From positions 27,320 to 91,319 of the forward strand of contig VMHB01000002.1 in assembly GCA_007378985.1 (NCBI GenBank): a DNA stretch of 64,000 nt. The letters are read 5' to 3'. This DNA is from Parcubacteria group bacterium Greene0714_7. Lineage in GTDB: Bacteria > Patescibacteriota > Minisyncoccia > Phycocordibacterales > Phycocordibacteraceae. The translations under genes and the position numbers were made by a program. Below, one piece after another: positions 1 through 64,000 of this stretch. A model generated the notes under the pieces. The model saw only the letters and a program-made list of their open reading frames with translations, had not been told where the DNA came from and did no database searches. Numbering within the stretch: position 1 is the first letter of the stretch; the number at the start of each line of letters is the position of its first letter.

Positions 1-230
1 GGGAAGGTATTAACCCTCTCTATATTCCCCACCTTGATTTATTAAAAATTTGCACTAAAATACCCGTATGTCACAAGAAAAAGCACCTGACTTTCTCGAT
101 AAGGCTCTGAATTGGCTAGATAGGAATGTTGGCAGACATGTACGTCCTGTCGGACCACGCAGTCCTCGCGAATAAAAACAAAAAACCACCCTTGAGAATG
201 CCTCAAGGGTGGTTTTTTGTTTTTACTACA

Positions 231-1769
231 TCAAAGGTCTGTTCCTGAATACGAAAGATTCAAGCTCTTATTACAAAGTGGAAAATCAGGAACGATGTTT
301 CCTGGAGCAAGTTCACCAAAAAGTGGCCAGTTGCAGAATGACGGGTCACGGATGACCAATCGGTCAATGCGACCTTTTGCATCAAGACGCACAAAATCTA
401 AAACTGCACCACGCCAACTCTCAGCAAATCCGTATGCATCTCCCGTGCCATGAGGAACAGGAAGCGTTGCCTTGCCCTCAGGAAGTGTGGTAATGGCAAG
501 GCGAATTAATCTGAATGATTCGGTGAGTTCACGCACACGCACATTGAAACGCGCAAGAACATCGCCTACTGTTTCTACCATCACTGACACATCCATATCG
601 GCATACGCTCCGTATGGCATATCACGACGAAGATCCATATCGATACCCGAGGCACGTGCGCCAATACCTTGTGCACCATATGCAAGCGCTGCTTCTTTGC
701 CTAAAATTCCTGTTGTTTCAAAACGCTCCTTAAGACCATCTTTTGCGTAAGCGATTTTCAACACTTCCCCTATATCCTTTTCTATACGCTTAATTGTTTC
801 TAGAATTTTCACTTCATCGTCTGCCGTTACATCGTGCGCACCGCCCAGTGTAATTGCACCACGAAGGAACCGATGTCCGACGAGATCAGCATTGAGGCGA
901 CGCATTTCTTCCACCATACGAAAACCTTGAGCAGCCATAAATGTAAACCCAGTACCCATACCGCCCATATTCCCTATGTCAAAGATGTGGGCACACACAC
1001 GTTCAAGCTCGCTCCATATAACTCGGAGGTACTCCGCACGCAGAGGCACCTTCACACCAGAGACTTTTTCTACAGCCTGCACAAACGCAAGCGTGTGTCC
1101 TACTACCATGTCCCCTGACACACGCTCAACAAAGGGTAGTGCTTCCTCGGGAGTTTTCCCTTCAACAAGTTTGAGTACACCTTTATGTTTGAAAAAGAGT
1201 TTGCCTTCAAGGGTAATAATGCGCTCCCCACGTACATTGAAACGGAAATGCCCCGGCTCAATGATGCCTGCGTGAATTGGCCCTACTGGAATCTCATACA
1301 CCCCTTCCCCTTCCACTTGGTGCATAGGATATGGAACGTGTGCATGCGCAAGTTTTGTATTCCACTCAAAGTCTTTTCGCATAGGGTACGTGCCTTCAGG
1401 AACATTTTCATGATGCATCAAGCGCCGTGGATCAGGATGTCCCACTGCTTCAATGCCAAACTGATCCATAATCTGCCGTTCATACCAGTTCGCTGCCATG
1501 ATTGAACGAGTCAAAGATGGATACTGTGGTTTTTCAGGCGAGAGGTAGCTCTCAAGCGTAAGTAGTTCTGTACCAACAGCAAAAACTGCACGTATAGAAA
1601 AAATATTGCTTTTTTTACGCTCATCGAGTGCGTACATTAAAACCAAAGGCGACCCTGCCTCTACTATGTGCTCTGCCGTAAGTGCAAAGTCCGACACTGG
1701 AACCTGCACCGTGCCAGAATCGCTCACATCTTCTAGACCTATTTCTTTTAAAAGTGTTTGGATATTCAT
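231..1769 (-). CDS. Fused NuoC-NuoD-like large subunit of group-4-hydrogenase-related (Ehr-type) complex; NiFe-ligand cysteines absent
   Basis: N-terminal NuoC signature (ANWYERQIMDQFGIEAVGHPDPRRL) fused to a NuoD/HycE-like body (GPIHAGIIEPGHFRF). The canonical RxCGxC motif reads RVSGDMVVGH and the C-terminal DPCxxC reads DPSFCN, so the Ni-Fe ligands are lost. Confidence 0.8.
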   Translation of the reverse strand: MNIQTLLKEIGLEDVSDSGTVQVPVSDFALTAEHIVEAGSPLVLMYALDERKKSNIFSIRAVFAVGTELLTLESYLSPEKPQYPSLTRSIMAANWYERQIMDQFGIEAVGHPDPRRLMHHENVPEGTYPMRKDFEWNTKLAHAHVPYPMHQVEGEGVYEIPVGPIHAGIIEPGHFRFNVRGERIITLEGKLFFKHKGVLKLVEGKTPEEALPFVERVSGDMVVGHTLAFVQAVEKVSGVKVPLRAEYLRVIWSELERVCAHIFDIGNMGGMGTGFTFMAAQGFRMVEEMRRLNADLVGHRFLRGAITLGGAHDVTADDEVKILETIKRIEKDIGEVLKIAYAKDGLKERFETTGILGKEAALAYGAQGIGARASGIDMDLRRDMPYGAYADMDVSVMVETVGDVLARFNVRVRELTESFRLIRLAITTLPEGKATLPVPHGTGDAYGFAESWRGAVLDFVRLDAKGRIDRLVIRDPSFCNWPLFGELAPGNIVPDFPLCNKSLNLSYSGTDL

Positions 1770-1776
1770 ATATATA

Positions 1777-3249
1777 TTATGAAATGGCCGTGATTATACG
1801 TTCAAGAATTGGCGATGCCATAGGTGTCATAAGAAACACACTAAATGCAACCAACAAAATAAGGTGAAAAGCTATAGCGGTGTGCGACCATCCCCATTTT
1901 TCACCCACTTCCACTTCACTCTTTGGAGGAACAAGCGCGGGCGAAAAAAGAAACGGAATGATGAGGCGTATGAATCCTGCAAAAATGATAGCGAGCGCAA
2001 GAAGTACTATTGTTGCAAATATCGGATGTAGTACAACGCTTTGCGATATCAAAAGTAGTTCACTCCCAAAAAGTGGCGATGGTGGAATAGCGAGGAGCAT
2101 CAAAATCAAGGTAAGAAACAGTGCTCCCGTGTACGGCAGTGTACGCATAACCTGCCCTATCCGATCAAACTTCGTACTCTTGAAACGGAGCAATATGTTG
2201 CCTGCGCTAAAAAACAGCGCAGACTTTAGGAGCGCATGTCCAACAATATGAATAACTGACGCAACAGCACCAACAGTCCCGAGTCCAGCAGAAAATACAA
2301 TGAGTCCCATATGCTCAATCGAAGAGTACGCAAGGAGACGTTTATAGTCTGCTTGGATCAAAATGAACGCTGCAGGAATAATGCATGAGAGCACTCCAAA
2401 CACTAAGAACAATTCACTCGTCCATTCGCTTGAAGCAAGTGAACCGTCTACTAACACCCGAAAGCGCAATATTCCAAACAACGCAGCATTGAGAAGAATA
2501 CCTGAGAGCATGCCTGAAATCGGCGAAGGGGCTCTGCTGTGCGCATCGGGTAACCATGCATGCATTGGCACCAAACCTACCTTCGTTCCATACCCAATAA
2601 GAATGAACACGAACGCTATTTGCATCAGGTGTGGCGGAAGCGAGGGAGCAACAGTAAGCAAATTCGTCCAACTGATTGCTGAAAGTCCGTGCAAAAGACC
2701 AGAAGATGACGCTGCATAATACGTGAGGAATAATCCAATGAGTCCGAGCGAAATTCCCGTTGAACAGAGAATAAGATATTTCCATGCTGCTTCAAGTGAG
2801 CCTTTGTGAGCATAGAACGCAACGAGGAGCGTTGTAGTCAGTGTTGTTGCTTCAAGCGCAATCCACATAAAACCAAGATTGTTTGAAACAATAGTGAGAA
2901 GCATTGAGCACACAAAGAGACCAACAAAAAAGAAGTAACGACGCACTGCGGGCAGTGTTATCTCCCCTGTTCTCACTTCTTCTCCTAAGTAGTGAATACT
3001 CGTTATGGTTGCTGTCCATTGAATGAACCCAATGAGAAGCACCATGAGTGCTGCGAATGTATCAAGATACCAGTACCCATTTTCAAATGACGATGCCCCA
3101 AAAAATAGCGGGATGGCAGTATACAGACTTAACACAAACACACCAGAACTTGCCAAAAATGCTGCGCCAAAAATAAACCGCAAACCACGCATAAAAAATG
3201 GCACGGTGGCGAGAACTAAACATGAGACAAGCAGTAGTGAGATAGCCAT
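1777..3249 (-). CDS. NuoM/NuoN/HyfF-like antiporter-type membrane subunit
   Basis: Polytopic membrane protein with the conserved WLPDAHSRAPSPISGMLSGILLNAALFG motif of the complex I/Mrp antiporter family. Confidence 0.8.
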   Translation of the reverse strand: MAISLLLVSCLVLATVPFFMRGLRFIFGAAFLASSGVFVLSLYTAIPLFFGASSFENGYWYLDTFAALMVLLIGFIQWTATITSIHYLGEEVRTGEITLPAVRRYFFFVGLFVCSMLLTIVSNNLGFMWIALEATTLTTTLLVAFYAHKGSLEAAWKYLILCSTGISLGLIGLFLTYYAASSSGLLHGLSAISWTNLLTVAPSLPPHLMQIAFVFILIGYGTKVGLVPMHAWLPDAHSRAPSPISGMLSGILLNAALFGILRFRVLVDGSLASSEWTSELFLVFGVLSCIIPAAFILIQADYKRLLAYSSIEHMGLIVFSAGLGTVGAVASVIHIVGHALLKSALFFSAGNILLRFKSTKFDRIGQVMRTLPYTGALFLTLILMLLAIPPSPLFGSELLLISQSVVLHPIFATIVLLALAIIFAGFIRLIIPFLFSPALVPPKSEVEVGEKWGWSHTAIAFHLILLVAFSVFLMTPMASPILERIITAIS

Positions 3250-3254
3250 AAAAA

Positions 3255-3902
3255 TTAATCAGTTAAGGTTCGCAAATCATCAGTCGCCACCGACGCATTC
3301 TCATCTTGTGCGCGGTGCGTGAACACAGTGATAAGAATAAAAAATGCCAAGAGGTCAAAAAACGATCCGATTTCAAAAAGAAATGGCATGCCGTGCGTGA
3401 GTGCGAGTCCGAATGTGAAGATGCCATTCTCCATAACAAAGAATCCAATTCCCTCCCCAAACATATCTTTTCGCGAAACCAACATAAGAAGGCCGACGAG
3501 CACAATGCCAAATGATGCAGCGAGCACAAAGTAATCAGCACCAACGGGCAATAACCCACGTGCTCCAACTAAAGCAACAATAGCCAGACACGCCGCAACA
3601 AAAGAAAGCGTTGCGGGACGTGCATATGATTGTAGGCGTTCAGATGCCCCACTCACACGTGCCGCACGAAGCAAAAACGAAGGAATAAACCAAACTTTAA
3701 TGAGAACAATAAGGCCTGCAACAATAAAAAGTTGAAACTCCCCCGTTACAAATGCTGCGGCAATAGCGAGGAGCGCAAGAAGCGCTGACTGTACTCGAAA
3801 TGCAGTTACCAAAGACCCCAAGCGCATGCGACTACTCATAAGAAACGCTAGGAAAAACATTCCTCCAGCAAACACTGTCATGGCAATTGCGATTGGTGTC
3901 AT
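3255..3902 (-). CDS. HyfE-like small membrane subunit of hydrogenase-4/Ehr-type complex
   Basis: A 215-aa all-helical membrane protein of the same size and position as hyfE within the operon. Confidence 0.6.
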   Translation of the reverse strand: MTPIAIAMTVFAGGMFFLAFLMSSRMRLGSLVTAFRVQSALLALLAIAAAFVTGEFQLFIVAGLIVLIKVWFIPSFLLRAARVSGASERLQSYARPATLSFVAACLAIVALVGARGLLPVGADYFVLAASFGIVLVGLLMLVSRKDMFGEGIGFFVMENGIFTFGLALTHGMPFLFEIGSFFDLLAFFILITVFTHRAQDENASVATDDLRTLTD

Positions 3903-3903
3903 A

Positions 3904-4884
3904 TTAGTGATAGAGGACGATTAACTCAACAGCAAGTCCGAGGAGCGCAATAAAGAATGCAAGCATCATATACTCCTGCATCCGATAAAAACGCATCTTC
4001 ACAATCACTGATTCTATAAAAGCAATTGCAAAAGCCCCGAGTGCAAGTTTTCCGAAAAATGCAATCAACGCAATCCCAAGCCCAAAGAACGTAACCGGTG
4101 GAGCGCTAATCCCAAATGGAATGAGAATGCCCATACACACTGCCAAGAGCGCAGTTAACTTTATTGCTGACGCATACTCGAGCATTGCAAGATATGTTCC
4201 TGAATACTCTAAGATCATAGCTTCGTGCACCATGGTGAGCTCGAGATGTGTCGCAGGATTATCTACTGGGTAGCGTGCATTTTCGGCAAGCAACACAAAT
4301 AAAAGTCCAATGAGTGTGACGATAGCAGGAGGAACAGCGACCAACCACGGCAGTGATGTGAAGTGTCCAACAATGCCCCCCATGCCCCATGCGCCCGTAG
4401 CAAGCGCAAGAGTTGCAAGTGATACATAGAGCGCTGGCTCAACGAGAGTGGCGAGCGTCATCTCACGGCTCGAACCCATGTTGCCAAACGTACTTCCCGT
4501 ATCCATGCCTCCAAGCACCAAAAATACTGAACCGAGCGCCACTACTGCGCCAAAAAGAAAAATATTATCGAGCGAGCTTGGCACAATTCCAAAGAAGAGC
4601 GAAGGTACAACAAGAGCAAGGAAGAATGCGCTTCCTAAGACCACAAATGGCACCATGCGAAATACCCACGAACTATGCTTTGTAATTGTCATCTCTTTTC
4701 GGAGGAGTGAAAGCATTGAGACGTAGGGCAAAAATATCGACGGTCCTTGGCGATTTTGAAAACGAGCTTTCAATGTGCGAACCATTCCCACGACTAATGG
4801 TGCAGAAAGAAGTACAACGAGAGCTTGAAATGTAATAAGGAGGTATGTCATAGAGTTGTAGCGAGAGTGAACACCAATGCGCAA
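3904..4884 (-). CDS. NuoH/HycD-like membrane subunit
   Basis: A 326-aa polytopic membrane protein sitting between the NuoL-like and HyfE-like genes, in NuoH/formate hydrogenlyase subunit 4 family order. Confidence 0.7.
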   Translation of the reverse strand: MRIGVHSRYNSMTYLLITFQALVVLLSAPLVVGMVRTLKARFQNRQGPSIFLPYVSMLSLLRKEMTITKHSSWVFRMVPFVVLGSAFFLALVVPSLFFGIVPSSLDNIFLFGAVVALGSVFLVLGGMDTGSTFGNMGSSREMTLATLVEPALYVSLATLALATGAWGMGGIVGHFTSLPWLVAVPPAIVTLIGLLFVLLAENARYPVDNPATHLELTMVHEAMILEYSGTYLAMLEYASAIKLTALLAVCMGILIPFGISAPPVTFFGLGIALIAFFGKLALGAFAIAFIESVIVKMRFYRMQEYMMLAFFIALLGLAVELIVLYH

Positions 4885-6854
4885 ATAACTAGGAGGAGGT
4901 ACAACTGAATGACGCCATTCTGGAGTCTTTTAACCGCACGGGAAACAGCAAAGACCGCAATGCCAATCGGGCGATAGAGCCAGTATTCAAAAAATGACTT
5001 AATACTCCACACAAGACGCCGACGCACAATCCACGGATTACTCATTGAAATAGGCTCAATAATTAGTTCCTTCTCCGACATGAGAATTGATTTGAAGAAA
5101 AATCTAATCGGCGCAGAAAAACCAGTTGCAGTATATTGCATTCGAGGAGTTATAGGTTGGCCGCAATCCCATGTATCCGTGATACGGGCAGGGTTTCTGT
5201 TAGAAAAAGATCGGCGACACACTGTGAGAAGCACTCCAATAAAAATAACACTTAGAAGTACCCACCATGCATTCATAGAAACTCCACCTAGAATTGCAAC
5301 GTCTCCAAAAAGTGTCACACCTTCCATGAAAGTGTTTGGCGCACTAAGAATTGGAAACAAAAATAATCCCGCAATGATTGAGAGGAGTACGGAAAATAGT
5401 GATGGAAGCCAAAGCAGTATCGGCATTGGGGACACCTGTTCTGCATGAGTCGTGCGTGCTCGTCCAAGAAAGATTGCACTAAACATACGCACGTACGCAA
5501 AGAGCGCGAGCCCGCCGACCAACGCAAGAAGAGCGAGTATCAATGCAAAACTTCCTCCAAAAAAAGCAGAAACCGTCATACCACTTGCGAGTGTCTGAAA
5601 ATATGTCCACTCACCAAAAAAGGTACCGAATGGGGGCAACGCAGCAGCTGCAAGAGAAAGCGCAAGAAATATTCCTGCAAAAATTGGCCAGCGCTGTGCA
5701 AGACCCCCTAGCTCGTCGAGATTTCGTGTATGTGTTTTTGATGCCACAGCACCAACTGCCATGAAAAGCCCTGTCTTGAAAATAAAATGGTTCGCAGTAT
5801 GAAGAATTATGAAAAGAGCAATGGATGGTGCAATTGCGGAAACCGCACTATCTTGAGATCCGTGCACAAGGAGGTATATTCCAACAGCAGAAAAGATGAG
5901 CCCCATATTTTCTATACTGCTCCACGCAAGGACGCGCTTTGCGTCATTCTCAACTGCAGCGCGGAGCGCACCAAAAAATGCTGAGAGAAGGCCAATACTA
6001 ATAACGAGGAATGCTGAAAAAGACGGAACAAACGGGAATAGTGCTACTCCTTGAATGAAACCAAAGAGTGCCACTTTAAGCATGACACCAGAGAGAAGCG
6101 CGGAGCTTCCACTTGGTGCTTGTGGGTGTGCATAGGGCAACCACTGATGAAGTGGCACTAAACCTGCTTTCGAACCAAACCCCGCTAAGAGAAGTACAAA
6201 TGCAATAGAGATAGCGAGTGGTGTGGCACCAAGAGCAGAGAGTGCAACATCATGCCACGACGCAAAAAGATTACCCCCTGCAAGAAGAAGAAGCCCTGCT
6301 GCAATACAAGCAAACCCAATGTGAGTCATCACAAAGTAGAGCCATCCTGCACGGAGTGATTCATCACTCCTATCTGCGATAACCAAGAAATATGCGGAGA
6401 CTGACATAATTTCCCAAGCCATCAGGAAAGTAAAAAGCGATGGGGAAAGGATCGTTGCTTGCATCCCTACAATAAAAAATGCCGAGGCAACATTGAGCGT
6501 TGGCAACACGTACACATCCTTATATGGTGGCAAGCTCTGAATCGCATAGAGCGAGGTTAGAAGGACGCCTCCGTACACCAACATAAGGAAAAACACTTGC
6601 ATCGAGTTAAGTGCAATGTTCACCAACCCAAAGAACGTACCATTGAAAGACGCACTATTTCCTATTCCTAAAAGAGCAAAAAAATAACTGCCAGCAATCA
6701 GGCCAGCAAAACCCGACAAAATAAACATCGATTGCACCAGCGTGTTGTTCCAAGAAAAACGGCGAGTCGCAAGAGAAAGAACTACACCTACAAGTGGGAG
6801 CACGAATGCTATAGCAAAAAGACAGTCGATAGTGAAGGAGGACATATGGTGCAT
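4848..6854 (-). CDS. NuoL/HyfB-like antiporter-type membrane subunit
   Basis: A 668-aa polytopic protein carrying the WLPYAHPQAPSGSSALLSGVMLKVALFG motif. Confidence 0.8.
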   Translation of the reverse strand: MHHMSSFTIDCLFAIAFVLPLVGVVLSLATRRFSWNNTLVQSMFILSGFAGLIAGSYFFALLGIGNSASFNGTFFGLVNIALNSMQVFFLMLVYGGVLLTSLYAIQSLPPYKDVYVLPTLNVASAFFIVGMQATILSPSLFTFLMAWEIMSVSAYFLVIADRSDESLRAGWLYFVMTHIGFACIAAGLLLLAGGNLFASWHDVALSALGATPLAISIAFVLLLAGFGSKAGLVPLHQWLPYAHPQAPSGSSALLSGVMLKVALFGFIQGVALFPFVPSFSAFLVISIGLLSAFFGALRAAVENDAKRVLAWSSIENMGLIFSAVGIYLLVHGSQDSAVSAIAPSIALFIILHTANHFIFKTGLFMAVGAVASKTHTRNLDELGGLAQRWPIFAGIFLALSLAAAALPPFGTFFGEWTYFQTLASGMTVSAFFGGSFALILALLALVGGLALFAYVRMFSAIFLGRARTTHAEQVSPMPILLWLPSLFSVLLSIIAGLFLFPILSAPNTFMEGVTLFGDVAILGGVSMNAWWVLLSVIFIGVLLTVCRRSFSNRNPARITDTWDCGQPITPRMQYTATGFSAPIRFFFKSILMSEKELIIEPISMSNPWIVRRRLVWSIKSFFEYWLYRPIGIAVFAVSRAVKRLQNGVIQLYLLLVICALVFTLATTL

Positions 6855-7372
6855 TACTTACGGGTAGCGGTAACTATACTCAAGAGCCCCCTTAAGACAT
6901 CCTCTGGTGTTGGAGGATCGCCAGGAATTCGAGCATCGACAGGAATTACATTTTCTACTGCCCCAACTACCGCATAGGAATCCTTCCAAATTCCGCCCGT
7001 GCATGCTCCATCACCGAGAGCAACAACAATTTTTGGCCCTGGTGTCATTTCGTAGGCGGTCTTCAATGCATGCTCCATGTTGCGAGTAACAGGGCCTGAA
7101 ACAGTGAGTACATCAGCATGACGGGGAGATGCCACAAATGAGATTCCAAAACGCTCAATATCGTAAAACGCATTCCCAAGCGCAGTTAGTTCATACTCTT
7201 CGCCGTTTGTGGAACCCGCATCAACATGCCGTATGCGTAGTGTTCGGCCTCCATATAAAGTATGAATAGCGTGCTTCAGATTCTCACCGATCTCCTCAAT
7301 GTAAGTTGGAATTTGAGGACATTTTTCAGTTCTCTTCCCGGTGGTAATTATTTTAGAAAGAAGACGCAACAT
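6854..7372 (-). CDS. NuoB-like small subunit lacking Fe-S cluster ligands
   Basis: YEMTPGPKIVVALGDGACTGG and IPGDPPTPE align to the NuoB motifs YDQMPEPK / GSCAxxGG / PGCPPRPE. The CC pair and the CPP cysteine are replaced (ST and D). Confidence 0.75.
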   Translation of the reverse strand: MLRLLSKIITTGKRTEKCPQIPTYIEEIGENLKHAIHTLYGGRTLRIRHVDAGSTNGEEYELTALGNAFYDIERFGISFVASPRHADVLTVSGPVTRNMEHALKTAYEMTPGPKIVVALGDGACTGGIWKDSYAVVGAVENVIPVDARIPGDPPTPEDVLRGLLSIVTATRK

Positions 7373-7390
7373 ACTGTGGAAATGTGGCTT

Positions 7391-7419
7391 ACTATATTCC
7401 TCTTCACTTTAGATGTCCA
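7391..7419 (-). promoter_or_regulatory. Sigma70-like promoter for the Ehr-type operon (TGGACA-17-TATAGT on minus strand)
   Basis: On the minus strand TGGACA and TATAGT are separated by 17 nt, about 20 nt upstream of the ATG at 7372. Confidence 0.45.
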
Positions 7420-7497
7420 GAAAGCAACAGAGTAAATAGTGGACCCATCTACTCCACTGTTTCTTAAAATAAACCACCACACTGTTGTAGAAATTCC

Positions 7498-7526
7498 TTG
7501 CTTCTTAGAATAAAGAGGCGTATAAC
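7498..7526 (+). promoter_or_regulatory. Sigma70-like promoter (TTGCTT-17-TATAAC) for the His-rich ORF
   Basis: The hexamers are 17 nt apart and lie about 30 nt upstream of the ATG at 7562. Confidence 0.4.
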
Positions 7527-7561
7527 TTCACAAAATAATCTAACAAAAAATATTTACTGAT

Positions 7562-8326
7562 ATGGCTGGTTACGAAGGGGGTCCACGAGACCCTATGAAT
7601 TTTGAAGAGGCAGAAGAATATGTTCGTCGAAATGGCAAGGTACTGCCTATCCCTCCGCTCCTCGGGCCAGATCACATACATTGTATTGATAGTCGGCGAA
7701 CCAAAGAAGGGATAGGATACCCAGGAGGTCTGCTGGGACTTACCACGACCCTTTTTTCAGGAGTGCATGAGGACGCGCACGCGCACGTTGGCGGATTCAA
7801 GGGATTTGCTCAATTTCTTGAAGGATTATTTGGTGGAATGAGTGCTCACACCGACGATGAACACGAGCATGATCCTTCTGGGTGTAGAGGGTGTGGACAC
7901 ATGCAATCTCTTATGACTAATCACAGTGCATACGGATTCGGTTCAGAACACGCTGAGGAAGTCCACTCGTATGCAAAAGGCTTGAAAACTCGGTGGAGAG
8001 AAGGTACTCCTGGTTTCAATATTTTTCAATACGGAGGAAAAGCAAACCCGCGTGCAGTTATGCATGTAGACGACCCACGAGATGGGCACTATATATCTCT
8101 CCCCCCTAACGATGGAACAAATCAAGTATTTGTTCACAATAGAGGTGCCAACCATGGCATTTTAGGCGATGCAGTGCATTTTATTTTAGGCGGACTTGGT
8201 GACGTATTTAAAAGCCACCCAAAAGATATTTATGATAAGCATATTGCGTTAACAATAGATAAACTGGCTTCAGATTTACCACATTTCACAGTAGGACATG
8301 ACGGGGGAAAAATTACAGTAAACTAA
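7562..8326 (+). CDS. Hypothetical His-rich protein (possible metal-binding)
   Basis: 254-aa ORF with His clusters (HEDAHAHVGG, HTDDEHEHDPSGCRGCGH) and no recognised family. It is divergent from the Ehr-type operon. Confidence 0.5.
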   Translation: MAGYEGGPRDPMNFEEAEEYVRRNGKVLPIPPLLGPDHIHCIDSRRTKEGIGYPGGLLGLTTTLFSGVHEDAHAHVGGFKGFAQFLEGLFGGMSAHTDDEHEHDPSGCRGCGHMQSLMTNHSAYGFGSEHAEEVHSYAKGLKTRWREGTPGFNIFQYGGKANPRAVMHVDDPRDGHYISLPPNDGTNQVFVHNRGANHGILGDAVHFILGGLGDVFKSHPKDIYDKHIALTIDKLASDLPHFTVGHDGGKITVN

Positions 8327-8380
8327 AAGTAAGGTCTCATAAAAAACCAAAAAAATATAGGAGAAAGCACCTATAAACAC

Positions 8381-8409
8381 TTGTAAAGGCACCATTATCG
8401 AGCTATCAT
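8381..8409 (+). promoter_or_regulatory. Sigma70-like promoter TTGTAA-17-TATCAT for infC
   Basis: Good hexamers with a 17-nt spacer, and the -10 ends 15 nt before the TTG start. Confidence 0.5.
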
Positions 8410-8424
8410 TCTTGATACAAAACC

Positions 8425-8958
8425 TTGGCTACTCTAAAAACACGTATCAATGCGCAAATACGCGCACCCGAACTTCGGGTCATAGGTCCTAATGGCGAAA
8501 ACGTCGGCGTTATTACGCTCGCTGAAGCTATGGCGCAAGCAAAAGCTGCGGAGCTCGACTTAATAGAGGTTTCGCCAAACGCGACCCCGCCAGTTGCGAA
8601 AATAATGGATTATGGTAAATTTCAATACGAGCAACAGAAAAAAGACCGAGAAATAAGGGCTAAATCGCACATTACAGAGACAAAAGCAGTCCAAGTTGAG
8701 GTAGGTACTGGAGAAAACGATCTTCTCCGAAAGGCTCGCCAAGCAGCTGGATGGCTCAAAGAAGGACATCGGGTACGAGTGGAACTCTTCCTTAAGGGAC
8801 GCTACAAGTACATGGATCCGGCATTTCTCAAGGAAAGATTGAAGCGTTTCGTGCTTTTGGTTCCCGAGGATTACCGTATCGCTGAGGACATACAGAAAGG
8901 TCCAAAAGGATTCAACATGATCCTAGAAAAGGCCGGAAAACAGAAGCCTGCAAAATAA
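8425..8958 (+). CDS. infC: Translation initiation factor IF-3
   Basis: Clear IF-3 sequence (RINAQIRAPELRVIGPNGENVGVITLAEAMAQAKAAELDLIEVSPNATPPVAKIMDYGKFQYE). It begins at a TTG start codon, as is common for infC. Confidence 0.9.
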   Translation: MATLKTRINAQIRAPELRVIGPNGENVGVITLAEAMAQAKAAELDLIEVSPNATPPVAKIMDYGKFQYEQQKKDREIRAKSHITETKAVQVEVGTGENDLLRKARQAAGWLKEGHRVRVELFLKGRYKYMDPAFLKERLKRFVLLVPEDYRIAEDIQKGPKGFNMILEKAGKQKPAK

Positions 8959-8962
8959 TAAA

Positions 8963-9154
8963 ATGAAAACGAACAAATCATACACAAAGCGTCTCCGCGT
9001 AACTCGCAACGGTAAGATTGTTGCGCGTAAGGGCGGACAAGACCATTTCAATTCTCGTGATAGCCGAAAGACTCGCACCGTGAAAGCTCGTGCGAAAGCT
9101 GTAGAAATGAATCCGAGGGTGCGCGCTCGATTCCTTCCAGGAAACGGCAAATAG
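8963..9154 (+). CDS. rpmI: 50S ribosomal protein L35
   Basis: 63-aa basic protein (MKTNKSYTKRLRVTRNGKIVARKGGQDHF) immediately after infC. Confidence 0.9.
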   Translation: MKTNKSYTKRLRVTRNGKIVARKGGQDHFNSRDSRKTRTVKARAKAVEMNPRVRARFLPGNGK

Positions 9155-9165
9155 ATTTTCTTTAG

Positions 9166-9197
9166 CTAAACCCTATCCACTAAACACTAACCCCTAA
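9166..9197 (+). repeat. CCCTAA(A)-like intergenic repeat copy (gctaaaccctatccactaaacactaacccctaa), 6 nt upstream of the rplT ATG
   Basis: Member of a recurrent motif family seen at more than 15 sites in this window. Confidence 0.7.
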
Positions 9198-9203
9198 TTT
9201 CAT

Positions 9204-9551
9204 ATGTCTAGAGTAAAAGGAGGACCAAAGGCGATGAAGCGCCGTCGCAATATATTGAAAGCCGCAAAAGGCTATCGTTTTGGACGCTCAACAAAGACAA
9301 AGCAGGCACTCGAAGCTTTGAAACACGCTGGTAAATACGCATTCCGCGATCGTAGAGCTAAGAAAAGAACTATGCGAGGACTCGCAATTGTACGTATCAA
9401 CGCAGCACTTCGCGAAAGAGGTTTCAAAAACTACAGCACCTTCATGGGCGCAGTAAAGAAAGCAAACATCGAGCTCGACCGCAAAGTACTTTCAGAAATT
9501 GCATCGGAATACCCAGAAGCATTTGATAGACTCTTGAAAATAGCTGCCTAA
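9204..9551 (+). CDS. rplT: 50S ribosomal protein L20
   Basis: MSRVKGGPKAMKRRRNILKAAKGYRFGRS...; canonical infC-rpmI-rplT order. Confidence 0.95.
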   Translation: MSRVKGGPKAMKRRRNILKAAKGYRFGRSTKTKQALEALKHAGKYAFRDRRAKKRTMRGLAIVRINAALRERGFKNYSTFMGAVKKANIELDRKVLSEIASEYPEAFDRLLKIAA

Positions 9552-9695
9552 GGAGTTGTGAATCCATCCCCGCGAGAAAAATACAAGTTAAAAATATGCG
9601 CTGGGTGTACTCGACCAATCCTTGGGTATGACAATTTAACTTGTACTGAATTACGCGACGGTCGTTTTCTTCATTCAGGTTGCAAACTATAAACT

Positions 9696-9722
9696 AATCC
9701 CGTTTTCGCGGGATTTTTTATA
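9696..9722. terminator. Bidirectional rho-independent terminator between convergent rplT and the MBL gene
   Basis: Hairpin aatcccg-ttttcg-cgggatt followed by TTTTTAT. Confidence 0.6.
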
Positions 9723-11139
9723 CAATAGGAATTTCGTATGTCTCCCCTTCTCTTGGTACATCAACGGGAATATTGAGGAACCCTGCGATGCGTTGCGCTA
9801 GAAACGTTGCTGACTCTGTTTCCCCCAATATTACAAAAACATGCTTAGGGTTAACATTTTCAGCAAAGGTCATGAGATCATCTCTGTCAGCGTGTGCAGA
9901 AAATCCGTCCGTTGATAGTATTGTCGCGCGCGCCTTAACCTCAACACCATCTATATTTACTGTTCGTGCGCCGTCTTTAAGTCTCCGACCTAAACTCCCA
10001 GGCACTTGATAGCCCACCAGGAGGAGCACCGTTGATTTCTGCGGTAGATACTTCGCTTCGTGTCTTCTAATACGCCCACCATGGCTCATACCAGCTCCTG
10101 CGATGATTATTTTAGGGCCGGGGTGCCTGTCTATCGCATCCGACTCGTCTGGGTGGACACTCACTTTTAAACTTGGGAATGAAAATGGATCGTCTCCGCC
10201 GAGAAGTCGAGTGCGTATATCAGCACGAAGAAATTCTGGATGCTTTCTGTACACATCAGTTACTTTGGCAGCAAGAGGTGAATCCATAAATACTGCTACT
10301 TCGGGAATAACACCGTTAGTAATTGCCTTATCTAAAGAAGCAAGAATTATTTGTGTGCGTTCAAGTGAAAATGCAGGTATAAGAAGCGTACCTTGGCTCC
10401 CAATAATAACTTTAACAGCCGACAAGAGCGCCTGCTCACTCTCTTCAAGTGAGCTGTGTGTTTTATTGCCGTATACACTTTCTGTTATAAGGTATTCTAC
10501 ATCGGCAGGCACTTCCCTATCGGGCACAAGAGCGGCAGGCACACGACCTAAATCTCCTGTAAACAAAATTTTCTTTCCAAAAATATCAAGGAGGATGGTG
10601 GCAGATCCTAAAATGTGTCCAGCATTGTGAAATGTTGCAGTAACTCCAGGCGCGAACTCTAATGTTTTGCCATATGTCGCCTCATCAATATATTCAACTG
10701 CCCGTATAGCATCTTCAATAGCGTACGGTGGTTCATCGTTGCATCGCTTTGCTTCGAGGGCAATTATCTTTACAGAGTCCTCAAGCATTATTGGAATAAG
10801 TGCTTTGGTGGGAGCCGTTGCAAACGCACGCCCTGTAAAACCGTTCTTTACAAGTTTAGGGAATAACCCAATGTGATCAGCGTGTGCGTGAGTAAAAAGA
10901 ACTATATCAATCGTTGCGGGATCGTATGAAAATATTTCCCTATTAGCCGATTCACAAAATCGCTCACCCTGCGCTAGTCCACAATCAATAAGTATGCGTG
11001 TAGTAACCTCTCCATTTTTTGCTTCTACAAGGAAATTTGAACCCGTAACACGTCTCGCACCTCGTGCAAACAAAATAGAAATCGATTTCATTGAATCATC
11101 ATACCTTAGACCAGAGAGCGCAACATCGGGAAAATTCAA
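9718..11139 (-). CDS. MBL-fold beta-CASP family ribonuclease (RNase J/CPSF-like)
   Basis: FTHAHADHIG metallo-beta-lactamase motif plus C-terminal beta-CASP-like region; 473 aa. Confidence 0.75.
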   Translation of the reverse strand: MNFPDVALSGLRYDDSMKSISILFARGARRVTGSNFLVEAKNGEVTTRILIDCGLAQGERFCESANREIFSYDPATIDIVLFTHAHADHIGLFPKLVKNGFTGRAFATAPTKALIPIMLEDSVKIIALEAKRCNDEPPYAIEDAIRAVEYIDEATYGKTLEFAPGVTATFHNAGHILGSATILLDIFGKKILFTGDLGRVPAALVPDREVPADVEYLITESVYGNKTHSSLEESEQALLSAVKVIIGSQGTLLIPAFSLERTQIILASLDKAITNGVIPEVAVFMDSPLAAKVTDVYRKHPEFLRADIRTRLLGGDDPFSFPSLKVSVHPDESDAIDRHPGPKIIIAGAGMSHGGRIRRHEAKYLPQKSTVLLLVGYQVPGSLGRRLKDGARTVNIDGVEVKARATILSTDGFSAHADRDDLMTFAENVNPKHVFVILGETESATFLAQRIAGFLNIPVDVPREGETYEIPIV

Positions 11140-11149
11140 AAGTAAAAAT

Positions 11150-11169
11150 TGTATGATATATCATACAGA
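11150..11169. promoter_or_regulatory. Palindromic operator-like box TGTATGATATATCATACAG
   Basis: 18-20 nt palindrome 22 nt upstream of the MBL RNase start. A near-identical copy sits at the ComEC start (47938..47957). Confidence 0.5.
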
Positions 11170-11193
11170 CATCTAAGGTAGCCATAGCGCGGA

Positions 11194-11250
11194 AGAATTA
11201 CCACACCCTCACATATACGATATATCGTATATGTGAGGGTGTGGTAATTC
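11194..11250. repeat. 57-bp perfect palindrome (GAATTACCACACCCTCACATATACGATATATCGTATATGTGAGGGTGTGGTAATTC)
   Basis: Arms of 28 bp pair without a single mismatch. The centre ACGATATATCGT shares the GATATATC core with the operator-like box. Confidence 0.9.
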
Positions 11251-11263
11251 TCTTTGTTCATAT

Positions 11264-11297
11264 AAAAATCCGCCTTTGATATATTCAAGGGCGGATT
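11264..11297 (-). terminator. Rho-independent terminator downstream of ndk (minus strand)
   Basis: Stem aatccgcc...ggcggatt followed on the minus strand by a TTTTATAT run. Confidence 0.55.
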
Positions 11298-11310
11298 TAG
11301 AAGGATCAGT

Positions 11311-11444
11311 GACGGAGTATTAACCTTAGAGCCGAAGCTCCAGGTGGGTGCTCGCAGCATCTCGCGCATCGGATTCTCCGGAGAGATTCACCAGCGCGGA
11401 GCGATATAAAGCTCCCTAAAGTTTTTCAACGAGGTTAATACTCC
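11311..11444. ncRNA. Candidate structured RNA element bounded by 15-bp inverted repeat (gacggagtattaacc / ggttaatactccgtc)
   Basis: Perfect 15-bp arms enclose about 105 nt rich in internal palindromes (ctccggag, gcgcgcatc...). No convincing ORF and no family recognised. Confidence 0.3.
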
Positions 11445-11551
11445 GTCACTAACCCCTCCCTCCATTCTAGCAGGTTAGCCACTAGTGGTTAGGGTTTAGG
11501 GGAAAACAAAAGTGCATTCTCCCTAATGGCTAAAAACTAAACCCTATTGGC

Positions 11552-12187
11552 TTATTCAAGGATTCCATCCAAATTCACATCGTAGAGAATTTGCTCCTGG
11601 ACGATACGGTATTTCAATATTTCTTCGGGCTTAAACCACACAGCAATTTCACGTGATGCTTCTTCTGGGGACTCTGAACAGTGGACGAGGTTTCTAACGG
11701 CACGACTCTGTACCGATGAATGGTCGTAAGAATCCACAGTGTAGTCACCACGAATAGTTCCAACATCTGATGTCTTTGGCTCTGTTGCACCCACAAGTTT
11801 CTTCACAACGGCTACTGATTCATTCCCTTCAACAACCATCATGAGTACAGGACCTGCAGTCATGAATTTCACTATTGAATCTATTATTTCTTTACCGTAC
11901 CCAAGCGCATCCTTCTCTATTGGCAGATTGTGCGTGGTGCGGTCATTTAATATCCGAGTTCCTTTTTCAAGAAACCACTTCTCATCTTTGTTGTAGTGAC
12001 GCACAAGTTGGTCTTCCGTGGCAAGACCAAATTTGAATGCAACAAATTTCAATCCTGTTCGCTCTATGCGCTTCATTATCTCTCCGATAAGAGAACGCTG
12101 TACTGCGTCAGGCTTCAATATAATAAGCGTACGCTCATTTTCAAATTGTGCATTGGTGTTCATTGAAGCGACTATAGCATTCTGCAA
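11552..12187 (-). CDS. ndk: Nucleoside diphosphate kinase (extended form)
   Basis: Conserved NDK core (RTLIILKPDAVQRSLIGEIMKRIERTGLKFVAFKF...) and the active-site region (NLVHCSESPEEASREIAVWF). Confidence 0.8.
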   Translation of the reverse strand: MQNAIVASMNTNAQFENERTLIILKPDAVQRSLIGEIMKRIERTGLKFVAFKFGLATEDQLVRHYNKDEKWFLEKGTRILNDRTTHNLPIEKDALGYGKEIIDSIVKFMTAGPVLMMVVEGNESVAVVKKLVGATEPKTSDVGTIRGDYTVDSYDHSSVQSRAVRNLVHCSESPEEASREIAVWFKPEEILKYRIVQEQILYDVNLDGILE

Positions 12188-12202
12188 GGCGAAACGCCAT
12201 GC

Positions 12203-12222
12203 GAAGGGGTTAGGGTTTAGAG
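12203..12222 (-). repeat. CCCTAA-like repeat copy (minus-strand ctctaaaccctaaccccttc) about 15 nt upstream of ndk start
   Basis: Same motif family as the rplT copy, oriented with the downstream gene. Confidence 0.7.
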
Positions 12223-12244
12223 AAGAACGAATTCAAAGCCCCTT

Positions 12245-12271
12245 GATCCCTGCGGATCCGATGAAGCGTCG
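12245..12271 (+). repeat. Two-hairpin UNCG element copy a (GATCC-CTGC-GGATC + CGATG-AAG-CGTCG)
   Basis: It shares structure and sequence with the copies at 54170..54196 and 43817..43843, with compensatory base changes between copies. Confidence 0.65.
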
Positions 12272-12300
12272 CCTAAACACTAAACCCTGTCCACTAACCC

Positions 12301-15186
12301 CTACTGCTTCTGGTTTTCTCGCATCTGATTATACTTTTGGTGAATATCAGCCTCCACAGCTTCGCGGGCTCGACCGTAGCGTTGATACGAAATCTGTTTC
12401 AATGCATCAATGTTCAAGAAGTCACCAGGGATAAATGGAATAGTCTCAATAGTAAAACCGGGGGTAGGTTTTCCTCCAGCAAGGAGCTTCAAATACGAGT
12501 GGAAGTTGTCAATTTTCAGGAAGTCGGAAACCTCAAAGCCTGGAAATTGTTTCGCAATATACTCAGCATCATCGGGACCTACACGAAACACTGCCATGGT
12601 ACCAACGTTACCGAATACTGAGTCTTTAATTTTTGGAAGGAGCTGAGAAACATACTGGTGTGCCATCGTCATAGAGAGGCGAAATTTGCGTGCCTCAGAG
12701 AGAATTGTGGAAATAGTATCGGTCGTAATGTTTTGGAACTCGTCAATGTAGAGATAGAAGTTCGGAGGATTCAAATGCAAATACTCCGTACGCGCAAGTG
12801 CGGTCATCATTATTTTCCCAACAATCACAAGACCAATCAAGTTTGCATTTACATCCCCTAGTCGGCCTTTGGACAAGTTCACAAGAAGAATTTTCTTGTT
12901 GTCCATAATGTCCTTGAAATTAAAGGCCGAGCGTTGCTGACCTATGATGGGGCGCATAATTTCGTTTGCGATGAAGATGTCGAACTTTGAGGTGATATAT
13001 GGAACCACGTTGCGCAAATCTCCTTCTCCGCGCACATTTTCTGCAATATCTTCCCAGAAGTGCGTTACCACAGGATTCTTACAGCGAGACAATTTCAATG
13101 CGCGGAATTCATCGTCAGCCAAAACACGGGAAATATCCATCAAGGTCGAGCCAGTATCAGGATCTTCGAGCACAAGCATTGTGGCATTACGGAAGTACTG
13201 CTCAAAGATAGGACCAAATGCTTCTGGTACATCGCCATATAATTTCTTGAAAATCTTAAACATTTCATCCACCACGAATGTTTTTTGTTCAGGGAAGCGT
13301 GGATCATACTCAAGCATATTGAGCCCCATTGGCCTTGCGGTGTATGCAGGATCAAAGTAAATGAGGTCATCGATACGATCTTTAGGAATACGGGAAAGAA
13401 TCTCCAATACATCCACGCCGTGTGGGTCAATAAAACACACCCCTTCCCCATTCTCAATGTCCTGAATAATCATGTTCTTCAGGAAGTTCGTCTTACCAGT
13501 ACCCGTTTGCCCAATGGTATACATGTGACGCAGGCGATCATCTGGAGTGAAATGAATTGGCGTTGCAATATTTGAGTAACGATTAATGCCAATGACAATG
13601 CCTTTCTCAGGAAGCCCTGGTGGCGCAGGAGCGAGCTTAGCGCTTGCAGTTTTGGCTTCACGAGATGCTGTACCTCCTGCAATAGTGAGATGAAAAATAG
13701 TTGAGAGCTCTGCCAAATTCATAGGCATGAGTGGAATCTTATGCATCAAAGGCGTTGGAGCAGCCTTGCGTGTCCATTCAAGCCACAGCTGATAGAAAAA
13801 TCCTTCGTGTGCTTGACGGTCAAACATGCGGAAGATGAACAAGCGGAGAAATTCCCGCAATTCCTTTCTACCTTTTATATGCTTAAAACGAAGGCGATTC
13901 GCTTTTGCATCTTCATACTGCCCAAAAGTATTTTCGAGTTCTGTAAGAATGGCCATTGCCCTCTCTTTGGTGCGAGCAGACGCAACAATACGTAAATTCA
14001 CTCCCACAATGACACTCTTGAGCTTTTTTGACACTGCGTCAGCCGCAAAAGAATCAATATTCTTACTATCATCCTTCTTTTTTTCTTCAGAGCTTTCCAA
14101 AAAACTAGTGAAGCCTTTGTTCAATCCCTGAAAAAATCGACGCATTGGTGAGTAATGCTCCATATACATATTTTTTCGAAATATGTCATTCGCAGAACCC
14201 TTACCTTTATTAAGTTCGTCTAAAACATAGCGAATACGCTTAGAGTGATAGTCTCCTGCTGGTGCAACGGTAATTTGAAGCGCGGCCCCCTCACCTTCTT
14301 TGGTAATTTTTGAAAGTGCTGCGAGCGTCACATTCATAGGGTCGTGACTAAACTCTTCTGATGTCTTTAAAGGAATTGGTGGCGGGCGCTGATAGTAAGC
14401 AGACGCTGCAACAGTCACACCAAATTGGTTAAAAAGATTGTAGTCATCTTTTTTTTCAACAATACGTGCACGGGGAAACATAGCAAAAATCTGCTTTTCA
14501 AACGTTTCCCGTTTTGCTCGAGGAACTGACAAATAAAAGACCGCTTCCTCTTTAGTGTGCGAGACAGCAATTTCCATTGTGAAATGCTGGAGATGAATTT
14601 TTTTGCGCTTGTGCCAATCTTTCAGGAAAATTGTATCGGGGAGAGCAACAAAAGGAATCATGCTCAAATAAAACTGCTCCATCTGCATGCAAACATCCTT
14701 AAGAGACCCCCCTGGTTTCCCTGGCGCGGCTTCAGGTACGGCTATATCCAAGAGAACAAAATCAAGAGCTACAGCGAGTGGGTCACTAGCGCTCAGCCCT
14801 GGGATTGGATGACCAGCTGTCCGGTACTGCACAAGCAGGCGATGGAAATCATCTTCAAGATGGGGATTATCAATGCGATCGAGCTCCTTCATGACAGCCT
14901 TGAATCCTTGGGTATGTAAAATACCCAACAACTCCTCCATGTCTTTGTCGTTCGAGTCAGGTGTAAGTTCAAGAATGATGCCTTGCTTCTGCTCTTGCTC
15001 TACCCCCTCTGGTGCCTCCGAAAGTGTAGGGAGAACAGATGCTTCGACAGGTAAGGCCGGATCTCCTCGATGCCCCCTTCCTCCACCACCAGAGCGCGCA
15101 GTCTCACGCAACTTCGTCAGTTGATGTTCGGGCGAGAGCTTCGCTGCTTTTGTATCAATTCCTTTGTTTGGATTAAACCCTGGCAT
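12301..15186 (-). CDS. Large P-loop ATPase of the VirD4/VirB4 (T4SS/FtsK-HerA superfamily) type with about 500-aa N-terminal extension
   Basis: Walker A GQTGTGKTNF, then FIDPHGVD (the DPKG-like motif of T4SS ATPases) and Walker B LYIDEFQN. No transmembrane segment is obvious. Confidence 0.5.
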   Translation of the reverse strand: MPGFNPNKGIDTKAAKLSPEHQLTKLRETARSGGGGRGHRGDPALPVEASVLPTLSEAPEGVEQEQKQGIILELTPDSNDKDMEELLGILHTQGFKAVMKELDRIDNPHLEDDFHRLLVQYRTAGHPIPGLSASDPLAVALDFVLLDIAVPEAAPGKPGGSLKDVCMQMEQFYLSMIPFVALPDTIFLKDWHKRKKIHLQHFTMEIAVSHTKEEAVFYLSVPRAKRETFEKQIFAMFPRARIVEKKDDYNLFNQFGVTVAASAYYQRPPPIPLKTSEEFSHDPMNVTLAALSKITKEGEGAALQITVAPAGDYHSKRIRYVLDELNKGKGSANDIFRKNMYMEHYSPMRRFFQGLNKGFTSFLESSEEKKKDDSKNIDSFAADAVSKKLKSVIVGVNLRIVASARTKERAMAILTELENTFGQYEDAKANRLRFKHIKGRKELREFLRLFIFRMFDRQAHEGFFYQLWLEWTRKAAPTPLMHKIPLMPMNLAELSTIFHLTIAGGTASREAKTASAKLAPAPPGLPEKGIVIGINRYSNIATPIHFTPDDRLRHMYTIGQTGTGKTNFLKNMIIQDIENGEGVCFIDPHGVDVLEILSRIPKDRIDDLIYFDPAYTARPMGLNMLEYDPRFPEQKTFVVDEMFKIFKKLYGDVPEAFGPIFEQYFRNATMLVLEDPDTGSTLMDISRVLADDEFRALKLSRCKNPVVTHFWEDIAENVRGEGDLRNVVPYITSKFDIFIANEIMRPIIGQQRSAFNFKDIMDNKKILLVNLSKGRLGDVNANLIGLVIVGKIMMTALARTEYLHLNPPNFYLYIDEFQNITTDTISTILSEARKFRLSMTMAHQYVSQLLPKIKDSVFGNVGTMAVFRVGPDDAEYIAKQFPGFEVSDFLKIDNFHSYLKLLAGGKPTPGFTIETIPFIPGDFLNIDALKQISYQRYGRAREAVEADIHQKYNQMRENQKQ

Positions 15187-15254
15187 ACCTAGTAGTATAA
15201 CGCGTCACTCGCGCAAAATTTTTCTTGAGTAGAAACGAGCGTGTAATATTTCTA

Positions 15255-15806
15255 TTACGGAACATCAGAACCTAAACTCCGCATCATCTCAAATGCACCA
15301 CGAGCAATTGATGCACCATCTGCCCCAACAGAAAGTGGTGCTTTTTTTAAAACCAAATGACCTTGCTCTTCAAACACTCCAACCTCAGTGCCTGCAGTCT
15401 CAAACCAACACGCCAACCCGGCTTTTTCACCCTCCAAAAGTGGCCATTCTGGAACACCTATTTCTGCACACGAACCTTCATATGTTCCAACAGAGGATTC
15501 TTTACCATTAAGAGAGAGCGATACATTAGTGAGTGGAGCACCGGCACGGTTTTTACTGCCTGAGTCACTCACAATCCAGTTGTACACAGAAACCTCGCAT
15601 GGAGTAAATTCACATGCTGGACCTACTCGTCCAACAGTACTCCCATCTGGACAGATTTTCGTTTCTTCAGTACACGCGCTCACATGTGGCACAACAGTAG
15701 TAGAAATACGGACAAAAAAGAACCAAGCACCGATGACCCCAACACATATAACTACACCAAAGAAAACCCACTGAAACTTTGCCGACATCATACTAGTGTA
15801 ACTCAA
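15255..15806 (-). CDS. Hypothetical membrane-anchored/secreted Cys-containing protein
   Basis: N-terminal TM helix (VFFGVVICVGVIGAWFFFV) followed by a Cys-containing ectodomain. No family recognised. Confidence 0.5.
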   Translation of the reverse strand: MSYTSMMSAKFQWVFFGVVICVGVIGAWFFFVRISTTVVPHVSACTEETKICPDGSTVGRVGPACEFTPCEVSVYNWIVSDSGSKNRAGAPLTNVSLSLNGKESSVGTYEGSCAEIGVPEWPLLEGEKAGLACWFETAGTEVGVFEEQGHLVLKKAPLSVGADGASIARGAFEMMRSLGSDVP

Positions 15807-15817
15807 ATAGAGAATAC

Positions 15818-15901
15818 AAAAAAAGGCGCCACTAAAACATAAGATTTACTTATGTTTGGGCGAACAATTACTTTGTAATTGTTTTAGCCGTGGCGCCTTT
15901 T
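15818..15901. terminator. Long hairpin (aaaaggcgccac...gtggcgcctttt) bidirectional terminator downstream of map operon
   Basis: Imperfect stem of about 18 bp flanked by A- and T-runs. Confidence 0.5.
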
Positions 15902-16019
15902 AAGAACCTGTCTAAGTAGTTATTTTTTCTTATCTTTCTTTGGTTTCTTTTTATCTTTACGATGTGTTTCTCCTTTTGCCATACAATAGTGCGATTATTA
16001 AAATAATGTTTTTATACTA

Positions 16020-16196
16020 TCATGTCTTTACTATTATTTTCTTCCCATCGCAGACACTGCATATGAGCGACATATGTTGCCAGTCGCCATTTTGTTTTCT
16101 GTATCCGCGATCCTCAGTGCCCCATCCATTACATCGATGACATTTTTCTTCAGTGGAATTCAAAAACACTTCTCTTCCTAAGCCTTTAAAAACCAT
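16020..16196 (-). CDS. Small zinc-ribbon protein (two CxxC pairs)
   Basis: MVFKGLGREVFLNSTEEKCHRCNGWG...SLICSVCDGKKIIVKT begins 13 nt after the map stop. The start is moved from 16310 to an internal Met to avoid overlap with map. Confidence 0.4.
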   Translation of the reverse strand: MVFKGLGREVFLNSTEEKCHRCNGWGTEDRGYRKQNGDWQHMSLICSVCDGKKIIVKT

Positions 16197-16209
16197 ACAA
16201 TCTCTTACT

Positions 16210-16974
16210 CTAAAGCTCTGTAAGAATTTGATGGCCATTCTCAGTAATAAGAATAGTGTGTTCAAAGTGTGCGGCACGCGAACCATCTTTGGTAACAAAT
16301 GTATATCCATCCTTCAAAAGTTTTACGCGAGGGGTACCCTCCGTAAACATAGGCTCGATTGCAATAACCAAGCCTGGAGTTAAGAGTGCTCCGGTACCAG
16401 CGTCCCCAACATTCGGCACATACGGCTCTTCATGAACAGAATTCCCCACTCCATGTCCTCCAAGCTCAAAGACAATACCGTACCCGCGTTTGACGCCCAC
16501 TGTTTCAATAGCAGAACTTATGTCTCCAATATACCCACCTGGTTTTGCCATTTTAATACCCGCCATGAGAGCCTCCTTTGTTGCATTCAATAGTGCCTTT
16601 GCGCCCATGTCCCCCTTCCCTGCAATAACTGTAAGCGCACTGTCTACAAGTAAGCCTTGGTGCGCTAAAACACAATCAAGCCCCACAATGTCCCCCTCTG
16701 TAATAATGCTAGGATTTTCATTTGGGATACCGTGCACTACCTCATCGTTAATTGAAATACAGATGGTTGCAGGGTACGGGCGTGCTGCTCCCCGTGGAGT
16801 ATACCCAATGAGCGATGGTACATCGCCGAAATCTCGAATCATTTTCTCCGCAAGAGTATTGAGAGTATCGGTTGATACACCGGGGCGAACAGCATTCCCG
16901 ACAGTTTTTAGTACTTCCGCAAGGTGTCTTCCACCTTCCCTGAGAATTGGAATATCTTTTTTTGTTGCAATCAT
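16210..16974 (-). CDS. map: Methionine aminopeptidase type I
   Basis: MAP-like sequence with metal-ligand regions (GYTFVTKDGSRAAHFEHT); follows adk as in the canonical spc operon tail. Confidence 0.9.
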   Translation of the reverse strand: MIATKKDIPILREGGRHLAEVLKTVGNAVRPGVSTDTLNTLAEKMIRDFGDVPSLIGYTPRGAARPYPATICISINDEVVHGIPNENPSIITEGDIVGLDCVLAHQGLLVDSALTVIAGKGDMGAKALLNATKEALMAGIKMAKPGGYIGDISSAIETVGVKRGYGIVFELGGHGVGNSVHEEPYVPNVGDAGTGALLTPGLVIAIEPMFTEGTPRVKLLKDGYTFVTKDGSRAAHFEHTILITENGHQILTEL

Positions 16975-16983
16975 CCTGTCAAA

Positions 16984-17565
16984 TTATTTCAAAACCTCTG
17001 CTACTTTTTTCATTACTTCTTCATGCACTTCCGCAGGTGTTTGTTCACCATTTATATTGATACATTTGCCCAATTGTTGGAAATATTCAATAGCTGGTTT
17101 CGTAAGACGATTATACTCAGCGAGGCGCATACGGATAACAGACTCATCTTTGTCGGTTGAATCACGGCCACGGAGAAGTGAGCGTTTTACTACTTCATCT
17201 TCACTGACATCCAAATTCAATACGGTATATGAACGCCCCAGCCATGTACAGACTTCATCAATGACTTTTGCTTGTTCAACATCACGACCCGATCCTTCAA
17301 ATATTGCGCCCCTTTCTGGAGCTAGATTAAACAAAAACTCCTCGAGCATATAATTAGCAACCCACGAAGGCATGAGAAGACCCTTTTCATAATCTGCCTT
17401 AATGCGGTTACCGAGAAGTGAACCTGACGCAACAATTTCACGAAACTTTCCACCAGTGCTAAAAACCGTATACCCAAGTTTCTCTGCGAGCTGTACACAC
17501 TGCGTTTCTTTTCCAGAAGCAATGCGTCCTACAAAGAAAAATAAATGTTTCTGTTGTGTATCCAT
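16984..17565 (-). CDS. adk: Adenylate kinase-like nucleoside monophosphate kinase
   Basis: P-loop GRIASGKETQ and a secY-adk-map position. Confidence 0.75.
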   Translation of the reverse strand: MDTQQKHLFFFVGRIASGKETQCVQLAEKLGYTVFSTGGKFREIVASGSLLGNRIKADYEKGLLMPSWVANYMLEEFLFNLAPERGAIFEGSGRDVEQAKVIDEVCTWLGRSYTVLNLDVSEDEVVKRSLLRGRDSTDKDESVIRMRLAEYNRLTKPAIEYFQQLGKCININGEQTPAEVHEEVMKKVAEVLK

Positions 17566-17576
17566 GAATACCTATA

Positions 17577-18149
17577 TTAACCTGCAATAAGAGATTCTAC
17601 GACTTCTGCAAAACGTTTTTTAGCAGCATCCACTTCTCCCGAATGATTTTCAATAACAAAATCAGCCTCGGACATAAAATTCATCTCATCTTGATATCGT
17701 TCTTTTCTTTTCTCGAGTTCCGTTTCCGATATTGATGCACGAGCCCGAATCCGAGCCTCCATTTCACTCCACGAACCAGCATTCACGAAAATAACAGCTA
17801 GTTCTTCTTTAGGGATTTTCTTTTGCAATTGTCGAACTCCTTGTACTTCAAGTTCTTTTAGTGCAGTCATACCTCCGTCTAACAGTGGCATAACTTCAGA
17901 TGCAAGCGTGCCATAAAAATGCCCACCATATTCTGCCCACTCTAAAAAATCACCACTCTCGATGCGGGACTGAAACTCCTCACGAGAAAGAAAATAGTAA
18001 TGCTCGCCGTGCTTTTCGTTAGCACGCATAGAACGAGTTGTTGAAGACTTCGGGTACTGAAGCGCTGGAAACAGAGGGCGGATATGATTAATAAGTGTTC
18101 CTTTTCCAGAACCAGATGGACCAATAACGAGTATGAATTTCCCTTTCAT
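17577..18149 (-). CDS. gmk: Guanylate kinase
   Basis: GPSGSGKGTL P-loop and the STTR motif. Confidence 0.85.
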   Translation of the reverse strand: MKGKFILVIGPSGSGKGTLINHIRPLFPALQYPKSSTTRSMRANEKHGEHYYFLSREEFQSRIESGDFLEWAEYGGHFYGTLASEVMPLLDGGMTALKELEVQGVRQLQKKIPKEELAVIFVNAGSWSEMEARIRARASISETELEKRKERYQDEMNFMSEADFVIENHSGEVDAAKKRFAEVVESLIAG

Positions 18150-18199
18150 ATTTTTACTATTTAGAAGCTACACACAAACGCTAGCCACTAAATCCTATC

Positions 18200-19471
18200 T
18201 TAATATTCTCGTAAAGAAATTTGTGCTCCAATCTTACGCACCAAATCCAAGACGACTGATACAACAATGAGGAGCGCTGTGCCTCCGATGGCAAGCGTAC
18301 TTAAACCCGTGAGAGATTGCATGATGAGCGGGAGAACGGCAACAACACCAAGAAACAACGCGCCAACCATAGTAATGCGAGTAATGACGGTGCCAAGATA
18401 CTCTGCCGTTTGTACTCCTGGACGTACTCCTGGCACAAACGCTCCGTTCTTTTGAAGATTAGTTGCAAGCATGTTTGGATCAAAAGTAACTGCTGTGTAG
18501 AAATAGGTGAAAAGAAATACGAGGAGGAAATAAAACACGGCGTAAATTACTGCACCGCCACTCCACGAAAGGAGTGCACTTGCGATACTAGCAAGCCACA
18601 CCACAGAAGACTTTGCTGCAAAATTCAAAAGAAGCTGTGGGAACAGGAGGATAGAGAGAGCGAAGATGATAGGAATAACACCTGCCTGATTTAAACGAAG
18701 TGGTAGGTACGTAGAGACACCGCCGTACATTTTGTTACCGCGCACTCTCTTTGCGTATGTCACAGGAACTGGCCTCTCTGCCTCAGTCATGACAACAACT
18801 CCGTAGATAATCACCAAAGCTGCAACAACAAAGCCCATATAGAGAGGAATTTGCGCAGGATTAAATGAGAACAAAAGCTGTGCAAAATTCTGAGGAACGC
18901 TCGCAACGATACCTGCAAAAATTATGAGCGAGACACCATTACCGACACCGAACTCAGTCATAAGCTCTCCAATCCACATCAAGAGCACCGAACCTGCAGC
19001 TATGATAAGAACATTCAACATGAACGCCATAAGTGGAAGCTGGTCAACAATTCCCTGACTCTGGAAAAGAGCGAGGTACGCATATCCTTGAATGAATGCG
19101 AGCGGAATCGAAAGAAGACGTGAGTACTGACTAAACTTCTTGCGCCCTTGGTCGCCCTCTTCTTGGTACATCTCCTTCAGCTTTGGGAACATGATAGTAA
19201 GAACCTGCATGATGATAGATGCAGTGATGTATGGCGCTACGCCGAGCATGACTATTGAAAGATTGGAGAGTCCGCCTCCTGAGAAAATGTTGAGAAGACC
19301 AAGGAATTGGTTACTTGAAAAGAATTGCGAGAGACGTACAGGATCAATCCCTGGGATTGGTATCGTCGCGAGAAGTCTGAATACGGCAAGTGCCACAATA
19401 ACAAACCCAATACGCTTGAGAAGCATACCGTCACTCAGAATGAGTTTGAGTTTTGCAAAGAATCCAGACAT
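18200..19471 (-). CDS. secY: Preprotein translocase subunit SecY
   Basis: 423-aa, 10-TM protein with conserved SecY features, downstream of rplO. Confidence 0.95.
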   Translation of the reverse strand: MSGFFAKLKLILSDGMLLKRIGFVIVALAVFRLLATIPIPGIDPVRLSQFFSSNQFLGLLNIFSGGGLSNLSIVMLGVAPYITASIIMQVLTIMFPKLKEMYQEEGDQGRKKFSQYSRLLSIPLAFIQGYAYLALFQSQGIVDQLPLMAFMLNVLIIAAGSVLLMWIGELMTEFGVGNGVSLIIFAGIVASVPQNFAQLLFSFNPAQIPLYMGFVVAALVIIYGVVVMTEAERPVPVTYAKRVRGNKMYGGVSTYLPLRLNQAGVIPIIFALSILLFPQLLLNFAAKSSVVWLASIASALLSWSGGAVIYAVFYFLLVFLFTYFYTAVTFDPNMLATNLQKNGAFVPGVRPGVQTAEYLGTVITRITMVGALFLGVVAVLPLIMQSLTGLSTLAIGGTALLIVVSVVLDLVRKIGAQISLREY

Positions 19472-19483
19472 GGTAACCAGTGT

Positions 19484-19993
19484 TTAGCTTTTAGCTTTTA
19501 GCGAAGAGACAGCTTTCTTAGAAGGCATAACCTTTCTTGAAACAGGAGCGCGGACAGCACCTCCTGCTTTCTCAATTGTAGCCCGTGCTACTTCAGAGAT
19601 GAAAACATCCTCAAAAGAGAGCTTAACGGTGAGTTCACCTCGCGCAAGAACCTTGATTGGAGGAACCTTACCGGAAATGCGTCGTACAACCCCAGCCTTT
19701 ACGAGCGCGATAGGTGTAACAACATCCCCTGCCTTAAATTGCCTTGAGAGCGTATCAAAGTTCACGGTAGCAAATCTCACGCGAGGTACTGCTGTGCGAG
19801 AACGGTTTCTGCCATATCCACGGCGTTTTGGAATCTTCTTGATGATGTCACGCCATTCTGGGCGGAACTTTGCACCAGCACGGGAATTCTGACCTTTACC
19901 ACCACGACCCGATGTCTTACCTCGTTTTCCCCCACGACCAACACGACGGGTCGCCTTATTGCTCTTTGAACGTGTAAGTGTGTGAAGTTCCAT
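19484..19993 (-). CDS. rplO: 50S ribosomal protein L15 (with C-terminal extension)
   Basis: RRVGRGGKRGKTSGRGGKGQNSRAG signature. Confidence 0.9.
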   Translation of the reverse strand: MELHTLTRSKSNKATRRVGRGGKRGKTSGRGGKGQNSRAGAKFRPEWRDIIKKIPKRRGYGRNRSRTAVPRVRFATVNFDTLSRQFKAGDVVTPIALVKAGVVRRISGKVPPIKVLARGELTVKLSFEDVFISEVARATIEKAGGAVRAPVSRKVMPSKKAVSSLKAKS

Positions 19994-19994
19994 A

Positions 19995-20612
19995 TTATTT
20001 CTTTAGACTTGAAAGCGCCTTAATGGTTGCCCTCGCAATGTTGAGTTTATTTTTAGATGGTGACAATACTTTTGCAGTCACATCTTTAATTCCTGCAAGC
20101 TCCAAAACAATTTTAACTGCAGAGCCAGCCACAATACCGCGCTCAGGAGAAGGACGAATTGCAACTATCCCTGAAGATGTCTTTGCCATCACATCGTGTG
20201 CAATGCTCATGGTTTTTGTCATTCTGACAGTAATCATGTTCTTCTTTGCATCGCGGAGTGCTTTTTCAATCGCAAGTGCTGTGTCGCCTCCCTTACCAAT
20301 ACCAATTCCTACACGACCCTTTCTGTCTCCTGCGGCAATAGCTGCAGAGAACGAGAAGCGTCTACCTCCTGCCATAACACGAGCAACGCGACGGATAAGA
20401 ATAGTTCTCTGATCAAATTCAGCTCGTTCACGAGGTTCACGCTTTCGGTCTCCCCCACGAGAAGGCCTACGATCACCACCAGCGCCACCACGAACAGGTC
20501 GGCGCCCACGCGGAGCATTTCTGGGTGCGCGAGGTGCAGGAGCAACAGGAGCCGATGCTGGAGTTGCGTCGGTTGTATTTTCAGATACTGGTGTGTTTTG
20601 TTCGTCGTTCAT
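19995..20612 (-). CDS. rpsE: 30S ribosomal protein S5 (with Pro/Arg-rich N-terminal extension)
   Basis: S5 core (RRFSFSAAIAAGDRKGRVGIGIGKG). It is directly adjacent to rplO with no rpmD between them. Confidence 0.9.
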   Translation of the reverse strand: MNDEQNTPVSENTTDATPASAPVAPAPRAPRNAPRGRRPVRGGAGGDRRPSRGGDRKREPRERAEFDQRTILIRRVARVMAGGRRFSFSAAIAAGDRKGRVGIGIGKGGDTALAIEKALRDAKKNMITVRMTKTMSIAHDVMAKTSSGIVAIRPSPERGIVAGSAVKIVLELAGIKDVTAKVLSPSKNKLNIARATIKALSSLKK

Positions 20613-20633
20613 ATGCTAAATAGTGAAGCTACA

Positions 20634-20990
20634 TTAAAATTCCAACCCTCCAGCTCTCGCAGCTTCTGCAAGCGCTCGAACGCGTCCCGTGTAAGTGAAG
20701 CCTCCTCGATCAAAGACAACCTTCTTTACACCCTTTGAAAGTGCAGCCGCTGCAACCCGTTCACCAACAATTCTTGCATCTTCCATCATAGTCTTGCCCT
20801 TTATATCCATAGACGAAGCGCTTGCCAATGTTTTTTGCGCATCATCATCAATGAGTTGTGCATAGAAATACTTATTCGAACGGAATACAGCAAGACGAGG
20901 GCACGAAGCTGTGCCTTTTACCTTCGCGCGGATACGGCGATGGCGACGAGCACGAAGAGCAGATTGAGTTTTTGGAGTTAATTTAGACAT
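20634..20990 (-). CDS. rplR: 50S ribosomal protein L18
   Basis: [35 protein letters not shown]. Confidence 0.9.
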
Positions 20991-20995
20991 ACAAA

Positions 20996-21532
20996 TTATG
21001 CAGATGCTTTCTTACCTTGTTTACGACGCACATACTCACCATCGTAACGAATCCCCTTACCTTTATATGGCTCAGGTTTCTTCACAGCACGAATAACCGC
21101 AGAAAACTGCCCCACTGCATCTTTATCAATACCACTCACGGTTATTTGATTCTTCTCAACAACAACATCAATGCCCTCAGGAATTGCCAAAATTACTGGG
21201 TGAGAAAATCCAACGAGGAATTTCATATTCCTTCCCTGTACTTCAACGCGGTACCCGATACCTTCGAGGGTTAATTTCTTTTCGTATTTCTTATTTACAC
21301 CAGCAATCATATTCTTGAGGTGAGATGCAAATGTTCCCCAGAGAGATCGTGCGAGCTTTGAAGAGTTCAAAGGCGCAACCGTTACGGCCTCACCTTCAAC
21401 AGTCACCGATACCATCGAGTGTACTGGTCGTGTTATTACGCCCAAAGGACCCTTCACGGTCAACACGCCCTCAACAACTGAGATGTGCGTATTTGCTGGA
21501 ATAGTTATTGGATTTTTACCGATGCGTGACAT
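20996..21532 (-). CDS. rplF: 50S ribosomal protein L6
   Basis: [12 protein letters not shown]..., 178 aa, in r-protein order. Confidence 0.9.
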
Positions 21533-21559
21533 ATGTATTTTTGTAGTGATCGTATTGGA

Positions 21560-21955
21560 TTACCAGATTTTGAAAAGGGTTTCTCCTCCAAGTCTATTTT
21601 GCCTAGCCTCACGATCAGTGACGATACCTTGTGGTGTAGAAAGAACCATGAGTCCCTTGCCGTATTTCACAGGGAATACTTCACGAGCTTTTGCGTAGAG
21701 GCGGCGACCTGGCTTCGAAATTCTTTTAACGCCATTGATTCTTGGAAGACCGTCGGCTCCGTAGAGCAACTCAACAACGAGAGTCTTGTGAATTCCCGAA
21801 CCTTCTTCAGAAACTTCACCAAGGTACCCTGATTTGCGAAGCGCGAGTGCTACCGCAAGCTTAAGTTTTGAAAATGGCACAGCAACGGATGCTTTGCGCA
21901 CCGCTGTGGCGTTTTTCAAACGAACAATGAAATCTCCAATAGGATCTGTAATCAT
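21560..21955 (-). CDS. rpsH: 30S ribosomal protein S8
   Basis: MITDPIGDFIVRLKNA... Confidence 0.95.
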   Translation of the reverse strand: MITDPIGDFIVRLKNATAVRKASVAVPFSKLKLAVALALRKSGYLGEVSEEGSGIHKTLVVELLYGADGLPRINGVKRISKPGRRLYAKAREVFPVKYGKGLMVLSTPQGIVTDREARQNRLGGETLFKIW

Positions 21956-21979
21956 GATGAAATTATTGCTGTGGCTGAA

Positions 21980-22249
21980 TTACCAAGAAGACTTCTTAAC
22001 ACCTGGGATCTCCCCTCGGCGTGCCATTTCACGAAACTGAATACGAGAAAGACCGAAATGACGCATATATCCCTGACCACGGCCAGTAACTGCGCAACGA
22101 TTCTTCACACGAATTGGTGAAGCATCTTTAGGAAGCTTTTGAAGACCTTCCCAATCTCCTGCCTCTTTCAAGGTAGCGCGCTTCACAGCAAAACGAGCGA
22201 CCGTCTTGATACGCTTAGAATTACGAGCCAATTGTGATTTTTTTGCCAT
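21980..22249 (-). CDS. rpsN: 30S ribosomal protein S14 (long, non-zinc form)
   Basis: [13 protein letters not shown]...[26 protein letters not shown]. Confidence 0.9.
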
Positions 22250-22517
22250 TTCTTAGATTTTATTACTGAGCGAGGCGAAATTAGAAAATCTTAGACCCCA
22301 TCAGTATTTTTGCCACTTTGTTGCATACGACGCGCGTGTCCGAATAGGACATCCCTAGCGGGCGAAGCGCGCCACCGAGGTATCTCACAACCGAAGATGT
22401 GGGACAACCTTCGTCATATATTTTTGCAAAAATACGACGGGGTTTTGTCGCCTTCTTGCACTCCGCCCTTGTGAGGCAAAAAGCGCTTCGAAAAGCTATT
22501 GCTAGGATAGCAAACAA

Positions 22518-22545
22518 AAAGCCCCGAGTCAAAGGGGCTTGGAAT
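22518..22545 (-). terminator. Rho-independent terminator inside the rplE-rpsN gap (minus strand gcccc-tttgactc-ggggc + TTTTTGTTT)
   Basis: GC stem followed on the operon strand by a T-run. Confidence 0.55.
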
Positions 22546-22560
22546 GTCTGTGTTTAGACT

Positions 22561-22725
22561 CTATTTTCTTTTTGAAGTTTTAAGCCGTAAAGGGGTTCTG
22601 TCTGCCTTCATTCCTGGAAGAAACGGCTCCGCAGGGCCGCTATTTTCTAATCCAAGAGTTTTTGCGTGCGCACGCATATCTGCATCAGAAGCCCCAAAAG
22701 AAGTACCTGAATTTTCACGCCCCAT
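22561..22725 (-). CDS. Hypothetical 54-aa small ORF between rplE and rpsN
   Basis: MGRENSGTSFGASDADMRAHAKTLGLENSGPAEPFLPGMKADRTPLRLKTSKRK* is missed by the ORF track's length cutoff. It begins 11 nt after the rplE stop and ends at the terminator. No family recognised. Confidence 0.25.
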   Translation of the reverse strand: MGRENSGTSFGASDADMRAHAKTLGLENSGPAEPFLPGMKADRTPLRLKTSKRK

Positions 22726-22736
22726 AAAAATTGAAA

Positions 22737-23300
22737 TTACACCGCCTCCTGAAGCGGGACACCAATGTGTCGGAAGAATGCCTCTGCCTGCTTTGCATCT
22801 TTTGCTGTAGTCACAATGGTAATAGCAAGACCGAACACATCTTTCAGCTCTTCATCTGAAGTTTCAGGGAAAATAGTGTGCTCTTTAATACCGAGAGTTA
22901 TGTTACCCAAGGAATCAATAGCTTTTGCGGAGAGTCCACGGAAGTCACGAGTACGAGGAAGAGAGATGTGAACAAGTTTGTCCAAGAAGTCATACATGCG
23001 AGCTCCACGGAGTGTTACTTGGTAACCCACAGGATCCCCTTCACGAACCTTGAATGAAGCAACTGATTTCTTTGCGCCACGAACCGCTGCTTTTTGACCG
23101 GTAATCAAAGCAAGCCTGTCTTCAATAACTTCAATTTTCTTTTTATCCTTTATCTTTCCAATACCTGTTGAAATAACCACCTTCACAAGGTGCGGTGCTT
23201 GAAAAACATTCTTGTAACCAAATTCACCCTTGAGGGTTTTGAATGCGCTTTTTGCTTGTGTACGAACTGATTGCATATATTTTTTATACTTCTGAACCAC
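22737..23300 (-). CDS. rplE: 50S ribosomal protein L5
   Basis: FGYKNVFQAPHLVKVVISTGIGK... Confidence 0.9.
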   Translation of the reverse strand: MVQKYKKYMQSVRTQAKSAFKTLKGEFGYKNVFQAPHLVKVVISTGIGKIKDKKKIEVIEDRLALITGQKAAVRGAKKSVASFKVREGDPVGYQVTLRGARMYDFLDKLVHISLPRTRDFRGLSAKAIDSLGNITLGIKEHTIFPETSDEELKDVFGLAITIVTTAKDAKQAEAFFRHIGVPLQEAV

Positions 23301-23586
23301 TCTTAACCGCGACGCGAACTCGCTTATCTCCCTTCATTTTAATCGAAATGCGTGTGCCTTTACCTGATTTTGGATCAACAAGCATTGCATTTGATACATG
23401 AAATGGCATCGACATATCAACAATCTGACCCTTTTTATTACCACGAGGCTTCTGGTGTTTCTTTTTCATATTCAAACCCTCAACAATGATCTTGCTCACT
23501 GCTGGAAGCGCTCTCGTTACCGTACCCGCCTTACCTTTATCCTTACCGGTAATGATGATGACTTTATCTCCTTTTCTTATTTTCAT
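23284..23586 (-). CDS. rplX: 50S ribosomal protein L24
   Basis: MKIRKGDKVIIITGKDKGKAGTV. Confidence 0.95.
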   Translation of the reverse strand: MKIRKGDKVIIITGKDKGKAGTVTRALPAVSKIIVEGLNMKKKHQKPRGNKKGQIVDMSMPFHVSNAMLVDPKSGKGTRISIKMKGDKRVRVAVKSGSEV

Positions 23587-23619
23587 ATTGTTTTTGTTTT
23601 GTCTGCAAATCAGCCGATT

Positions 23620-24000
23620 CTACACAACCTCTGGCGCAAGAGAACCAATCTTCTGATATCCCATGTCGACGATTTCACGAGGGATTGGACCGAAGACACG
23701 ATTTGCCTTTGGTTCAAAAGGATCTTTTGCATTCTTTGAAAGAATAACTACAGCATTATCATCGAAGCGAATGTAGGAACCGTCAACACGACGGAATGTC
23801 TTTCGTTGACGAACTACTACCGCAGTCAACACATCTTTTTTCTTAACCATTTTTCGTGGTTCAGCAGACTGCACAGAAAGCACTACTCTGTCGCCAATCT
23901 GAGCAATGGTTTTTTTAGAGCCACCAAGCACTTTGAAAATGCGTCCAACCTTTCCGCCGGTGTTATCTGCAATTATGACGAGTGATCGATCTTGAATCAT
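23620..24000 (-). CDS. rplN: 50S ribosomal protein L14
   Basis: MIQDRSLVIIADNTGGK... Confidence 0.95.
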   Translation of the reverse strand: MIQDRSLVIIADNTGGKVGRIFKVLGGSKKTIAQIGDRVVLSVQSAEPRKMVKKKDVLTAVVVRQRKTFRRVDGSYIRFDDNAVVILSKNAKDPFEPKANRVFGPIPREIVDMGYQKIGSLAPEVV

Positions 24001-24236
24001 ATAACTATAAAATGCTTATTCTTCGACATTGGGCGACATGGCGCAATTGTGACGCGCTCTCCGTCTTTTTTTGTGTTCCCTGCATCATGCGCAAGATACT
24101 TCTTCGTCTTCTTCACATACTTTTTATACTTTGAATCCTTCACATAGCGATTTACAGCCACCGTTATGGTGTCTTTCATTTTTGTGGATACAACCACGCC
24201 AGTGAGTGTTTTTTGATTTTTTGTGTTTGTTTCCAT
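23997..24236 (-). CDS. rpsQ: 30S ribosomal protein S17
   Basis: KTLTGVVVSTKMKDTITVAVNRYVKDSKYKKYVK. Confidence 0.9.
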   Translation of the reverse strand: METNTKNQKTLTGVVVSTKMKDTITVAVNRYVKDSKYKKYVKKTKKYLAHDAGNTKKDGERVTIAPCRPMSKNKHFIVI

Positions 24237-24241
24237 ATAGA

Positions 24242-24436
24242 TTATGCCTCTCTTTCTGCCATGACTAACTTAATACGCGCGATATCGGCACGAACTGTGC
24301 GAGCCTTGCGGACATTCTTGGTGCGCGATCCCGACATACCAAAACGAAATTCACGAAGCTCAATTTCGAGCTCACCAAGAGCCTTCATAAGCTCACTATC
24401 AGTCTTCTTCCTAACATCTATAGCTTTCATATGCAA
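24242..24436 (-). CDS. rpmC: 50S ribosomal protein L29
   Basis: MKAIDVRKKTDSELMKALGELEIELREFRF. Confidence 0.9.
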   Translation of the reverse strand: MHMKAIDVRKKTDSELMKALGELEIELREFRFGMSGSRTKNVRKARTVRADIARIKLVMAEREA

Positions 24437-24438
24437 AT

Positions 24439-24858
24439 TTAGTGGCGAGCAATTACGGTCGTTTTAACTGACAATTTAGTTGCAGCTTTGCGAAGTGCTT
24501 CTCTCGCAATCGCATCAGTAACACCGTCGATTTCAAAGAGAATTCTGCCTGGCTTTACCTCAACAACAAAACGGTATGGGTCACCCTTACCCTTACCCAT
24601 CGGCAATTCCCCTCCCTTCTTCGTGTCAGGACGGTCAGGAAATACGCGAATCCAGACACGTCCAGTTTTTCCTAGAAGTCGTGCTCCTGCCCTGCGAGCA
24701 GCCTCAAGCTGATTTGATGAAATGCGATCAGAGGTAAGAGCCTTCAACCCATGAGAACCGAAAGCAAGCGTAACACCACGGGTTGCTACCTGCTTCTTTT
24801 TAGGATTAACGCGAGAGCGTTGCCACTTTCTATATTTAACTTTTTTTGGAAACAACAT
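24439..24858 (-). CDS. rplP: 50S ribosomal protein L16
   Basis: MLFPKKVKYRKWQRSR... Confidence 0.95.
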   Translation of the reverse strand: MLFPKKVKYRKWQRSRVNPKKKQVATRGVTLAFGSHGLKALTSDRISSNQLEAARRAGARLLGKTGRVWIRVFPDRPDTKKGGELPMGKGKGDPYRFVVEVKPGRILFEIDGVTDAIAREALRKAATKLSVKTTVIARH

Positions 24859-24864
24859 AAAAAT

Positions 24865-25545
24865 TTATACTTTTGGACGTGACGCATCATCAGCAAAAAT
24901 ATCGCCACGATAAATCCAAACCTTAACGCCGATTTTGCCCAAAGGAAGTTGTGCTGCTATTTGCGCATAATCAATGTCTGCGCGGAATGTCTGAAGAGGA
25001 ATGCGTCCGCGCTTCAATTCTTCAGTGCGTGACATAGAGCCTGAACCGAGCATGCCAGCAACAGCAATACGCACACCCTTCACATCTCTATTAGCCATCA
25101 CCTTATCAATAGTCTGTTTCAAAACACGGCGGAAAGGAAGGCGCTTCTCGAGACTCTCCACCACCATACCTGCAACAATTGCCGCGTTAGATTCAGGAGA
25201 TCGAACTTCAATAACATCAAGATGAAGCGCGGGCACGGATGAAAGCTTCATGCTCTTGAGCATTTGGTGCAAATCCTTTTTCAATTTTGTTGCACCTTCA
25301 CCTGAGCGACCAATAACCATACCTGGGCGTGCTGTATGAATTTGAACTCGCAAATCTTTTTGAGAACGCTCAATTTCAACATGCGACACATAGCTTCCAC
25401 GAAGACGCTTTGTCAAAAATTGACGAATCATTGCATCAGTTCGAATGAATTCACGATTCTTTTTTGCAGAACCAGCAAACCAACGACTCTGCCAATCCCT
25501 AAGGATGCCTAGACGGTGCGCGTATGGATGAACGATTTTTGTCAT
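24865..25545 (-). CDS. rpsC: 30S ribosomal protein S3
   Basis: MTKIVHPYAHRLGILRDWQSRWF; KH domain region present. Confidence 0.95.
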   Translation of the reverse strand: MTKIVHPYAHRLGILRDWQSRWFAGSAKKNREFIRTDAMIRQFLTKRLRGSYVSHVEIERSQKDLRVQIHTARPGMVIGRSGEGATKLKKDLHQMLKSMKLSSVPALHLDVIEVRSPESNAAIVAGMVVESLEKRLPFRRVLKQTIDKVMANRDVKGVRIAVAGMLGSGSMSRTEELKRGRIPLQTFRADIDYAQIAAQLPLGKIGVKVWIYRGDIFADDASRPKV

Positions 25546-25547
25546 AA

Positions 25548-25889
25548 TTATTTTTTCTTCTTTGGCTTTGCTTTCCCTAAAGTCACTGTTATATGGCTCA
25601 TTCTATGGCGAATTGGGGATGAACGACCAAACGCACGAGGCATCGAACGCATAGCAACTAAACCTTTATTGACCGTAATGTTTTGAACAACGAGAGTTCT
25701 TCCGTCTTCACCCTGCTTCTCCGCGTTTGCGACAGCAGAGGAAATGAGTTTAGCCATAGGAGCTGCGGCGCGCTTATCCAAGAACTTTAGTGCAAGGAGT
25801 GCTTCCTCAACACCCTTACCCTTCACAAGCTCAGTAACGAGTCTGGTTTTTCGTGGAGTCTGCTTGTAGTTGGAAAGTGTCGCCTTCAT
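25548..25889 (-). CDS. rplV: 50S ribosomal protein L22
   Basis: MKATLSNYKQTPRKTRLVTELVKGK. Confidence 0.9.
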   Translation of the reverse strand: MKATLSNYKQTPRKTRLVTELVKGKGVEEALLALKFLDKRAAAPMAKLISSAVANAEKQGEDGRTLVVQNITVNKGLVAMRSMPRAFGRSSPIRHRMSHITVTLGKAKPKKKK

Positions 25890-25912
25890 ATGCTGATTCT
25901 AGATATCAAAAA

Positions 25913-26296
25913 TTATTTCTTAGCTCCAGCCTTAGCCTTACCATCAGCAGGTGCCTTGGCTGCTTGAGCTGCTGCAATTTCAGACTCTTTCTTCTTCTGT
26001 TCAAGCTCTTTCTGCATCTTACCTCCGTGACGAGTAAATTTGGTTGTTGATGAAAATTCGCCAAGACGATGTCCTACCATTTCCTCTGTAACAAATACCT
26101 CAGGGAAATCCTTTCCGTTATGAACAAGGAAAACAAAACCAACCATTTCAGGGCTGATTTCAGATGCACGAGCCCACGTCTTAATAGGCGCTGTTGTGGC
26201 AGGCTTCTTGCCTTCAATCTTCTTTAGAAGCTTGTGGGCGACATACGGACCTTTCTTAAGTGAACGAGACATTGTTGTAGTTTTGACCCAAATCAA
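25913..26296 (-). CDS. rpsS: 30S ribosomal protein S19 (with Lys/Ala-rich C-terminal extension)
   Basis: [19 protein letters not shown]...GHRLGEF. Confidence 0.9.
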
Positions 26297-26367
26297 GTGC
26301 GCACTAAGAAAAATGCGCCCTTACGAGCTTTGGGCATACTATCCCAATCACCCACCCACTGTCAATC

Positions 26368-27169
26368 TCATTTGTGCAACCTCCGGAGGTTGCACAAATG
26401 AGACACTAAAGCCAAAATGAAAAAATTACAAAATAATACCTTGGAGCTCTTCGACTAAAAGTTTTTTGCTGGTTGTTTTAACAAAATCGGCGTAATTACT
26501 TTTTGCTGTTATAGCAAACTGCCCCGTGATGATCTCGGGCACAATGAGTCCTCCCCATCGGTTCGCATCAGTAAAATCTTGGAGTGACGACCAAGGATAC
26601 TCGGATTCCCTTCCTGACCATTCTCGTATGTCACTGGGGTTTCTATGAATATAGGCGGATGCATATAAAAGCTGGGAATCTGTTTTTACATGCACCGCTT
26701 TGTACGGACCCTGAAATACATGTCCTGAGGTTTCATACTTAGTATTATAATATTTTGTATATCCGTCAGCTACGCGTTGCATGTAGCGTGCCATTCCTCC
26801 TTCAATGGTTTCTTTGACCAACAAGTGAAAGTGGTTCGACATAAGACAAAAGCACACCACTTCCACAAAACGACCCTCAATGATGGCCTCGATATCTTCG
26901 TTAGGGACAGAAAAACCAATATCCGGAACAAAACTTTCTGTAATCCGATGTATGTTTTTAAATTGATGAGGGGATTGGAGGAATAACACATTAAAAAGGA
27001 ATCGACGCCAGTCCCCTTTTTCTTTAAAAATAGTCTGCCTGTGCGCACCGCGATTGAACACATGGTAGTACTCCCCCGGAGCGATTCCTTCTCGTGACTT
27101 TAGCAATACCTTAGCCATCAACTCAGGCTACCACACCTCTGTGCAACCTCCAGAGGTTGCACAGAGAGG
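26368..27169. mobile_element. IS200/IS605-family (RAYT-like) element: Y1 transposase flanked by matching subterminal hairpin palindromes
   Basis: Left palindrome tcatttgtgcaacctccggaggttgcacaaatga (26368..26401) and right palindrome cctctgtgcaacctccagaggttgcacagagagg (27136..27169) share the core TGTGCAACCTCC/GGAGGTTGCACA. They bracket a HUH/Y1 transposase gene. Confidence 0.75.
26426..27121 (-). CDS. HUH Y1 (IS200-like / REP-associated tyrosine) transposase
   Basis: YYHVFNRGAHRQTIF, HUH motif CLMSNHFHLLVK, and Tyr-containing YKAVHV...YIHRNPS. Longer (231 aa) than classic IS200 TnpA. Confidence 0.75.
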   Translation of the reverse strand: MMAKVLLKSREGIAPGEYYHVFNRGAHRQTIFKEKGDWRRFLFNVLFLQSPHQFKNIHRITESFVPDIGFSVPNEDIEAIIEGRFVEVVCFCLMSNHFHLLVKETIEGGMARYMQRVADGYTKYYNTKYETSGHVFQGPYKAVHVKTDSQLLYASAYIHRNPSDIREWSGRESEYPWSSLQDFTDANRWGGLIVPEIITGQFAITAKSNYADFVKTTSKKLLVEELQGIIL

Positions 27170-27197
27170 ATTTTAAAAACAAAAATCCTCCTTCGGA

Positions 27198-30100
27198 CTA
27201 AAATTCATCGAAGCGCGGAGTAACACCTATGGTCACTGACTTTGAACTCGGCACCCCACCGGTTAAACAATTCATTGTGTATGTACTTTGTTGATTTATG
27301 ATCACAGATTGTGCACCTGAAAAAGCGGTTGAAGAAAGTCCCGGACCTGATATTGAACATGAGTCAGGAGTGCCTACCACTCCCCATGACACCGTTGCAG
27401 GGTCACCTTGGCGAACAGTAACGGCTGGGCTAATGTTGAGAGTAATATCGGCAGGGTTTACAGTCACTGTGGCGCTTGAAGATGCACTTCGTGTACCACT
27501 AGTACAAGTGATACCGTAGGTTGTAGTAACTGGAGGGGAAACAGTAACCGAGCCCACAGTTGCACTACCTGTTGGGAAATTAGTTCCCGTACAGGAAGTG
27601 GCGTACGAAGATGTCCAGTCAATTCTAGGAGAAGTCACACCTTTAATGATCGTATTTGGTGTGGCAGTAATCAGCACTGTTGGCGTGTTCTGTATGGTGC
27701 CAGCCCCACAGGTTGCAGTAACCGCACCTGTACCTGATGTCACAATAACTGAAGCCGATTTCGTACCGGCGGTACCGTATGTTTTTGAAACAGTTGCACC
27801 GGTGCCGGTCAGCCCGTCAGTGCCACTCCACACATAGGTATACGAGCCTACACCACCAGAAGGTGTAACGGTCCATATTAATGAGTCTCCAACATACCCC
27901 GTGCTTGGTGACGGAGAGCACGAGGCTGTGAGCGTGCCTGGGTTCACGGTGAGCGGTGTCCATGCACTGCAGTTATCAAGTTCGTTGGATTCATTCACTT
28001 CATTGAGCGGAGTGTCGGCACAAAAACGCATCTGGTACGCACCCGGCGAAAGAAATGTATAGCTTCCTGTTTCTGTACCACTTCCACCGGCTGAAATCGA
28101 TATTCGACTCAAAGCAATTTTTATTGATGTATTAGCTTCAGCAAAGTGAATAAAGAGACTGAAGATGCGGCCCCAGATAGAATCTAATTGAGTGAGATAA
28201 TTATTAAGACAGGCGCTGTCCGAAGCGAGGCACACATACATTCTTGAACCAAATACTGGAGTCGCTACTCCACCAGTATTATTAACACCAGCAGTAAATG
28301 TGCTGTTTACTCCTGCCGTCACACTAAGCGGTGTCAGGCTACCGGTGGTTAGATCAGACAAAGAAACACCAACCACCACAGAATTGGAGCAACTCGCTGT
28401 TATTGATGCCGGTGCCGATGCCGTTGCAAGACCTCCAAAATAATTATGTCTCGTTGTGTTACCGCTAGTGGAGGTTTTCGAGGCAAGAGAAGCATTTGAA
28501 TATGCTTCGTAGTGATAGTAGGTATTAACTGGCTGTCCAACCGAATTCAAAGTCTCTCGTACATCAACACTACAGCAACCGCCCGCAGGTGTTATTTCCG
28601 AACACACTCCTGCCATGGCAGAGTTAGCGCCACCCGTAAAGCCCACACCATCCTCTGTGCTGCCATAACTACCTACTTTTGTACCTCCAGAGCAGTGCTT
28701 TTCTCCTTGGAGCGTAACAGAAGTTACACCGGACGGACTAGTAACAGTAACTGAAGCTGTTTTTGTGCCAACTGTTGTATATATTTTTGAGATCGACGCA
28801 ACAGTACCAGAGAGACTATCAGTACCACTCCATGAATACGTGTACGAACCAGCTCCCCCTGATGCAGATGCAGTCCAAGTCACAGGACTACCGGTATATA
28901 CGCTCGTTGGAGATACTGAACATGACCCCGAAAGAACGCCGGAGGAGGTTGAATTTACTTGAACATTTGCGGTAGCAAAAGCGGTCTGGGGAGTCACGGC
29001 AGGGGAAGCGCCGACACATGAATAGATATCAGTATTGATGTTGCATGCACTGATGGTGTTCACCTTACATGTTGGGATGCTACAAGCCTTTCCTGTTGGA
29101 TTCGGAGGGCAAGTAGGTACGCTTGAATATGCCTTGTTTGGATCTGTGAGTGGGCAAGCAAAATCGCTTATATCAGACTCTGAGTATTGCCATATACCTG
29201 ACGATACTGCGCTAGCTCCTGTACAAGTAATAGAATAGTTTGTGGTGGCACTTAACGCCCCGGTAGAAATAGAGCCTGATGTATTCCCGCCAGTTTCAAA
29301 TCCACTACCAACACAAGAAACTGCATTAGTTGAGGACCATGTGAGAGTAGCTGAAGATCCAGAATTCAAACTTGTTGGAGTTGCAGATAACGAAACAGTC
29401 GGTGTGGGGATTGAGCTTACCGTGACTGTTTGAGATGCCGACGCAGACCCACCAGCGCCAGTACATGACACAAGATAGCTGGTTGTTTGTGATGGAGTAA
29501 CTGATACAGAGCCTGCGTTTGCTGACGCTGTAGAAAAATTAATGCCTGTGCATGATGTTGCATTCGTTGAACCCCATGTGAGCGTTGACGATGAACCTAC
29601 TACAAGTGAAGTTGGGTTTGCAGAAAGTGTTGCAGTTGGTGCAATAATTGGAGCGCTGACGGTCACCGTTGCTGAAGAAGAAACTGTTTGAATACCATCA
29701 GTGCAGGTAATCGAGTATGTTATTGAGGAAGCAGGTGAAACAATAAGCGAACCTGCAGTAGCGCCTCCAGTTGAAAAATTAGTACCCGTACATGAGGTCA
29801 CATAGTCCGAAGTCCATGTTAGAAGAGATGAACCACCACTGCTTATAGAAGACGGTGTTGCAATAATTCCTACATATAGAGTTGTAGGTTCCTCGATACA
29901 ACCATTCCCTTCATCAATGCGCGCGACTTGATACGAACTTTGCACCACATAACTATCTCCTCCATACACCGCACGAAACGCCGCTTCACCTGCACTACCA
30001 GGAGGGAAAGGGTTAGTCACTATTGTGTAGTCATACTCCCATGTCGTACCACTACACCCCCCAACCTCGCCACCTCCTCCTCCATCAAGGTTCGGGCCAG

Positions 30101-30212
30101 CATGTGTTAACTGAGGAACGGCACTAAACAGAACAATTGAAAAAAAAGCACCCATAAAAAAGATTTTAAAAGCGGGGAAAGCAAACCGGCGGAAGGCTAT
30201 CATTGAACCCAT
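27198..30212 (-). CDS. Giant secreted Cys/Ser/Thr-rich multi-repeat surface protein (paralog A), Ig-like two-Cys repeats + PKD-like modules, C-terminal ...TPRFDEF
   Basis: Signal peptide. About four 85-aa repeats of the form TLTWxSTNATSCTGxxFSTGG...VSVxPxxTTxYxxxCTGxGG...TVTV. Two YTY(S/V)WSGTD(S/G)L(S/T)G PKD-like motifs and Cys-rich linkers. Paralogous to the adjacent gene. Confidence 0.8.
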   Translation of the reverse strand: MGSMIAFRRFAFPAFKIFFMGAFFSIVLFSAVPQLTHAGPNLDGGGGGEVGGCSGTTWEYDYTIVTNPFPPGSAGEAAFRAVYGGDSYVVQSSYQVARIDEGNGCIEEPTTLYVGIIATPSSISSGGSSLLTWTSDYVTSCTGTNFSTGGATAGSLIVSPASSITYSITCTDGIQTVSSSATVTVSAPIIAPTATLSANPTSLVVGSSSTLTWGSTNATSCTGINFSTASANAGSVSVTPSQTTSYLVSCTGAGGSASASQTVTVSSIPTPTVSLSATPTSLNSGSSATLTWSSTNAVSCVGSGFETGGNTSGSISTGALSATTNYSITCTGASAVSSGIWQYSESDISDFACPLTDPNKAYSSVPTCPPNPTGKACSIPTCKVNTISACNINTDIYSCVGASPAVTPQTAFATANVQVNSTSSGVLSGSCSVSPTSVYTGSPVTWTASASGGAGSYTYSWSGTDSLSGTVASISKIYTTVGTKTASVTVTSPSGVTSVTLQGEKHCSGGTKVGSYGSTEDGVGFTGGANSAMAGVCSEITPAGGCCSVDVRETLNSVGQPVNTYYHYEAYSNASLASKTSTSGNTTRHNYFGGLATASAPASITASCSNSVVVGVSLSDLTTGSLTPLSVTAGVNSTFTAGVNNTGGVATPVFGSRMYVCLASDSACLNNYLTQLDSIWGRIFSLFIHFAEANTSIKIALSRISISAGGSGTETGSYTFLSPGAYQMRFCADTPLNEVNESNELDNCSAWTPLTVNPGTLTASCSPSPSTGYVGDSLIWTVTPSGGVGSYTYVWSGTDGLTGTGATVSKTYGTAGTKSASVIVTSGTGAVTATCGAGTIQNTPTVLITATPNTIIKGVTSPRIDWTSSYATSCTGTNFPTGSATVGSVTVSPPVTTTYGITCTSGTRSASSSATVTVNPADITLNISPAVTVRQGDPATVSWGVVGTPDSCSISGPGLSSTAFSGAQSVIINQQSTYTMNCLTGGVPSSKSVTIGVTPRFDEF

Positions 30213-30254
30213 TGTACAGGGAATTTACACCGATTGTTAAAAGAAGTGTGGGAA

Positions 30255-33020
30255 CTAAAACTCTTCGTACGCTGGAAGCAGTTTAACTGTTATTGATTTT
30301 GAGGTGACTCCTCCGCCTGTGGTGCATGAGAGCGTATAGGTGCTTTCTTGACCAATGACCACAGACTGTGAACCTGAAAAAGCGCTTGATGAAAGTCCCG
30401 GACCACTTATGAGGCACGTATCAGGACTTCCTGATACTGACCAACTAATGGTTACTGAATCATTACGACGAACTGATGTGTTTGGGGATGCAGTAAGCAC
30501 TAGATCGGCCACATAGACCGTAACAACCGCGCTCGAATAAACACTCTTTGATCCATTCGTACAAGTAAGATCGTATGTAGTGGTGTTAGTTGGTGTTACT
30601 GATACAGCACCAGATGTTTGACCTCCTGTTGCAAAGCTAGTGCTCGTACACGATGTTGCGTTTGTCGAAGACCATGTAAGTTGCGACGCGTTTTGCCCGC
30701 GAATAATTGAGCTCGGGGTCGCGCTTAAAAGTGCCGTAGGAGAAGCTGAAATTGAGGTTGAATTGCTACACGCCTGAGTGACAGACTGTGTACCTGAAGT
30801 AATACTTACAGAGCCTACTTTGGTTCCCACTGTTGTGTATTGCCGTACAACCGACTGCGTTGTTCCTGACAGACCGTCTGTACCACTCCACGAATACACA
30901 TATGAACCAGTGCCCCCCGCAGGAGACGCCGTCCACGTTATGTTGTCGTTGGTGTATCCAGAAGTAGGTGTGACTGCACAAGAAGTGCTAAGTGGTGAAC
31001 TTGAAACAATCACCGCAGTCCACGCACCACAATTATTTGTTTCATTGGACTCGTTGATAACACCGGAACCCGCAGATGAATTTTTGTCGGCGCACGCTCG
31101 CAGGTACCACGTGCCTGCAGAAGGGAACGCGTACGAAAGCGTAGTTACATCAGATCCGTTCGCTGAAATGTTTGGTGACGTGTCGGTACCAATATCTACC
31201 GTGTTCGCACCGCTTGAAGATGTGGCTCGCTGAAAAAGATTAGTGAACCCGCTACCTGTCGCAGGGTTACCGACGTTCGTGATTGTTGCAGAAAATGTTT
31301 TTGTGACATTAGTAACTGCGGATGTCGGTGAAATAGCGCCCGCAGTAAGATCTGACAAAACGACACTCACTGCAACTGAATTTGAACAACTTGCCGTTGT
31401 TGACATGGCGTTTGTTTTGAAACCTGCGGAATAATAGTAATTGTTCGTGTTACCTCCTGAAACAGTAGAATACGAATCCTTGGTTACAAGAGATGCGCCG
31501 GAGTAGGATGTCCATTGATAATACGTGTTGACCGGTTGTCCGCCCGAACTCAACACTTCTTTTGCGGACACACTGCAACACCCTCCAGCTGGAGTGATAC
31601 TGTCACACATTGCACTGTCACCGCTTGAATTATATACAGCACCATCTTCGGTAGTACTTTGACTTGCAACCAACGTGCCACCGGAACATTGCCTGTTGCC
31701 TTGGAGATTGGTTGTGCTCGTGTTGGTCACAGTAACCGAACCAGTTTTCGTACCAGTTATTGAGTATGTTTTTGAAATTAACGCACTAATTCCCGACAAT
31801 CCGTCCGTACCACTCCACGAATACGAGTAGACAGGTACACCGCCAGACGCAGATGCATTCCAAGTAACCGTCTCTCCCGTATACACGCTTGTGGGAGACG
31901 CCGTACACGATGCCTCAAGAGGAGCATTTGAAACGGTAACGTATGCGCTGCCTGATACACTTGGCGGAGGCGACGTTACTTGGCACGAATAGAGCTCTGT
32001 AGTAATACCACATCCAGGACCTATCGTATTTACCTTGCAAGTTGAAGGTGGCGATGTACATGATTTACCTTGAGGACTTGCTGGGCAATCTGGTACAGCG
32101 CTATACACATTGTTGTTGGACGATACAGGACACGATAGATCCGAGTAATCACTTTGATAGTATTGCCATGTGCCCGTACCACCACCCGAAGAACCGGTGC
32201 ATGTAACCGTGTAGTTTGTACTAGCGTTTGGTGTGATGGTTACCGAGCCCGATGTGGTACCGGCGGTGTCAAATTGAGTGCTCGAACAATATGAAGCGTT
32301 GCTTGAAGTCCACGAAAGGGTTGTGCTTCCGCCGACAGCAACGGTAGAGGGTGACGCGGTCAACGATATACTTGGCGACGAACTTGGGGGCGTTACCGTA
32401 AGAGTTGCCGAAGCAGTTGCCGTACCTCCCGCACCAGTACAACTTACTGAATAGTTGCTGGTTTGCGGTGGTGAGACGGACACTGTACCAGAGAGTGCCC
32501 CGCCCGTACTGAACCCCGTTCCCGTACATGATGTTGCATTTGTGGAACTCCACGTGAGTGCAGATGAGTACCCTGCCGTTATAGAAGTCGGTGACACAGA
32601 AAGTGTGGCAACCGGTGTAGGAGAAACATTTGTGTAAGTGAGGGTGTATTTTTTGCTCGCACTCGAAATACCTGTGCCACTGTACAGTCCATAAGAAACT
32701 CCCCACGCAGACGGAGTGGATACCAGCGATGCCTGAATACAGTAGGTATTCGGAGTATTGTAATTACTTGGCAAGAAAGAGCCAGTAATAAATCCCCATG
32801 CGAGCACCGACCACGACGGCGCTGGTCCATCGCTACTATCTCCGCCAAGTTCTGAAATAAATGCCCCTGTACATTGTCTATTTGCAGTGGTGACTGCACC
32901 ACTGCTCGTTGGTGGATTGGGATACGAGTATGCATGTGCCAATCCCGACACCCCAAAAACACCTACAACAAAACTTGCAAAAATTACAGTTTTTATTAGT
33001 GAGGTAACCGATGGGCACAT
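30255..33020 (-). CDS. Giant secreted Cys/Ser/Thr-rich multi-repeat surface protein (paralog B), C-terminal ...LPAYEEF
   Basis: Same domain order as paralog A. The start is placed at the internal Met giving the signal peptide MCPSVTSLIKTVIFASFVVGVFGVSGLAHA; the ORF track extends to 33080. Confidence 0.75.
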   Translation of the reverse strand: MCPSVTSLIKTVIFASFVVGVFGVSGLAHAYSYPNPPTSSGAVTTANRQCTGAFISELGGDSSDGPAPSWSVLAWGFITGSFLPSNYNTPNTYCIQASLVSTPSAWGVSYGLYSGTGISSASKKYTLTYTNVSPTPVATLSVSPTSITAGYSSALTWSSTNATSCTGTGFSTGGALSGTVSVSPPQTSNYSVSCTGAGGTATASATLTVTPPSSSPSISLTASPSTVAVGGSTTLSWTSSNASYCSSTQFDTAGTTSGSVTITPNASTNYTVTCTGSSGGGTGTWQYYQSDYSDLSCPVSSNNNVYSAVPDCPASPQGKSCTSPPSTCKVNTIGPGCGITTELYSCQVTSPPPSVSGSAYVTVSNAPLEASCTASPTSVYTGETVTWNASASGGVPVYSYSWSGTDGLSGISALISKTYSITGTKTGSVTVTNTSTTNLQGNRQCSGGTLVASQSTTEDGAVYNSSGDSAMCDSITPAGGCCSVSAKEVLSSGGQPVNTYYQWTSYSGASLVTKDSYSTVSGGNTNNYYYSAGFKTNAMSTTASCSNSVAVSVVLSDLTAGAISPTSAVTNVTKTFSATITNVGNPATGSGFTNLFQRATSSSGANTVDIGTDTSPNISANGSDVTTLSYAFPSAGTWYLRACADKNSSAGSGVINESNETNNCGAWTAVIVSSSPLSTSCAVTPTSGYTNDNITWTASPAGGTGSYVYSWSGTDGLSGTTQSVVRQYTTVGTKVGSVSITSGTQSVTQACSNSTSISASPTALLSATPSSIIRGQNASQLTWSSTNATSCTSTSFATGGQTSGAVSVTPTNTTTYDLTCTNGSKSVYSSAVVTVYVADLVLTASPNTSVRRNDSVTISWSVSGSPDTCLISGPGLSSSAFSGSQSVVIGQESTYTLSCTTGGGVTSKSITVKLLPAYEEF

Positions 33021-33027
33021 AGAAATT

Positions 33028-33687
33028 TTATTGTGGGGTAACGACATACGGCGCTGATGACACAAATGTAATGGCGCCATCTATCGAATACAAATTAAAA
33101 TTATTTGGACGACCAGTGTGGATTGCAAACATAGTTGGTGACACAAACCCGATACCACTAACATACGTAGGGAGGGCAGGAATTTTCAACGAACCAAAGT
33201 ATGATACGCTCGCGCCACCCTCATACACCTTGAACACATCAAATTGGTTGGTGATCTGATTAAACAATACCGCAGCACTTCCATCAGGAGCAACCGCACC
33301 AATATCAGGAGTAATACCTTCTTGTGCAATGAGGACAAGCTCATTTTTTGCTGTTGGATTGCGCCAAACTAGCCCTTTCTCGGTAACTACAAGAATCATA
33401 CCGCTCGGAAGTGTGACTTTATTTGAGACTGAGAGACTTTGTTGTGGTGCCGTGGCAGTACGCACTTCATTCGCAGGATTCAAGACATACCATTGATACG
33501 TATCAGTTTCATAGATTGAAAATACTTGATCTGCCATTCGCTCGTCCACCTCTTTTGATACCCATTCAGAAAAAAATGTACGCAAAATAGGAACTGCATA
33601 CAGAAGACCGCAGAGTGCACCTAAAATGAGTGCAATAGAAAGTGTGATACGCATTGGTCGAGAGAGTCTCTGTAATATCTGACTCAT
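33028..33687 (-). CDS. Hypothetical membrane-anchored (N-terminal TM) extracytoplasmic protein co-located with the giant protein pair
   Basis: 219 aa with TM helix ITLSIALILGALCGLLYAV then a soluble domain. No family recognised. Confidence 0.55.
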   Translation of the reverse strand: MSQILQRLSRPMRITLSIALILGALCGLLYAVPILRTFFSEWVSKEVDERMADQVFSIYETDTYQWYVLNPANEVRTATAPQQSLSVSNKVTLPSGMILVVTEKGLVWRNPTAKNELVLIAQEGITPDIGAVAPDGSAAVLFNQITNQFDVFKVYEGGASVSYFGSLKIPALPTYVSGIGFVSPTMFAIHTGRPNNFNLYSIDGAITFVSSAPYVVTPQ

Positions 33688-33762
33688 ACTCTAAATAGTC
33701 TACAATGAAAAATAGCACTCCTTACAAAAAACACCCCGCATGATGCGGGGTGTTGATGGATA

Positions 33763-34626
33763 TTACGCGCCTTTCGTTCTTTTTTTCCCGACACGACGAC
33801 GAGAAACAATGAAGGGATTCGAGTATTTCTTTGGAGTTCGTGTTTTCTGTCCCTTTCCTGATGGCTTGCCCCACATGGTGCGTTGTCTTCGGTGACCACG
33901 GCCTTGGCGACCTTCACCTCCTCCGTGTGGATGGTCAACAGGGTTCATGGCAGTACCACGAACCGTTGGGCGAATACCCATGTGACGAGCACGACCTGCT
34001 TTACCAATGATGACAAGGTGATGCGCATCGTTTGAAACTTCACCAATAGATGCCCATGCAGTATCAACTACTTTACGTACTTCAGTTGAAGGGAGTTTAA
34101 TTTGAGCGTAGCCAGCATCGAGCGCAATGAGTTCAGCGTGGTTACCTGCGCTTCGTGCCATTTTTGCACCGCCGTTTGCATGTACTTCGATATTGTAAAT
34201 GAATGTGCCGATTGGAATGTTCTTCAAAGGAAGTCGGTTACCGGGAGTGATGGGAGCAGTTTCTGAAGTAATGACCTTATCGCCAACTTTCAAAGACTTA
34301 GGCGCGAGAATGTACCTTCGCTCACCGTCAATGTCCACGATACGAGCAATGAATCCTGTGCGAGTAGGATCGTACTCAATGTGCTCAACTTTGCCTGGAA
34401 TATTCTTCTTAGCAAACATAAAATCAACTACGCGCATCTGCTGTTTGTGTCCACCTCCTTGGTGACGGGTCGTGATGCGACCAAGCGAGTTTCTACCTGC
34501 GTGGCTTTTCTTTCCTTTTGTCAAAGACTTCAACGGCTTCCCTGTCGTCAAGACATCACGATAACGAATCACGCTCATGTGGCGAGTAGATGCGGTTCGT
34601 GCTTTGTAATTTCGTGTAGTAGACAT
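33763..34626 (-). CDS. rplB: 50S ribosomal protein L2
   Basis: HKQQMRVVDF...GGEGRQGRGHRRQRTMWGKPSGKG... Confidence 0.95.
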   Translation of the reverse strand: MSTTRNYKARTASTRHMSVIRYRDVLTTGKPLKSLTKGKKSHAGRNSLGRITTRHQGGGHKQQMRVVDFMFAKKNIPGKVEHIEYDPTRTGFIARIVDIDGERRYILAPKSLKVGDKVITSETAPITPGNRLPLKNIPIGTFIYNIEVHANGGAKMARSAGNHAELIALDAGYAQIKLPSTEVRKVVDTAWASIGEVSNDAHHLVIIGKAGRARHMGIRPTVRGTAMNPVDHPHGGGEGRQGRGHRRQRTMWGKPSGKGQKTRTPKKYSNPFIVSRRRVGKKRTKGA

Positions 34627-34643
34627 AATTGTGTATTAAAAAT

Positions 34644-35042
34644 TTATGAGAAACGGATAGTGTCTCCTTTCTTTAAAAACACGAGTGCCTTTCGTGATGC
34701 AGATGTCTTCCCAAAACCTCTCTTCTTTCTCATCTGCACTCGCTTTGCTGGAGTATTTACTACATTCACCTTGATTGGCATAACTTTATAGAGCGCATTC
34801 ACTGCCATAGCAACATCCTTCTTTGTTGCCTCTTTTCGAATATCAAATGTGTACACACCATTCGCGGTCATGTTTGCAGCTTTCTCCGTAATGCGAGGAC
34901 GTACCAAAATATTGGCATACTCAGCAAGCGCTGAAGGGCGATCAGTTTTTTTAGTAGCAGAAACTTTTGTTTCAACTTTTTTGACTTCTGCCTTTGGAGC
35001 ATCAGTCTTCTTTGTATTCGTTTTTGATTTAAAAATTGCCAT
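34644..35042 (-). CDS. rplW: 50S ribosomal protein L23 (Lys-rich N-terminal extension)
   Basis: ILVRPRITEKA...VYTFDIRKEATKKDV core. Confidence 0.85.
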   Translation of the reverse strand: MAIFKSKTNTKKTDAPKAEVKKVETKVSATKKTDRPSALAEYANILVRPRITEKAANMTANGVYTFDIRKEATKKDVAMAVNALYKVMPIKVNVVNTPAKRVQMRKKRGFGKTSASRKALVFLKKGDTIRFS

Positions 35043-35048
35043 AAAAAT

Positions 35049-35600
35049 TTATTTCTCTAGTCGTTCTGTAAGTGTTTTAACAGACACCTTCGGATCTACA
35101 ACGAGAATATAACGGTACGTGAGCAAGTCAACTGGGTTCGCATTTCTTGCCTCATCAACCATCACATTCTTCATGTTAACATCATGCTTTGAAAGAAGAA
35201 TGAGCGCCGCATTGTTTCTGCGTGTAGCGAGTTCAGCAAATCCTGCAATCTTAGCAAGACCTCCGAGTGTTGCCTTTGCGTCTTTTGTCTTTGGTGCCTT
35301 GAAAGAAAGCGAGTCAACAAAAATCATTTTTCCTTTACGGAGTTTTTCTGAAAGAACTGTTGCAACTGCTTTTGCACGCATCTTCTTATTGATCTTCTGT
35401 GAAAAATCGCGCTCTTTTACAGGTCCGTGAGTTGTACCTCCTCCTCTCCAGATTGGAGATCGAATGGATCCGTGACGAGCTCGGCCAGTACCCTTTTGCT
35501 TCCATGGCTTCTTACCGCCACCGCGTACTTCACCACGACCCTTCGTGTGAGCAACTGGTGTACGAGCGTTTGCCTGCATCGCAAGAACAACTTGGTGCAC
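35049..35600 (-). CDS. rplD: 50S ribosomal protein L4
   Basis: RGGGKKPWKQKGTGRARHGSIRSPIWRGGG. Confidence 0.95.
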   Translation of the reverse strand: MHQVVLAMQANARTPVAHTKGRGEVRGGGKKPWKQKGTGRARHGSIRSPIWRGGGTTHGPVKERDFSQKINKKMRAKAVATVLSEKLRKGKMIFVDSLSFKAPKTKDAKATLGGLAKIAGFAELATRRNNAALILLSKHDVNMKNVMVDEARNANPVDLLTYRYILVVDPKVSVKTLTERLEK

Positions 35601-35653
35601 TAACGCATCATTTCTCTTTGCATCAAAAATGCCTTCTGGGAGTTCAATCTCCC

Positions 35654-36244
35654 CTACTTCTTTTGCGTGCGTCCTGGAACTGCTCCACGAACAAAAATTT
35701 CATTCTTTGCGCCATCAACACGAATCACCTCAAGGTTTGGAACGGTGACGCGGTCAGAACCCATTCGGCCTGCCATGCGCATACCCTTCACAACGCGACC
35801 TCCTGCTCGGCCTGGACCTCCGCCTGAAGAACCACGCTCTCTTTCAGAATGTTTCTGACCGTGTGTACGAGGGCCTCCTTTGAAACCGTATCGCTTAACG
35901 ACACCTTGGAAGCCTTTTCCTTTTGAAATTCCTGAAACAACAACACTTTCACCTTCTCTGAAAGCAGTGACATCAAAAGTTGCACCTACTTCAAGCGCCT
36001 CAGCTCCATCGAAACGAAACTCACGAAGTCCACGAACATCTCCTTTAGGTTGCTGTGGTTTTGCAATGCGTGATTGTTTCTGTTCACCGTAGCCTACCTG
36101 TACTGCCTTGTAGCCGTCAGTCTCTGTATTCTTTACTTGGGTCACTGTAACCTTAGGCGCATGTATAACGGTAACAGGCACAGCATGACCTGCTGCATTG
36201 AAGACCTGTGTCATTCCTTGTTTTGTTCCTATGATGAATTTCAT
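35654..36244 (-). CDS. rplC: 50S ribosomal protein L3
   Basis: MKFIIGTKQGMTQVFNAAGHAVPVTVI... Confidence 0.95.
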   Translation of the reverse strand: MKFIIGTKQGMTQVFNAAGHAVPVTVIHAPKVTVTQVKNTETDGYKAVQVGYGEQKQSRIAKPQQPKGDVRGLREFRFDGAEALEVGATFDVTAFREGESVVVSGISKGKGFQGVVKRYGFKGGPRTHGQKHSERERGSSGGGPGRAGGRVVKGMRMAGRMGSDRVTVPNLEVIRVDGAKNEIFVRGAVPGRTQKK

Positions 36245-36284
36245 TAGTTTTTTGTTGCGAGTCCTCGAGTCTAGAAAAATCTAA

Positions 36285-36466
36285 CCCTGTTAAATCCCCG
36301 GGACGGGGACGCTTTGTATTCAAAGCGTATTTAACAGGGTTCTGAGAATCTAATCGCTATGCTCAAGATTCTCTAGAAAAAAACGCGCACTAGTATTTCG
36401 CAGTGCGCGATATACCATTGGTCCGGAAGGAGCCTATTGGGCTTCCGTACGTAGCGTTTCGGCTAC
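36285..36466. ncRNA. Highly structured non-coding region between rpsJ and rplC (candidate ncRNA / r-protein leader); five or more consecutive hairpins
   Basis: An 11-bp stem (ccctgttaaat/atttaacaggg) encloses two inner hairpins. Further hairpins follow: gagaatct...agattctc, gcgcact...agtgcgc, ccggaag...cttccgg, gtagc-gtttcg-gctac. No ORF. The strand cannot be resolved. Confidence 0.35.
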
Positions 36467-36511
36467 TATACACAAAGCCGTAGAAAGATGCAAGAGAAAC
36501 AAAAAACCGCC

Positions 36512-36540
36512 CTATTGGGCGGTTTTTTGTTTCTCAAGGA
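36512..36540. terminator. Bidirectional rho-independent terminator immediately after rpsJ (aaaaaaccgccc-tatt-gggcggtttttt)
   Basis: Perfect GC-rich stem flanked by A6 and T6 runs. Confidence 0.7.
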
Positions 36541-36541
36541 A

Positions 36542-36937
36542 TTAAATCATCCTGACGTCCACCGATACCCCGGAAGGGAGTGAAAGGTTCGTCAACGCAT
36601 CAATGATTTTGGGCGTTGGATTTACGATGTCCAAAATTCGCTTATGGGTGCGGATTTCGAACTGCTCACGAGCATCTTTGTAGACGAACGATGAGGCGTT
36701 GACCGTAAACTTCTTGATGTCAGTTGGAAGCGGGATAGGGCCAACAACCTCCGCATCAAAGCGGAGCGCAGTGTCGATTATCTGCTTCACCGAAGCATCC
36801 AAAACTTTGTGGTCATATGCACGAACACGAAGACGTAATTTACCTAGACCCGCAACTGGAGCCGAAGCTTTCGCTGTTTTTGCTCCTGCTTTTGGTGCCT
36901 TGCGGACAGGCGTCTTTTTTTCTTTAGTGTCGGACAT
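36542..36937 (-). CDS. rpsJ: 30S ribosomal protein S10 (Lys/Ala-rich N-terminal extension)
   Basis: [23 protein letters not shown]...THKRILDIV core. Confidence 0.9.
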
Positions 36938-36966
36938 AAATTTTCAAAGTTCGTGAATACTAGGCT

Positions 36967-38163
<1,197 letters not shown>

Positions 38164-38345
38164 ATAATTAATTATTAGTGCGTAGTAATTGGTAACACTG
38201 GTAAAAACAAATCAAAGAGCCCGAGAGCTCTTGCCATCGATAGTCCTCGCACAACATTAGTGAGGAGTCTATAGACGAAAAGAACGCGTGAAGCGTTACG
38301 AGGTACTGTATCTGAAACCTAGAAAAGAGTCAAGAAATTAAGCTC

Positions 38346-38591
38346 CTAAAGGTCTATTATCGCATTACGCTTTCGTGCAAGTTTCTGAGCAATCGTGTGA
38401 ATCCGTGCTTTCACTTCTTCATTAAGAGGTCTAGGTGCGGGCACCTCAGCAATTTCCTCTTCAAGAGTGCGAACACGCCTCGGAGCCGGATGAACGTAGC
38501 AGTCAGTAGTATCTTGGAGAGCTCCGCCTTCAAAACGGCCCAGCATCCTTCGGGGGTCATTTGCTCTTCTCCAATTCATTTTAGAGCCCAT
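38346..38591 (-). CDS. Hypothetical small protein between fusA and tuf
   Basis: 81-aa ORF with no recognised similarity, in an unusual position within the str operon. Confidence 0.3.
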   Translation of the reverse strand: MGSKMNWRRANDPRRMLGRFEGGALQDTTDCYVHPAPRRVRTLEEEIAEVPAPRPLNEEVKARIHTIAQKLARKRNAIIDL

Positions 38592-38828
38592 AACAAAGCA
38601 ATCATACTTTAAGCCCGTAAAAAACCGAAGGAAACAAGACCTTTAATGAACAAAACTTTTGAGGGGTGCGCAGGGGTCGCAATACCAAGCCCTATCTATA
38701 TAAACATCTGCAGTATTTGAGCAGAGCTTACACTTCGGGCTTTCTGGAGGTAATCCAGAAATTTCTCTATTCACCGCTCTTTCCTGCCCTCCCCACATAG
38801 TAATTAAGAAAATACCCTAGAGAAAACT

Positions 38829-40982
<2,154 letters not shown>

Positions 40983-40994
40983 AGTAATTAAAAA

Positions 40995-41249
40995 TTAATT
41001 TTTAGCTTTTTTAAATTCCACTACCTGTCCTGTCTTACCTGTAGCCTTTTTTTCTTGGACAGCTTTCTTTTTTCCAATCAGTGCTCTAACAACCTCCATT
41101 TGAGATGCGATCGTTACGGCAGTAACCGAGTCAACTTCGCGCCATTGACCGCCCAGATCTAAAAGAAGCGCCTCTAGTTTTGGTAATGATAGCCTACTAA
41201 AACGAAATCTAGTGACTGGATCGCTTTCTCCAGACATAAAAACTACCAC
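40995..41249 (-). CDS. Hypothetical small protein between rpsG and fusA
   Basis: 84-aa ORF with no recognised similarity; overlaps the rpsG stop by 7 nt. Confidence 0.3.
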
Positions 41250-41713
41250 GCCAAGTGAGCAAACGCACGGTTTGACTCCGCCATGCGGTGTACATCCTCA
41301 CGCTTCTTCACTGCACTTCCTTCATTTTTAGAAGCTGCCATGAGCTCATCAGCAAGCTTCAAAGCCATTGGCTTTCCCTTCTTTGCGCGAGCCGCTGAAA
41401 CAATCCATCTGAAAGCAAGTGAGCGACGGCGTTCTGGCCTGACTTCACGGGGAACTTGGTAGTTTGCACCACCGACACGGCGTGAGCGTACCTCGATTGT
41501 TGGGCTTACATTAGAAATTGCTGTATCAAAAACAACTATTGGGTCAAGCGTATCATCACGCTTTTTTATTTCATCGAGGGCGTCATAGACAATTGTCTGT
41601 GCAACGCTTTTCTTTCCATCCCACATAACAGTGTTGATGAAGCGAGCCAAAAACTCTGAATCATATTTTGAATCAGGATTGATGATATTTTGTTTTTTGA
41701 GTCGTCTACGCAT
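41243..41713 (-). CDS. rpsG: 30S ribosomal protein S7
   Basis: [43 protein letters not shown]. Confidence 0.95.
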
Positions 41714-41716
41714 ATA

Positions 41717-42058
41717 TTATTTTGCCTTTGGGCGCTTGTAGCGAAGCGAAAGGTCCTTAGTACGACCACCACGAAGCATAACCACTGAGTGTTCCTGCAA
41801 GTTGTGACCTTCACCAGGAATGTAGGCAGTTACTTCCATGCCGTTTGTTAAACGAACACGAGCAATTTTACGAACAGCTGAGTTTGGCTTTCTTGGAGTT
41901 TTGGTTGTTACTTTTGTGCAGACACCTCGTTTAAATGGTGATGGGTAGAAGGTAGGGCGATTCTTTAATACGTTGAAACCACGTGACAAAGCAACGGTTT
42001 TCGTCTTACGAGATGTTTTTTTGCGAGGGTTTTTCCTCAGTTGATTTATTGTAGCCAT
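41717..42058 (-). CDS. rpsL: 30S ribosomal protein S12
   Basis: [14 protein letters not shown]...[34 protein letters not shown]. The start is set at the MATINQ Met rather than ORF-track 42121. Confidence 0.9.
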
Positions 42059-42306
42059 TTTTACGAAAAAACTGCGCAAGGGCAGTTCGGATACTATACA
42101 AGGCAAGGCTTGGAAATACAAGCCTTGCCCGCTAACTAACGCACCTCAATCTATCAAATACCAGTGACCCTCTTATATTGCAGGCTTGTGTTTTGAACAC
42201 CGAAAGCCATATTCTCCATAATGCCAGCCTAAATTGCCACATTTCCGATACCCACACTTTCCTTTTTGTGCACCTTCGCGTGCCATAGCCTTCAGATAAT
42301 AGCTTT

Positions 42307-42936
42307 TTAAGTACCAACGATTAATGAGAAGAGTGTCTGCACAAATCCAGAGAGGTATGGCCATAAGAGGTATATCGCCAGAAGACTAACCATAATGAGA
42401 CCAACCGGGCCAAGGGCATACATTGAGGTTTCAAGACGCCCGTAGGCAAGAGCTAGATTACTGGGGAGTATAGAGCGAAGAACTTTTGAGCCATCGAGTG
42501 GTGGTATCGGAATAAGATTATAGATTGCCAATACGAGGTTGGCGTATACCACCGTTACACATATACCGAGAAATGCCCCCGAAAGCCCTAAAGAACCGGA
42601 AAATCGTAAAATAAGCCCAAATATAAGGGCAATTAGAACATTGGTGAGAGGACCTGCCGCTCCGACCATTGCCTCTCCCCATCGTTGATTCTTTAAATTG
42701 TAGGGGTTATAAGGAACCGGTTTTGCCCACCCTATTAAGAAAGAGGACCCTGTTAATGCCAAGATGCCTGGGATAAGAACAGACCCTACTGGATCAATAT
42801 GGGGCAACGGATTTAAGGTCAGTCTCCCTGCATAACGCGCTGTTGGATCGCCGAGCCAATTAGCCACAAAGCCATGCGCAATCTCATGAAGGATTATTGA
42901 GAGAATAACTATAACGATGCCGATGAGGAATTCCAT
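42307..42936 (-). CDS. Site-2 protease family zinc metalloprotease (peptidase M50)
   Basis: HEIAHG HExxH motif within a TM helix; polytopic, 209 aa. Confidence 0.8.
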   Translation of the reverse strand: MEFLIGIVIVILSIILHEIAHGFVANWLGDPTARYAGRLTLNPLPHIDPVGSVLIPGILALTGSSFLIGWAKPVPYNPYNLKNQRWGEAMVGAAGPLTNVLIALIFGLILRFSGSLGLSGAFLGICVTVVYANLVLAIYNLIPIPPLDGSKVLRSILPSNLALAYGRLETSMYALGPVGLIMVSLLAIYLLWPYLSGFVQTLFSLIVGT

Positions 42937-42947
42937 ATTTAGCTAGC

Positions 42948-43010
42948 CAATAGGGTATAGGGTATAGGGTAACAGCATTAAAATCTAGTGGCTAAACCCT
43001 AGTGGCTAGT
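42948..43010. repeat. Divergent-promoter-region copies of the CCCTAA-like repeat (minus: ccaatagggtatagggtatagggtaac; plus: ctaaaccctagtggctagtggc)
   Basis: Each copy sits in sense orientation upstream of its own divergent gene. Confidence 0.7.
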
Positions 43011-43034
43011 GGCTCACGATGCTACACTCGCACT

Positions 43035-43775
43035 ATGCAACGAGAAAAAGTCTATATATATGGAAAGCACGCCGTCGCTGAGGCGGTCGAGCATGCCACG
43101 CATGTAGTTAAGAAAGTTTTCCTTTCGCCGGTCTTTGATGATGAAAAAATAAAAAATCTTTTAGAGAAGAAAAAAATAACCATCGCTACACTCAAAGGAA
43201 GCGACATGGTGGGCAACGATGCAGTGCATCAAGGTATCGTCGCCATAATCGATACCGAGGCACTCTTGGTTCCTTTTGAAACATTCATACAAACACTCAA
43301 CATTGCTAAAAAACCGGCGCTCGTACTCTTAGGAGAACTACAAGATCCGCACAATGTGGGCGCAATCATTCGATCCGCGGCAGCGATGGGACTCTCTGCT
43401 GTTCTTATTCCTGAACACCGCACCGCCCCAATAACAGGAGCCGTAGTAAAAACATCAGCAGGTATGGCATTCCGTATTCCTCTGGTAACTATTGGTAATG
43501 TAAATCAAACTATTCGCCTTCTTAAAGAGAAAGGATTTTGGACATACGGCCTTGCAGGCAAGGGTGCGCAATCGCTCATTGATGAATCGTTCAGCGAACC
43601 GTCGCTGTTTATTGTTGGCAACGAAGGAAAAGGTATTCGTGAAAAAACCGAAGAGTTATGCGATGTGTTGCTTCGTATTCCTGTACATCCACGCACCGAG
43701 TCATTAAATGCTGCCGCTTCCGCCGCAATAGTCTTCTACGAATGGAGTCGCGGACACCAAGGCGCTCTCAAATAA
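43035..43775 (+). CDS. TrmH/SpoU-family RNA 2'-O-methyltransferase (RlmB-like)
   Basis: LGELQDPHNVGAIIRSAAAMG and IVGNEGKGIR SPOUT motifs. The start is uncertain (43002 or 43035). Confidence 0.8.
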   Translation: MQREKVYIYGKHAVAEAVEHATHVVKKVFLSPVFDDEKIKNLLEKKKITIATLKGSDMVGNDAVHQGIVAIIDTEALLVPFETFIQTLNIAKKPALVLLGELQDPHNVGAIIRSAAAMGLSAVLIPEHRTAPITGAVVKTSAGMAFRIPLVTIGNVNQTIRLLKEKGFWTYGLAGKGAQSLIDESFSEPSLFIVGNEGKGIREKTEELCDVLLRIPVHPRTESLNAAASAAIVFYEWSRGHQGALK

Positions 43776-43816
43776 TTAAAGAGGTTAAATTTCAGATTTA
43801 AAGCTGAAAGCTGAGT

Positions 43817-43843
43817 GTTCCCTTCGGAACCGATGAGACATCG
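43817..43843 (+). repeat. Two-hairpin UNCG element copy c (GTTCC-CTTC-GGAAC + CGATG-AGA-CATCG)
   Basis: Stem base pairs co-vary relative to copies a/b (GATCC/GGATC becomes GTTCC/GGAAC). Confidence 0.65.
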
Positions 43844-43860
43844 CCTGATACCTACTTATT

Positions 43861-44577
43861 ATGAGTCGACAAAACAATTTCTGGAATAAAGAATACGGCA
43901 AATCAAACCGCACCGGTGGGGCAAACCCTCACCTTGCTCTTTCGGTTGAACCATCTGAAGATTTGGAAAAGTTCGGACGATTTTTAATGCGTGAGTATGG
44001 AAAAAAATTCCTCAATGTAACTGCGCAGGCGCTCGACATTGGATGTGGCAACGGGCGCAATCTCATTTATCTTGCAAACACATTTGGTATGCGGGGGGTT
44101 GGATACGATCTTTCAGAGGTAGCTATCACTGTCGCCAAAAAAGCAGGGGAAGGCTTGCCACTCAAATTTTTTGTGCAAGACATGGAAAAACCAATTCCCT
44201 TGCCTGACGCATCAGTCACCATTGCACTCGACATGATGAGTTCGCATGTATTGAAGACTGCCGAGCGTGAACAACTCCGAACTGAAATACTCCGTGTCTT
44301 AAAACCAGGAGGATGGCTTTTCTTTAAATCGTTCCTTCTTGATGACGATTCTCATGCAAAACGCCTACTCCGTGAAAACCCAGGGGAAGAAGCGGGGATG
44401 TACATTCATCCAGAAATTCACACCGCCGAGTATGTCTGGACAGAAGAAGCACTGCGCGAGTTCTTTGAACCCTATTTCACTATCCACAAAATAGAGAAGT
44501 CTTTCAAACATAAGCACGCTGACGGAAGTGCATGGAAGCGTCGTACCATTGTTGCGTACCTAGAGAAGAGTAACTAG
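43861..44577 (+). CDS. Class I SAM-dependent methyltransferase
   Basis: LDIGCGNGRN motif I. Confidence 0.8.
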   Translation: MSRQNNFWNKEYGKSNRTGGANPHLALSVEPSEDLEKFGRFLMREYGKKFLNVTAQALDIGCGNGRNLIYLANTFGMRGVGYDLSEVAITVAKKAGEGLPLKFFVQDMEKPIPLPDASVTIALDMMSSHVLKTAEREQLRTEILRVLKPGGWLFFKSFLLDDDSHAKRLLRENPGEEAGMYIHPEIHTAEYVWTEEALREFFEPYFTIHKIEKSFKHKHADGSAWKRRTIVAYLEKSN

Positions 44578-44595
44578 GTAATAGGAATCCTCCCT

Positions 44596-44630
44596 AAACC
44601 CTAGTGGCTAACAACTAAACCCTGAGCGTG
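44596..44630 (+). repeat. CCCTAA-like repeat copy (cctaaaccctagtggctaacaactaaaccctgag) upstream of rpmB
   Basis: Motif family. Confidence 0.7.
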
Positions 44631-44671
44631 GGATTTACTTTTCATTTTTAGGATGGTATCCTCTAAAAACT

Positions 44672-44914
44672 ATGGCTAAGGCATGCGCTGTAACTGGTAA
44701 ATCATCTCTCGTCGGAGGGAGGTATTCAAATCGCACTCGTGCGACGCAGTACAACCCATGCGGTAAGGTACGCCGTAAGGCAAACCTACAAAAGCACAAA
44801 ATCTTTGTGCCTGAGCTTAATAAGCACATTTCGCTTCTTCTTTCAGCTCGTGCTGTAAAGACCATTGCAAAGCGCGGTGCTTTTAAGACCCTCAAGAAAG
44901 CTAATATTATTTAA
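44672..44914 (+). CDS. rpmB: 50S ribosomal protein L28
   Basis: MAKACAVTGKSSLVGGRYSNRTRATQYNP... Confidence 0.85.
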   Translation: MAKACAVTGKSSLVGGRYSNRTRATQYNPCGKVRRKANLQKHKIFVPELNKHISLLLSARAVKTIAKRGAFKTLKKANII

Positions 44915-44923
44915 CTACTCTTT

Positions 44924-44965
44924 AAGGTAGACGGTACGCCGTTTATCTTAGGGAGTTTTTTTATT
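44924..44965 (+). terminator. Terminator-like hairpin after rpmB (acgg-tacg-ccgt, UACG tetraloop, then T-run)
   Basis: Hairpin plus agtttttttatttt. Confidence 0.4.
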
Positions 44966-45128
44966 TTGAACTATATGTCAGAAAAAAGATTTCCACCAAA
45001 CAGAAGCCGCTCACTCCTCGAAGAGTGGGTAGTGAGAGTCTGCAATTTGTGCAGTAAAGAACGCCCCGCATATATGTTCTCGCACAAAAGAAATGAGTGT
45101 GTGATTTGCGTTCCTGCCTAAACACCCG

Positions 45129-45965
45129 TTAGTATTTGGCAACCTTAAGAGTATGGCCATCTGATAGGAAAGTGACTCTACCATTCTTGCAGGTATCAAG
45201 AATGGGAATATCGAGACTCTGAAATAGATCTCCAACTCTAGATGCTGGGTGCCCGTACTTGTTATCGCATCCACGAGAAAATATTCCGTACTCTGGATTA
45301 ACTGCTTTCACAAATTCAGGTGCACTGGAGTTTTTTGAACCATGGTGCCCAGCTTTCAAAATAGTGCTCTGGAGATTTTTACCATCAATCGAAACTAAAT
45401 ACTTTTCAATAACCTGCGGAGAATCCCCGTTTAATAAAAATGATGTATTCCCATACACAACACGCATGACGATGGAGCCCGTGTTTGTTTCAATTTTGGA
45501 TACATCCCTATCTGGAAAAAGAATATCTGCGTATGCCCCGCCGCCGAGAATTAACCGCATACCCCGCCTAGCAGTAATTTTTTTCACTCCTGATTTTTGT
45601 ACTGCCAAAACAGTAGCCTTTGTTGCTTTGGTATCGTTCGGAATGTCTGGCTCCAAAAATGTTTCCACCCTGTAGCGCTCAAATACATCAGGAATACCTC
45701 CAAGATGATCTTGATCTGGATGTGTCTCTACCATCGCATCAATAGAGCGATCAAACATAGGCATCACACTTCCTAGTTCTCTAAGCACTGATTTGTCAGG
45801 AGGGCCGGCATCAACAAGCATTTGAATGCCTGTCGGACCTTCTATAAAAATAGAATCCCCTTGCCCAATATTTAAAAAAGAAACTTTGAGTCCGTGGGGA
45901 ATAGGAACCGTCCAGACAAAAATGTTTCCAAAAATGAGTAGCCCGATCAAAAAAATGCGTGCCAT
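45129..45965 (-). CDS. Stand-alone ComEC-type metallo-beta-lactamase domain protein (membrane-anchored)
   Basis: LNIGQGDS and THPDQDHLGG, typical of the ComEC C-terminal MBL domain. The start is trimmed to the Met preceding the TM helix to avoid overlap with the SOD gene. Confidence 0.7.
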   Translation of the reverse strand: MARIFLIGLLIFGNIFVWTVPIPHGLKVSFLNIGQGDSIFIEGPTGIQMLVDAGPPDKSVLRELGSVMPMFDRSIDAMVETHPDQDHLGGIPDVFERYRVETFLEPDIPNDTKATKATVLAVQKSGVKKITARRGMRLILGGGAYADILFPDRDVSKIETNTGSIVMRVVYGNTSFLLNGDSPQVIEKYLVSIDGKNLQSTILKAGHHGSKNSSAPEFVKAVNPEYGIFSRGCDNKYGHPASRVGDLFQSLDIPILDTCKNGRVTFLSDGHTLKVAKY

Positions 45966-46015
45966 ACTCACAATGATATACTGACCCCAGATTAAACTAA
46001 CTCCGCAAGCTTGGT

Positions 46016-46591
46016 ATGCACACTGCAAAAAAATTCAACTTTGGAAACTTAGACGGTATTTCGCCAAAACAGCTTGAAGTACACATCAAACTCTATGAGG
46101 GCTATGTAAAATTCTTAAACACACTTGAGGAAACTGCTGTAGACTTAAAAAAAGATTCTGAAAAAAACGCATACGCTCTCGCTGAAGTAACTCGACGCAT
46201 CGGATTTGAGTGGAACGGCATGCGAATGCACGAACACTACTTCTCACAGTGGGAGGGAACGCCCGCCCCTATCGAAGGCCCTCTGAAAGATGCGCTGGCG
46301 GCACAATATGGCTCATACGAATCTTGGGAGAACGAATTCAAAGCAGTTGGCATGATGCGTGGTATTGGATGGGCGATGCTTTCGTATGACGCAACAACCA
46401 AGAACTTTCTCACTCACTTTGTTGCTGACCACGAGCTAGGACAACTCAATGACACAAAGACAATCCTCGCTCTTGATATGTGGGAACACGCCTACATGGT
46501 GGATTACACTCCAGCCGAAAAAAAGACCTATATAGAGGCATTCTTTAAAAATTTGAATGGCGCTGTGGTTCAATCACGTTTCCCTTCCTGA
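46016..46591 (+). CDS. sodA: Fe/Mn superoxide dismutase
   Basis: DMWEHAYMVDY C-terminal signature and N-terminal metal-ligand His region. Confidence 0.8.
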   Translation: MHTAKKFNFGNLDGISPKQLEVHIKLYEGYVKFLNTLEETAVDLKKDSEKNAYALAEVTRRIGFEWNGMRMHEHYFSQWEGTPAPIEGPLKDALAAQYGSYESWENEFKAVGMMRGIGWAMLSYDATTKNFLTHFVADHELGQLNDTKTILALDMWEHAYMVDYTPAEKKTYIEAFFKNLNGAVVQSRFPS

Positions 46592-47954
46592 AACGGAAAA
46601 ACAACAAGCCTGCCACTCCATACGCAAACCCAAGCACCATCAAAAGTGGCCACATCCACTCTCGTGGAATAGGGAGAGAGGCAAACGGAAGTATCCCAAA
46701 AAATGTTGCGATAGAAATAATATAAGAAAGGATTCCGTACGCAAAGATGCTTAGTGGGAAAGCGAGTACCGGAGAGACAATTGAGGTAATCGACGCAAAG
46801 AAACCAACAAACATAGCGAGCGGAACTGCGGGTAAGACAAGTGCATTTGCTGGAAGAAATACGAGAGACACTGCGCCTACAGAAAATATAAGAAGTGGCA
46901 ATACCGTCACCTGCGTTGCAAGAGTAGTTGAAACAATTTCACGAAATGGGAAATATTTAAAATCAGGAATGAACTTCAAATGGTCTGCAATTTTTGCAGA
47001 AAATAATATAAGTCCGAGCGTTGCAAGAATAGAGAGTTGGAATGAGAGATCATACAAAACAATAAACGGATTCATGACTGCCATTGTGGCGGCAGCAATG
47101 GCGAGCATACGTAGTGCTGCCTTTGGCCGATGCAAAACAGTCGCAACCATCATGAGGAGTGCCATGATGAGTGCGCGAATAGTTGTCTCAGATCCGCCAG
47201 TCATCACTGCAAAGCCAATAACAAAAACCGCAGAGAAACTATATGCAACTTTGCGTGAAAATATTTTTAGAAAAACAAAAGAAATCCACTGAATCACGAG
47301 CGCAACGTTGTAGCCAGAGAGAACAATAATGTGCACGACTCCTGCATTTCGAAATGCTCCCGTTATCTTTTCACCCAACGATTGTTTTTCACCGAGAAGT
47401 AAACCCGCAAGAAGTGCGGATTGAGGTTCTGGAACTGCACGCTCAATTCCTTTAATAAATAAATGTTTAACAGATAGAAGTCCCGCAACAATTGGATGCC
47501 CCTCTCCTGTTGCCAGTTTCGTAACCTGCGGAAATGAAATGATGTAGAGAATGTTATGTGCACGAAGATACTTTGGATAATTAAATGTTCGCCCTGAGTC
47601 AGTTTCAAAAGGCTCAGGTTTTTTAAGTTTTCCTTTTACACTAATGCGATCACCATAGACGGCAGTCTCAAACGAATCCGCAAAGAGAAGTACTCGTACT
47701 TTCTCTTGAGCAGAAACACCATTCAACTTTTGCACTTTCACAACAAGGTGTGTGGTGCGTTCACGCTGGTCAGAGTCTCTCACTACAACGCCTTCAATGA
47801 CAACACTAGTATCAACTGAGTCTTCAAAAATCGAAGGAAGTTTTTCGGGTACCAATACTGAATACACTCCTGCACCAACTACGAGCCCGACACAAAGTAT
47901 CGGCACGACATTTCGAATAAAAAAACTCTTGAAAAACTCTGTATGATATATCAT
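46545..47954 (-). CDS. comEC: ComEC/Rec2 DNA-uptake channel (membrane domains only)
   Basis: DUF4131-like N-terminus plus polytopic competence domain (VVHIIVLSGYNVALV). No fused MBL domain. Confidence 0.8.
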   Translation of the reverse strand: MIYHTEFFKSFFIRNVVPILCVGLVVGAGVYSVLVPEKLPSIFEDSVDTSVVIEGVVVRDSDQRERTTHLVVKVQKLNGVSAQEKVRVLLFADSFETAVYGDRISVKGKLKKPEPFETDSGRTFNYPKYLRAHNILYIISFPQVTKLATGEGHPIVAGLLSVKHLFIKGIERAVPEPQSALLAGLLLGEKQSLGEKITGAFRNAGVVHIIVLSGYNVALVIQWISFVFLKIFSRKVAYSFSAVFVIGFAVMTGGSETTIRALIMALLMMVATVLHRPKAALRMLAIAAATMAVMNPFIVLYDLSFQLSILATLGLILFSAKIADHLKFIPDFKYFPFREIVSTTLATQVTVLPLLIFSVGAVSLVFLPANALVLPAVPLAMFVGFFASITSIVSPVLAFPLSIFAYGILSYIISIATFFGILPFASLPIPREWMWPLLMVLGFAYGVAGLLFFRFRKGNVIEPQRHSNF

Positions 47955-47964
47955 ACAGAGTTTT
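47931..47964. promoter_or_regulatory. Perfect palindrome aaaaactctgtatgatatatcatacagagttttt at ComEC start (contains the TGTATGATATATCATACA box)
   Basis: A 34-bp perfect palindrome with the same 18-nt core as 11150..11169. It could act as an operator and/or a bidirectional terminator between comEC and rnhA. Confidence 0.5.
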
Positions 47965-47994
47965 TAGGAGAGAAAAATGCAGGCATACTGACAA

Positions 47995-48414
47995 TCAAAC
48001 CCCTCGATCCATTGCTTCGTTTGCAAGAGCGTCCGCTTCGCTATTTTCTTCGCGCGGTATGTGCATAAATTTTATTTGAGGAAATGATTCTGCAATGAGT
48101 ACACGCACTTTTGTGTGTTGTTCTTTAAGTACCGGATGCTTCACTTTGTACTCCCCTTTCATCTGACGAACAATTAATTCTGAATCCATTCTCACAACCA
48201 CTCCATGTGGCACTGGCGTTCCAAACGAATCAACCGTTGCACGAAGTGCCAAAATAAGCGCCTCATACTCTGCCCAATTATTAGTGCGCGTACCTAAAAA
48301 AGCCGAGATGCTCGCCGCATTCTTCCCTTTCAAATCTTTGACGACAGCGCCAGCCCCTGACGGTCCTGGATTACCTCGCGAACCTCCATCAGTATAAATA
48401 ATTATGTGCGACAT
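47995..48414 (-). CDS. rnhA: Ribonuclease H (type 1)
   Basis: IIIYTDGGSRGNPGPSGAGAVV... Confidence 0.9.
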   Translation of the reverse strand: MSHIIIYTDGGSRGNPGPSGAGAVVKDLKGKNAASISAFLGTRTNNWAEYEALILALRATVDSFGTPVPHGVVVRMDSELIVRQMKGEYKVKHPVLKEQHTKVRVLIAESFPQIKFMHIPREENSEADALANEAMDRGV

Positions 48415-48464
48415 TTGGGTATTGTATCGTATACCTCAATCAAAATTTCTGCAGACACCTTACG

Positions 48465-50156
48465 CTAGACAATCACATTCTCTACCCGCAATCTGAGCTC
48501 CTTCCTACCTGCAAAGTAAGAGCGTTCCACAGAGGCTTCAATGGTACAGACATCACCAACTGAAAGAAGACCGAGTTTCTCCTTAAATAGAGAGCGTGGA
48601 ACGAAAAAGACTATTGCATCCGCCTTGCGCCCTGAATCATCAGCGAGAGTAAGTCGGAGGTGATCCTTTGCTTTACCAAAATAATTAATTCCAACAATTG
48701 AAACATTGTGAAATCTAAAAAATGGCTTGGGATTCTCCATTCCGAAAGGACCAAGGGAACGGAGTGCATCGAACGCAACATCATTTACTTCGGCAAGGGT
48801 GAGCGAGCTTTCCACTATTCCTTTATTCCTGCCACCCGAATCTATCTCCTCACCCCCTCTTGCTGCAATTAGTTCAAGCGCTTGTTGAAGCTTTAATGGT
48901 AGGTCATGAATTTTTTCAGGCGAGACAGAAAAACCGCCCGCAAGTTCATGTCCGCCAAAATCCAAAAACGCATCTTTAGCTTCCACCATTAAAGAAACAA
49001 TGTTCACCGTGCCATTTGACCTGCATGAGCCTTTAATTAATCCTCCATCCATTCCCCACAAACACACTGTTCGTTGATACGTTTCAACAACACTCGTTGC
49101 AGCAATTCCTAAAAGTGACGGCCTCCACGACTGACTCCCCATCACAATCACGGAATCCGATGTAGGTGTCATTTCCATCCGCTTCTTTACATCTTTCGCC
49201 ACACGCATTCCTTCAATTTTTCGTTCCTGATTTAACTGCACCAACTCTTTGGCAATTTCGCGCGCTCGCGAATCTGATTCGGTTGTGAGAAGCTCGAAGG
49301 AAAGTTTTGGACTCTTCATGCGCGATGCCGCATTTATTTTTGGTGCGATAGAAAAAGCTATGTCGTCTTCCACAGCAGTCATGAGTGGTATTCGTTCAGC
49401 TTCAAGCAATGCCTTCAAACCCGGACGCCTGCCTTTTCTCAAAACCGTAAGTCCAAATTTTACGAGCGTTCTATTTTCTCCGGTTAGTGGAACCATGTCG
49501 GCAACTGTTGCAACAGCTACTAAATCCAAAAGCCACTTTTCTTGCCCCACCTCTATCGTGTGGGGCACCTCGCCGAAGCCTTGGCGAAGGCGGGCAAGAA
49601 TCCCCTCAACAAGTTTGAATGCAACTCCCGTGCCACAAAGTCCCTTGAATGGATACACGTCGTCTGCTTGGTGTGCATTGATAACTGCAAGTGCCGGTGG
49701 AAGTGTTGCCTGTGGAAGATGGTGGTCAGTGACAATTGTTTCAATTCCAACAGCGCTTGCATGAGCCACCTCTCTAACATCAGTGATTCCACAATCAACA
49801 GTGATGATGAGAGAGATTCCTTTTTCTTTCAGAGAATCAATGCCGGGAACATTCAAACCATATCCTTCGCTCCGCTCGGGTACATATGTTTCTATTTCAT
49901 ATCCAATGCGACGAAAAAAATCAAAGAGGAGTGCTCCTCCTGGAATACCATCGCAATCGTAGTCATGCCAAACACAAATCTTTTCTTTCTTTTTTATTGC
50001 GTCAAGAATGCGAGCTACCGCGACATCCATTCCCTTCAAAAGAAACGGGTCGTGACGGGCATCGTAGAGAGGATTCAAAAACAATTCTTTGTCTGTAATT
50101 TTCCTGTTCTCTAAAATTCGCTCGACTAATGGGTGCATTACACGAAATGGTAGCAT
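48465..50156 (-). CDS. recJ: Single-stranded-DNA-specific exonuclease RecJ
   Basis: DHH motifs (HDYDCDG, DCG, TDHH) and DHHA1 region. Confidence 0.9.
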   Translation of the reverse strand: MLPFRVMHPLVERILENRKITDKELFLNPLYDARHDPFLLKGMDVAVARILDAIKKKEKICVWHDYDCDGIPGGALLFDFFRRIGYEIETYVPERSEGYGLNVPGIDSLKEKGISLIITVDCGITDVREVAHASAVGIETIVTDHHLPQATLPPALAVINAHQADDVYPFKGLCGTGVAFKLVEGILARLRQGFGEVPHTIEVGQEKWLLDLVAVATVADMVPLTGENRTLVKFGLTVLRKGRRPGLKALLEAERIPLMTAVEDDIAFSIAPKINAASRMKSPKLSFELLTTESDSRAREIAKELVQLNQERKIEGMRVAKDVKKRMEMTPTSDSVIVMGSQSWRPSLLGIAATSVVETYQRTVCLWGMDGGLIKGSCRSNGTVNIVSLMVEAKDAFLDFGGHELAGGFSVSPEKIHDLPLKLQQALELIAARGGEEIDSGGRNKGIVESSLTLAEVNDVAFDALRSLGPFGMENPKPFFRFHNVSIVGINYFGKAKDHLRLTLADDSGRKADAIVFFVPRSLFKEKLGLLSVGDVCTIEASVERSYFAGRKELRLRVENVIV

Positions 50157-50165
50157 TTCGTGAAG

Positions 50166-50256
50166 TGTTTAGGGATAAGTGTTTAGCGTTTAGGGAAATT
50201 CCGAAGCAAAATCATGAGCTGTTGCTCTATACGCTAAACCCTATACACTAAACGCT
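50166..50256. repeat. Divergent-region CCCTAA-like repeat copies (gtgtttagggataagtgtttagcgtttaggg / cgctaaaccctatacactaaacgct)
   Basis: The G-rich copy is adjacent to recJ (minus) and the C-rich copy ends at the HIT gene ATG. Confidence 0.7.
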
Positions 50257-50667
50257 ATGGAAAATTGTCTATTTTGTAAAATCGTTGCGAGAGAAATTCC
50301 TGCGGAAATTATATTTGAAAATGAGCACACGTTCGCATTTCTAGATATCCGCCCCAATAATGCAGGCCACACACTCGTGGTTCCAAAAACTCACTACAGA
50401 AACATGCTGGACATGCCGATCGGTGTTTGGCTGGAAGCAATGAAAACTGTGCACTATCTTGGACCTAAAATAAAAAACGCTGTCGGAGCGGGTGGGATTA
50501 ATCTTGGAATGAACAACGAACCCGCTGCACACCAGCTCGTCTTCCATGCACACATACACATCATTCCCCGCATTGAAGGCGACCCACACAAGCCATGGAT
50601 AGGAACTGAATACAAAGAAGGCGAAGCGGAAATTGTTGCGGAAAAAATAAGAAACTCTTTGAACTAA
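50257..50667 (+). CDS. HIT-family (histidine triad) hydrolase
   Basis: HAHIHIIPR histidine triad. Confidence 0.9.
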   Translation: MENCLFCKIVAREIPAEIIFENEHTFAFLDIRPNNAGHTLVVPKTHYRNMLDMPIGVWLEAMKTVHYLGPKIKNAVGAGGINLGMNNEPAAHQLVFHAHIHIIPRIEGDPHKPWIGTEYKEGEAEIVAEKIRNSLN

Positions 50668-51782
50668 GAATTTTTCTCAATCGCTTCAATCCCAGGCAGT
50701 GTTCCGTTTGCAAGAAAATCAAGCATCGCGCCACCTGCAGTTGAAACGAATGTAAATTTATCCATGAGTCCGAGATTCTGAATTGACGAAAGCGTATCTC
50801 CCCCACCAACAATAGATTTTGCTGATGACCCAGCAACGGCAGTGGCAAGTGCATCGGTTCCTGCGGTAAATCCTTTTTCAAAATTTCCCATGGGGCCATT
50901 CCAGAGTATTGAATGTGATGCATTAATAATAGGTTGAAGTGCTTGAACAGATGCGGGGGCAATATCTAAAATAACTTCATTCTTCCCAACCTCGCTGGCA
51001 AGGATGTCTCGTCGCCCATTTGGCCCATCTACTGTGACGAACTCCGGAAGAATTATTTTTGAATTACCAAGCATGGTCTTAGCGGTATCATTTTCCGACA
51101 CAAGAGACAATCCCACTTCGTATCCTTTTGCTTTGAAAAAATCATTGGCAATAGCCCCACCAACAAACACGGAGTCATATTTTTTAAGCAATGTCTCTAT
51201 TAATGCAACCTTCGTGGCAAGTTTCGCACCACCAACTATTGCAAGCGATGGGCTGTTAGGGGTGAGTGCGGGTGTAAGGCCTGCAACTTCATCGAGAAAC
51301 TGCAAACCTGCGTATGCTGGCAAAAGTTCTGCCACACCGACAACAGAAGCATGCGAACGATGCGATACGGGAAAATCATCATTTACAAAAATATCAGCGA
51401 GGGATGCAAGACTCTTGGCAAACGCGGGATCATTTGTTTTATCTCCAGCATTACGACGGAGATTTTCGAGAAGAACTATCTCCCCATCCTTGAGTGACCC
51501 CACGGCATCTTGCGCAATATTTCCCACAATATCATTAACAAAAGTAAGAGAAACTTTTTCTTTTAAATATTCATAAACCGGAAATAATGAACCAGCGGAG
51601 TCACTCATGTGACTTATAAGTACGATACGCGCACCTTTTGCAATAAGAAAATTAATTGTTCGGAGTGCTCTATCAATACGAATACCATCAGAAACTACGC
51701 CATTCACAATCGGAGCATTCAGAGATGCTCGGAGTAATACGCGCGCACCTTTTAAATCAGTACATTCTTCAATGGAACGCAT
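50664..51782 (-). CDS. pgk: Phosphoglycerate kinase
   Basis: N-terminal PGK motifs (ARIVLISHM) and C-terminal GGGDTLS-like region. Confidence 0.85.
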   Translation of the reverse strand: MRSIEECTDLKGARVLLRASLNAPIVNGVVSDGIRIDRALRTINFLIAKGARIVLISHMSDSAGSLFPVYEYLKEKVSLTFVNDIVGNIAQDAVGSLKDGEIVLLENLRRNAGDKTNDPAFAKSLASLADIFVNDDFPVSHRSHASVVGVAELLPAYAGLQFLDEVAGLTPALTPNSPSLAIVGGAKLATKVALIETLLKKYDSVFVGGAIANDFFKAKGYEVGLSLVSENDTAKTMLGNSKIILPEFVTVDGPNGRRDILASEVGKNEVILDIAPASVQALQPIINASHSILWNGPMGNFEKGFTAGTDALATAVAGSSAKSIVGGGDTLSSIQNLGLMDKFTFVSTAGGAMLDFLANGTLPGIEAIEKNS

Positions 51783-51793
51783 GCGAGTAATAA

Positions 51794-52546
51794 TTATTTT
51801 TGAAATGCGCGAACAATATTTGTAAATTCTTCAGCATTAACACTCGCACGTCCAGGAAGAAGTCCTTGTATGCCGGGAGTTGCTGCAAACAATACGGCAC
51901 TTTCTGCATTGACCGACCCTCCATAGATGATGCGCACCTTAAGTGCGCGCTCTCGTCCCCACATATCTGCGATGGTCTTGCGGATAAACATCACTGCCTC
52001 TGCAACAATACGAGGAGATGGAGCCTCCGTGGCACCAATCGCCCAGAGTGGATCATACGCTATCGTAAATTTCGAAGCGTCTACTGCATTAATGCGCGCG
52101 AGTGAAGACACTACATTGTTGGTTAAGTAGGTGAGATACGCACCTTCAGTGTCTCGCGTAGGCTCCCCAACACAAATAACGGGATGTAATTTTGCCTTAA
52201 TTGCAGTGGTCGCTTTCTTTGCAACAACGTCGTCGGTATCTCCCTCTCGACGTCGCTCAGCATGCCCAATAATCACATATTTAATTCCCGACGAAACGAG
52301 AGCCTTCGGTGAAGTCTGCCCCGTGTGAGCCCCGCCCTCTTCGAAAAAAACATCCTGAGTACCAAAGGCTATACGCTTTCCGCCGTAACTACTCTTCAAA
52401 AGTGGCGCGAGCGACACCTGAGGGCAAAGGGCCACTTCTACTTTCAGTCCACGTGGCAATTTTTTATCAATGTCCCGAATAAGCTTTTTCCCTTCCTGAG
52501 GGGTATTGATATATAACTTCCAATTACCAACGATTAGTTTTTTCAT
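51794..52546 (-). CDS. tpiA: Triosephosphate isomerase
   Basis: MKKLIVGNWKLY..., GHAERR. The start is set at MKKLIV rather than ORF-track 52573. Confidence 0.9.
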   Translation of the reverse strand: MKKLIVGNWKLYINTPQEGKKLIRDIDKKLPRGLKVEVALCPQVSLAPLLKSSYGGKRIAFGTQDVFFEEGGAHTGQTSPKALVSSGIKYVIIGHAERRREGDTDDVVAKKATTAIKAKLHPVICVGEPTRDTEGAYLTYLTNNVVSSLARINAVDASKFTIAYDPLWAIGATEAPSPRIVAEAVMFIRKTIADMWGRERALKVRIIYGGSVNAESAVLFAATPGIQGLLPGRASVNAEEFTNIVRAFQK

Positions 52547-52734
52547 ACAAAAAGTAGAGCTTCTCCCGTACATGTTCGAGCAAAGCGAGTTACATGTCCG
52601 AGGACCCCGTACACAGAGGCCACTATATATTCAATATATCGCATACCGTGTGTCGAACAAGACGGGACCTTACAAACACGACCGCCGATGACGGCGAGTG
52701 TTCTGGGGCAATTTCCAATAATGAGCTTTTTCAT

Positions 52735-52849
52735 CCCGTTAGAAATAGAATGCGAATGCCTGTGCCTCGCACCTACCTATATTAAAAATATTAAACATCG
52801 ACCTCAGCAGTCCATTTCTATCTGTTTCGCATTCGCAATTTCTAACGGG
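52735..52849. repeat. Long-range inverted repeat (cccgttagaaatagaatgcgaatgc ... gcattcgcaatttctaacggg) enclosing a 69-nt AT-rich loop
   Basis: Arms pair over 21 bp with one 4-nt bulge, within the 400-nt tpiA upstream gap. Confidence 0.6.
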
Positions 52850-52901
52850 ATTCATTGAGAAATCGTAACATGTTTGAGAAGGGTTTAGGAAAGAGCTTTG
52901 A

Positions 52902-52945
52902 ATTGGAATTTTCCCTAAACGCTAACCACTAAACCCTAACCCCCA
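52902..52945 (+). repeat. CCCTAA-like repeat copy (ccctaaacgctaaccactaaaccctaacccccactag)
   Basis: Motif family, located at the 3' end of the pilin-like gene. Confidence 0.7.
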
Positions 52946-52952
52946 CTAGTAG

Positions 52953-54134
52953 CTAGTCCTGCGTACGCCAATCAATAATACGAAATCCACTGGCTGTTGC
53001 TGGAGTGAATGGTGGTGGCAATTGTGCCAAGAGGGCATCGTGGACATCTGTCCGAGTGCTATAGCCCGAAATAAACGCGCCAGAGGATGTCCATTTTGTT
53101 TCAACGGTACCAGGCGATGAAAATGTACCGAAGGTATTTAGCGTGGAACGAAGTACATATGATTGCAGGTCGATAGGAACAGCGTGCGTACCTGAGGAAT
53201 CATAGCGATGTCGCCCAAAATGGCCAGTGCCTGCCACAAAAACACCATTCATCTGCAACACATCGGGTGATTGGAGTGAAATCAATACTGATCGCTCGGC
53301 AATTGCGGTCAACCCATCATCGTATGCATGCGCATAGGTAATATTTCCAGTAATAACAATGTCTGGCTTAATACTGGAGCTCGCCACATTTGCAGCGGCG
53401 AATGTAACCTTTCCAGATACGACCCCCTCAAGCCAAACAGAATCTTCTACAAATACAACGGGACATCCTGCAGGTATGGCGTAATTTATTGTGGCGCCAA
53501 TTGAAGCAATTATTGTGTTTTCTTCCTCCCAACCTTCATCATCTGAATATCCCATTATCTCAGTAACTGCAGTAACAGGACTTGCATCAAATGTTCCGTT
53601 CGACTTGAAAACAATTTTGTACCCATGCGCTCCACCAGATGTAGGAGCAAGATATACGCCCGATGCTTGCGCATATGTTTTTAAGTTTGTGAGGGTGGAG
53701 GTAACCACTGTGGAATCAGTCTTTGCTGGACTTGTTGATGCCGCCAACGTCTCCGTCCCATACTGAGCAATAAGTGTTTTTGTGTGTGATGCATTTTCCA
53801 GTGCCCATCCTGTTGAACGCACTGATGCGGATGTAAGTACTCCACAAGAAGTTATATCTGAAATAGCGAGAGAAAAATTCCCGACAGTATTTCCGTTTTC
53901 TGGATCCAAAACTGCATGGACATACGGCCCAGACAAACCCGTGCCATCTTGTACATCAGTAGGAAACTCTGAGAAGTGCCACCGATAGTACTCAATTCCC
54001 GCTTCAGAAATACCTAGTGCTTTGTCGGCCTCAGATCCAAAACGCTCTTTAGTACGCTCAAGTGTGAGCGCACTCATAAAGTCGGAGAGCAGGAAGAAAA
54101 AAACAGCAGAAGCGATAAGTACAAAAAGAGTCAT
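52953..54134 (-). CDS. Large pilin-like/pseudopilin-like protein with N-terminal hydrophobic segment (type IV pilus cluster)
   Basis: Start set at MTLFVLIASAVFFFLLSDF; the ORF-track N-terminal 31 aa are encoded by the intergenic two-hairpin repeat and are probably not coding. Gly/Ser/Thr-rich ectodomain. Confidence 0.5.
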   Translation of the reverse strand: MTLFVLIASAVFFFLLSDFMSALTLERTKERFGSEADKALGISEAGIEYYRWHFSEFPTDVQDGTGLSGPYVHAVLDPENGNTVGNFSLAISDITSCGVLTSASVRSTGWALENASHTKTLIAQYGTETLAASTSPAKTDSTVVTSTLTNLKTYAQASGVYLAPTSGGAHGYKIVFKSNGTFDASPVTAVTEIMGYSDDEGWEEENTIIASIGATINYAIPAGCPVVFVEDSVWLEGVVSGKVTFAAANVASSSIKPDIVITGNITYAHAYDDGLTAIAERSVLISLQSPDVLQMNGVFVAGTGHFGRHRYDSSGTHAVPIDLQSYVLRSTLNTFGTFSSPGTVETKWTSSGAFISGYSTRTDVHDALLAQLPPPFTPATASGFRIIDWRTQD

Positions 54135-54169
54135 AAACCCTCCCGCACTTCTTGCGCGTCTCCCTAAGT

Positions 54170-54196
54170 GATCCCTTCGGATCCGATGAAGCATCG
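54170..54196 (+). repeat. Two-hairpin UNCG element copy b (GATCC-CTTC-GGATC + CGATG-AAG-CATCG)
   Basis: Perfect stems with a C(UUCG)G tetraloop; followed by a CCCTAA-like motif (gacccctaaacgccataccct). Confidence 0.7.
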
Positions 54197-54226
54197 CCTG
54201 ACCCCTAAACGCCATACCCTGCTTCC

Positions 54227-54823
54227 TCATATCGCCTTAAGATTACGAAGTGTGGTGGTAGCGGTGAGTATGAACGGGGTGGTCATCCCCGGAGCAAGTA
54301 CATCAATAGAAACTAGTATGGATGCGACATCCTTCACTCGGTTCATATCAGTAACTTCAATGCCGTCCCGATCGTAATAGCGGAAAAGTGAAATGGAGTT
54401 AGCGCTGTTGTTCATGTATGTTGCCAAGGATTCACTCACTGGCGTACCACTATATGTTGGCGGAGTACCTGCGCTCACTTGGCTCCGAGAAAGTGTTGTT
54501 CCATTAATTTGATACTGAAAACGCGTCGCTCCAATGCTATTTGGAATATTACTAAAAAAAGTTAACGAGGAGGTGGACATAGAAACAATTGGATACGAGC
54601 CGTCATTGCCATATGCAACACTCCGCAAATCTGTCATTAGCGTAGTAAGAGCAGACCTAGCACTGCTGATTTGAGTTAGAGCACGAGTCCCTGTGTTATT
54701 TGTTTTGTAGAGCGCCAATACCGAATTTGACGCACTCACCACAATCAATGAAACAACCGCGAGGGTCACCAAAACCTCTATCAAACTCATTGCTCGTTTT
54801 GTGTTATTTTTATGGCGCAACAT
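54227..54823 (-). CDS. Type IV prepilin-like protein
   Basis: Leader ...KRA|MSLIEVLVTLAVVSLIV with Glu at +5 after the cleavage site. Confidence 0.65.
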   Translation of the reverse strand: MLRHKNNTKRAMSLIEVLVTLAVVSLIVVSASNSVLALYKTNNTGTRALTQISSARSALTTLMTDLRSVAYGNDGSYPIVSMSTSSLTFFSNIPNSIGATRFQYQINGTTLSRSQVSAGTPPTYSGTPVSESLATYMNNSANSISLFRYYDRDGIEVTDMNRVKDVASILVSIDVLAPGMTTPFILTATTTLRNLKAI

Positions 54824-55292
54824 AGGTAACCGCAGACATACTGTGTGAAAATCCACGTATATTCCAACTTGCCTCAACTTTTACTACCTTATAATCATTC
54901 TCGCCCACGCCATTCGCTTCATCATCCTTATATGTCACAACCGTTCGAAGTGTATACGGAATATTATTAACAAGTCGTGATTCAGTAGATACTAAAACTC
55001 CTGAAGGAGTACCGCTAACAGTCCCAACGCTCGCATACGGGAGTCCTCTCACATCCTCGATAGTGCTCGCAATAAGCGCACTCGCATTTGTGCGCGACGC
55101 AATACTTTGCACTAATGTAGCGGATGCCGCATATGCACCAAAAAACCCCAAAAAAATTATAAGCATCAAAGAGACAGCAACGACTACTTCGATAAGTGTC
55201 ATTCCCCGCAAAATGCGAGTAGGTAGAAAGTAGCTAGCAGAATGCAGACGAGCTCTTATAGATTCCTGCCTTCTGTATACTGCCTTCTGCAT
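54810..55292 (-). CDS. Type IV prepilin-like protein
   Basis: Class III signal ...ILRG|MTLIEVVVAVSLMLII. Confidence 0.7.
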   Translation of the reverse strand: MQKAVYRRQESIRARLHSASYFLPTRILRGMTLIEVVVAVSLMLIIFLGFFGAYAASATLVQSIASRTNASALIASTIEDVRGLPYASVGTVSGTPSGVLVSTESRLVNNIPYTLRTVVTYKDDEANGVGENDYKVVKVEASWNIRGFSHSMSAVTYVAP

Positions 55293-55297
55293 ACTTC

Positions 55298-56512
55298 TTA
55301 AATGTGACTCGACAGCGAGTAGATAGGAGCAATCATCGAAATCGCAAAAAAACCAACCATAGCGCCAATAATAACCATGAGAAATGGCTCAATAACCGTA
55401 GAGAGATCTTTTGTTTTTCGCTCAACCGATTCTTCATAAAATTCTGCGGTTTCCTTAAGAAGACTCGACAAGCGCCCTGTTTCTTCGCCCACAGCAACAA
55501 TCTCAGCAACCAATGGCGGAAAAAGAATAGGGTGTTTTGCAAAGGATAGTGAAAGTGGTGAACCCTCGGTAAGACTTTTCTCGGCTTCAGTAAGAACCTT
55601 TTTATACTGACTATTCTCGAGCACATCATGGGTAATCTTGACCGACAAAACCATATCGACTCCCGACGAAAACAATGAAGCAAGTGTGCGAGTAGTCCTG
55701 GCAACATTCACTTCAACGATCAGTCCACCAATGATAGGAACTTTTAAAAGAAACCAGTCTAAGAAAACTTTTCCCCGTGCTGATCGAATTGCTGAAAGTG
55801 ATACAAATACAAAAACCGCCAATAATACCAACGCAAGCGCTGTATTGTGAATTAAAAAATCACTTGCATTAATGATGAATTGCGTTGTTGGAGGAAGAGC
55901 TGCATGTAATTCTTTAAAAGTCCCTGACAGGGTCGGAACGACGTACAGCAACATCAATATGCCAATACATACCATTGCACTCAAAACAATGCTCGGGTAA
56001 ATAAGTGCGCTTTTAACTTTTTTCTGCAAATTGGAAGCTCGCTCCATTTGAATAGATGAGACTCGAAGCGACTCGGTCAATTTTCCTGACTCCTCTCCAG
56101 CGCGCACCATAGAAACCAAGAGTGATGTAAACACCTTAGGAAATGCAGAAAGAGCGGTTGAGAATGTCTCGCCCTTTTTCACACTGGTAATTATTTCAAT
56201 CAAAATTTCCTGCAAATGCACATTGCGTGTTTGCCTCTTTGCTATTTCAAGTGATCGAGAAATAGTTAAACCCGCATCAAGCATAGTGGCAAGATTACGC
56301 ACCAGCAGTACCTTTTCATCAAGAGAAATAGTGTGAAAAAATTCTAAAAAGAAATCGAGGGAAAATAAATTGTTCGCACGTACCTCTCGAAGTTCCAGCA
56401 CTCGGTCACCTCGGTCACGTATATCGTGATGAACTGCAAAACGATCATTCCCATCAATAATATCGGAATACGTTTCACCAGTCTGAGTGATTGCGGTAAC
56501 TTTAAATTTCAC
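55298..56512 (-). CDS. pilC: Type IV pilus/T2SS platform protein PilC/GspF family
   Basis: 404 aa with two GspF repeats and three TM segments. Confidence 0.85.
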   Translation of the reverse strand: MKFKVTAITQTGETYSDIIDGNDRFAVHHDIRDRGDRVLELREVRANNLFSLDFFLEFFHTISLDEKVLLVRNLATMLDAGLTISRSLEIAKRQTRNVHLQEILIEIITSVKKGETFSTALSAFPKVFTSLLVSMVRAGEESGKLTESLRVSSIQMERASNLQKKVKSALIYPSIVLSAMVCIGILMLLYVVPTLSGTFKELHAALPPTTQFIINASDFLIHNTALALVLLAVFVFVSLSAIRSARGKVFLDWFLLKVPIIGGLIVEVNVARTTRTLASLFSSGVDMVLSVKITHDVLENSQYKKVLTEAEKSLTEGSPLSLSFAKHPILFPPLVAEIVAVGEETGRLSSLLKETAEFYEESVERKTKDLSTVIEPFLMVIIGAMVGFFAISMIAPIYSLSSHI

Positions 56513-56576
56513 TTTTTCAGTATAACGTCAAAAAATAATTCCTAGCATGCTAATTGGTACACCATGTGTACCTAAG

Positions 56577-58313
56577 TTATTCAGATATAACTCGGAGAAC
56601 TTCCTCAATAGTTGTAACTCCGGTAACTGCCTTGAAAATACCATCCTCCACCATCGTAAGCATGCCTTCACGTTTTGCCTGCAGTTCAATCTCATCTGCT
56701 GAAACTCTTTTAAGAATAAGCTCTCGTATTTCATGCGTTACTGGCAATACCTCATGTATGCCAACACGCCCCATATATCCGTCGGGAGAGACACCGTTTT
56801 CTTTTGGCTTAAAAAACGGAATCTCCTTAATGGTTGCCTCTTTGGGAATATGTTTTTCTTCTTTCAAAGTTGCGAGCACTCGATCAATGTCTACTGCCGA
56901 TTTCAACTGAGCAATTTCCTCTTCAGAAAGAATATACTCAGTGCGGTCTGACGCTAAGCGACGAACAAGTCTCTGTCCAACAATGACACGGAGCGTTGAT
57001 ACGAGAAGGAATGGCTCGGCCTCCATGTCCATGAGCCGAGGAATAGTCGCTGCAGCTGAGTTAGTGTGCAAAGTTGAAAGAACGAGGTGTCCAGTGAGTG
57101 CTGCATTAATAGCGAGCGATGCTGTTTCAGTGTCGCGAATTTCTCCTACCATTATTATGTCGGGATCTTGACGCACCAACGAGCGCAAACCTGACGCAAA
57201 AGTAAACCCTATATCTGAGCGCACCTGTGTTTGGTTCACACGAGGCATTTGATATTCGATAGGATCTTCAATGGTAGAAATATTTACATCAGGAGTGTTT
57301 AGAATATCCAAAATCGTATAGAGAGTTGTCGTCTTTCCACTGCCAGTTGGTCCTGTCATTAAAATCATTCCTGTCGACTGCTTTGAAGCTGCGTGTATTC
57401 GCTCTAGTGCAACACCATGGAAACCTAATGATTCGAGAGTAAAACCTCCACCGCCTTCTCTAAGTAATCGCATCACAGTCTTTTCTCCAAAATACGTTGG
57501 CATCACCGATACACGCAAGGACACTCGCTCTTTATCTGCTTCCATTTTAAAACGCCCATCTTGCGGAAGACGTTTCTCATCAAGTTTTAAATTGGCCAAA
57601 ACCTTAATACGTGCCGTTACTCCTGCTGAAATATTTTTTGGCAATTCCATTGCGTCATGGAGTATCCCGTCAATGCGATAACGAACTAAAAGCATTTCTT
57701 CCAAAGGTTCAATGTGTATGTCGGATGCACCCTGAACAATTGCGTGTCGGAGGAGCGTATCAACCACCTTTATAACAGGCAGATCATCAGCAAGTTTTTT
57801 TAACCCAGCAGTATCTAAGGAGGGATTATCTTCTATTGAAAGTGACGCGCCTTGAATAATATTGCCAAACTCCTCCTTGAGAGATTTTTGGTACTGCAAC
57901 AGGGCGCTTTTCAGAGACGCTCCATCAGTAAGGCGAGGCAAAATCTTTAAGCCAATTTTCTTTTTTATGAAGTTAAGTGGCTCTAAGTCGCCGGTATAGA
58001 GCATGGCAACTTCCAACGCATCCGCAGTTTTTTTGTAAGCAATAACATTATGCTTGCGAGCGATAGGCTCAGGGATGAGTGAAAGAACTTCAAAATCTAT
58101 CTTCATGCCGGCAAGAGATATAAAAGGAATGCCAAGTATGTGTGCTTGCATACGGCGAAGCTCATCTTCACCAAGTACTCCTCCTGAAACGAGGGCATCA
58201 CTCAAAGGTTGCCCTGTGTCTTTTGCATCTCGCTCTGCAGCTTCAAAATCTTTACGGGATACTAAACCAGAATCAATTATGAATGTTTTTAATTGTGCGT
58301 CAGGAACAATCAT
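56577..58313 (-). CDS. pilB: Type IV pilus assembly ATPase PilB/GspE family
   Basis: Walker A GPTGSGKTTTLYT, Asp/His boxes, and N-terminal GspE_N domain. The start is set at MIVPDAQ. Confidence 0.9.
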   Translation of the reverse strand: MIVPDAQLKTFIIDSGLVSRKDFEAAERDAKDTGQPLSDALVSGGVLGEDELRRMQAHILGIPFISLAGMKIDFEVLSLIPEPIARKHNVIAYKKTADALEVAMLYTGDLEPLNFIKKKIGLKILPRLTDGASLKSALLQYQKSLKEEFGNIIQGASLSIEDNPSLDTAGLKKLADDLPVIKVVDTLLRHAIVQGASDIHIEPLEEMLLVRYRIDGILHDAMELPKNISAGVTARIKVLANLKLDEKRLPQDGRFKMEADKERVSLRVSVMPTYFGEKTVMRLLREGGGGFTLESLGFHGVALERIHAASKQSTGMILMTGPTGSGKTTTLYTILDILNTPDVNISTIEDPIEYQMPRVNQTQVRSDIGFTFASGLRSLVRQDPDIIMVGEIRDTETASLAINAALTGHLVLSTLHTNSAAATIPRLMDMEAEPFLLVSTLRVIVGQRLVRRLASDRTEYILSEEEIAQLKSAVDIDRVLATLKEEKHIPKEATIKEIPFFKPKENGVSPDGYMGRVGIHEVLPVTHEIRELILKRVSADEIELQAKREGMLTMVEDGIFKAVTGVTTIEEVLRVISE

Positions 58314-58339
58314 TCTTTTATAAGAATAACATCGCGGAG

Positions 58340-58375
58340 CAGGGTTGAGCATTTAGTGAATAGGGTTTAGTGGAG
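58340..58375. repeat. CCCTAA-like repeat copy (G-rich orientation gcagggttgagcatttagtgaatagggtttagtgg) upstream of pilB
   Basis: Motif family. Confidence 0.6.
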
Positions 58376-58626
58376 GAAAATTGAACTGCTTCAATTTTCC
58401 TCCGATCCCGTTTCGGGAACCGCCGATGTTGAGCTGAAGCGAGACAGGCGGTAGGAGGGCGAAATATTAAAAATAAAATTAAAAATAAAATATCAAGAAG
58501 AAAAATTAAAGATAACGCAAAAAAATACCAAAAAGTGGCACTAAAAAATGCCTAAGGGGGAGTACTTGACAGAGTGATTTAAGTGTAGTACCCTGCGCGA
58601 ATTAGAAATACAAAGAAATTATATAT

Positions 58627-58968
58627 ATGACTGACATTACTGTTGGTGAAGGATTCAGATTCGAAAGACCGCAAGTTGCGCGCACCGTACGAAGAACAAA
58701 TCCCGAACGAAATTTACACACAGGAGACATTCCTACACTTACACACCTTCCATCTACGCTTGGAAGTAAAGCTCCTGAAGCTCAGAATGTTTCATTGGTG
58801 CCATACCTCGGAGATATTATTGGAGCAAATGCAGAGCTGTTGAGAGATGGATTTGATGGGATTGTAACCCACAAAGAAGTTATTGCATTCGATGTTGCAG
58901 CTTGGTTTTCACTGACCTGGGCTGGAAAACTTTGGCGGATAGTTACCCGACCTCGAGACCGTTATTAG
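58627..58968 (+). CDS. Hypothetical protein
   Basis: 113-aa ORF with its own AT-rich upstream region and a downstream terminator. No family recognised. Confidence 0.45.
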   Translation: MTDITVGEGFRFERPQVARTVRRTNPERNLHTGDIPTLTHLPSTLGSKAPEAQNVSLVPYLGDIIGANAELLRDGFDGIVTHKEVIAFDVAAWFSLTWAGKLWRIVTRPRDRY

Positions 58969-58989
58969 AGATCTTTGGCTCTTTTACAT

Positions 58990-59017
58990 CAAAAAAGACA
59001 CTTAGGGTGTCTTTTTT
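58990..59017. terminator. Bidirectional rho-independent terminator (aaaaaagacac-ttaggg-tgtctttttt)
   Basis: Perfect 9-bp stem flanked by A/T runs. Confidence 0.7.
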
Positions 59018-59024
59018 GATGTAA

Positions 59025-59053
59025 TTGACAGCGACACCTCCCCGCGCTATACT
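59025..59053 (+). promoter_or_regulatory. Near-consensus sigma70 promoter TTGACA-17-TATACT upstream of nusA
   Basis: Consensus hexamers with ideal spacing. The predicted TSS near 59060 is followed by a short hairpin plus T-run (59077..59105), which may be a leader attenuator or a small RNA. Confidence 0.55.
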
Positions 59054-59126
59054 TTCGAAGTCAGTTTCCCTCCATGGGTCCGCGTAGCGGGCCTCTTTTT
59101 TTACCAAAATGGAGAGAAATTGAAGC

Positions 59127-59160
59127 TTTCTTATCCCTAAACGCTAGTCACTAACCCCTA
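59127..59160 (+). repeat. CCCTAA-like repeat copy (ccctaaacgctagtcactaacccctaac) 6 nt upstream of nusA ATG
   Basis: Motif family. Confidence 0.7.
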
Positions 59161-59166
59161 ACTAAT

Positions 59167-60417
59167 ATGTTTGACCTAAAAACAATAAACCTCGTCATTG
59201 AACAACTCTCCGAAGAGCGAGGTATCCCTCGTGACAAAATGATAGAAGCCATTGAAGGTGCTGTTGCAACTGCCTATAAGCGTGAGTACGGAAAGCGTGA
59301 CCAAATAGTTCGCGCACATTTTGATATTTCAACGGGTGGTGTCGATTTCTACCAAGTAAAAATGGTTGTCGCACCTGAAGAAGTTCGTATGGATGGCGAT
59401 GAGTCTCCAGTAGAAGAAGGCGACGATCGTCCTCATTATAATGAAGAGCGCTTCCTTTTCCTTGAAGATGCAAAAAGAATTAAAAGAGATGTTGCTGTAG
59501 GTGATGAACTCATATTTCCTCTAGAAAAAAAGACTGACTTCGGACGCATCGCTGCACAAACAGCAAAACAGGTCATTATGCAGAAAATTCGTGAAGCAGA
59601 ACGAGCTTCAGTTGTTGAAGAATACGGCGGAAAAGAAGGCGATATCGTTCACGGTATTGTGCAACGCATTGAGCGTGGAAACCTGTATGTCGACTTGGGT
59701 CGTGCAACGGGCATCATGCCATACCACGAGCAAATCCCCGGTGAGCGATATCGCGCTGGTGAGCGTGTTCGCGCATACCTCTTCTCAGTTGAAGAAGGGG
59801 TGCGTGGAGTATTCTTGCGTTTGTCCCGAGCACATCCAAAATTCTTGGAAAAACTTTTTGAACTTGAAGTACCTGAAATCGCAAGTGGTGCAGTTGTCAT
59901 AAAAGCAATTGCTCGTGAAGCTGGCGGTCGCTCAAAAGTTGCCGTACACGCAACTGATTCACGCATCGACCCAGTTGGCGCACTCGTCGGTCAGAGAGGT
60001 GTTCGTGTTTCAACAGTCATGAGTGAACTCGGAGGTGAACGCATCGACATCATCGAGTGGTCAGAAGAAATAAAACAATTTATTGAAGACGCACTCTCCC
60101 CTGCCCAAATTCTTTCAATTGAACTTGATGAAGAAACACACCGTGCAGTTGCTGAAGTCTCTGAGGATCAGCAATCACTTGCAATCGGTCGCGGTGGTCA
60201 AAATGTACGCCTCGCAGCTAAGCTCACTGGCTGGTCAATCGATATCCGTCCTGTTGGCGGAACAGCAGTAGAGGTGAGCGAAAATGAAGGTGGCAGAGTC
60301 GTACTATCAGCAGAAGAAGAACTCTCTTCTGCTGAAGATAAAGAGGTTGGTGAGGCAGAAGCCGAAGCAATCGAAGAAGCTCCCATTGAGCAATCAGTAG
60401 AAAAAGCTGACGCGTAA
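59167..60417 (+). CDS. nusA: Transcription termination/antitermination factor NusA
   Basis: N-terminal domain, S1, two KH domains (GRGGQNVRLAAKLTGWSIDI) and an acidic C-terminal tail. Confidence 0.9.
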   Translation: MFDLKTINLVIEQLSEERGIPRDKMIEAIEGAVATAYKREYGKRDQIVRAHFDISTGGVDFYQVKMVVAPEEVRMDGDESPVEEGDDRPHYNEERFLFLEDAKRIKRDVAVGDELIFPLEKKTDFGRIAAQTAKQVIMQKIREAERASVVEEYGGKEGDIVHGIVQRIERGNLYVDLGRATGIMPYHEQIPGERYRAGERVRAYLFSVEEGVRGVFLRLSRAHPKFLEKLFELEVPEIASGAVVIKAIAREAGGRSKVAVHATDSRIDPVGALVGQRGVRVSTVMSELGGERIDIIEWSEEIKQFIEDALSPAQILSIELDEETHRAVAEVSEDQQSLAIGRGGQNVRLAAKLTGWSIDIRPVGGTAVEVSENEGGRVVLSAEEELSSAEDKEVGEAEAEAIEEAPIEQSVEKADA

Positions 60418-60427
60418 TTCTTGATAC

Positions 60428-60460
60428 ACTAAACTCTATACCCTAATCACTAAAACCTAA
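60428..60460 (+). repeat. CCCTAA-like repeat copy (cactaaactctataccctaatcactaaaacctaa) upstream of ppa
   Basis: Motif family. Confidence 0.65.
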
Positions 60461-60463
60461 TTT

Positions 60464-60994
60464 ATGAATCTTTGGCACGACATAGACCCAGGTACTGCAG
60501 ACGAGATAAATGTCATTATTGAAGTTCCTAAGGGTTCACACAATAAATACGAGATCGATAAAGAAACAGGACTCATTAAACTTGATCGAGCGAACTACTC
60601 ATCCGCCCCATATCCAGTTGACTACGGTTTTGTACCAAAGACACTCTGGGATGATGGCGATGCACTCGATGTTATGGTGCTTTCTACCTTTCCTATTCAC
60701 CCTGGCATTCTTGTAAAAGTACGCCCTGTAGCAGTCATGGAAATGATTGACGATGGCGAATCAGATTTCAAAGTACTCGGAGTGCCTGTGAAAGATAAGC
60801 GCTGGGACGAGGTGAAAGACCTTGCTGATGTAAACAAGCACACCATCAAAGAAATCCAACACTTTTTCGAGACATACAAACAGCTCAAAGGAAAAGAAAA
60901 CGTTGTTGATATCCAAGGGTTTAAAGGAGCAAAAGAAGCGAAGGAAGCATTTGCAAAATCCTTGGGACTCTACAAAGAAAAGTTCCCCGCATAG
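60464..60994 (+). CDS. ppa: Inorganic pyrophosphatase (family I)
   Basis: EIPKGSHNKYEID...DYGFVPKTLWDDGDALDVMV. Confidence 0.9.
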   Translation: MNLWHDIDPGTADEINVIIEVPKGSHNKYEIDKETGLIKLDRANYSSAPYPVDYGFVPKTLWDDGDALDVMVLSTFPIHPGILVKVRPVAVMEMIDDGESDFKVLGVPVKDKRWDEVKDLADVNKHTIKEIQHFFETYKQLKGKENVVDIQGFKGAKEAKEAFAKSLGLYKEKFPA

Positions 60995-61003
60995 CCTCAA
61001 AAT

Positions 61004-61043
61004 CCCCGCTTTTCTCTAGAGAAAAGCGGGGATTTTGATTTTT
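61004..61043 (+). terminator. Rho-independent terminator after ppa (ccccgcttttctctagagaaaagcgggg + T-run)
   Basis: Perfect stem followed by attttgatttttt. Confidence 0.7.
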
Positions 61044-61138
61044 TACTTCCCAACATCCTTGAGGGTTATATACTATATAAAAGACATTCAAATAAATATT
61101 TGGATGATGTCGTTGTAAAAACTAATCATTAAATCACT

Positions 61139-61906
61139 ATGAAACGCACATGGACATATAACGCACTCACTCTCATGGCAGTAGTGCTCGCCCTCGGCTC
61201 TGCAACAGTCGCATTTGCAGAAACACCTACTCGACCTCTACCAAGAGTAGAGTCTGCAAAGGCATACTTGGATAATTTAGGGAATAATCAAAAAACAGAC
61301 CCTCGAGCTGGCTACACTGATCCAGTAAGACCCGATCGACCAACTGTAGGAGTACCTCCTCGCCCAATGTTGCCTCGTGCTTCAACAACACCAATTCGTG
61401 ATCGCATGGATGATCGTGCTGGTTCAAGTACTCGCCCAGTAGTACGACCTGGAATTGCCTCTACAACTCGACCTGGGAATATGAGCACTACTACCCGCGA
61501 ACGCAGTGAACAAAGAATCAAAGAGGCGATGAAGCGCCTTGCAGAAAGACTCCTCGCTGTCATTCATCGACTGGAAGAAATCATCGTACGCATTGAATCG
61601 CGTGCCACAAAAATAGATCAGGCAGGCGGAAACACCACTGACGCACGAGCTGACATAGCAATTGCAAAAACTGAAATAGCCGCAGCAAAACAAGACCTTG
61701 GGGCCATACAAGCGGCAGCGGTAAGTATATTGAACGCATCCAACATGGCAGCTGTATCAGCAAGTCTCGCCCCTATCCGCACCACTACAGATAGTGCGCA
61801 GATGCATATAAAGAAAGCGCGTGAAGCAATTCAAAGCGCAGTAAAGAAGCTTGGTGTAGCAGCTCGTGCTATCCGCCAAAACGCAACCACAACGCCAAGA
61901 ATATAA
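61139..61906 (+). CDS. Hypothetical secreted Pro-rich/coiled-coil protein
   Basis: Signal peptide (ALTLMAVVLALGSATVAFA), Pro/Arg-rich segment, then helical region. Confidence 0.55.
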   Translation: MKRTWTYNALTLMAVVLALGSATVAFAETPTRPLPRVESAKAYLDNLGNNQKTDPRAGYTDPVRPDRPTVGVPPRPMLPRASTTPIRDRMDDRAGSSTRPVVRPGIASTTRPGNMSTTTRERSEQRIKEAMKRLAERLLAVIHRLEEIIVRIESRATKIDQAGGNTTDARADIAIAKTEIAAAKQDLGAIQAAAVSILNASNMAAVSASLAPIRTTTDSAQMHIKKAREAIQSAVKKLGVAARAIRQNATTTPRI

Positions 61907-61933
61907 ATTCTTTTTAAAAACTAAAATAAAAAT

Positions 61934-62287
61934 ATGGACACAAACGAAGCTACTCAAACTCCTCCTCCAACCTCGACACCATCAACCGAAATGCCAAAGA
62001 AAAGTACTATGGCTATTGGTCCAATTGCCGTCATTGTGATTATCGTGGGCATCCTTGCAGCAGGAGCTTGGTACTTCTTGAATCAGAGTCTTGAAAAACT
62101 ATCAGTTGATGCACCAGCTGGCACCGTTGAAGAACTTCAAACATCTAACGATCCCGATGTGCAAGCTGCTTTAAGTCAGAGCTCATCAGATGAATTAGAC
62201 AGCATTGAAGCTGACATCAATGCCACTGATTTTTCAGGCATTGAAAGCTCTGCTGCCGCAGTAAACGGAGGAGCAAGTGCTCAGTAA
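61934..62287 (+). CDS. Hypothetical small membrane-anchored protein
   Basis: Single TM helix (IGPIAVIVIIVGILAAGAWYF) and an acidic ectodomain. Confidence 0.5.
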   Translation: MDTNEATQTPPPTSTPSTEMPKKSTMAIGPIAVIVIIVGILAAGAWYFLNQSLEKLSVDAPAGTVEELQTSNDPDVQAALSQSSSDELDSIEADINATDFSGIESSAAAVNGGASAQ

Positions 62288-62295
62288 TAACTAAT

Positions 62296-62335
62296 CACTT
62301 CGCCAAAAGCCCACTCTCAATGCCTGAGAGCGGGC
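62296..62335 (+). terminator. Rho-independent terminator (gcccactctca-atgcc-tgagagcgggc + TTTTG)
   Basis: 11-bp stem with one mismatch, followed by a T-run. Confidence 0.6.
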
Positions 62336-62405
62336 TTTTGCTTTACACTTCTAATGCGTTAGGATAGACACTTATGCAAACAAAAAAAGACATCGTGAAA
62401 TAACA

Positions 62406-63347
62406 TTGCCAGGCTTCCGCAAAGGTACAGCGCCAATTGAAAAGGTGCGCGAGCATGTAGGAGAAAAAGTCCTCTGGAGGGAAGCCGCGGAAGATGCACT
62501 GAAATCAAAAGTGGAAGAATTACTAAAAGAACATGCGGTTATGCCAATCATGCCCGTTGCCGCAACCTTAGGCGCTTCTGACATAGATACTGATGTTCCC
62601 TTTGAAATCGTTGCTATCGTTGCACCAAGTTGTTCAATTGAGAACTTCAAAGATGTTGCAAAAAAAGCATCTGCCAAACTCCCTGCCCTCGATGAAGAGA
62701 AGGAACAAGAAGCAGCCCTTCAGGCACTTCGCATGCAAGCAAGGCAAATGACGCAGTCCACGGGAGACGCAACCACCACCCTCTCTGACGACGAGGCAAA
62801 GAAGCTTGGCTTTGAAAATTCACTCGCTGTTGAGCACTTCCTCAAAGAAGAATCAGTGCGTGCCGTGAAAGAGCGCGAACTTCAAAAGAAAAGAGGCGCT
62901 ATAGCGGAAGCGCTGATTGAAAAAGCATCATGCGCTATTCCTAAACTTATAATAGGCGAAGAAGCGGGAGCGCTCTTGGACGCAACGAAACGCGATGTTG
63001 CAGCGCAAGGCGTTCCTTTCAATGACTACCTAAAGCGCATCGGCAAAACTGAAGATACCATTCGTGCAGAACTCCAAGTTCCTGCAGAAAAGCGTGTTGC
63101 TCTCGATCTTATTTTCGGTGAGATAGCCCGTGCTGAAAAAATAGAAGCTGACTCGAAAGATGAAGAACGACTTGCGCACGCACTCATTGAGCAAGGCGTG
63201 GAACACGGCCGTGCACATCAGTATGTCCGTGCAACAGTAATGCGAGAAAAAGTCTGGGAACTCCTTGGCGCTCGCTCAATTTCAAAAGAACCAATCGATA
63301 TCATTGAAACCCCAGAAGAAAAACCTACGGAAACTCCTAAGAGCTAA
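62406..63347 (+). CDS. tig: Trigger-factor-like chaperone lacking the PPIase domain, N-terminally truncated (TTG start)
   Basis: It begins with the TF ribosome-binding signature PGFRKGTAP and has a C-terminal region resembling the TF C-domain. No FKBP domain. Upstream MQTKKDIVK* is in another frame across an A7 run. Confidence 0.5.
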   Translation: MPGFRKGTAPIEKVREHVGEKVLWREAAEDALKSKVEELLKEHAVMPIMPVAATLGASDIDTDVPFEIVAIVAPSCSIENFKDVAKKASAKLPALDEEKEQEAALQALRMQARQMTQSTGDATTTLSDDEAKKLGFENSLAVEHFLKEESVRAVKERELQKKRGAIAEALIEKASCAIPKLIIGEEAGALLDATKRDVAAQGVPFNDYLKRIGKTEDTIRAELQVPAEKRVALDLIFGEIARAEKIEADSKDEERLAHALIEQGVEHGRAHQYVRATVMREKVWELLGARSISKEPIDIIETPEEKPTETPKS

Positions 63348-63584
63348 CGCTATAAAGATGTCCTTGGACATCTGAGTCGATGCCAGTCTCTGCATCGACT
63401 ACACCACCACCTTAGAGGAAAAGGTATAGGCTGTTCTGCTACATGCGTGGATAATGCTTCTCGCTTCATATGTGGCTAGTATATTGAGCAATCTTTTTTT
63501 GTCAATCTATATTTTCAATATATATTTGAAATACATATTTAAAATATGATTGATTCGGTATTCACATTTTTCTGTTAATTTTTA

Positions 63585-63614
63585 TTGACACAATTTGAGT
63601 AATAAGAATATAAT
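63585..63614 (+). promoter_or_regulatory. Sigma70 promoter TTGACA-18-TATAAT driving a leaderless transcript
   Basis: Consensus hexamers; the -10 ends 6 nt before the ATG at 63621. Confidence 0.6.
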
Positions 63615-63620
63615 GGAAAT

Positions 63621-64000
63621 ATGAAAAAACCAGTCGATAATCTCACCGGAAAATTGATTTCCTTTGGCCTCTCAGAGAAAGAAGCCTCTGTGTATATCGC
63701 CCTCCTAACTATTGATAGAGGTACCGTTGCGCAGACATCGCGTAAGGCAAATGTTAATCGAGCCACTACCTATGTGATCCTTGATTCACTCATCAATAAA
63801 GGGCTCGCGAGCATGTCAGGGAAAAAACCGAAGCAAGAATACTACGCAGAGTCTCCCGATAAACTTGCAACATACCTAGAGAAGCAAGCTGAAGAATCTA
63901 CCCGGGCTGCTGAGAAAGCTAAGGAATTTGCATCTGAGCTTAAGCTAATACAAAAATCTGCAACTCGACCTCAAATTAAGTTTTATGAAGGAATCGAAGG
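63621..64000 (+). CDS. TrmB/MarR-like winged-helix transcriptional regulator (partial; continues beyond window)
   Basis: MKKPVDNLTGKLISFGLSEKEASVYIALLTIDRGTVAQTSRKANVNRATTYVILDSLINKGL matches the TrmB-family N-terminal HTH pattern. It is absent from the ORF track because it runs off the end. Confidence 0.6.
   Translation, partial: MKKPVDNLTGKLISFGLSEKEASVYIALLTIDRGTVAQTSRKANVNRATTYVILDSLINKGLASMSGKKPKQEYYAESPDKLATYLEKQAEESTRAAEKAKEFASELKLIQKSATRPQIKFYEGIE

What the first reader, a model, noticed from the sequence alone, without database searches (positions are those of the whole stretch)
11194..11250. 57-bp perfect palindrome (28-bp arms) in the ndk / beta-CASP RNase intergenic region
GAATTACCACACCCTCACATATACGATATATCGTATATGTGAGGGTGTGGTAATTC pairs end to end without a mismatch. 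Perfect palindromes this long are unstable in many bacteria, so its persistence implies function or recent origin. Candidates include a cruciform-forming regulatory site, a MITE-like or IS-end remnant, a protein-binding site for a dimeric regulator related to the GATATATC box, or a strong bidirectional terminator. It sits within a 410-nt gap that also contains the ndk terminator and a 135-nt inverted-repeat-bounded element.
Basis: seen in the sequence. Interest (0 to 1): 0.55.

Follow-up and report, generated by a model that had tools for sequence, protein, structure and literature searches.

The report
Giant palindrome around a GATATATC operator
A real, perfectly mirrored 58-base DNA stretch upstream of a nuclease gene in a tiny uncultured bacterium (Patescibacteria) looks like an overgrown copy of a short 'GATATATC' site that sits next to Trp-repressor-like regulator genes across this group. 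It is therefore most likely a regulatory protein site, not a transposon scar, a chromosome end or an assembly error.

Summary
The palindrome is real but slightly larger than reported: 58 bp, 29-nt arms, window 11194-11251, single copy. An independent k=31 assembly of the same run breaks exactly where a perfect 29+29 palindrome must break a de Bruijn graph.

A sister lineage (88% nucleotide identity) carries a 40-bp perfect palindrome at the same spot. Its 26-bp core is identical. Every difference in the outer arms is mirrored on the other arm.

Other close relatives lack it, yet ndk, a 6S-like RNA and the beta-CASP gene remain adjacent. This rules out a telomere or a false join.

Its centre, TATACGATATATCGTATA, is a 14/18 variant of a perfect 18-mer, TGTATGATATATCATACA. 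That 18-mer lies 64 bp away, always 67.5 nt before the nuclease start codon.

In metagenomes the 18-mer flanks Trp_repressor (YerC-like) genes in four distinct CPR-like loci. Three further YerC-like loci carry GATATATC palindromes, one with a CG half-site.

Best reading (about 0.45): an auxiliary or paralogue-specific GATATATC-box operator whose arms were lengthened and kept perfect by hairpin-templated copying.

Unverified: whether this genome encodes the regulator, and any binding. Not supported: IS/MITE end, canonical terminator, artefact.

The parts
11194..11251 (.). 58-bp perfect palindrome (29-nt arms, centre between 11222 and 11223)
   Evidence: A homologous 40-bp perfect palindrome occurs in L084/L085/L086.
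11214..11231 (.). Core TATACGATATATCGTATA: a GATATATC-box variant, 14/18 identical to the canonical 18-mer. All 4 differences are mirrored transitions.
   Evidence: The wider 26-bp core CACATATACGATATATCGTATATGTG (11210-11235) is identical in the sister lineage.
11150..11167 (.). Canonical GATATATC box, the 18-bp perfect palindrome TGTATGATATATCATACA. Its centre is 67.5 nt upstream of the A of the nuclease ATG and 64 bp from the centre of the big palindrome.
   Evidence: same -67.5 position in window, L084 and L089. It flanks Trp_repressor genes in metagenomes.
11098..11103 (-). TATGAT, a -10-like hexamer 6 nt before the ATG, inside the conserved block GGTATGATGA. This suggests a leaderless mRNA (inferred).
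   Evidence: Conserved in window, L084 and L089 while the surrounding spacer has diverged. Relatives without palindromes have TGCTACTAT 7 nt before the ATG instead.
9718..11091 (-). Beta-CASP / MBL-fold nuclease gene (457 aa from ATG 11091; the ORF opens at TTG 11139)
   Evidence: Pfam Beta-Casp, RMMBL and Lactamase_B.
11266..11298 (-). Intrinsic terminator (stem AAATCCGCC.../...GGCGGATTT, then TTTTTAT) ending the 6S-like RNA / ndk transcript
   Evidence: The homologous terminator in L084 carries compensating changes.
11299..11458 (-). Conserved structured RNA closed by a roughly 27-bp stem, probably a 6S RNA
   Evidence: Weak full-length match to Rfam RF00013 (15.1 bits, E = 0.78, model 1-187). 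In an 8-species alignment, 15 of 50 pairs show compensatory changes.
11552..12163 (-). ndk (nucleoside diphosphate kinase), the upstream gene on the same strand
   Evidence: Pfam NDK, E = 4e-40.
47932..47965 (.). Second canonical box in the window: the same 18-mer at the centre of a 34-bp perfect palindrome, AAAAACTC[18-mer]GAGTTTTT, between rnhA and comEC
   Evidence: The same site is a 46-bp perfect palindrome after the rnhA stop in locus L147. L147's contig has the same length, 86,589 bp, as the one carrying L003, so the two probably come from the same genome.

Best explanation
The 58-bp palindrome is a member of a family I call the GATATATC box. These are dyad-symmetric DNA sites that, in Patescibacteria (CPR), accompany genes of a YerC/TrpR-like helix-turn-helix protein. 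They are most simply read as that protein's operators.

In this genome the nuclease gene has a canonical box, TGTATGATATATCATACA, fixed at -67.5 from its start codon. The big palindrome provides a second, variant box (TATACGATATATCGTATA) 64 bp further upstream.

Proposed working: a dimer of the YerC-like regulator, or of a paralogue with a different flank preference, binds the conserved 26-bp core. Together with the proximal box it controls the weak, -35-less and probably leaderless promoter of the beta-CASP nuclease. It may also block read-through from the 6S-like RNA/ndk unit.

The extra length and the perfection of the arms are not needed for binding. They are explained by intrastrand hairpin formation at the symmetric core, with one arm copied from the other. 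This is quasipalindrome template switching or hairpin-templated repair. It lengthens the palindrome and makes the arms evolve together.

Shown:
- the structure;
- its authenticity;
- its mirrored evolution;
- the association between the box and the regulator gene.

Inferred:
- binding to this variant;
- the regulatory outcome;
- the copying mechanism.
For: **1. The centre is a GATATATC box.** All three GATATATC copies in the 64-kb window sit in perfect palindromes of 18, 58 and 34 bp.

**2. The core resembles the 18-mer.** It matches at 14/18 positions and lies 64 bp from it (70 bp in the sister lineage).

**3. The 18-mer flanks Trp_repressor genes.** It lies on both sides of a PF01371 gene in four distinct metagenomic loci: L090/L158, L097, L099 and L155.

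**4. The reverse test also holds.** All three YerC-like loci fetched by protein carry 2-3 GATATATC palindromes next to the gene (L164, L166, L168-171). Two YerC-like proteins, probably paralogues on one 101-kb contig (inferred from equal contig length), each have their own flank variant. The Adlerbacteria upstream site, ATTATGATATATCGTAAT, has a CG half-site like the big core.

**5. The family fits.** TrpR-family operators are 18-20 bp palindromes of the form TGTA...TACA (PMC9413887).

**6. The boxes are conserved where spacers are not.** The 26-bp core, the 18-mer and GGTATGATGA are identical between the window and L084 while the spacers have diverged. The -67.5 position holds in three lineages.

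**7. The arms evolve in mirror image.** The three ungapped differences in the shared 20-nt arm (positions 14, 19 and 20) are all mirrored. L084's right flank still holds GGTAA, which lies inside the window's palindrome, while its left flank does not mirror it.

**8. Long perfect extensions recur.** 9 of 73 distinct 18-mer sites extend by 5 or more perfect pairs, against about 0.2 expected. One of the nine, L152, runs into a contig end and is probably a fold-back artefact.

**9. The symmetry looks DNA-level.** Extensions stop abruptly, with no G.U-tolerant continuation.

**10. The copying mechanism is known.** Template switching at quasipalindromes is established (PMC7202029).
Against: - No YerC/TrpR-like gene lies in the window or in any fetched locus of this lineage. 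Two protein searches did not place one in the related genomes.
- The core has C/G where 15 of the 17 other box half-sites I saw near regulator genes have T/A (TGATATATCA). It also lacks the TGTA/TACA ends.
- The spacing between the two boxes differs by 6 bp between lineages (64 vs 70). This argues against a phase-dependent loop.
- Many boxes lie just after stop codons, some between convergent genes (L133). Promoter control therefore cannot be their only role.
- Close relatives do without both palindromes.
- No binding or expression data exist.
Confidence: 0.45

Rival explanations
1. It works as a nucleic-acid hairpin rather than a protein site. A very stable stem-loop between the 6S-like RNA unit and the nuclease promoter would act on read-through transcripts as an insulator, back-up terminator, 3'-end protector or RNase III-type processing site. 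Alternatively it would act as a DNA cruciform.
For: - The hairpin is extremely stable: -46.1 kcal/mol as RNA and -30.2 as DNA.
- It sits 14 nt after an intrinsic terminator, on the path of read-through into a co-directional gene.
- The outer arms keep pairing while their sequence changes, as in a structural stem.
- Other GATATATC palindromes have A-tract/T-tract flanks and lie 13-65 nt after stop codons, like bidirectional terminators.
Against: - No U-tract follows on the gene strand (UCCGCGC...). The scan's terminator calls rest on weak tails.
- None of the 29 pairs is a wobble or a mismatch, and the symmetry ends abruptly. Selected RNA stems usually tolerate G.U.
- The core is sequence-conserved, not merely paired.
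- It lies upstream of the likely leaderless promoter, so it is probably not in the nuclease mRNA.
Confidence: 0.2
2. It has no function. A decayed or duplicated GATATATC box seeded a hairpin, and replication template switching blew it up into a long perfect palindrome. It persists because this lineage tolerates palindromes.
For: - Absent from the nearest relative (93% nucleotide identity) and from four other relatives that have a working short promoter region.
- Sharp boundaries between perfect and random sequence are the signature of templated copying.
- Length varies from 40 to 58 bp, and homology to L084 is one-sided at the edge.
- The core deviates from the canonical box.
Against: - The 26-bp core is 13/13 identical per arm between lineages whose neighbouring spacers are only about half identical and carry indels.
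- The element keeps its place next to the canonical box in both lineages.
Confidence: 0.2
3. It is a remnant or target of a mobile element. Candidates are abutted terminal inverted repeats of a MITE/IS, or a hairpin recognised by the IS200-like Y1 (HUH) transposase encoded 15 kb away.
For: - A Y1_Tnp gene at 26426-27121 is flanked by its own hairpins.
- Palindromic hairpins are the substrates of such enzymes (my knowledge of IS200/IS605 and REP/RAYT systems).
Against: - Single copy in the window.
- No arm match in the viral or JGI metagenome collections.
- No similarity to the hairpins flanking the Y1 gene beyond a chance 9-mer.
- No target-site duplication at the edges.
- Same locus in two lineages rather than scattered copies.
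Confidence: 0.04
4. It is a site for a DNA-breaking and rejoining enzyme that needs perfect dyad symmetry. One option is a telomere-resolvase (protelomerase) target. Another is the virtual junction of two hairpin telomeres wrongly closed by the assembler.
For: - The size and perfect symmetry recall phage N15 telRL (56 bp; my knowledge).
- A k=31 graph cannot tell L-palindrome-R from two hairpin ends that share the arm (my reasoning).
Against: - ndk, the 6S-like RNA and the nuclease gene are adjacent in every relative, including five without the palindrome.
- Two JGI assemblies read through the 40-bp version with both flanks.
- GC skew does not turn here.
- The ten window proteins I scanned include no resolvase-like one, but most window ORFs were not scanned.
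Confidence: 0.02

Closest known systems
TrpR-family operators (E. coli trp operator TGTACTAGTTAACTAGTACA; HisR/YerC sites in Firmicutes and Proteobacteria)
   Same: - An 18-20 bp dyad-symmetric site.
- The canonical CPR box begins with TGTA and ends with TACA, like the TrpR and proteobacterial HisR motifs (PMC9413887).
- Sites lie next to the regulator's own gene, which suggests autoregulation as in about half of hisR genes.
- The associated protein matches Pfam Trp_repressor above its cut-off.
   Different: - The centre is GATATATC and the inner spacing is 10, not 12.
- The CPR proteins are 135-170 aa, against under 100 aa for HisR/TrpR.
- Boxes often lie after stop codons and inside long perfect palindromes.
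- The 58-bp element has CG in place of TG/CA and lacks the TGTA ends.
- The effector and the regulon are unknown.
- No paper in the searched library describes this box.
CIRCE (HrcA operator): a conserved perfect inverted repeat acting at both DNA and mRNA level
   Same: A long, highly conserved inverted repeat in a promoter-proximal region. It could work both as a protein site and as a hairpin (comparison from my own knowledge).
   Different: CIRCE has 9-bp arms separated by a 9-bp spacer and a fixed sequence across phyla. Here there is no spacer, the arms are 29 bp, and the outer arms are lineage-specific.
Quasipalindrome correction by replication template switching (E. coli and yeast mutational hotspots)
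   Same: A mechanism that copies one arm of an inverted repeat from the other and so makes imperfect repeats perfect (PMC7202029). It fits the mirrored substitutions, the mirrored length difference and the sharp edges seen here.
   Different: That process is known as a source of point mutations in laboratory reporters. It is not known as a long-term force that maintains or lengthens natural operator-centred palindromes. Its action here is inferred only.
Phage N15/PY54/phiKO2 telRL protelomerase sites
   Same: Perfect palindromes of about 56 bp with an alternating pyrimidine-purine centre (my knowledge).
   Different: Here the site is internal to conserved synteny and absent in close relatives with the same gene order. 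Assemblies read through it, and no resolvase is in view.

Membership tests
GATATATC-box / TrpR(YerC)-family operator | Dyad-symmetric site of about 18-20 bp centred on GATATATC | tested here: met
   The core TATACGATATATCGTATA at 11214-11231 is perfectly symmetric and centred on GATATATC.
GATATATC-box / TrpR(YerC)-family operator | T and A directly flanking the centre (TGATATATCA), as in the boxes next to regulator genes | tested here: not met
   The core has CGATATATCG. Among the half-sites seen near YerC-like genes, only one (Adlerbacteria, ATATCGTAAT) and an intragenic TCGATATATCGA in L166 carry CG.
GATATATC-box / TrpR(YerC)-family operator | TGTA...TACA outer ends of the lineage's canonical box | tested here: not met
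   The ends are TATA...TATA. However, outer positions differ between the boxes of different regulators (ATTA, AGTT, TGTA), so they may set paralogue specificity.
GATATATC-box / TrpR(YerC)-family operator | Location in a regulatory intergenic region, conserved across lineages | tested here: met
   It lies 131.5 nt (window) or 137.5 nt (L084) upstream of the nuclease ATG, next to a canonical box at -67.5. The 26-bp core is identical in both lineages.
GATATATC-box / TrpR(YerC)-family operator | A cognate Trp_repressor-family gene in the same genome | not testable with these tools
   None is found in the 64-kb window or in the fetched loci of this lineage. The rest of the genome is not available.
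GATATATC-box / TrpR(YerC)-family operator | Specific binding by the regulator | not testable with these tools
   Needs EMSA, DAP-seq or ChIP.
Intrinsic (rho-independent) terminator | G+C-rich stem-loop directly followed by a U-tract on the transcribed strand | tested here: not met
   The gene strand continues UCCGCGCUAUGG. The + strand tail is AATTCTCTTT. A canonical terminator (stem plus UUUUUAU) lies 14 nt upstream.
IS / MITE terminal repeats or REP-RAYT element | Several copies in the genome, association with a transposase, target-site duplication | tested here: not met
   Single copy in the window. No arm hits in the viral or JGI metagenome scans. No duplication at the edges. The Y1_Tnp gene's own hairpins are unrelated. 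The whole genome could not be searched.
Protelomerase target / hairpin telomere junction | Marks a replicon end: synteny breaks there, fold-back reads occur, a resolvase gene is present | tested here: not met
   Synteny across the site is kept in all relatives, with or without the palindrome. JGI assemblies read through it. Reads and the full gene set were not available.
Assembly artefact | Absent from independent assemblies or reads | tested here: not met
   Logan contigs carry each arm plus its flank and stop at the predicted 31-mers. A homologous palindrome is present in three other datasets.
6S RNA (neighbouring element 11299-11458) | A roughly 160-190 nt RNA with a long closing stem and a central region, matching Rfam RF00013 | tested here: inconclusive
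   The match is full-length but far below threshold: 15.1 bits against a gathering score of 46.4, E = 0.78. The structure is conserved, with 15 of 50 pairs covarying across 8 species.

The most novel reading that the evidence does not exclude
GATATATC boxes in CPR genomes are seeds of self-extending palindromes. The symmetric operator folds back during replication or repair, and one arm is repeatedly copied from the other. The palindrome therefore grows outward (18 to 28, 34, 46 and 58 bp), and its arms evolve in strict concert.

The long forms may gain a second role. They could be protein-gated hairpins or cruciforms, or terminators whose apex is the binding site of the YerC-like protein. That would link one small regulator to DNA-metabolism genes (nuclease, comEC/rnhA, recA/ssb, dnaE) in organisms with almost no known regulation.
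Probability: 0.25. Interest if true: 0.65.

Novelty: new variant of a known kind. Interest (0 to 1): 0.5.

Why it matters
Almost nothing is known about gene regulation in Patescibacteria (CPR). They have tiny genomes and few recognisable transcription factors, and most of them remain uncultured.

This finding leads to a testable pair: a YerC/TrpR-like protein and an 18-bp box. The box sequence is identical in lineages whose regulators share only about a third of their residues. It lies next to DNA-uptake, nuclease and replication/repair genes.

The 58-bp element is the extreme case of a second phenomenon. Operator-centred palindromes here have arms that change only in mirror image. This gives a natural system for studying how long perfect palindromes arise and survive.

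There is also a practical point. Such palindromes break k=31 assemblies at predictable positions, which fragments CPR contigs at regulatory regions.

Tried and rejected
- **Rfam at gathering thresholds on the whole window:** nothing.
- **Rfam at E-value threshold:** the palindrome hits only miRNA-precursor hairpin models, far below their cut-offs and equally on both strands. This is a generic-hairpin artefact.
- **tRNA scan:** none, so this is not a tRNA-linked integration site.
- **Exact scans for the core or arm:** 0 hits in the viral collection and 0 in JGI metagenomes. The metagenome pattern included window-specific outer-arm bases, so it could not have found the L084-type palindrome.
- **Sigma-70 promoter across the 18-mer (TTAGAT-17-TACAAT):** rejected. 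The putative -10 ends in T, A, T or A in different sites (TACAAT, TACAAA, TACAGT, TACAGA), and the -35 is not conserved.
- **Known boxes (NrdR, Fur/Zur, LexA, FNR/CRP, ARG, dif, parS):** compared from memory; none fits in spacing or sequence.
- **The 9-mer TACCACACC shared with the flank of the Y1 transposase gene:** expected by chance in 128 kb of sequence.
- **Hairpin-telomere idea:** rejected on synteny and on read-through assemblies.
- **Locating a YerC-like gene in this lineage by contig length:** tried in two protein searches, without success.
- **A self-correction:** my first identity check of L001 against the window was void because of an indexing slip. It was redone correctly: 0 mismatches over 11,223 nt.

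Full report
**1. Observation**

The window holds a perfect palindrome of 58 bp at 11194-11251: AGAATTACCACACCCTCACATATACGATA|TATCGTATATGTGAGGGTGTGGTAATTCT. It has 29-nt arms and no spacer.

The arm occurs nowhere else in the window, and no shuffle produces a match. As a single strand it folds at -46.1 kcal/mol (RNA) or -30.2 kcal/mol (DNA). The z-scores are about -14 and -15.

**2. Context**

Both neighbouring genes are on the minus strand. On that strand the order is as follows:

| Feature | Window coordinates |
|---|---|
| ndk | 12163 to 11552 |
| Structured RNA, about 160 nt | 11458 to 11299 |
| Canonical intrinsic terminator plus UUUUUAU | 11298 to 11266 |
| Spacer | 14 nt |
| The 58-bp palindrome | 11251 to 11194 |
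| Spacer | 26 nt |
| 18-bp perfect palindrome TGTATGATATATCATACA | 11167 to 11150 |
| Spacer | 58 nt |
| Beta-CASP nuclease gene | ATG 11091 to 9718 |

The organism is a Patescibacteria/Paceibacteria MAG with 45% G+C.

**3. Real, or an artefact?**

The nuclease and ndk proteins are also encoded on two Logan contigs from run SRR8863435. Both contigs are 100% identical to the window. They end at window 11223 and 11222.

In a k=31 de Bruijn graph, a perfect 29+29 palindrome makes the 31-mers inside it their own reverse-complement partners. The flank unitigs must then stop at exactly those two 31-mers. That Logan uses k=31 is from my own knowledge. So both arm-plus-flank junctions exist in the reads.

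A k=31 graph alone cannot tell an internal palindrome from two hairpin telomeres that share the arm. Comparative data settle this point (section 4).

**4. Relatives**

| Locus | Nuclease aa identity to window | Region upstream of the nuclease gene |
|---|---|---|
| L084, L085 (two JGI metagenomes), L086 (Logan) | 89% (88% nt over 5.7 kb) | Same layout, with a 40-bp perfect palindrome CTACCCACACATATACGATATATCGTATATGTGTGGGTAG and the identical 18-mer |
| L089 | 83% | 18-mer only, inside a 28-bp perfect palindrome |
| L003 | 95% (93% nt in flanking genes) | No palindromes; terminator, then about 45 nt ending TGCTACTATAGAG-N3-ATG |
| L083 | 90% | Same as L003 |
| L088 | 89% | Same as L003 |
| L087 | 84% | Same as L003 |
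| L167 | 74% | Same as L003 |

- The JGI assemblies read through the 40-bp palindrome. The Logan contig L086 starts at its 11th base, again the predicted 31-mer.
- ndk, the RNA and the nuclease gene are adjacent in all these relatives. The site is therefore not a replicon end or a false join.
- The palindrome-bearing regulatory module is distributed patchily relative to the nuclease phylogeny. This implies that the module has been exchanged or replaced by recombination among these species.

**5. How the palindrome evolves**

Between the window and L084 the inner 26 bp (CACATATACGATATATCGTATATGTG) are identical. In the shared 20-nt arm the differences lie at positions 14, 19 and 20 from the centre. 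Alternatively they can be read as one substitution plus a one-base length change. Each is mirrored exactly on the other arm, so both palindromes stay perfect.

L084's right flank still reads GGTAA, which lies inside the window's palindrome. Its left flank does not mirror this. So either the window extended its palindrome by copying, or L084 lost one side.

The neighbouring spacers are only about half identical and differ in length (26 vs 41 nt). By contrast, the core, the 18-mer and the block GGTATGATGA just before the ATG are unchanged.

Across 20 GATATATC-centred palindromes the symmetry ends abruptly. There is no strand-consistent run of G.U-type pairs beyond the edge. This fits symmetry kept at the DNA level, or recent templated copying. 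It fits an RNA stem under selection less well.

**6. The GATATATC box**

GATATATC occurs three times in the window, against 0.56 expected. Every copy is the centre of a perfect palindrome:
- the 18-mer;
- the 58-mer;
- a 34-mer, AAAAACTC[18-mer]GAGTTTTT, between rnhA and comEC at 47932-47965.

The core of the 58-mer matches the 18-mer at 14/18 positions. The four differences are two mirrored transitions per half-site. The 18-mer centre is exactly 67.5 nt upstream of the nuclease ATG in the window, L084 and L089.

An exact scan of JGI metagenomes found the 18-mer in 74 stretches.
- In L090/L158, L097, L099 and L155 two copies, 463-526 bp apart, bracket a 135-151 aa gene. One copy lies 7-77 nt before the start codon and one 13-65 nt after the stop codon.
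- All four gene products match Pfam Trp_repressor (PF01371) above the curated cut-off. JGI calls relatives 'uncharacterized protein YerC'.

The reverse test also holds. All three YerC-like loci fetched by protein carry GATATATC palindromes beside the gene:
- L164: AATTATGATATATCATAATT, abutting the ATG, plus a second box;
- L166: three AGTTTGATATATCAAACT-type boxes;
- a Candidatus Adlerbacteria locus (L168-171): ATTATGATATATCGTAAT upstream and ATTATGATATATCATAAT downstream.

Three points follow:
- The common element is (T/C)GATATATC(A/G).
- The outer positions differ between regulators.
- A CG half-site like that of the 58-mer occurs in a site positioned for autoregulation.

TrpR-family operators are known to be 18-20 bp palindromes. 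Examples are TrpR TGTAcTnGTnnACnAgTACA and proteobacterial HisR TGTAnTA...TnTTACA (PMC9413887). I found no paper on this CPR box.

**7. Long perfect extensions are a family trait**

Among 73 distinct 18-mer sites, 9 extend by 5 or more further perfect pairs. About 0.2 would be expected. Examples:
- 46 bp in L147, after rnhA. The contig probably belongs to the L003 genome, because the two contigs have the same length (86,589 bp).
- 38 bp in L122.
- 36 bp in L124, between recA and ssb.
- 34 bp in the window.
- 32 bp in L106, after dnaE.

The ninth case, L152 (a 39-pair extension, 96 bp), runs into a contig end and is probably a fold-back artefact. Neighbouring genes include rnhA/comEC, recA/ssb, dnaE, thrS, folD and the nuclease. 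Several boxes lie just after stop codons, and one lies between convergent genes. Promoter control therefore cannot be their only role.

**8. Mechanism**

My best reading, at about 0.45, has two parts.
- The 58-bp palindrome is an auxiliary or paralogue-specific GATATATC-box site for a YerC/TrpR-like dimer. It lies upstream of the proximal box and controls a nuclease promoter that lacks a -35 element. That promoter is probably leaderless, with TATGAT 6 nt before the ATG.
- The arms are lengthened and kept perfect by hairpin-templated copying, a known process at quasipalindromes (PMC7202029).

Rivals:

| Rival | Confidence |
|---|---|
| Purely structural hairpin, insulator or processing site | 0.2 |
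| Functionless by-product of template switching | 0.2 |
| Mobile-element remnant | 0.04 |
| Resolvase or telomere site | 0.02 |

Main weaknesses:
- No regulator gene has been seen in this lineage.
- The core has CG where canonical boxes have TG/CA.
- The spacing between the boxes is 64 vs 70 bp in the two lineages.
- There are no binding or expression data.

**9. Verdict**

The IS/MITE end, the canonical terminator and the assembly artefact are not supported.

I rate it a new variant of a known kind: a TrpR-family operator palindrome in an unusual, self-perfecting long form. Interest is 0.5. The interest comes mainly from the regulator-operator pair it exposes in CPR bacteria and from the mirrored evolution of the arms.

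Noticed in passing
It has a full-length but sub-threshold match to Rfam 6S RNA (15.1 bits, E = 0.78). In an 8-species alignment, 15 of 50 pairs show compensatory changes. It is probably an unannotated CPR 6S RNA.
   Followed up: partly
window 26426-27121 (minus strand), with hairpins at 26366-26403 and about 27136-27169: An IS200-like Y1_Tnp (HUH) gene (Pfam E = 6e-8) sits between the ribosomal-protein operon genes. It is flanked on both sides by hairpins that share TGTGCAACCTCC/GGAGGTTGCACA. The downstream one is a 38-bp perfect palindrome. This resembles a RAYT/REP-like or IS200-type unit and is unrelated in sequence to the 58-bp palindrome.
   Followed up: partly
window 11465-11551, 12188-12300, 42937-43001, 44578-44640, 50157-50256, 52880-52952, 58353-58380, 59120-59166: Many intergenic regions carry short, telomere-like repeats of the TTTAGGG/CCCTAAA type (e.g. 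GGTTAGGGTTTAGGGG ... CTAAACCCTA), often as inverted pairs around a short hairpin. Relatives have different species-specific repeats at the same places, for example AGCTTCC repeats in L083 and L087. Their nature is unknown.
   Followed up: no
L090-L163 (JGI metagenome hits), L164-L171: The exact 18-mer TGTATGATATATCATACA is conserved across divergent CPR-like lineages and brackets YerC/TrpR-like genes. Other boxes sit beside DNA-metabolism genes: rnhA/comEC, recA/ssb, dnaE and the beta-CASP nuclease. Others sit beside thrS and folD. This hints at an undescribed regulon. In some non-CPR-looking contigs (L104, L118, L121, L160) the 18-mer overlaps a TTGACA-16/17-TATGAT or TTGACA-17-TATCAT promoter.
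   Followed up: partly
window 11089-11294 versus L003 3916-4000, L083, L087, L088, L167: Two alternative regulatory modules precede the nuclease gene in closely related species. One is long, with palindromes and TATGAT. The other is short, with TGCTACTATAGAG. Both place a -10-like hexamer 6-7 nt before the ATG, which suggests leaderless mRNAs. Their distribution conflicts with the gene phylogeny, which suggests recombination. L003 also has a roughly 560-bp GNAT acetyltransferase insertion between ndk and the RNA.
   Followed up: partly
L001 start, L002 end, L086 start; L152 1636-1812: Logan (k=31) contigs end exactly at the 31-mers predicted for perfect palindromes longer than k, so such sites fragment CPR assemblies in a predictable way. 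L152 shows a 96-bp 'palindrome' that runs into a contig end, which is probably a fold-back assembly artefact.
   Followed up: partly
window 60997-61038, 173-225, 36494-36535, 58984-59024: There are several further perfect palindromes of 38-53 bp with A-tract/T-tract flanks and G+C-rich stems. They look like ordinary bidirectional intrinsic terminators and do not contain GATATATC.
   Followed up: no

Follow-up and report, generated by a model that had tools for sequence, protein, structure and literature searches.

The window, that is, the whole 64-kb stretch of DNA analysed, contains three copies of a 31-nt element (hereafter E), all on the plus strand and each continuing into CCT. Copy a occupies the spacer that separates the stop of a TraD/VirD4-like gene (12301-15186, minus strand) from the start of ndk (11552-12187, minus strand), and is antisense to both. 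Copy c is in the sense orientation between rlmB (43002/43035-43775, plus strand) and a SAM-methyltransferase gene, the ATG of which (43861) is found 14 nt downstream. Copy b is antisense within a minus-strand type IV pilus operon, 25 nt past the stop codon of a prepilin-type gene (54227-54229) and approximately 35 nt before the likely true start of the next gene (ATG 54134). The plus strand that carries all three copies is the C-rich one. The features discussed below are as follows.

12205..12231, minus strand: heptamer array with its C-strand on the minus strand, just upstream of the ndk start
12244..12274, plus strand: copy a with flanks, T / GATCC-CTGC-GGATC / CGATG-AAG-CGTCG / CCT; covariance model 55 bits
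12272..12305, plus strand: C-strand heptamer array, CCTAAAC ACTAAAC CCTGTCC ACTAACC CC, directly 3' of copy a and reaching the stop codon of the opposite-strand gene
43816..43846, plus strand: copy c with flanks, T / GTTCC-CTTC-GGAAC / CGATG-AGA-CATCG / CCT; covariance model 51.6 bits
54169..54199, plus strand: copy b with flanks, T / GATCC-CTTC-GGATC / CGATG-AAG-CATCG / CCT; covariance model 59.8 bits
54200..54219, plus strand: short degenerate C-strand heptamers, GACCCCTAAACGCCATACCC, 3' of copy b
58414..58450, plus strand: claimed fourth copy, a different two-hairpin structure in the divergent spacer between pilB and 58627(+), outside the E family

The 27-mer cores of copies a, c and b had been placed by the initial annotation at 12245-12271, 43817-43843 and 54170-54196, respectively, and these coordinates proved exact, as did the U.G wobble described in stem 2 of copy a. 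The trailing CCTGA that it reported is present after copies b and c; copy a and the family consensus have CCTAA. It had also argued that the longest open reading frame overlapping copy b (52953-54230) begins too far upstream. The overlap is real, and over-extension is most likely because the internal ATG at 54134 opens a hydrophobic N-terminus (MTLFVLIASAVFFFLL...). When the whole window was searched with a degenerate 30-mer pattern allowing up to three mismatches, only copies a, b and c were recovered, and the same pattern gave no matches in 100 dinucleotide shuffles (0 expected by chance). Approximately three of the roughly 60 window spacers are occupied. The degenerate fourth copy suggested at 58414-58450 had no covariance-model match even at E<=10, no relatives were found when they were sought in related loci, and its fold predicted by ViennaRNA is different from and larger than that of E; on these three grounds it was ruled out as a family member.

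Structure of the element

E consists of two adjacent 5-bp hairpins preceded by a conserved T and followed by CCT(A), with the consensus T-GNTCC-CTNC-GGAN'C-CGAYG-RRR-CRTCG-CCTA. ViennaRNA returned the two hairpins as both the minimum free energy (MFE) and the centroid structure in all three window copies (-8.4 to -8.8 kcal/mol). Both strands of E fold in this way, the minus-strand RNA being slightly more stable (-11 kcal/mol). The stems are weak, at two times 5 bp, -8 to -11 kcal/mol and z of about -1 to -2.

The first hairpin had been described as closed by a C(UNCG)G tetraloop. The letters C-U-N-C-G-G do occur in every copy, N being U, A or G, as in UNCG-tetraloop hairpins, yet the MFE fold and the covariation both give a CUNC loop closed by a C-G pair, since position 2 covaries with position 13. 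The C(UNCG)G register is incompatible with a 5-bp stem because the following pair would be C.A; unlike a true UNCG hairpin, E would be left with a stem of 1 bp.

Screening of the window against Rfam gave no match at the gathering score, and around copy a only chance-level matches (E about 8) were seen. A hammerhead or other small ribozyme, which the resemblance to CGAUGAG...AAAC might bring to mind, was rejected as there was no Rfam match even at E<=10. Neither strand shows the U-tract of an intrinsic terminator, CCUAAAC following on the E strand and an AUUUAG-type sequence on the other, and the stems have only 5 bp.

Distribution and compensatory change

Using pattern and covariance-model searches we located approximately 70 distinct copies of E in roughly five related Patescibacteria genomes. 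When a genome collection was scanned, 33 matches were obtained, distributed over four Patescibacteria MAGs and two contigs labelled Saccharibacteria, and a metagenome scan in which stem 2 was left free added about 35 further real copies, including at least 16 in an additional genome, Ga0207952. The covariance model recovered additional divergent copies. The density is roughly 10-20 or more per genome of about 0.75 Mb, with nine copies in a 749-kb contig and three in the 64-kb window; the latter shares about 95-98% identity with the MAG JAGOSG01 (Candidatus Paceibacterota Gw_Eff_bin_311). The proteins flanking copies b and c had no tblastn match in the loci examined, and orthology of these two copies to those of other genomes was rejected. 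In other genomes some copies adjoin a longer left-hand module, GTCAGGTTYCAGCTTTYAGCTTTTAAC, of which the window has no example. A viral-contig scan gave a single chance match, in a contig of 61% GC, and a phage or viral origin was discarded. In our literature searches we came upon no account of REP-like interspersed repeats in CPR/Patescibacteria, and E represents a hitherto unreported family of short palindromic repeats in a narrow clade of ultra-small Candidatus Paceibacterota (Patescibacteria/CPR).

The change from GATCC/GGATC to GTTCC/GGAAC, which the initial annotation took for a compensatory double substitution, is real and extends across approximately 68 copies. The covariance-model and pattern scan for more copies found that, over the 10 pairs, 98.4% of the 680 stem cells are paired, with the reservation that exact-match patterns partly enforce conservation outside the two variable pairs and under-sample the rate of decay. 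Slid registers gave pairing of only 22-40%. Double changes occur at five of the 10 pairs, and 47 double-changed cells were observed versus 11.8 +/- 2.7 in shuffles (0/500). The second pair of stem 1 is A-U in 40 copies, G-C in 14 and U-A in 12, and the fourth pair of stem 2 is U-A in 44, C-G in 18 and U.G in three, these U.G intermediates being on the E strand, as are one C.A and one A.C mismatch. In one copy (L088:260) two further pairs are compensated (CATCC/GGATG and TGACG/CGTCA), and a compensatory pair, GGTCC/GGACC versus GATCC/GGATC, is the sole difference between two orthologous copies (L088:1131 and L084). The complementarity of both stems is therefore preserved through compensatory changes.

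The initial annotation read such compensation as selection on RNA structure. Selection for pairing is supported; that it acts on RNA in particular is not established, since hairpins in single-stranded DNA predict equal complementarity. The E hairpins must form in one or the other, single-stranded DNA or RNA. A binding site in double-stranded DNA for a dimeric regulator or a nucleoid-associated protein would account for the two perfect palindromes (14 and 13 bp), and it predicts both orientation independence and a conserved sequence, but symmetric, always compensated changes, with three base pairs at one position within single genomes, point to intrastrand pairing. In addition, no consistent position of E relative to promoters or starts was found, and we consider such a site very unlikely.

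Placement, turnover and associated heptamer arrays

All copies of E are intergenic and none lies inside a gene. With respect to their neighbours 22 are sense (same/same), 22 antisense (opposite/opposite) and 11 between convergent (seven) or divergent (four) genes; the initial annotation had also remarked that orientation is not uniform. The flanking genes are functionally unrelated and include ndk, pilus genes, a methyltransferase, smc and ftsA, among others. Antisense copies follow a stop codon at a median distance of 23 nt, and sense copies precede a start codon at a median distance of 38 nt. The two classes do not differ in consensus, whether in the stems, the loops or the flanks. An element oriented by replichore (Chi/KOPS-like, or a lagging-strand ssDNA target) was rejected: local E-oriented GC skew was negative in 37 and positive in 28 of 65 cases (mean -0.006). 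DNA uptake sequences (DUS/USS) are very dense, at about one per kb, and also occur inside genes; the density of E is low, and no copy is in a coding region.

Comparison of close relatives revealed rapid turnover. In the rnc-smc spacer of three congeners, E is sense in the first (L030), antisense and of a different allele in the second (L008), and absent from the third (L083); the flanking genes are 88-93% identical and the spacers unalignable. One copy (L029:3866) is decaying, with pair-breaking substitutions relative to its ortholog (L041:2389) in flanks that are about 90% identical, and an insertion/deletion of approximately 150 nt adjoining a tRNA carries a divergent copy. E copies appear, disappear, change orientation and give way to other alleles at a much higher pace than that at which the neighbouring genes diverge.

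Two RNA-level explanations were weighed against these data. The first is a strand-specific cis-regulatory RNA, which would control the gene downstream as a 5'-UTR element, a riboswitch-like leader or a site bound by an RNA-binding protein. It fits the 22 copies that precede a start codon of the same orientation by 17-100 nt and have a G-poor leader after them, as well as the strong covariation and the three U.G intermediates on the E strand. However, the copies antisense to both neighbours are just as numerous (22) and as well conserved as the sense copies, the rnc-smc spacer has opposite orientations in congeners, the flanking genes are functionally unrelated, Rfam gives no match, and the E strand also carries one C.A and one A.C mismatch. 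The direction of transcription makes no difference to the conservation of the loops and of the unpaired flanks (T at -1, CCT at +1 to +3), which speaks against a role specific to one RNA strand, and we regard such a role as highly improbable.

The second is an orientation-independent RNA element, spread by benefit to the host, in which an intercistronic hairpin pair would protect the 3' ends of upstream mRNA or downstream 5' ends, or serve as an RNase processing site. Both strands fold, the minus-strand RNA at -11 kcal/mol; the positions of antisense copies shortly past stops and of sense copies ahead of starts would suit it; compensation at an orthologous site (L088:1131/L084) is in keeping with it; and there is a precedent in the E. 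coli REPs, which stabilise upstream mRNA. A simple hairpin role would nevertheless leave the conservation of the CUNC loop, the purine triloop and the T/CCT flanks unexplained. Moreover, the stems are weak, few of the window spacers have E, one ortholog is decaying, and the element is dispensable in the rnc-smc spacer. This explanation is possible, though fairly unlikely.

As a rule E sits within, and runs in the same direction as, degenerate heptamer arrays (CCCTAAA / CGCTAAA), which fill many spacers of these genomes. At least two C-type heptamer cores are present within 38 nt downstream in 37 of 70 copies (E's own CCTAA counted) versus a background of 0.5%, and G-type cores follow just one copy of 70. 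Complementary G-strand arrays occur in many spacers, and in sense copies the heptamer tail leads directly into the following gene's start codon. The arrays at 12205-12231 and 12272-12305 are able to pair into a long hairpin whose apex is copy a. As a general feature this arrangement was rejected, only copy a and a few others having it; the mean flank-to-flank duplex energy of the family (-17.1 versus -16.0 kcal/mol for shuffled flanks) is equal to the control. Higher-order forms comprise direct tandems spaced 42-48 nt apart (L028, L011 and L010) and head-to-tail composites, or dimers (L050 and L090).

The constant co-orientation of E with downstream C-strand heptamers, its independence of the neighbouring genes' orientation and the complementary arrays elsewhere would be expected if E and its C-rich tail formed a small RNA gene of their own, in which the CCCUAAA-type tail paired with G-strand heptamers (UUUAGGG) in other transcripts. 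By inspection there are no promoter- or terminator-like signals, the upstream flank being a poor -10 match and a U-tract lacking, and the tail of sense copies runs into a start codon; we give this proposal hardly any credence.

Relationship to known repeats and interpretation

Among known systems, E resembles the REP/REPIN-RAYT elements of Enterobacteria and Pseudomonas in its length (about 30 nt), strictly extragenic location, tens of copies per genome and occurrence in either orientation. Also shared are the compensated hairpins, the conserved unpaired nucleotides adjoining them, the presence of several variants per genome, quick gain and loss between close relatives and the fact that the hairpins end up in intercistronic mRNA. 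E differs in having two short tandem hairpins where REPs have one longer imperfect palindrome, and in its T and CCT(A) flanks in place of the GTAG/CTAC foot, CTAC being present only as one of three loop variants. REPIN doublets are inverted, whereas E clusters as direct tandems or head-to-tail composites, and E is embedded in heptamer arrays in a streamlined CPR genome.

The RAYT protein is a Y1 HUH transposase, the gene for which is typically flanked by REPs; no RAYT was found in the sequence searched. Scanning of about 35 of the approximately 66 window ORFs against Pfam/NCBIfam revealed no transposase or RAYT-like gene, and there is no transposase between inverted E copies, where one locus (L037) holds ybeY and rpsU. 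A rough tblastn search of 548 kb with an approximate IS200 TnpA query gave no match, a weak negative. Neither clear target-site duplications nor terminal inverted repeats, the marks of a MITE, were found around E; CCTAA lies on both sides of many copies, and a duplication is not callable from it because it is the heptamer core.

Pneumococcal BOX (boxA-B-C), RUP and SPRITE, enterobacterial ERIC and the Neisseria Correia/NEMIS elements are likewise intergenic, hairpin-forming and modular with variable numbers of sub-repeats, and E with its variable number of heptamers and its composite E'-E units is similar to the boxB type of modularity. These elements, however, are 100-200 nt long with terminal inverted repeats and/or defined ends, while E has 31 nt, no such repeats and no general flank-to-flank complementarity. 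The cyanobacterial STRRs are, like the arrays around E, intergenic degenerate tandem heptamers whose number varies between strains, but they belong to another phylum, are of the CCCCAGT and similar types rather than CCCTAAA, and no conserved double hairpin is known to be embedded in them. TIGR-Tas arrays were dismissed, E being dispersed and not in 36-nt arrays.

Of the options first offered for E, namely a protein-binding motif, an RNase site or a mobile REP-like unit, the last fits the approximately 70 intergenic copies, the even split between sense and antisense and the existence of an orthologous spacer that, among close relatives, has E in one orientation, in the other or not at all. We conclude that E is probably a short interspersed palindromic repeat of the REP or BOX-module type, propagated or homogenised at the DNA level, and not a dedicated regulatory RNA. 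The family may have been spread by an enzyme that recognises hairpins and acts on single-stranded DNA, or homogenised by recombination or gene conversion among arrays, and maintenance or copying would be restricted to copies with both hairpins and the flanking T and CCT intact. Whichever strand is transcribed, a pair of small intercistronic hairpins would be present in the mRNA; consequences for the stability or processing of the transcript, if any, would probably be secondary, as for the REPs of E. coli. Counter to a DNA-level reading, the compensated change in situ and the count of three U.G versus one C.A also fit selection at the RNA level.

A bolder proposal, which we consider quite unlikely, is that E is the recognition hairpin of a putative system acting on ssDNA or RNA in a Paceibacterota lineage (e.g. 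a domesticated HUH/Y1-type or other enzyme that binds hairpins) that, together with the heptamer arrays, actively remodels spacers. Spacers would then be "cassettes" with stops in all frames and unstructured leaders, installed, flipped and exchanged between operons. If true, ultra-streamlined CPR bacteria, which apparently lack Shine-Dalgarno sequences, would be engineering their spacers in a new way, and the repeats would not be passive junk.

CPR/Patescibacteria genomes are regarded as extremely streamlined. That a structurally constrained element such as E outpaces its genes in turnover shows that an active repeat ecology is sustained even in genomes of about 0.75 Mb. In practical terms, E may serve as a strain-typing marker, and it is one cause of over-extended ORF calls, as at copy b, and of the mis-assembly of spacers in MAGs. 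Were the factor that recognises E to be found, either a new system of mobilisation or a further layer of intercistronic RNA biology would come to light in hosts which apparently start translation without Shine-Dalgarno sequences.

Position and fold of the repeat

The sequences read in the window match the three plus-strand copies (a, b and c) described in the initial annotation. Each belongs to a 31-nt unit, here called E, made of two adjacent 5-bp hairpins (stem 1 and stem 2), with T immediately 5' and CCT immediately 3' in all three.

Copies of E in the window
12245-12271, plus strand, copy a: GATCC-CTGC-GGATC CGATG-AAG-CGTCG
43817-43843, plus strand, copy c: GTTCC-CTTC-GGAAC CGATG-AGA-CATCG
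54170-54196, plus strand, copy b: GATCC-CTTC-GGATC CGATG-AAG-CATCG

A degenerate 30-mer allowing up to three mismatches matched only these sites in 64 kb, with no match in 100 dinucleotide-preserving shuffles. Using ViennaRNA, the MFE and centroid structures of copies a, b and c were both two adjacent 5-bp hairpins (-8.4 to -8.8 kcal/mol; z about -1 to -2); the opposite strand folded equivalently, and DNA parameters gave the same two-hairpin fold as RNA parameters. Stem 1 had been assigned a C(UNCG)G tetraloop, but in that register the next pair is C.A; the loop is CUNC closed by C-G, a register supported by covariation among E copies. Complementarity that would make E the apex of a long flank-flank hairpin is present for copy a and is not general. 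The degenerate fourth copy proposed at 58414-58450 was discarded: the family covariance model missed it even at an E-value of 10 or below, no relative turned up in about 550 kb of related sequence, and its predicted fold is a different, larger structure. Rfam gave no match over the whole window at the gathering score, nor around copy a at an E-value of 10 or below.

Among the window genes are NDK, a TraD/VirD4-like ATPase, RlmB, a type IV pilus operon, ComEC, ribosomal-protein operons and NusA. The region around copy a is 95-98% identical to an 8-kb locus of JAGOSG01 (Candidatus Paceibacterota Gw_Eff_bin_311), which places the window in a Patescibacteria/CPR genome. An operon on the minus strand (231-7372) codes for complex-I/group-4 [NiFe]-hydrogenase-like subunits (a 49-kDa+30-kDa fusion, 20-kDa, NuoH-like and two antiporter-like), representing unusual membrane bioenergetics in a CPR genome. 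Two paralogous neighbouring minus-strand ORFs (27198-30212 and 30255-33080) of about 1000 aa, with internal DNA repeats, are likely to specify large surface proteins; their only domain matches were weak, to CARDB/PKD.

Family members and conservation of pairing

Scanning 185,579 species genomes with a pattern in which most of stem 2 was fixed and three stem 1 pairs were free revealed 45 loci. Thirty-three matches lie in four Patescibacteria MAGs (SCTS01, JBBAAE01, JAGOSG01 and JAZJYZ01, the last a single 748,944-bp contig) and two on Saccharibacteria-labelled contigs; the others are obvious chance matches in high-GC genomes, lacking the second hairpin. A metagenome scan, with the stem 2 loop and its three inner pairs left free, added about 35 real copies and 15 chance matches, and disclosed an additional genome, Ga0207952, carrying 16 copies or more. 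The one match among viral contigs was due to chance. A covariance model trained on 36 copies re-found all those from the pattern scans, together with divergent or decayed ones which the patterns had missed; its window matches were limited to the three known copies. The consensus is (A)T-G[A/G/T]TCC-CT[T/A/G]C-GGA[T/C/A]C-CGA[T/C]G-RRR-C[A/G]TCG-CCTA.

Loci L039 (206-243, in the Saccharibacteria-labelled MAG CAZHJZ01) and L038 carry single copies outside the Paceibacterota; horizontal transfer is one possible reason, a wider and more divergent family another. The former shows an additional compensated pair (GTCCC/GGGAC), lacks heptamer context and adjoins a classical bidirectional terminator.

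Among 68 distinct copies, standard pairs occupy 98.4% of 680 pair cells, and five of the ten pairs have changed on both sides. Double-changed cells number 47, against 11.8 +/- 2.7 after shuffling (0/500 shuffles reach 47), and shifting the 3' partners by 1-3 columns reduces pairing to only 22-40%. Stem 1 pair 2 is A-U in 40 copies, G-C in 14 and U-A in 12, all three variants occurring side by side in each genome. At stem 2 pair 4, 44 copies have U-A and 18 have C-G, with the intermediates U.G (3), C.A (1) and C.C (2). A divergent copy (L088:260-286, CATCC-CTGC-GGATG TGACG-AGG-CGTCA) has two more pairs compensated. Invariance at positions fixed by the exact-match patterns is partly built in by the search; positions left free (G1, T3-A12 and the stem 2 A-T) are still almost invariant. 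Based upon these statistics, the initial argument that compensatory change demonstrates preserved pairing is correct, and far stronger than three copies could make it. Since strict complementarity with three pair types at one position within single genomes requires intrastrand pairing, in ssDNA or RNA, we argue against E being a double-stranded-DNA operator.

Genomic setting and turnover

All copies are intergenic; seeming overlaps, such as that of copy b with an ORF whose start had been suspected of over-extension, indeed arise from over-extended mechanical ORFs. Between co-oriented genes, 22 of 64 classified copies are in sense and another 22 antisense; seven lie between convergent and four between divergent genes, and nine have a called gene on one side only. 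Sense and antisense classes share one consensus, loops and flanks included, and orientation shows no relation to local GC skew. It is unlikely that E is a strand-specific regulatory RNA.

E usually sits co-directionally within degenerate arrays of tandem heptamers (CCCTAAA/CGCTAAA/CACTAAC on the C strand). At least two C-type cores occur within 38 nt downstream of 37/70 copies, counting E's own CCTAA (background 0.5% of windows), and G-type cores downstream of 1/70. The array side always meets a gene border, either a same-strand start codon (median 38 nt) or an opposite-strand stop codon (median 23 nt). Such arrays occupy many window spacers (23 paired-core matches versus 5.4 after shuffling), the 3' end of the C strand adjoining the same two kinds of border.

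Heptamer arrays in window spacers
9160-9193
11484-11548
12205-12231
12272-12305
18168-18199
19472-19499
42956-42975
44595-44626
50167-50254
52880-52942
58355-58381
59130-59162
60429-60461

Each unit contains TAA on the C strand and TAG on the G strand; with a period of 7, three units therefore place a stop in every frame in either direction. Shine-Dalgarno-like motifs were found at 2/66 starts (loose GGAG/GAGG/AGGA test, 40 nt upstream of about 66 predicted window starts), and leaders are G-poor and A/T/C-rich, which suggests that translation initiation is SD-independent in this Paceibacterota lineage. The all-frame-stop arrays and the near-absence of Shine-Dalgarno motifs are arguably as interesting as E.

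Another repeated palindromic module in related genomes, GTGCTAAACCCGGGTTTAGCAC, joins a C-strand heptamer to its own complement (L083, about 11880-11900, reverse complement; L036 and L026, just upstream of E copies). Its recurrence indicates that the spacers hold several repeat modules, not E alone. Two occurrences of TGTATGATATATCATACA, a perfect 18-bp palindrome, lie in the window (11150-11178 and 47940-47968), just upstream of minus-strand genes for a beta-CASP/RNase J-like nuclease (9718-11091) and ComEC (46545-47954); the palindrome is a candidate for an operator or promoter that both genes share. A strong hairpin, TGTGCAACCTCC(G/A)GAGGTTGCACA, is repeated in the spacers either side of the 26426-27118 gene (26373-26417 and 27140-27184) and may be a terminator or leader structure.

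Congeners with flanking genes 88-93% identical show the rnc-smc spacer in three forms: with E in sense (GGTCC/CGACG allele; L030), with E antisense (GATCC/CGATG allele, 10 nt past the rnc stop; L008), or without E (L083). The remaining spacer is unalignable among them. Elsewhere, the L029 copy has pair-breaking substitutions relative to the orthologous L041 copy (flanks about 90% identical); at a third orthologous site two strains differ in E by one compensatory pair only, A-T to G-C; and an indel of approximately 150 nt beside a tRNA gene carries a divergent copy. Copies are therefore individually dispensable and quickly replaced or flipped, while still obeying the hairpin rule. Repeated blastn self-matches at L030 (about 951-1304) show that the rnc 3' region contains a short internal duplication, either genuine or produced by assembly.

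Some copies form direct tandems spaced 42-48 nt apart; others form composite E'-E units. In the latter (L010 3756-3814, L050 about 6490-6575 and L090 about 4732-4800; two in one genome) a full GTTCC-type copy is joined head-to-tail to a degenerate one that breaks off after loop 2. Since these recur, the copied unit can exceed one E.

A probable REP-like repeat family

E is best explained as a REP-like interspersed palindromic repeat, one of the options originally offered, because orientation is random, neighbour genes are unrelated, modular and tandem forms exist, unpaired letters are conserved identically in both orientations, and presence, absence and inversion occur at one locus. The accompanying proposal of selection on RNA structure fares less well, the strict pairing being that of ssDNA or RNA without singling out the latter. 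A serious rival, which we nevertheless consider improbable, is that E serves primarily as an mRNA hairpin independent of orientation, acting as stabiliser or processing site. On the REP-like reading, E would be one of the modules that make up the heptamer-array spacers, and its spread or homogenisation would take place at the DNA level.

No transposase-like domain was detected among about 35 of some 66 window ORFs scanned against Pfam/NCBIfam, no transposase-like gene lies between inverted E copies, and a rough, approximate tblastn with an IS200 TnpA query over 548 kb of related loci gave no match. E behaves like REP in the REP/RAYT systems, but has no GTAG foot or inverted doublets, and no RAYT was found in the sequence examined; our claim is that it works like a REP, not that it is one. 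E forms a new family within a familiar class of genomic features. The literature searched contained no account of REP-like repeats in Patescibacteria, and such repeats are unexpected there since these genomes are streamlined.

What the first reader, a model, noticed from the sequence alone, without database searches (positions are those of the whole stretch)
26297..33762. A 7.4-kb island splits the near-universally linked rpsS-rplB pair inside the S10 r-protein operon
Ribosomal protein genes run contiguously on the minus strand from rplB up to 34626 and from rpsS down to 25913. The 7.4 kb between them holds an IS200/RAYT-like transposase with both hairpin ends, two about 1000-aa paralogous secreted repeat proteins, and a membrane-anchored 219-aa protein, all on the operon strand. 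The rplB-rpsS adjacency is among the most conserved gene linkages in bacteria, so placing giant surface proteins here, presumably co-transcribed with a highly expressed operon, is very unusual. It suggests IS-mediated acquisition or a lineage-specific surface module.
Basis: partly seen in the sequence, partly recalled or inferred. Interest (0 to 1): 0.85.

Follow-up and report, generated by a model that had tools for sequence, protein, structure and literature searches.

The report
Surface-gene slot between rplB and rpsS
In one group of ultra-small groundwater bacteria, the normally adjacent ribosomal genes rplB and rpsS appear to end one operon and start the next, and the old, fast-changing gap between them holds a transposase-like gene with its own pair of DNA hairpins plus, in this genome, genes for giant cell-surface proteins.

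Summary
About 7.5 kb lies between rplB and rpsS. It holds p219, two roughly 1000-aa paralogues (48% identical), and a Y1 (tyrosine HUH nuclease) transposase-like gene flanked by two copies of a perfect palindrome.

- **Not a recent IS insertion.** In Paceibacteria relatives, rplB is followed by an intrinsic terminator in at least 19 of 26 loci. In 23 of 23 loci rpsS has its own TTGACN-N16-18-TANNNT promoter. The gap therefore probably lies between two transcription units, not inside one.
- **The Y1 gene is an old resident.** All 13 loci examined for this subfamily carry it in this gap, in either orientation. Its fold is closest to TnpA_REP (the solved RAYT, a REP-associated tyrosine transposase). 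dN/dS is 0.06-0.15. Each allele has its own matching palindrome, and the rpsS-side copy sits at or near the -35 box.
- **The surface module is clade-specific.** All five p219 homologues whose context was read follow rplB. Elsewhere p219 is fused to the N-terminus of a giant protein. Gene content differs between genomes about 95% identical in DNA.
- **Not an assembly artefact.** Independent assemblies confirm the architecture.

Function and transcription are inferred only. I rate it a new variant of known kinds, of moderate to high interest.

The parts
33763..34626 (-). rplB (287 aa). It appears to be the last gene of the upstream transcription unit.
   Evidence: TIGR01171 351.7 bits; Pfam L2_N and L2_C.
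33723..33754 (-). Intrinsic-terminator-like hairpin (11-bp stem, 7 GC pairs, 3-nt loop) followed by a T-run, starting 9 nt after the rplB stop codon.
   Evidence: Top-ranked terminator-like site in 21000-39000. An equivalent hairpin with a T-run, carrying compensatory stem changes, follows rplB in most Paceibacteria relatives.
33028..33687 (-). p219: a membrane-anchored protein with a transmembrane helix at residues 10-42 and an all-beta domain resembling about four blades of a beta-propeller.
   Evidence: AF2 model pLDDT 78.4. Foldseek hits are to 7- and 8-bladed propellers, TolB and an archaeal S-layer YVTN propeller. Five close homologues exist; the four looked up directly, plus a fifth (P0004) inferred from its 4,270-bp contig shared with giant P0139, sit after rplB. 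The domain is fused to giant proteins in P0258, P0264 and P0276.
30255..33020 (-). p941, giant protein type A (921 aa from the ATG at 33020; the ORF extends to 33080). Secreted Ig-like-repeat protein ending in PAYEEF.
   Evidence: CARDB 2.8e-8, PKD_4 weak. Annotated as 921 aa, Greene07147_346. The signal peptide ...GLAHA|YSYP is read from the sequence. Clade A in the giant-protein tree.
30211..30240 (-). Promoter-like site TTAACA-18-TACAAT upstream of p1004.
   Evidence: 10 of 12 positions match. The sequence is conserved in L002 directly after the rplB terminator. Function not shown.
27198..30212 (-). p1004, giant protein type B. Secreted PKD/CARDB-repeat protein ending in PRFDEF.
   Evidence: PKD_4 7.6e-10, CARDB 2e-7. 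48% identical to p941. Orthologues 76-91% identical in L002, L082, L176, L177 and L181. dN/dS 0.13.
27137..27166 (.). Palindrome copy 1 (CTCTGTGCAACCTC-TG-GAGGTTGCACAGAG), between the p1004 stop and the Y1 gene start.
26426..27121 (-). RAYT-like Y1 HUH 'transposase' (231 aa; 230 aa from the ATG at 27118).
   Evidence: PF01797 at 33.3 bits. The HUH motif and the Tyr of SAYIHRNP are invariant in 37 sequences. AF2 pLDDT 83.7; best PDB fold match is 4er8, TnpA_REP. dN/dS 0.06-0.15. Single copy in the window.
26366..26403 (.). Palindrome copy 2 (a 38-nt perfect palindrome). Its end touches the -35 box of the rpsS promoter.
26336..26365 (-). rpsS-operon promoter-like site, TTGACA-N18-TAGTAT.
   Evidence: 10 of 12 positions match. 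TTGACN-N16-18-TANNNT lies within 200 nt upstream of rpsS in 23 of 23 Paceibacteria loci that have a gap.
26299..26335 (-). rpsS 5' leader with a short GC-rich hairpin followed by a U-run.
   Evidence: Hairpins with compensatory changes occur in 13 divergent loci. Function unknown.
25913..26272 (-). rpsS (119 aa from the ATG at 26272). It appears to be the first gene of the downstream transcription unit.
   Evidence: TIGR01050 111.5 bits. The identical protein occurs on 23 contigs.

Best explanation
The 7.5 kb is not an insertion into a working operon. It fills an old gap between what appear to be two transcription units.

**The operon boundary.** In this Paceibacteria lineage the classical S10 operon appears to be cut at rplB|rpsS. 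The sequence features are shown: a terminator hairpin after rplB, and a promoter plus a structured leader before rpsS. That these features work as such is inferred.

**First occupant: the Y1 gene.** It is a single-copy, RAYT-like Y1 HUH gene flanked by two copies of a perfect palindrome that matches its allele.
- Shown: it is present in the gap, in either orientation, across relatives whose ribosomal proteins are 64-100% identical. It is under purifying selection. The rpsS-side palindrome touches the -35 box in all nine same-strand loci and lies up to about 30 nt from it in the opposite-strand loci.
- Inferred: it is a domesticated transposase relative that binds these hairpins.

**Second occupant: the surface module.** It is a clade-specific cell-surface system.
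- p219 is a membrane anchor plus a fragment of a beta-propeller.
- p941 follows p219 with 7 nt between them. Together they are the split form of a protein that is a single chain in other relatives (shown).
- p1004 is an old paralogue of p941.
- Inferred: all are envelope proteins, acting as an adhesin or S-layer-like coat. p219 may hold the conserved PxFEEF tail.

**Variation.** Gene content changes by deletion or gain of the 3.55-kb p219-p941 block, by duplication, and by allele swapping. Inferred: this happens mainly by homologous recombination in the highly conserved flanking ribosomal genes. It resembles the way variable surface-antigen loci sit between conserved genes.
For: **Operon boundary**
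- The terminator at 33754-33730 ranks first in 18 kb. The TTGACA promoter at 26365-26336 is among the best-scoring sites.
- Terminators with compensatory stem changes follow rplB in L002, L004, L006, L012-L014, L082, L085-L088, L090, L091, L173, L175-L177 and L181.
- A promoter motif precedes rpsS in 23 of 23 loci. Leader hairpins are also conserved.
- Other phyla have gaps of -4 to 141 bp.

**Y1 gene**
- All 13 loci with a homologue at least 53% identical carry it in the gap. It is on the operon strand in the window, L002, L082, L088, L090, L172, L176, L177 and L181. It is on the opposite strand, with no surface genes, in L091 and L173-L175.
- Matching palindromes were found on both sides in 10 of those 13 loci, and they co-vary with the allele. 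L091 and L173 show one copy, on the rpsS side only. L174 is partly masked by Ns.
- Y1 identity tracks ribosomal-protein identity in most pairs.
- dN/dS is 0.06-0.15.
- The best solved-structure match is TnpA_REP, 4er8.
- No extra palindrome copy occurs in 241 kb of sequence held.

**Surface module**
- p219 homologues occur only after rplB.
- P0258 residues 49-218 match p219 (E 1e-14). Its residues 234-482 match the N-terminus of mature p941 (E 2e-36). It ends in PKFEEF.
- The giant proteins fall into two clades with a shared C-terminal motif.
- They carry PKD and CARDB domains.

**Variation**
- L177 is about 95% identical in DNA but lacks exactly window 33777-30227.
- L176 and L181 have RpsS 99-100% identical (the 119-aa protein identical) but a Y1 gene only 67% identical.
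Against: - There are no transcript data. Read-through of the rplB terminator, or transcription of the island from rplB, cannot be excluded.
- My strict terminator scan found a hairpin in only 13 of 23 loci. Adding hairpins recognised by inspection and RNAfold gives at least 19 of 26. L003, L008, L010 and L174 show none that is convincing.
- Whole-genome copy number of the palindrome was not measured.
- Y1 alleles only 57-67% identical occur in backgrounds with at least 95% identical RplB. That fits strict vertical descent poorly and could mean active, site-specific re-insertion.
- The surface function rests on domain content, signal peptides read by eye, and a model with pLDDT 78 built from six sequences.
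- p219 binding the PxFEEF tail is untested.
Confidence: 0.65

Rival explanations
1. A recent IS200/RAYT-type element transposed into the S10 operon and brought the surface genes with it.
For: A Y1_Tnp gene with a hairpin on each side lies at one edge of the island. G+C is slightly higher in the island, 0.45-0.51 against 0.41-0.47 in the flanks.
Against: - The Y1 gene occupies the same gap in lineages whose ribosomal proteins are only 64-86% identical and which have no surface genes.
- The surface module occurs without the Y1 gene in L085-L087.
- The palindromes flank only the Y1 gene, not the cargo.
- All island genes are under purifying selection.
- The G+C difference is explained by the Thr/Ser/Gly-rich repeats.
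Confidence: 0.05
2. The Y1 gene with its two palindromes is an active, site-specific IS200/IS605-like element. It repeatedly inserts at, and excises cleanly from, a target next to the rpsS -35 box. Its presence across the clade would then reflect targeting, not inheritance.
For: - Y1 alleles only 57-67% identical, each with its own palindromes, sit at the same position in genomes with at least 95% identical RplB.
- L085-L087 lack the element cleanly, with no palindrome remnant.
- Both orientations occur.
- Y1 transposases insert next to short specific sequences without target duplication and excise precisely (established knowledge of IS608 and ISDra2; fold matches).
- In all nine same-strand loci the element ends at TTGAC.
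Against: - One copy per locus, and no second copy of the gene or palindrome in 241 kb.
- Y1 identity follows ribosomal-protein identity for most pairs.
- dN/dS of 0.06-0.15 over long divergence is typical of a housekeeping gene, as reported for RAYTs (PMC5581495).
- Relatives 28-52% identical sit at various other housekeeping loci, also in single, palindrome-flanked form.
Confidence: 0.2
3. The island genes are co-transcribed with the ribosomal genes, so that the surface proteins are made in step with ribosomes.
For: All genes are on the operon strand with short spacers of 7-129 nt. Most cargo-bearing relatives keep the same strand.
Against: - A strong terminator directly follows rplB.
- Promoter-like sites precede p1004 and rpsS. 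These features are conserved.
- The Y1 gene lies on the opposite strand in four lineages.
Confidence: 0.1
4. The region is a chimeric or collapsed assembly of a metagenome-assembled genome.
For: Two paralogous repeat-rich genes are hard to assemble. L001 breaks inside p941, and L178-L180 break about 100 nt upstream of rpsS.
Against: The left junction is reproduced at 100% identity in an independent Logan assembly. The same order appears in three independent assemblies of a relative. Variant architectures are each seen in several assemblies.
Confidence: 0.02

Closest known systems
RAYT / TnpA_REP with flanking REP palindromes (E. coli TnpA_REP, PDB 4er8; Bertels et al. 2017, PMC5581495)
   Same: - Y1 HUH fold, with 4er8 as the best solved match.
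- Single copy.
- Flanked by palindromes that match the allele.
- Purifying selection and mostly vertical descent, as described for RAYTs.
   Different: - The NCBIfam REP_Tyr_transpos model scores 29 bits against a cut-off of 80.
- It is 231 aa, with a conserved C-terminal extension (EYPWSSLQD..NRWGG..SNYADF).
- Only the two flanking palindromes are seen in the sequence held. No dispersed REP population was found.
- Its position is fixed between rplB and rpsS, with one palindrome at or near a promoter -35 box.
IS200/IS605-family insertion sequences (IS608, ISDra2, IS200)
   Same: Y1 HUH catalytic core. Hairpins near both ends. The unit is about 0.8 kb. Relatives that lack it show a clean absence.
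   Different: No multiple copies. No tnpB. The protein is about 80 aa longer. The palindromes are perfect and identical at both ends, not distinct imperfect left and right ends. The element is retained at one locus across a broad clade.
Variable surface-antigen loci held between conserved housekeeping genes (for example pneumococcal cps between dexB and aliA, or the O-antigen cluster between galF and gnd). From my own knowledge.
   Same: A fast-changing set of envelope genes at a fixed position with highly conserved flanks. Presence/absence and allele replacement occur between near-identical backgrounds.
   Different: The cargo is giant proteins, not polysaccharide synthesis genes. The flanks are ribosomal protein genes. 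Recombination is inferred, not shown.
[quoted passage not shown]
   Same: Disruption starts with a few genes inserted at an operon boundary.
   Different: Here the boundary lies inside the canonical S10 operon and appears to be a new boundary carved out in this clade. This position was not mentioned in the passages I read.
Archaeal S-layer protein with YVTN beta-propeller and PKD domains (PDB 1l0q)
   Same: A beta-propeller module combined with PKD-type Ig-like domains in an envelope protein.
   Different: Only distant fold resemblance (TM about 0.36). Here the propeller is a fragment of about four blades, membrane-anchored, and either fused to or split from the Ig-repeat part.

Membership tests
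Y1 HUH transposase superfamily (Pfam PF01797) | Pfam score above the gathering threshold | tested here: met
   33.3 bits against a cut-off of 23.
Y1 HUH transposase superfamily (Pfam PF01797) | HUH metal-binding motif and catalytic tyrosine | tested here: met
   N96-H97-x-H99 and Y157 (SAYIHRNP) are invariant in 37 sequences.
Y1 HUH transposase superfamily (Pfam PF01797) | Fold | tested here: met
   Model pLDDT 83.7. The top 30 PDB matches are all Y1 transposases.
RAYT / TnpA_REP | Gene flanked by REP-type palindromes | tested here: met
   The same palindrome lies on both sides in 10 of 13 loci and co-varies with the allele. L091 and L173 show one side only; L174 is partly masked.
RAYT / TnpA_REP | Flanking palindrome dispersed at elevated copy number in the genome (a REP/REPIN population) | tested here: inconclusive
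   No copy beyond the flanking pair in the 64-kb window or in 241 kb from 11 loci. No whole genome was available. RAYT groups 1 and 4 also have few copies.
RAYT / TnpA_REP | About one copy per genome, with mostly vertical inheritance | tested here: inconclusive
   One copy per locus. Identity tracks ribosomal proteins for most pairs, but L090, L176 and L181 are exceptions.
RAYT / TnpA_REP | NCBIfam NF047646 equivalog score | tested here: not met
   29 bits against a cut-off of 80. It is therefore not a member of the curated proteobacterial-type family, although 4er8 is the closest fold.
IS200/IS605 insertion sequence | Multiple or recently duplicated copies showing mobility | tested here: not met
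   Single copy in the window and in every locus. Whole genomes were not tested.
IS200/IS605 insertion sequence | Subterminal hairpins at both ends | tested here: met
Canonical S10 operon (rpsJ to rpsQ as one transcription unit) | rplB and rpsS adjacent with no internal terminator or promoter | tested here: not met
   The gap is 7.5 kb, with terminator-like and promoter-like sites that are conserved in the clade. Transcription itself was not measured.
Secreted Ig-like-repeat envelope proteins (PKD / CARDB) | PKD and CARDB domains above threshold, plus an N-terminal signal peptide | tested here: met
   p1004: PKD_4 39.1 bits (cut-off 27) and CARDB 31.6 (cut-off 22.7). p941: CARDB 34.3. The signal peptides were read from the sequence only; no predictor was run.
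Beta-propeller (TolB / PD40 / YVTN-like) for p219 | Propeller-blade fold | tested here: inconclusive
   51 PDB matches with E <= 1e-3, all propellers, but TM is only 0.3-0.45 and the model rests on six sequences. p219 has no Pfam hit. The PD40 hit in L090 p320 is weak.

The most novel reading that the evidence does not exclude
The RAYT-like gene and its two matching palindromes may have been kept at the rplB|rpsS boundary throughout the radiation of a Paceibacteria clade because they do a job for the host there. For example, the palindrome at the -35 box could act as an operator or insulator for the rpsS-operon promoter. The HUH enzyme could maintain, invert or exchange the element, and could load neighbouring cargo such as the surface-protein genes. 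That would be a hairpin-based gene-exchange platform anchored in the ribosomal gene cluster.
Probability: 0.15. Interest if true: 0.85.

Novelty: new variant of a known kind. Interest (0 to 1): 0.62.

Why it matters
- **Gene linkage.** One of the most conserved gene linkages in bacteria is broken across a whole lineage of the Candidate Phyla Radiation. The break carries conserved terminator-like and promoter-like signals, not a random insertion. This bears on how ribosomal operons can be re-cut.
- **RAYT function.** What RAYT-type domesticated transposases do for the cell is still unknown. This subfamily has only two matching hairpins in the sequence held, a fixed address, and one hairpin against the promoter of an essential operon. 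That is a simpler setting for the question than genomes with hundreds of REPs.
- **Host contact.** The gap holds fast-changing giant envelope proteins in organisms thought to live attached to other cells. These proteins are candidates for host contact or for the cell coat, and the locus is easy to find by its conserved flanks.

Tried and rejected
- **Rfam**, 21000-39000 at E <= 1: only chance matches at terminator-like hairpins.
- **RNAalifold** on a MAFFT alignment of rpsS leaders gave no consensus because the alignment was out of register. Single-sequence folds were used instead.
- **PADLOC**: no hit for any island protein.
- **PHROGs**: 'virion structural protein' hits cover only the Ig-like repeats. 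I rejected them as evidence of phage origin.
- **p219 profile against L090 p320** by hhalign: probability 4.5%, inconclusive.
- **PDB sequence search with p1004**: nothing.
- **PDB sequence search with the Y1 profile**: only weak hits, E 0.01-0.05, so a fold search was needed.
- **Metagenome scan with the Y1 alignment**: None is next to rplB or rpsS. This helped as a contrast but did not enlarge the subfamily sample.
- **The 'missing' giant genes in L082 and L172**: I considered these pseudogenes. Intact ORFs of 849 and 978 codons are present, so the gene caller had missed them.
- **Foreign origin by G+C**: rejected. The shift is small and follows amino-acid composition.
- **Literature**: seven searches found no description of this split or of a Y1 gene at this site.

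Full report
**1. What is in the window.**
The minus strand reads tuf, rpsJ, rplC, rplD, rplW and rplB (33763-34626), followed by four non-ribosomal genes. After them come rpsS (25913-26296; probable true start 26272), rplV, rpsC and the rest of the cluster. The four genes are:
- p219 (33028-33687), with no family hit.
- p941 (30255-33080; 921 aa from the ATG at 33020, as annotated in the source genome), matching CARDB and weakly PKD.
- p1004 (27198-30212), matching PKD_4 and CARDB.
- A 231-aa protein (26426-27121) matching Pfam Y1_Tnp above threshold. It matches the NCBIfam RAYT model only weakly, at 29 bits against a cut-off of 80.

p941 and p1004 are colinear paralogues, 48% identical. The Y1 gene is flanked by two copies of TGTGCAACCTCnGGAGGTTGCACA, at 27140-27163 and 26373-26396. 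These are the only copies in 64 kb, and none is expected by chance.

**2. The split is real and unusual.**
I fetched 80 loci encoding RplB relatives and measured the distance to rpsS. In Firmicutes, Actinobacteria, Proteobacteria, Cyanobacteria and others the gap is -4 to 141 bp. The same holds for five Patescibacteria outside this clade.

Independent assemblies rule out an artefact:
- A Logan contig from another run reproduces rplB-p219-start of p941 exactly.
- Three assemblies of a relative about 90% identical in DNA (L082-L084) show the same five-gene order, once the two giant ORFs that the gene caller missed are recognised.

The window comes from Parcubacteria group bacterium Greene0714_7.

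**3. The gap probably lies between two transcription units.**
- Nine bases after the rplB stop lies the best terminator-like site in 18 kb: an 11-bp stem with 7 GC pairs and a T-run.
- Directly upstream of rpsS lies TTGACA-N18-TAGTAT, one of the two best promoter-like sites (10 of 12 positions).
- L002 has a different stem sequence in the terminator hairpin, with changes on both arms.
- Across Paceibacteria-type relatives with a gap, a hairpin plus T-run follows rplB in at least 19 of 26 loci. My strict scan found 13 of 23, and inspection with RNAfold added more. L003, L008, L010 and L174 show none that is convincing.
- TTGACN-N16-18-TANNNT precedes rpsS in 23 of 23 loci.
- The rpsS leader carries a short GC hairpin followed by a U-run, with compensatory changes in 13 divergent loci.

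The sequence features are shown. That they terminate and start transcription is inferred. In the more distant relatives L004-L014, the 0.5-1.1-kb gap holds small ORFs unrelated to one another. The junction is therefore permissive across the class.

**4. The Y1 gene is an old resident, not the vehicle.**
Its family is large, with 2085 hits, and very conserved. The HUH motif, the tyrosine of SAYIHRNP and a C-terminal extension are invariant or nearly so in 37 sequences.

I read the context of every homologue I could reach that is at least 53% identical. All 13 loci carry it between rplB and rpsS:
- On the operon strand in the window, L002, L082, L088, L090, L172, L176, L177 and L181.
- On the opposite strand, with no surface genes, in L091, L173, L174 (Kaiserbacteria) and L175 (a complete UBA2163 genome).

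Ribosomal-protein identity across these loci runs from 64% to 100%, and Y1 identity follows it for most pairs.

Relatives only 28-52% identical lie elsewhere, next to gatB, fpg, a prepilin peptidase and other genes. Of these, 20 of 57 are also flanked by one palindrome on both sides.

Other properties:
- The AF2 model (pLDDT 83.7) matches TnpA_REP bound to a REP hairpin (4er8) best, ahead of the IS608 and ISDra2 transposases.
- dN/dS is 0.06-0.15.
- No second palindrome copy exists in 241 kb of held sequence.
- Bertels et al. describe RAYTs as single-copy, mostly vertically inherited and flanked by REPs, with some groups having few REP copies.

The gene fits that description in behaviour but fails the curated RAYT model. 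I call it RAYT-like.

**5. Palindromes match their allele and sit at the promoter.**

| Loci | Palindrome core |
|---|---|
| Window, L002, L082, L088, L177 | ..CAACCTCC\|GGAGGTTG.. |
| L172 | ..CAACACCC\|GGGTGTTG.. |
| L176, L181 | ..GCTAAACCC\|GGGTTTAGC.. |
| L090 | ..CAAGGCCC\|GGGCCTTG.. |
| L175 | TGGTCAACACCC\|GGGTGTTGACCA |
| L091 | CGTCAAGAACCC\|GGGTTCTTGACG (one copy found) |

Matching copies were found on both sides of the gene in 10 of the 13 loci. L091 and L173 show one copy, on the rpsS side only, and L174 is partly masked by Ns. In all nine same-strand loci the rpsS-side copy touches the -35 box. In the opposite-strand loci it lies up to about 30 nt upstream of it.

L176 and L181 have RplB 98% and RpsS 99-100% identical to the window, but a Y1 gene only 67% identical, with its own palindromes. 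L090 has a Y1 gene 57% identical against RplB at 95%. So alleles have been replaced at a fixed site. The held data cannot separate site-specific re-insertion from recombination in the conserved flanks.

**6. The surface module.**
- p219 has five close homologues among 5.8 billion proteins. The four I looked up directly sit right after rplB and before a giant protein. The fifth (P0004) is inferred to do so from its 4,270-bp contig, which it shares with giant P0139.
- A profile search of every cluster representative finds 43 relatives. Eleven are 927-1364 aa long with the p219 domain at the N-terminus.
- In P0258, residues 49-218 match p219, and residues 234-482 match the first residues of mature p941 (AYSYPxPPT...). 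The chain ends in PKFEEF. So p219 and p941, which lie 7 nt apart, are the split form of one protein.
- The p219 model shows a transmembrane helix and an all-beta domain resembling about four propeller blades.
- All the giant proteins end in [TV]P-x-[FY]-[EDQ]-E-[FI]. They form two clades: type A follows p219, and type B precedes the Y1 gene.
- Domain content and signal peptides point to envelope proteins. An adhesin or coat role, and docking of the tail on the propeller, are inferences.

**7. Variation.**

| Architecture (rplB ... rpsS) | Loci |
|---|---|
| p219, giant A, giant B, Y1 | window, L082-L084 |
| giant B or other giant, Y1 | L002, L088, L172, L176, L177, L181 |
| p219, giant A | L085-L087 |
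| p471, p320, p873, Y1 | L090 |
| Y1 alone, opposite strand | L091, L173-L175 |
| small unrelated ORFs | L004-L014 |

L177 is about 95% identical in DNA to the window and lacks exactly 33777-30227. Three contigs with RpsS identical to the window's break about 100 nt upstream of rpsS. This hints at strain-level heterogeneity.

**8. Verdict.**
'Lineage-specific surface module' is supported. 'IS-mediated acquisition' and 'co-transcription' are not.

The locus combines three things:
- an apparent operon boundary, specific to this clade, inside the classical S10 operon;
- a RAYT-like gene fixed at one site with two matching hairpins;
- a variable giant-protein module.

Each has known relatives, but the combination and the fixed address are new to the literature I could search. 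The main limits are the absence of transcript data, the absence of whole-genome palindrome counts, a non-random sample of 13 loci, and surface function that is inferred only.

Noticed in passing
window 36494-36535 (spacer 36245-36541 between rpsJ and rplC): A palindrome with a 19-bp stem and A/T runs on both sides, resembling a bidirectional terminator, lies in a 300-bp spacer inside the S10 cluster. Relatives carry small ORFs at this junction: L090 116 aa, L172 69 aa, and L177 146 aa on the opposite strand. The cluster may therefore be cut here as well.
   Followed up: partly
window 22250-22736 (between rplE and rpsN): A spacer of about 490 bp holds a terminator-like site (22540-22519) and a promoter-like site (22532-22504). 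In L088 the same junction holds shikimate kinase, threonine synthase and two small ORFs. In L173 it holds three ORFs. This looks like another permissive junction in the spc cluster.
   Followed up: partly
window 26299-26335 and the equivalent region in L004-L014, L085, L090, L091, L172-L174: The rpsS 5' leader has a short GC-rich hairpin followed by a U-run about 8-30 nt after the -10 box. Stem sequences differ but stay paired across divergent genomes. It could be an attenuator or a ribosomal-protein-binding leader. It has no Rfam match.
   Followed up: partly
window 11194-11251: A 58-nt perfect palindrome (AGAATTACCACACCCTCACATATACGATATATCGTATATGTGAGGGTGTGGTAATTCT), unrelated to the Y1-flanking palindrome.
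   Followed up: no
C-termini of p941 (about 30258-30275) and p1004 (about 27201-27218); also L002, L082, L085, L086, L088, L090, L172, P0258 and P0264: Every giant protein ends in a conserved free C-terminal motif, [TV]P-x-[FY]-[EDQ]-E-[FI]. I know of no bacterial sorting signal of this form. It may be a docking peptide.
   Followed up: partly
L178, L179, L180 (Logan contigs with RpsS identical to the window's): All three contigs end 80-124 nt upstream of rpsS, at the boundary with the palindrome and Y1 gene. This suggests the assembly graph branches there because strains differ in gap content.
   Followed up: no
L090 7592-9997: In this relative the gap holds two other proteins (471 aa and 320 aa) ahead of the giant protein. 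The 320-aa protein has a weak PD40 beta-propeller hit and may stand in for p219. The profile comparison was inconclusive.
   Followed up: partly
window 25913-26000 (C-terminus of RpsS): RpsS carries an Ala/Lys-rich C-terminal extension. This matches the Parcubacteria-specific uS19 extension described in PMC9297842.
   Followed up: yes
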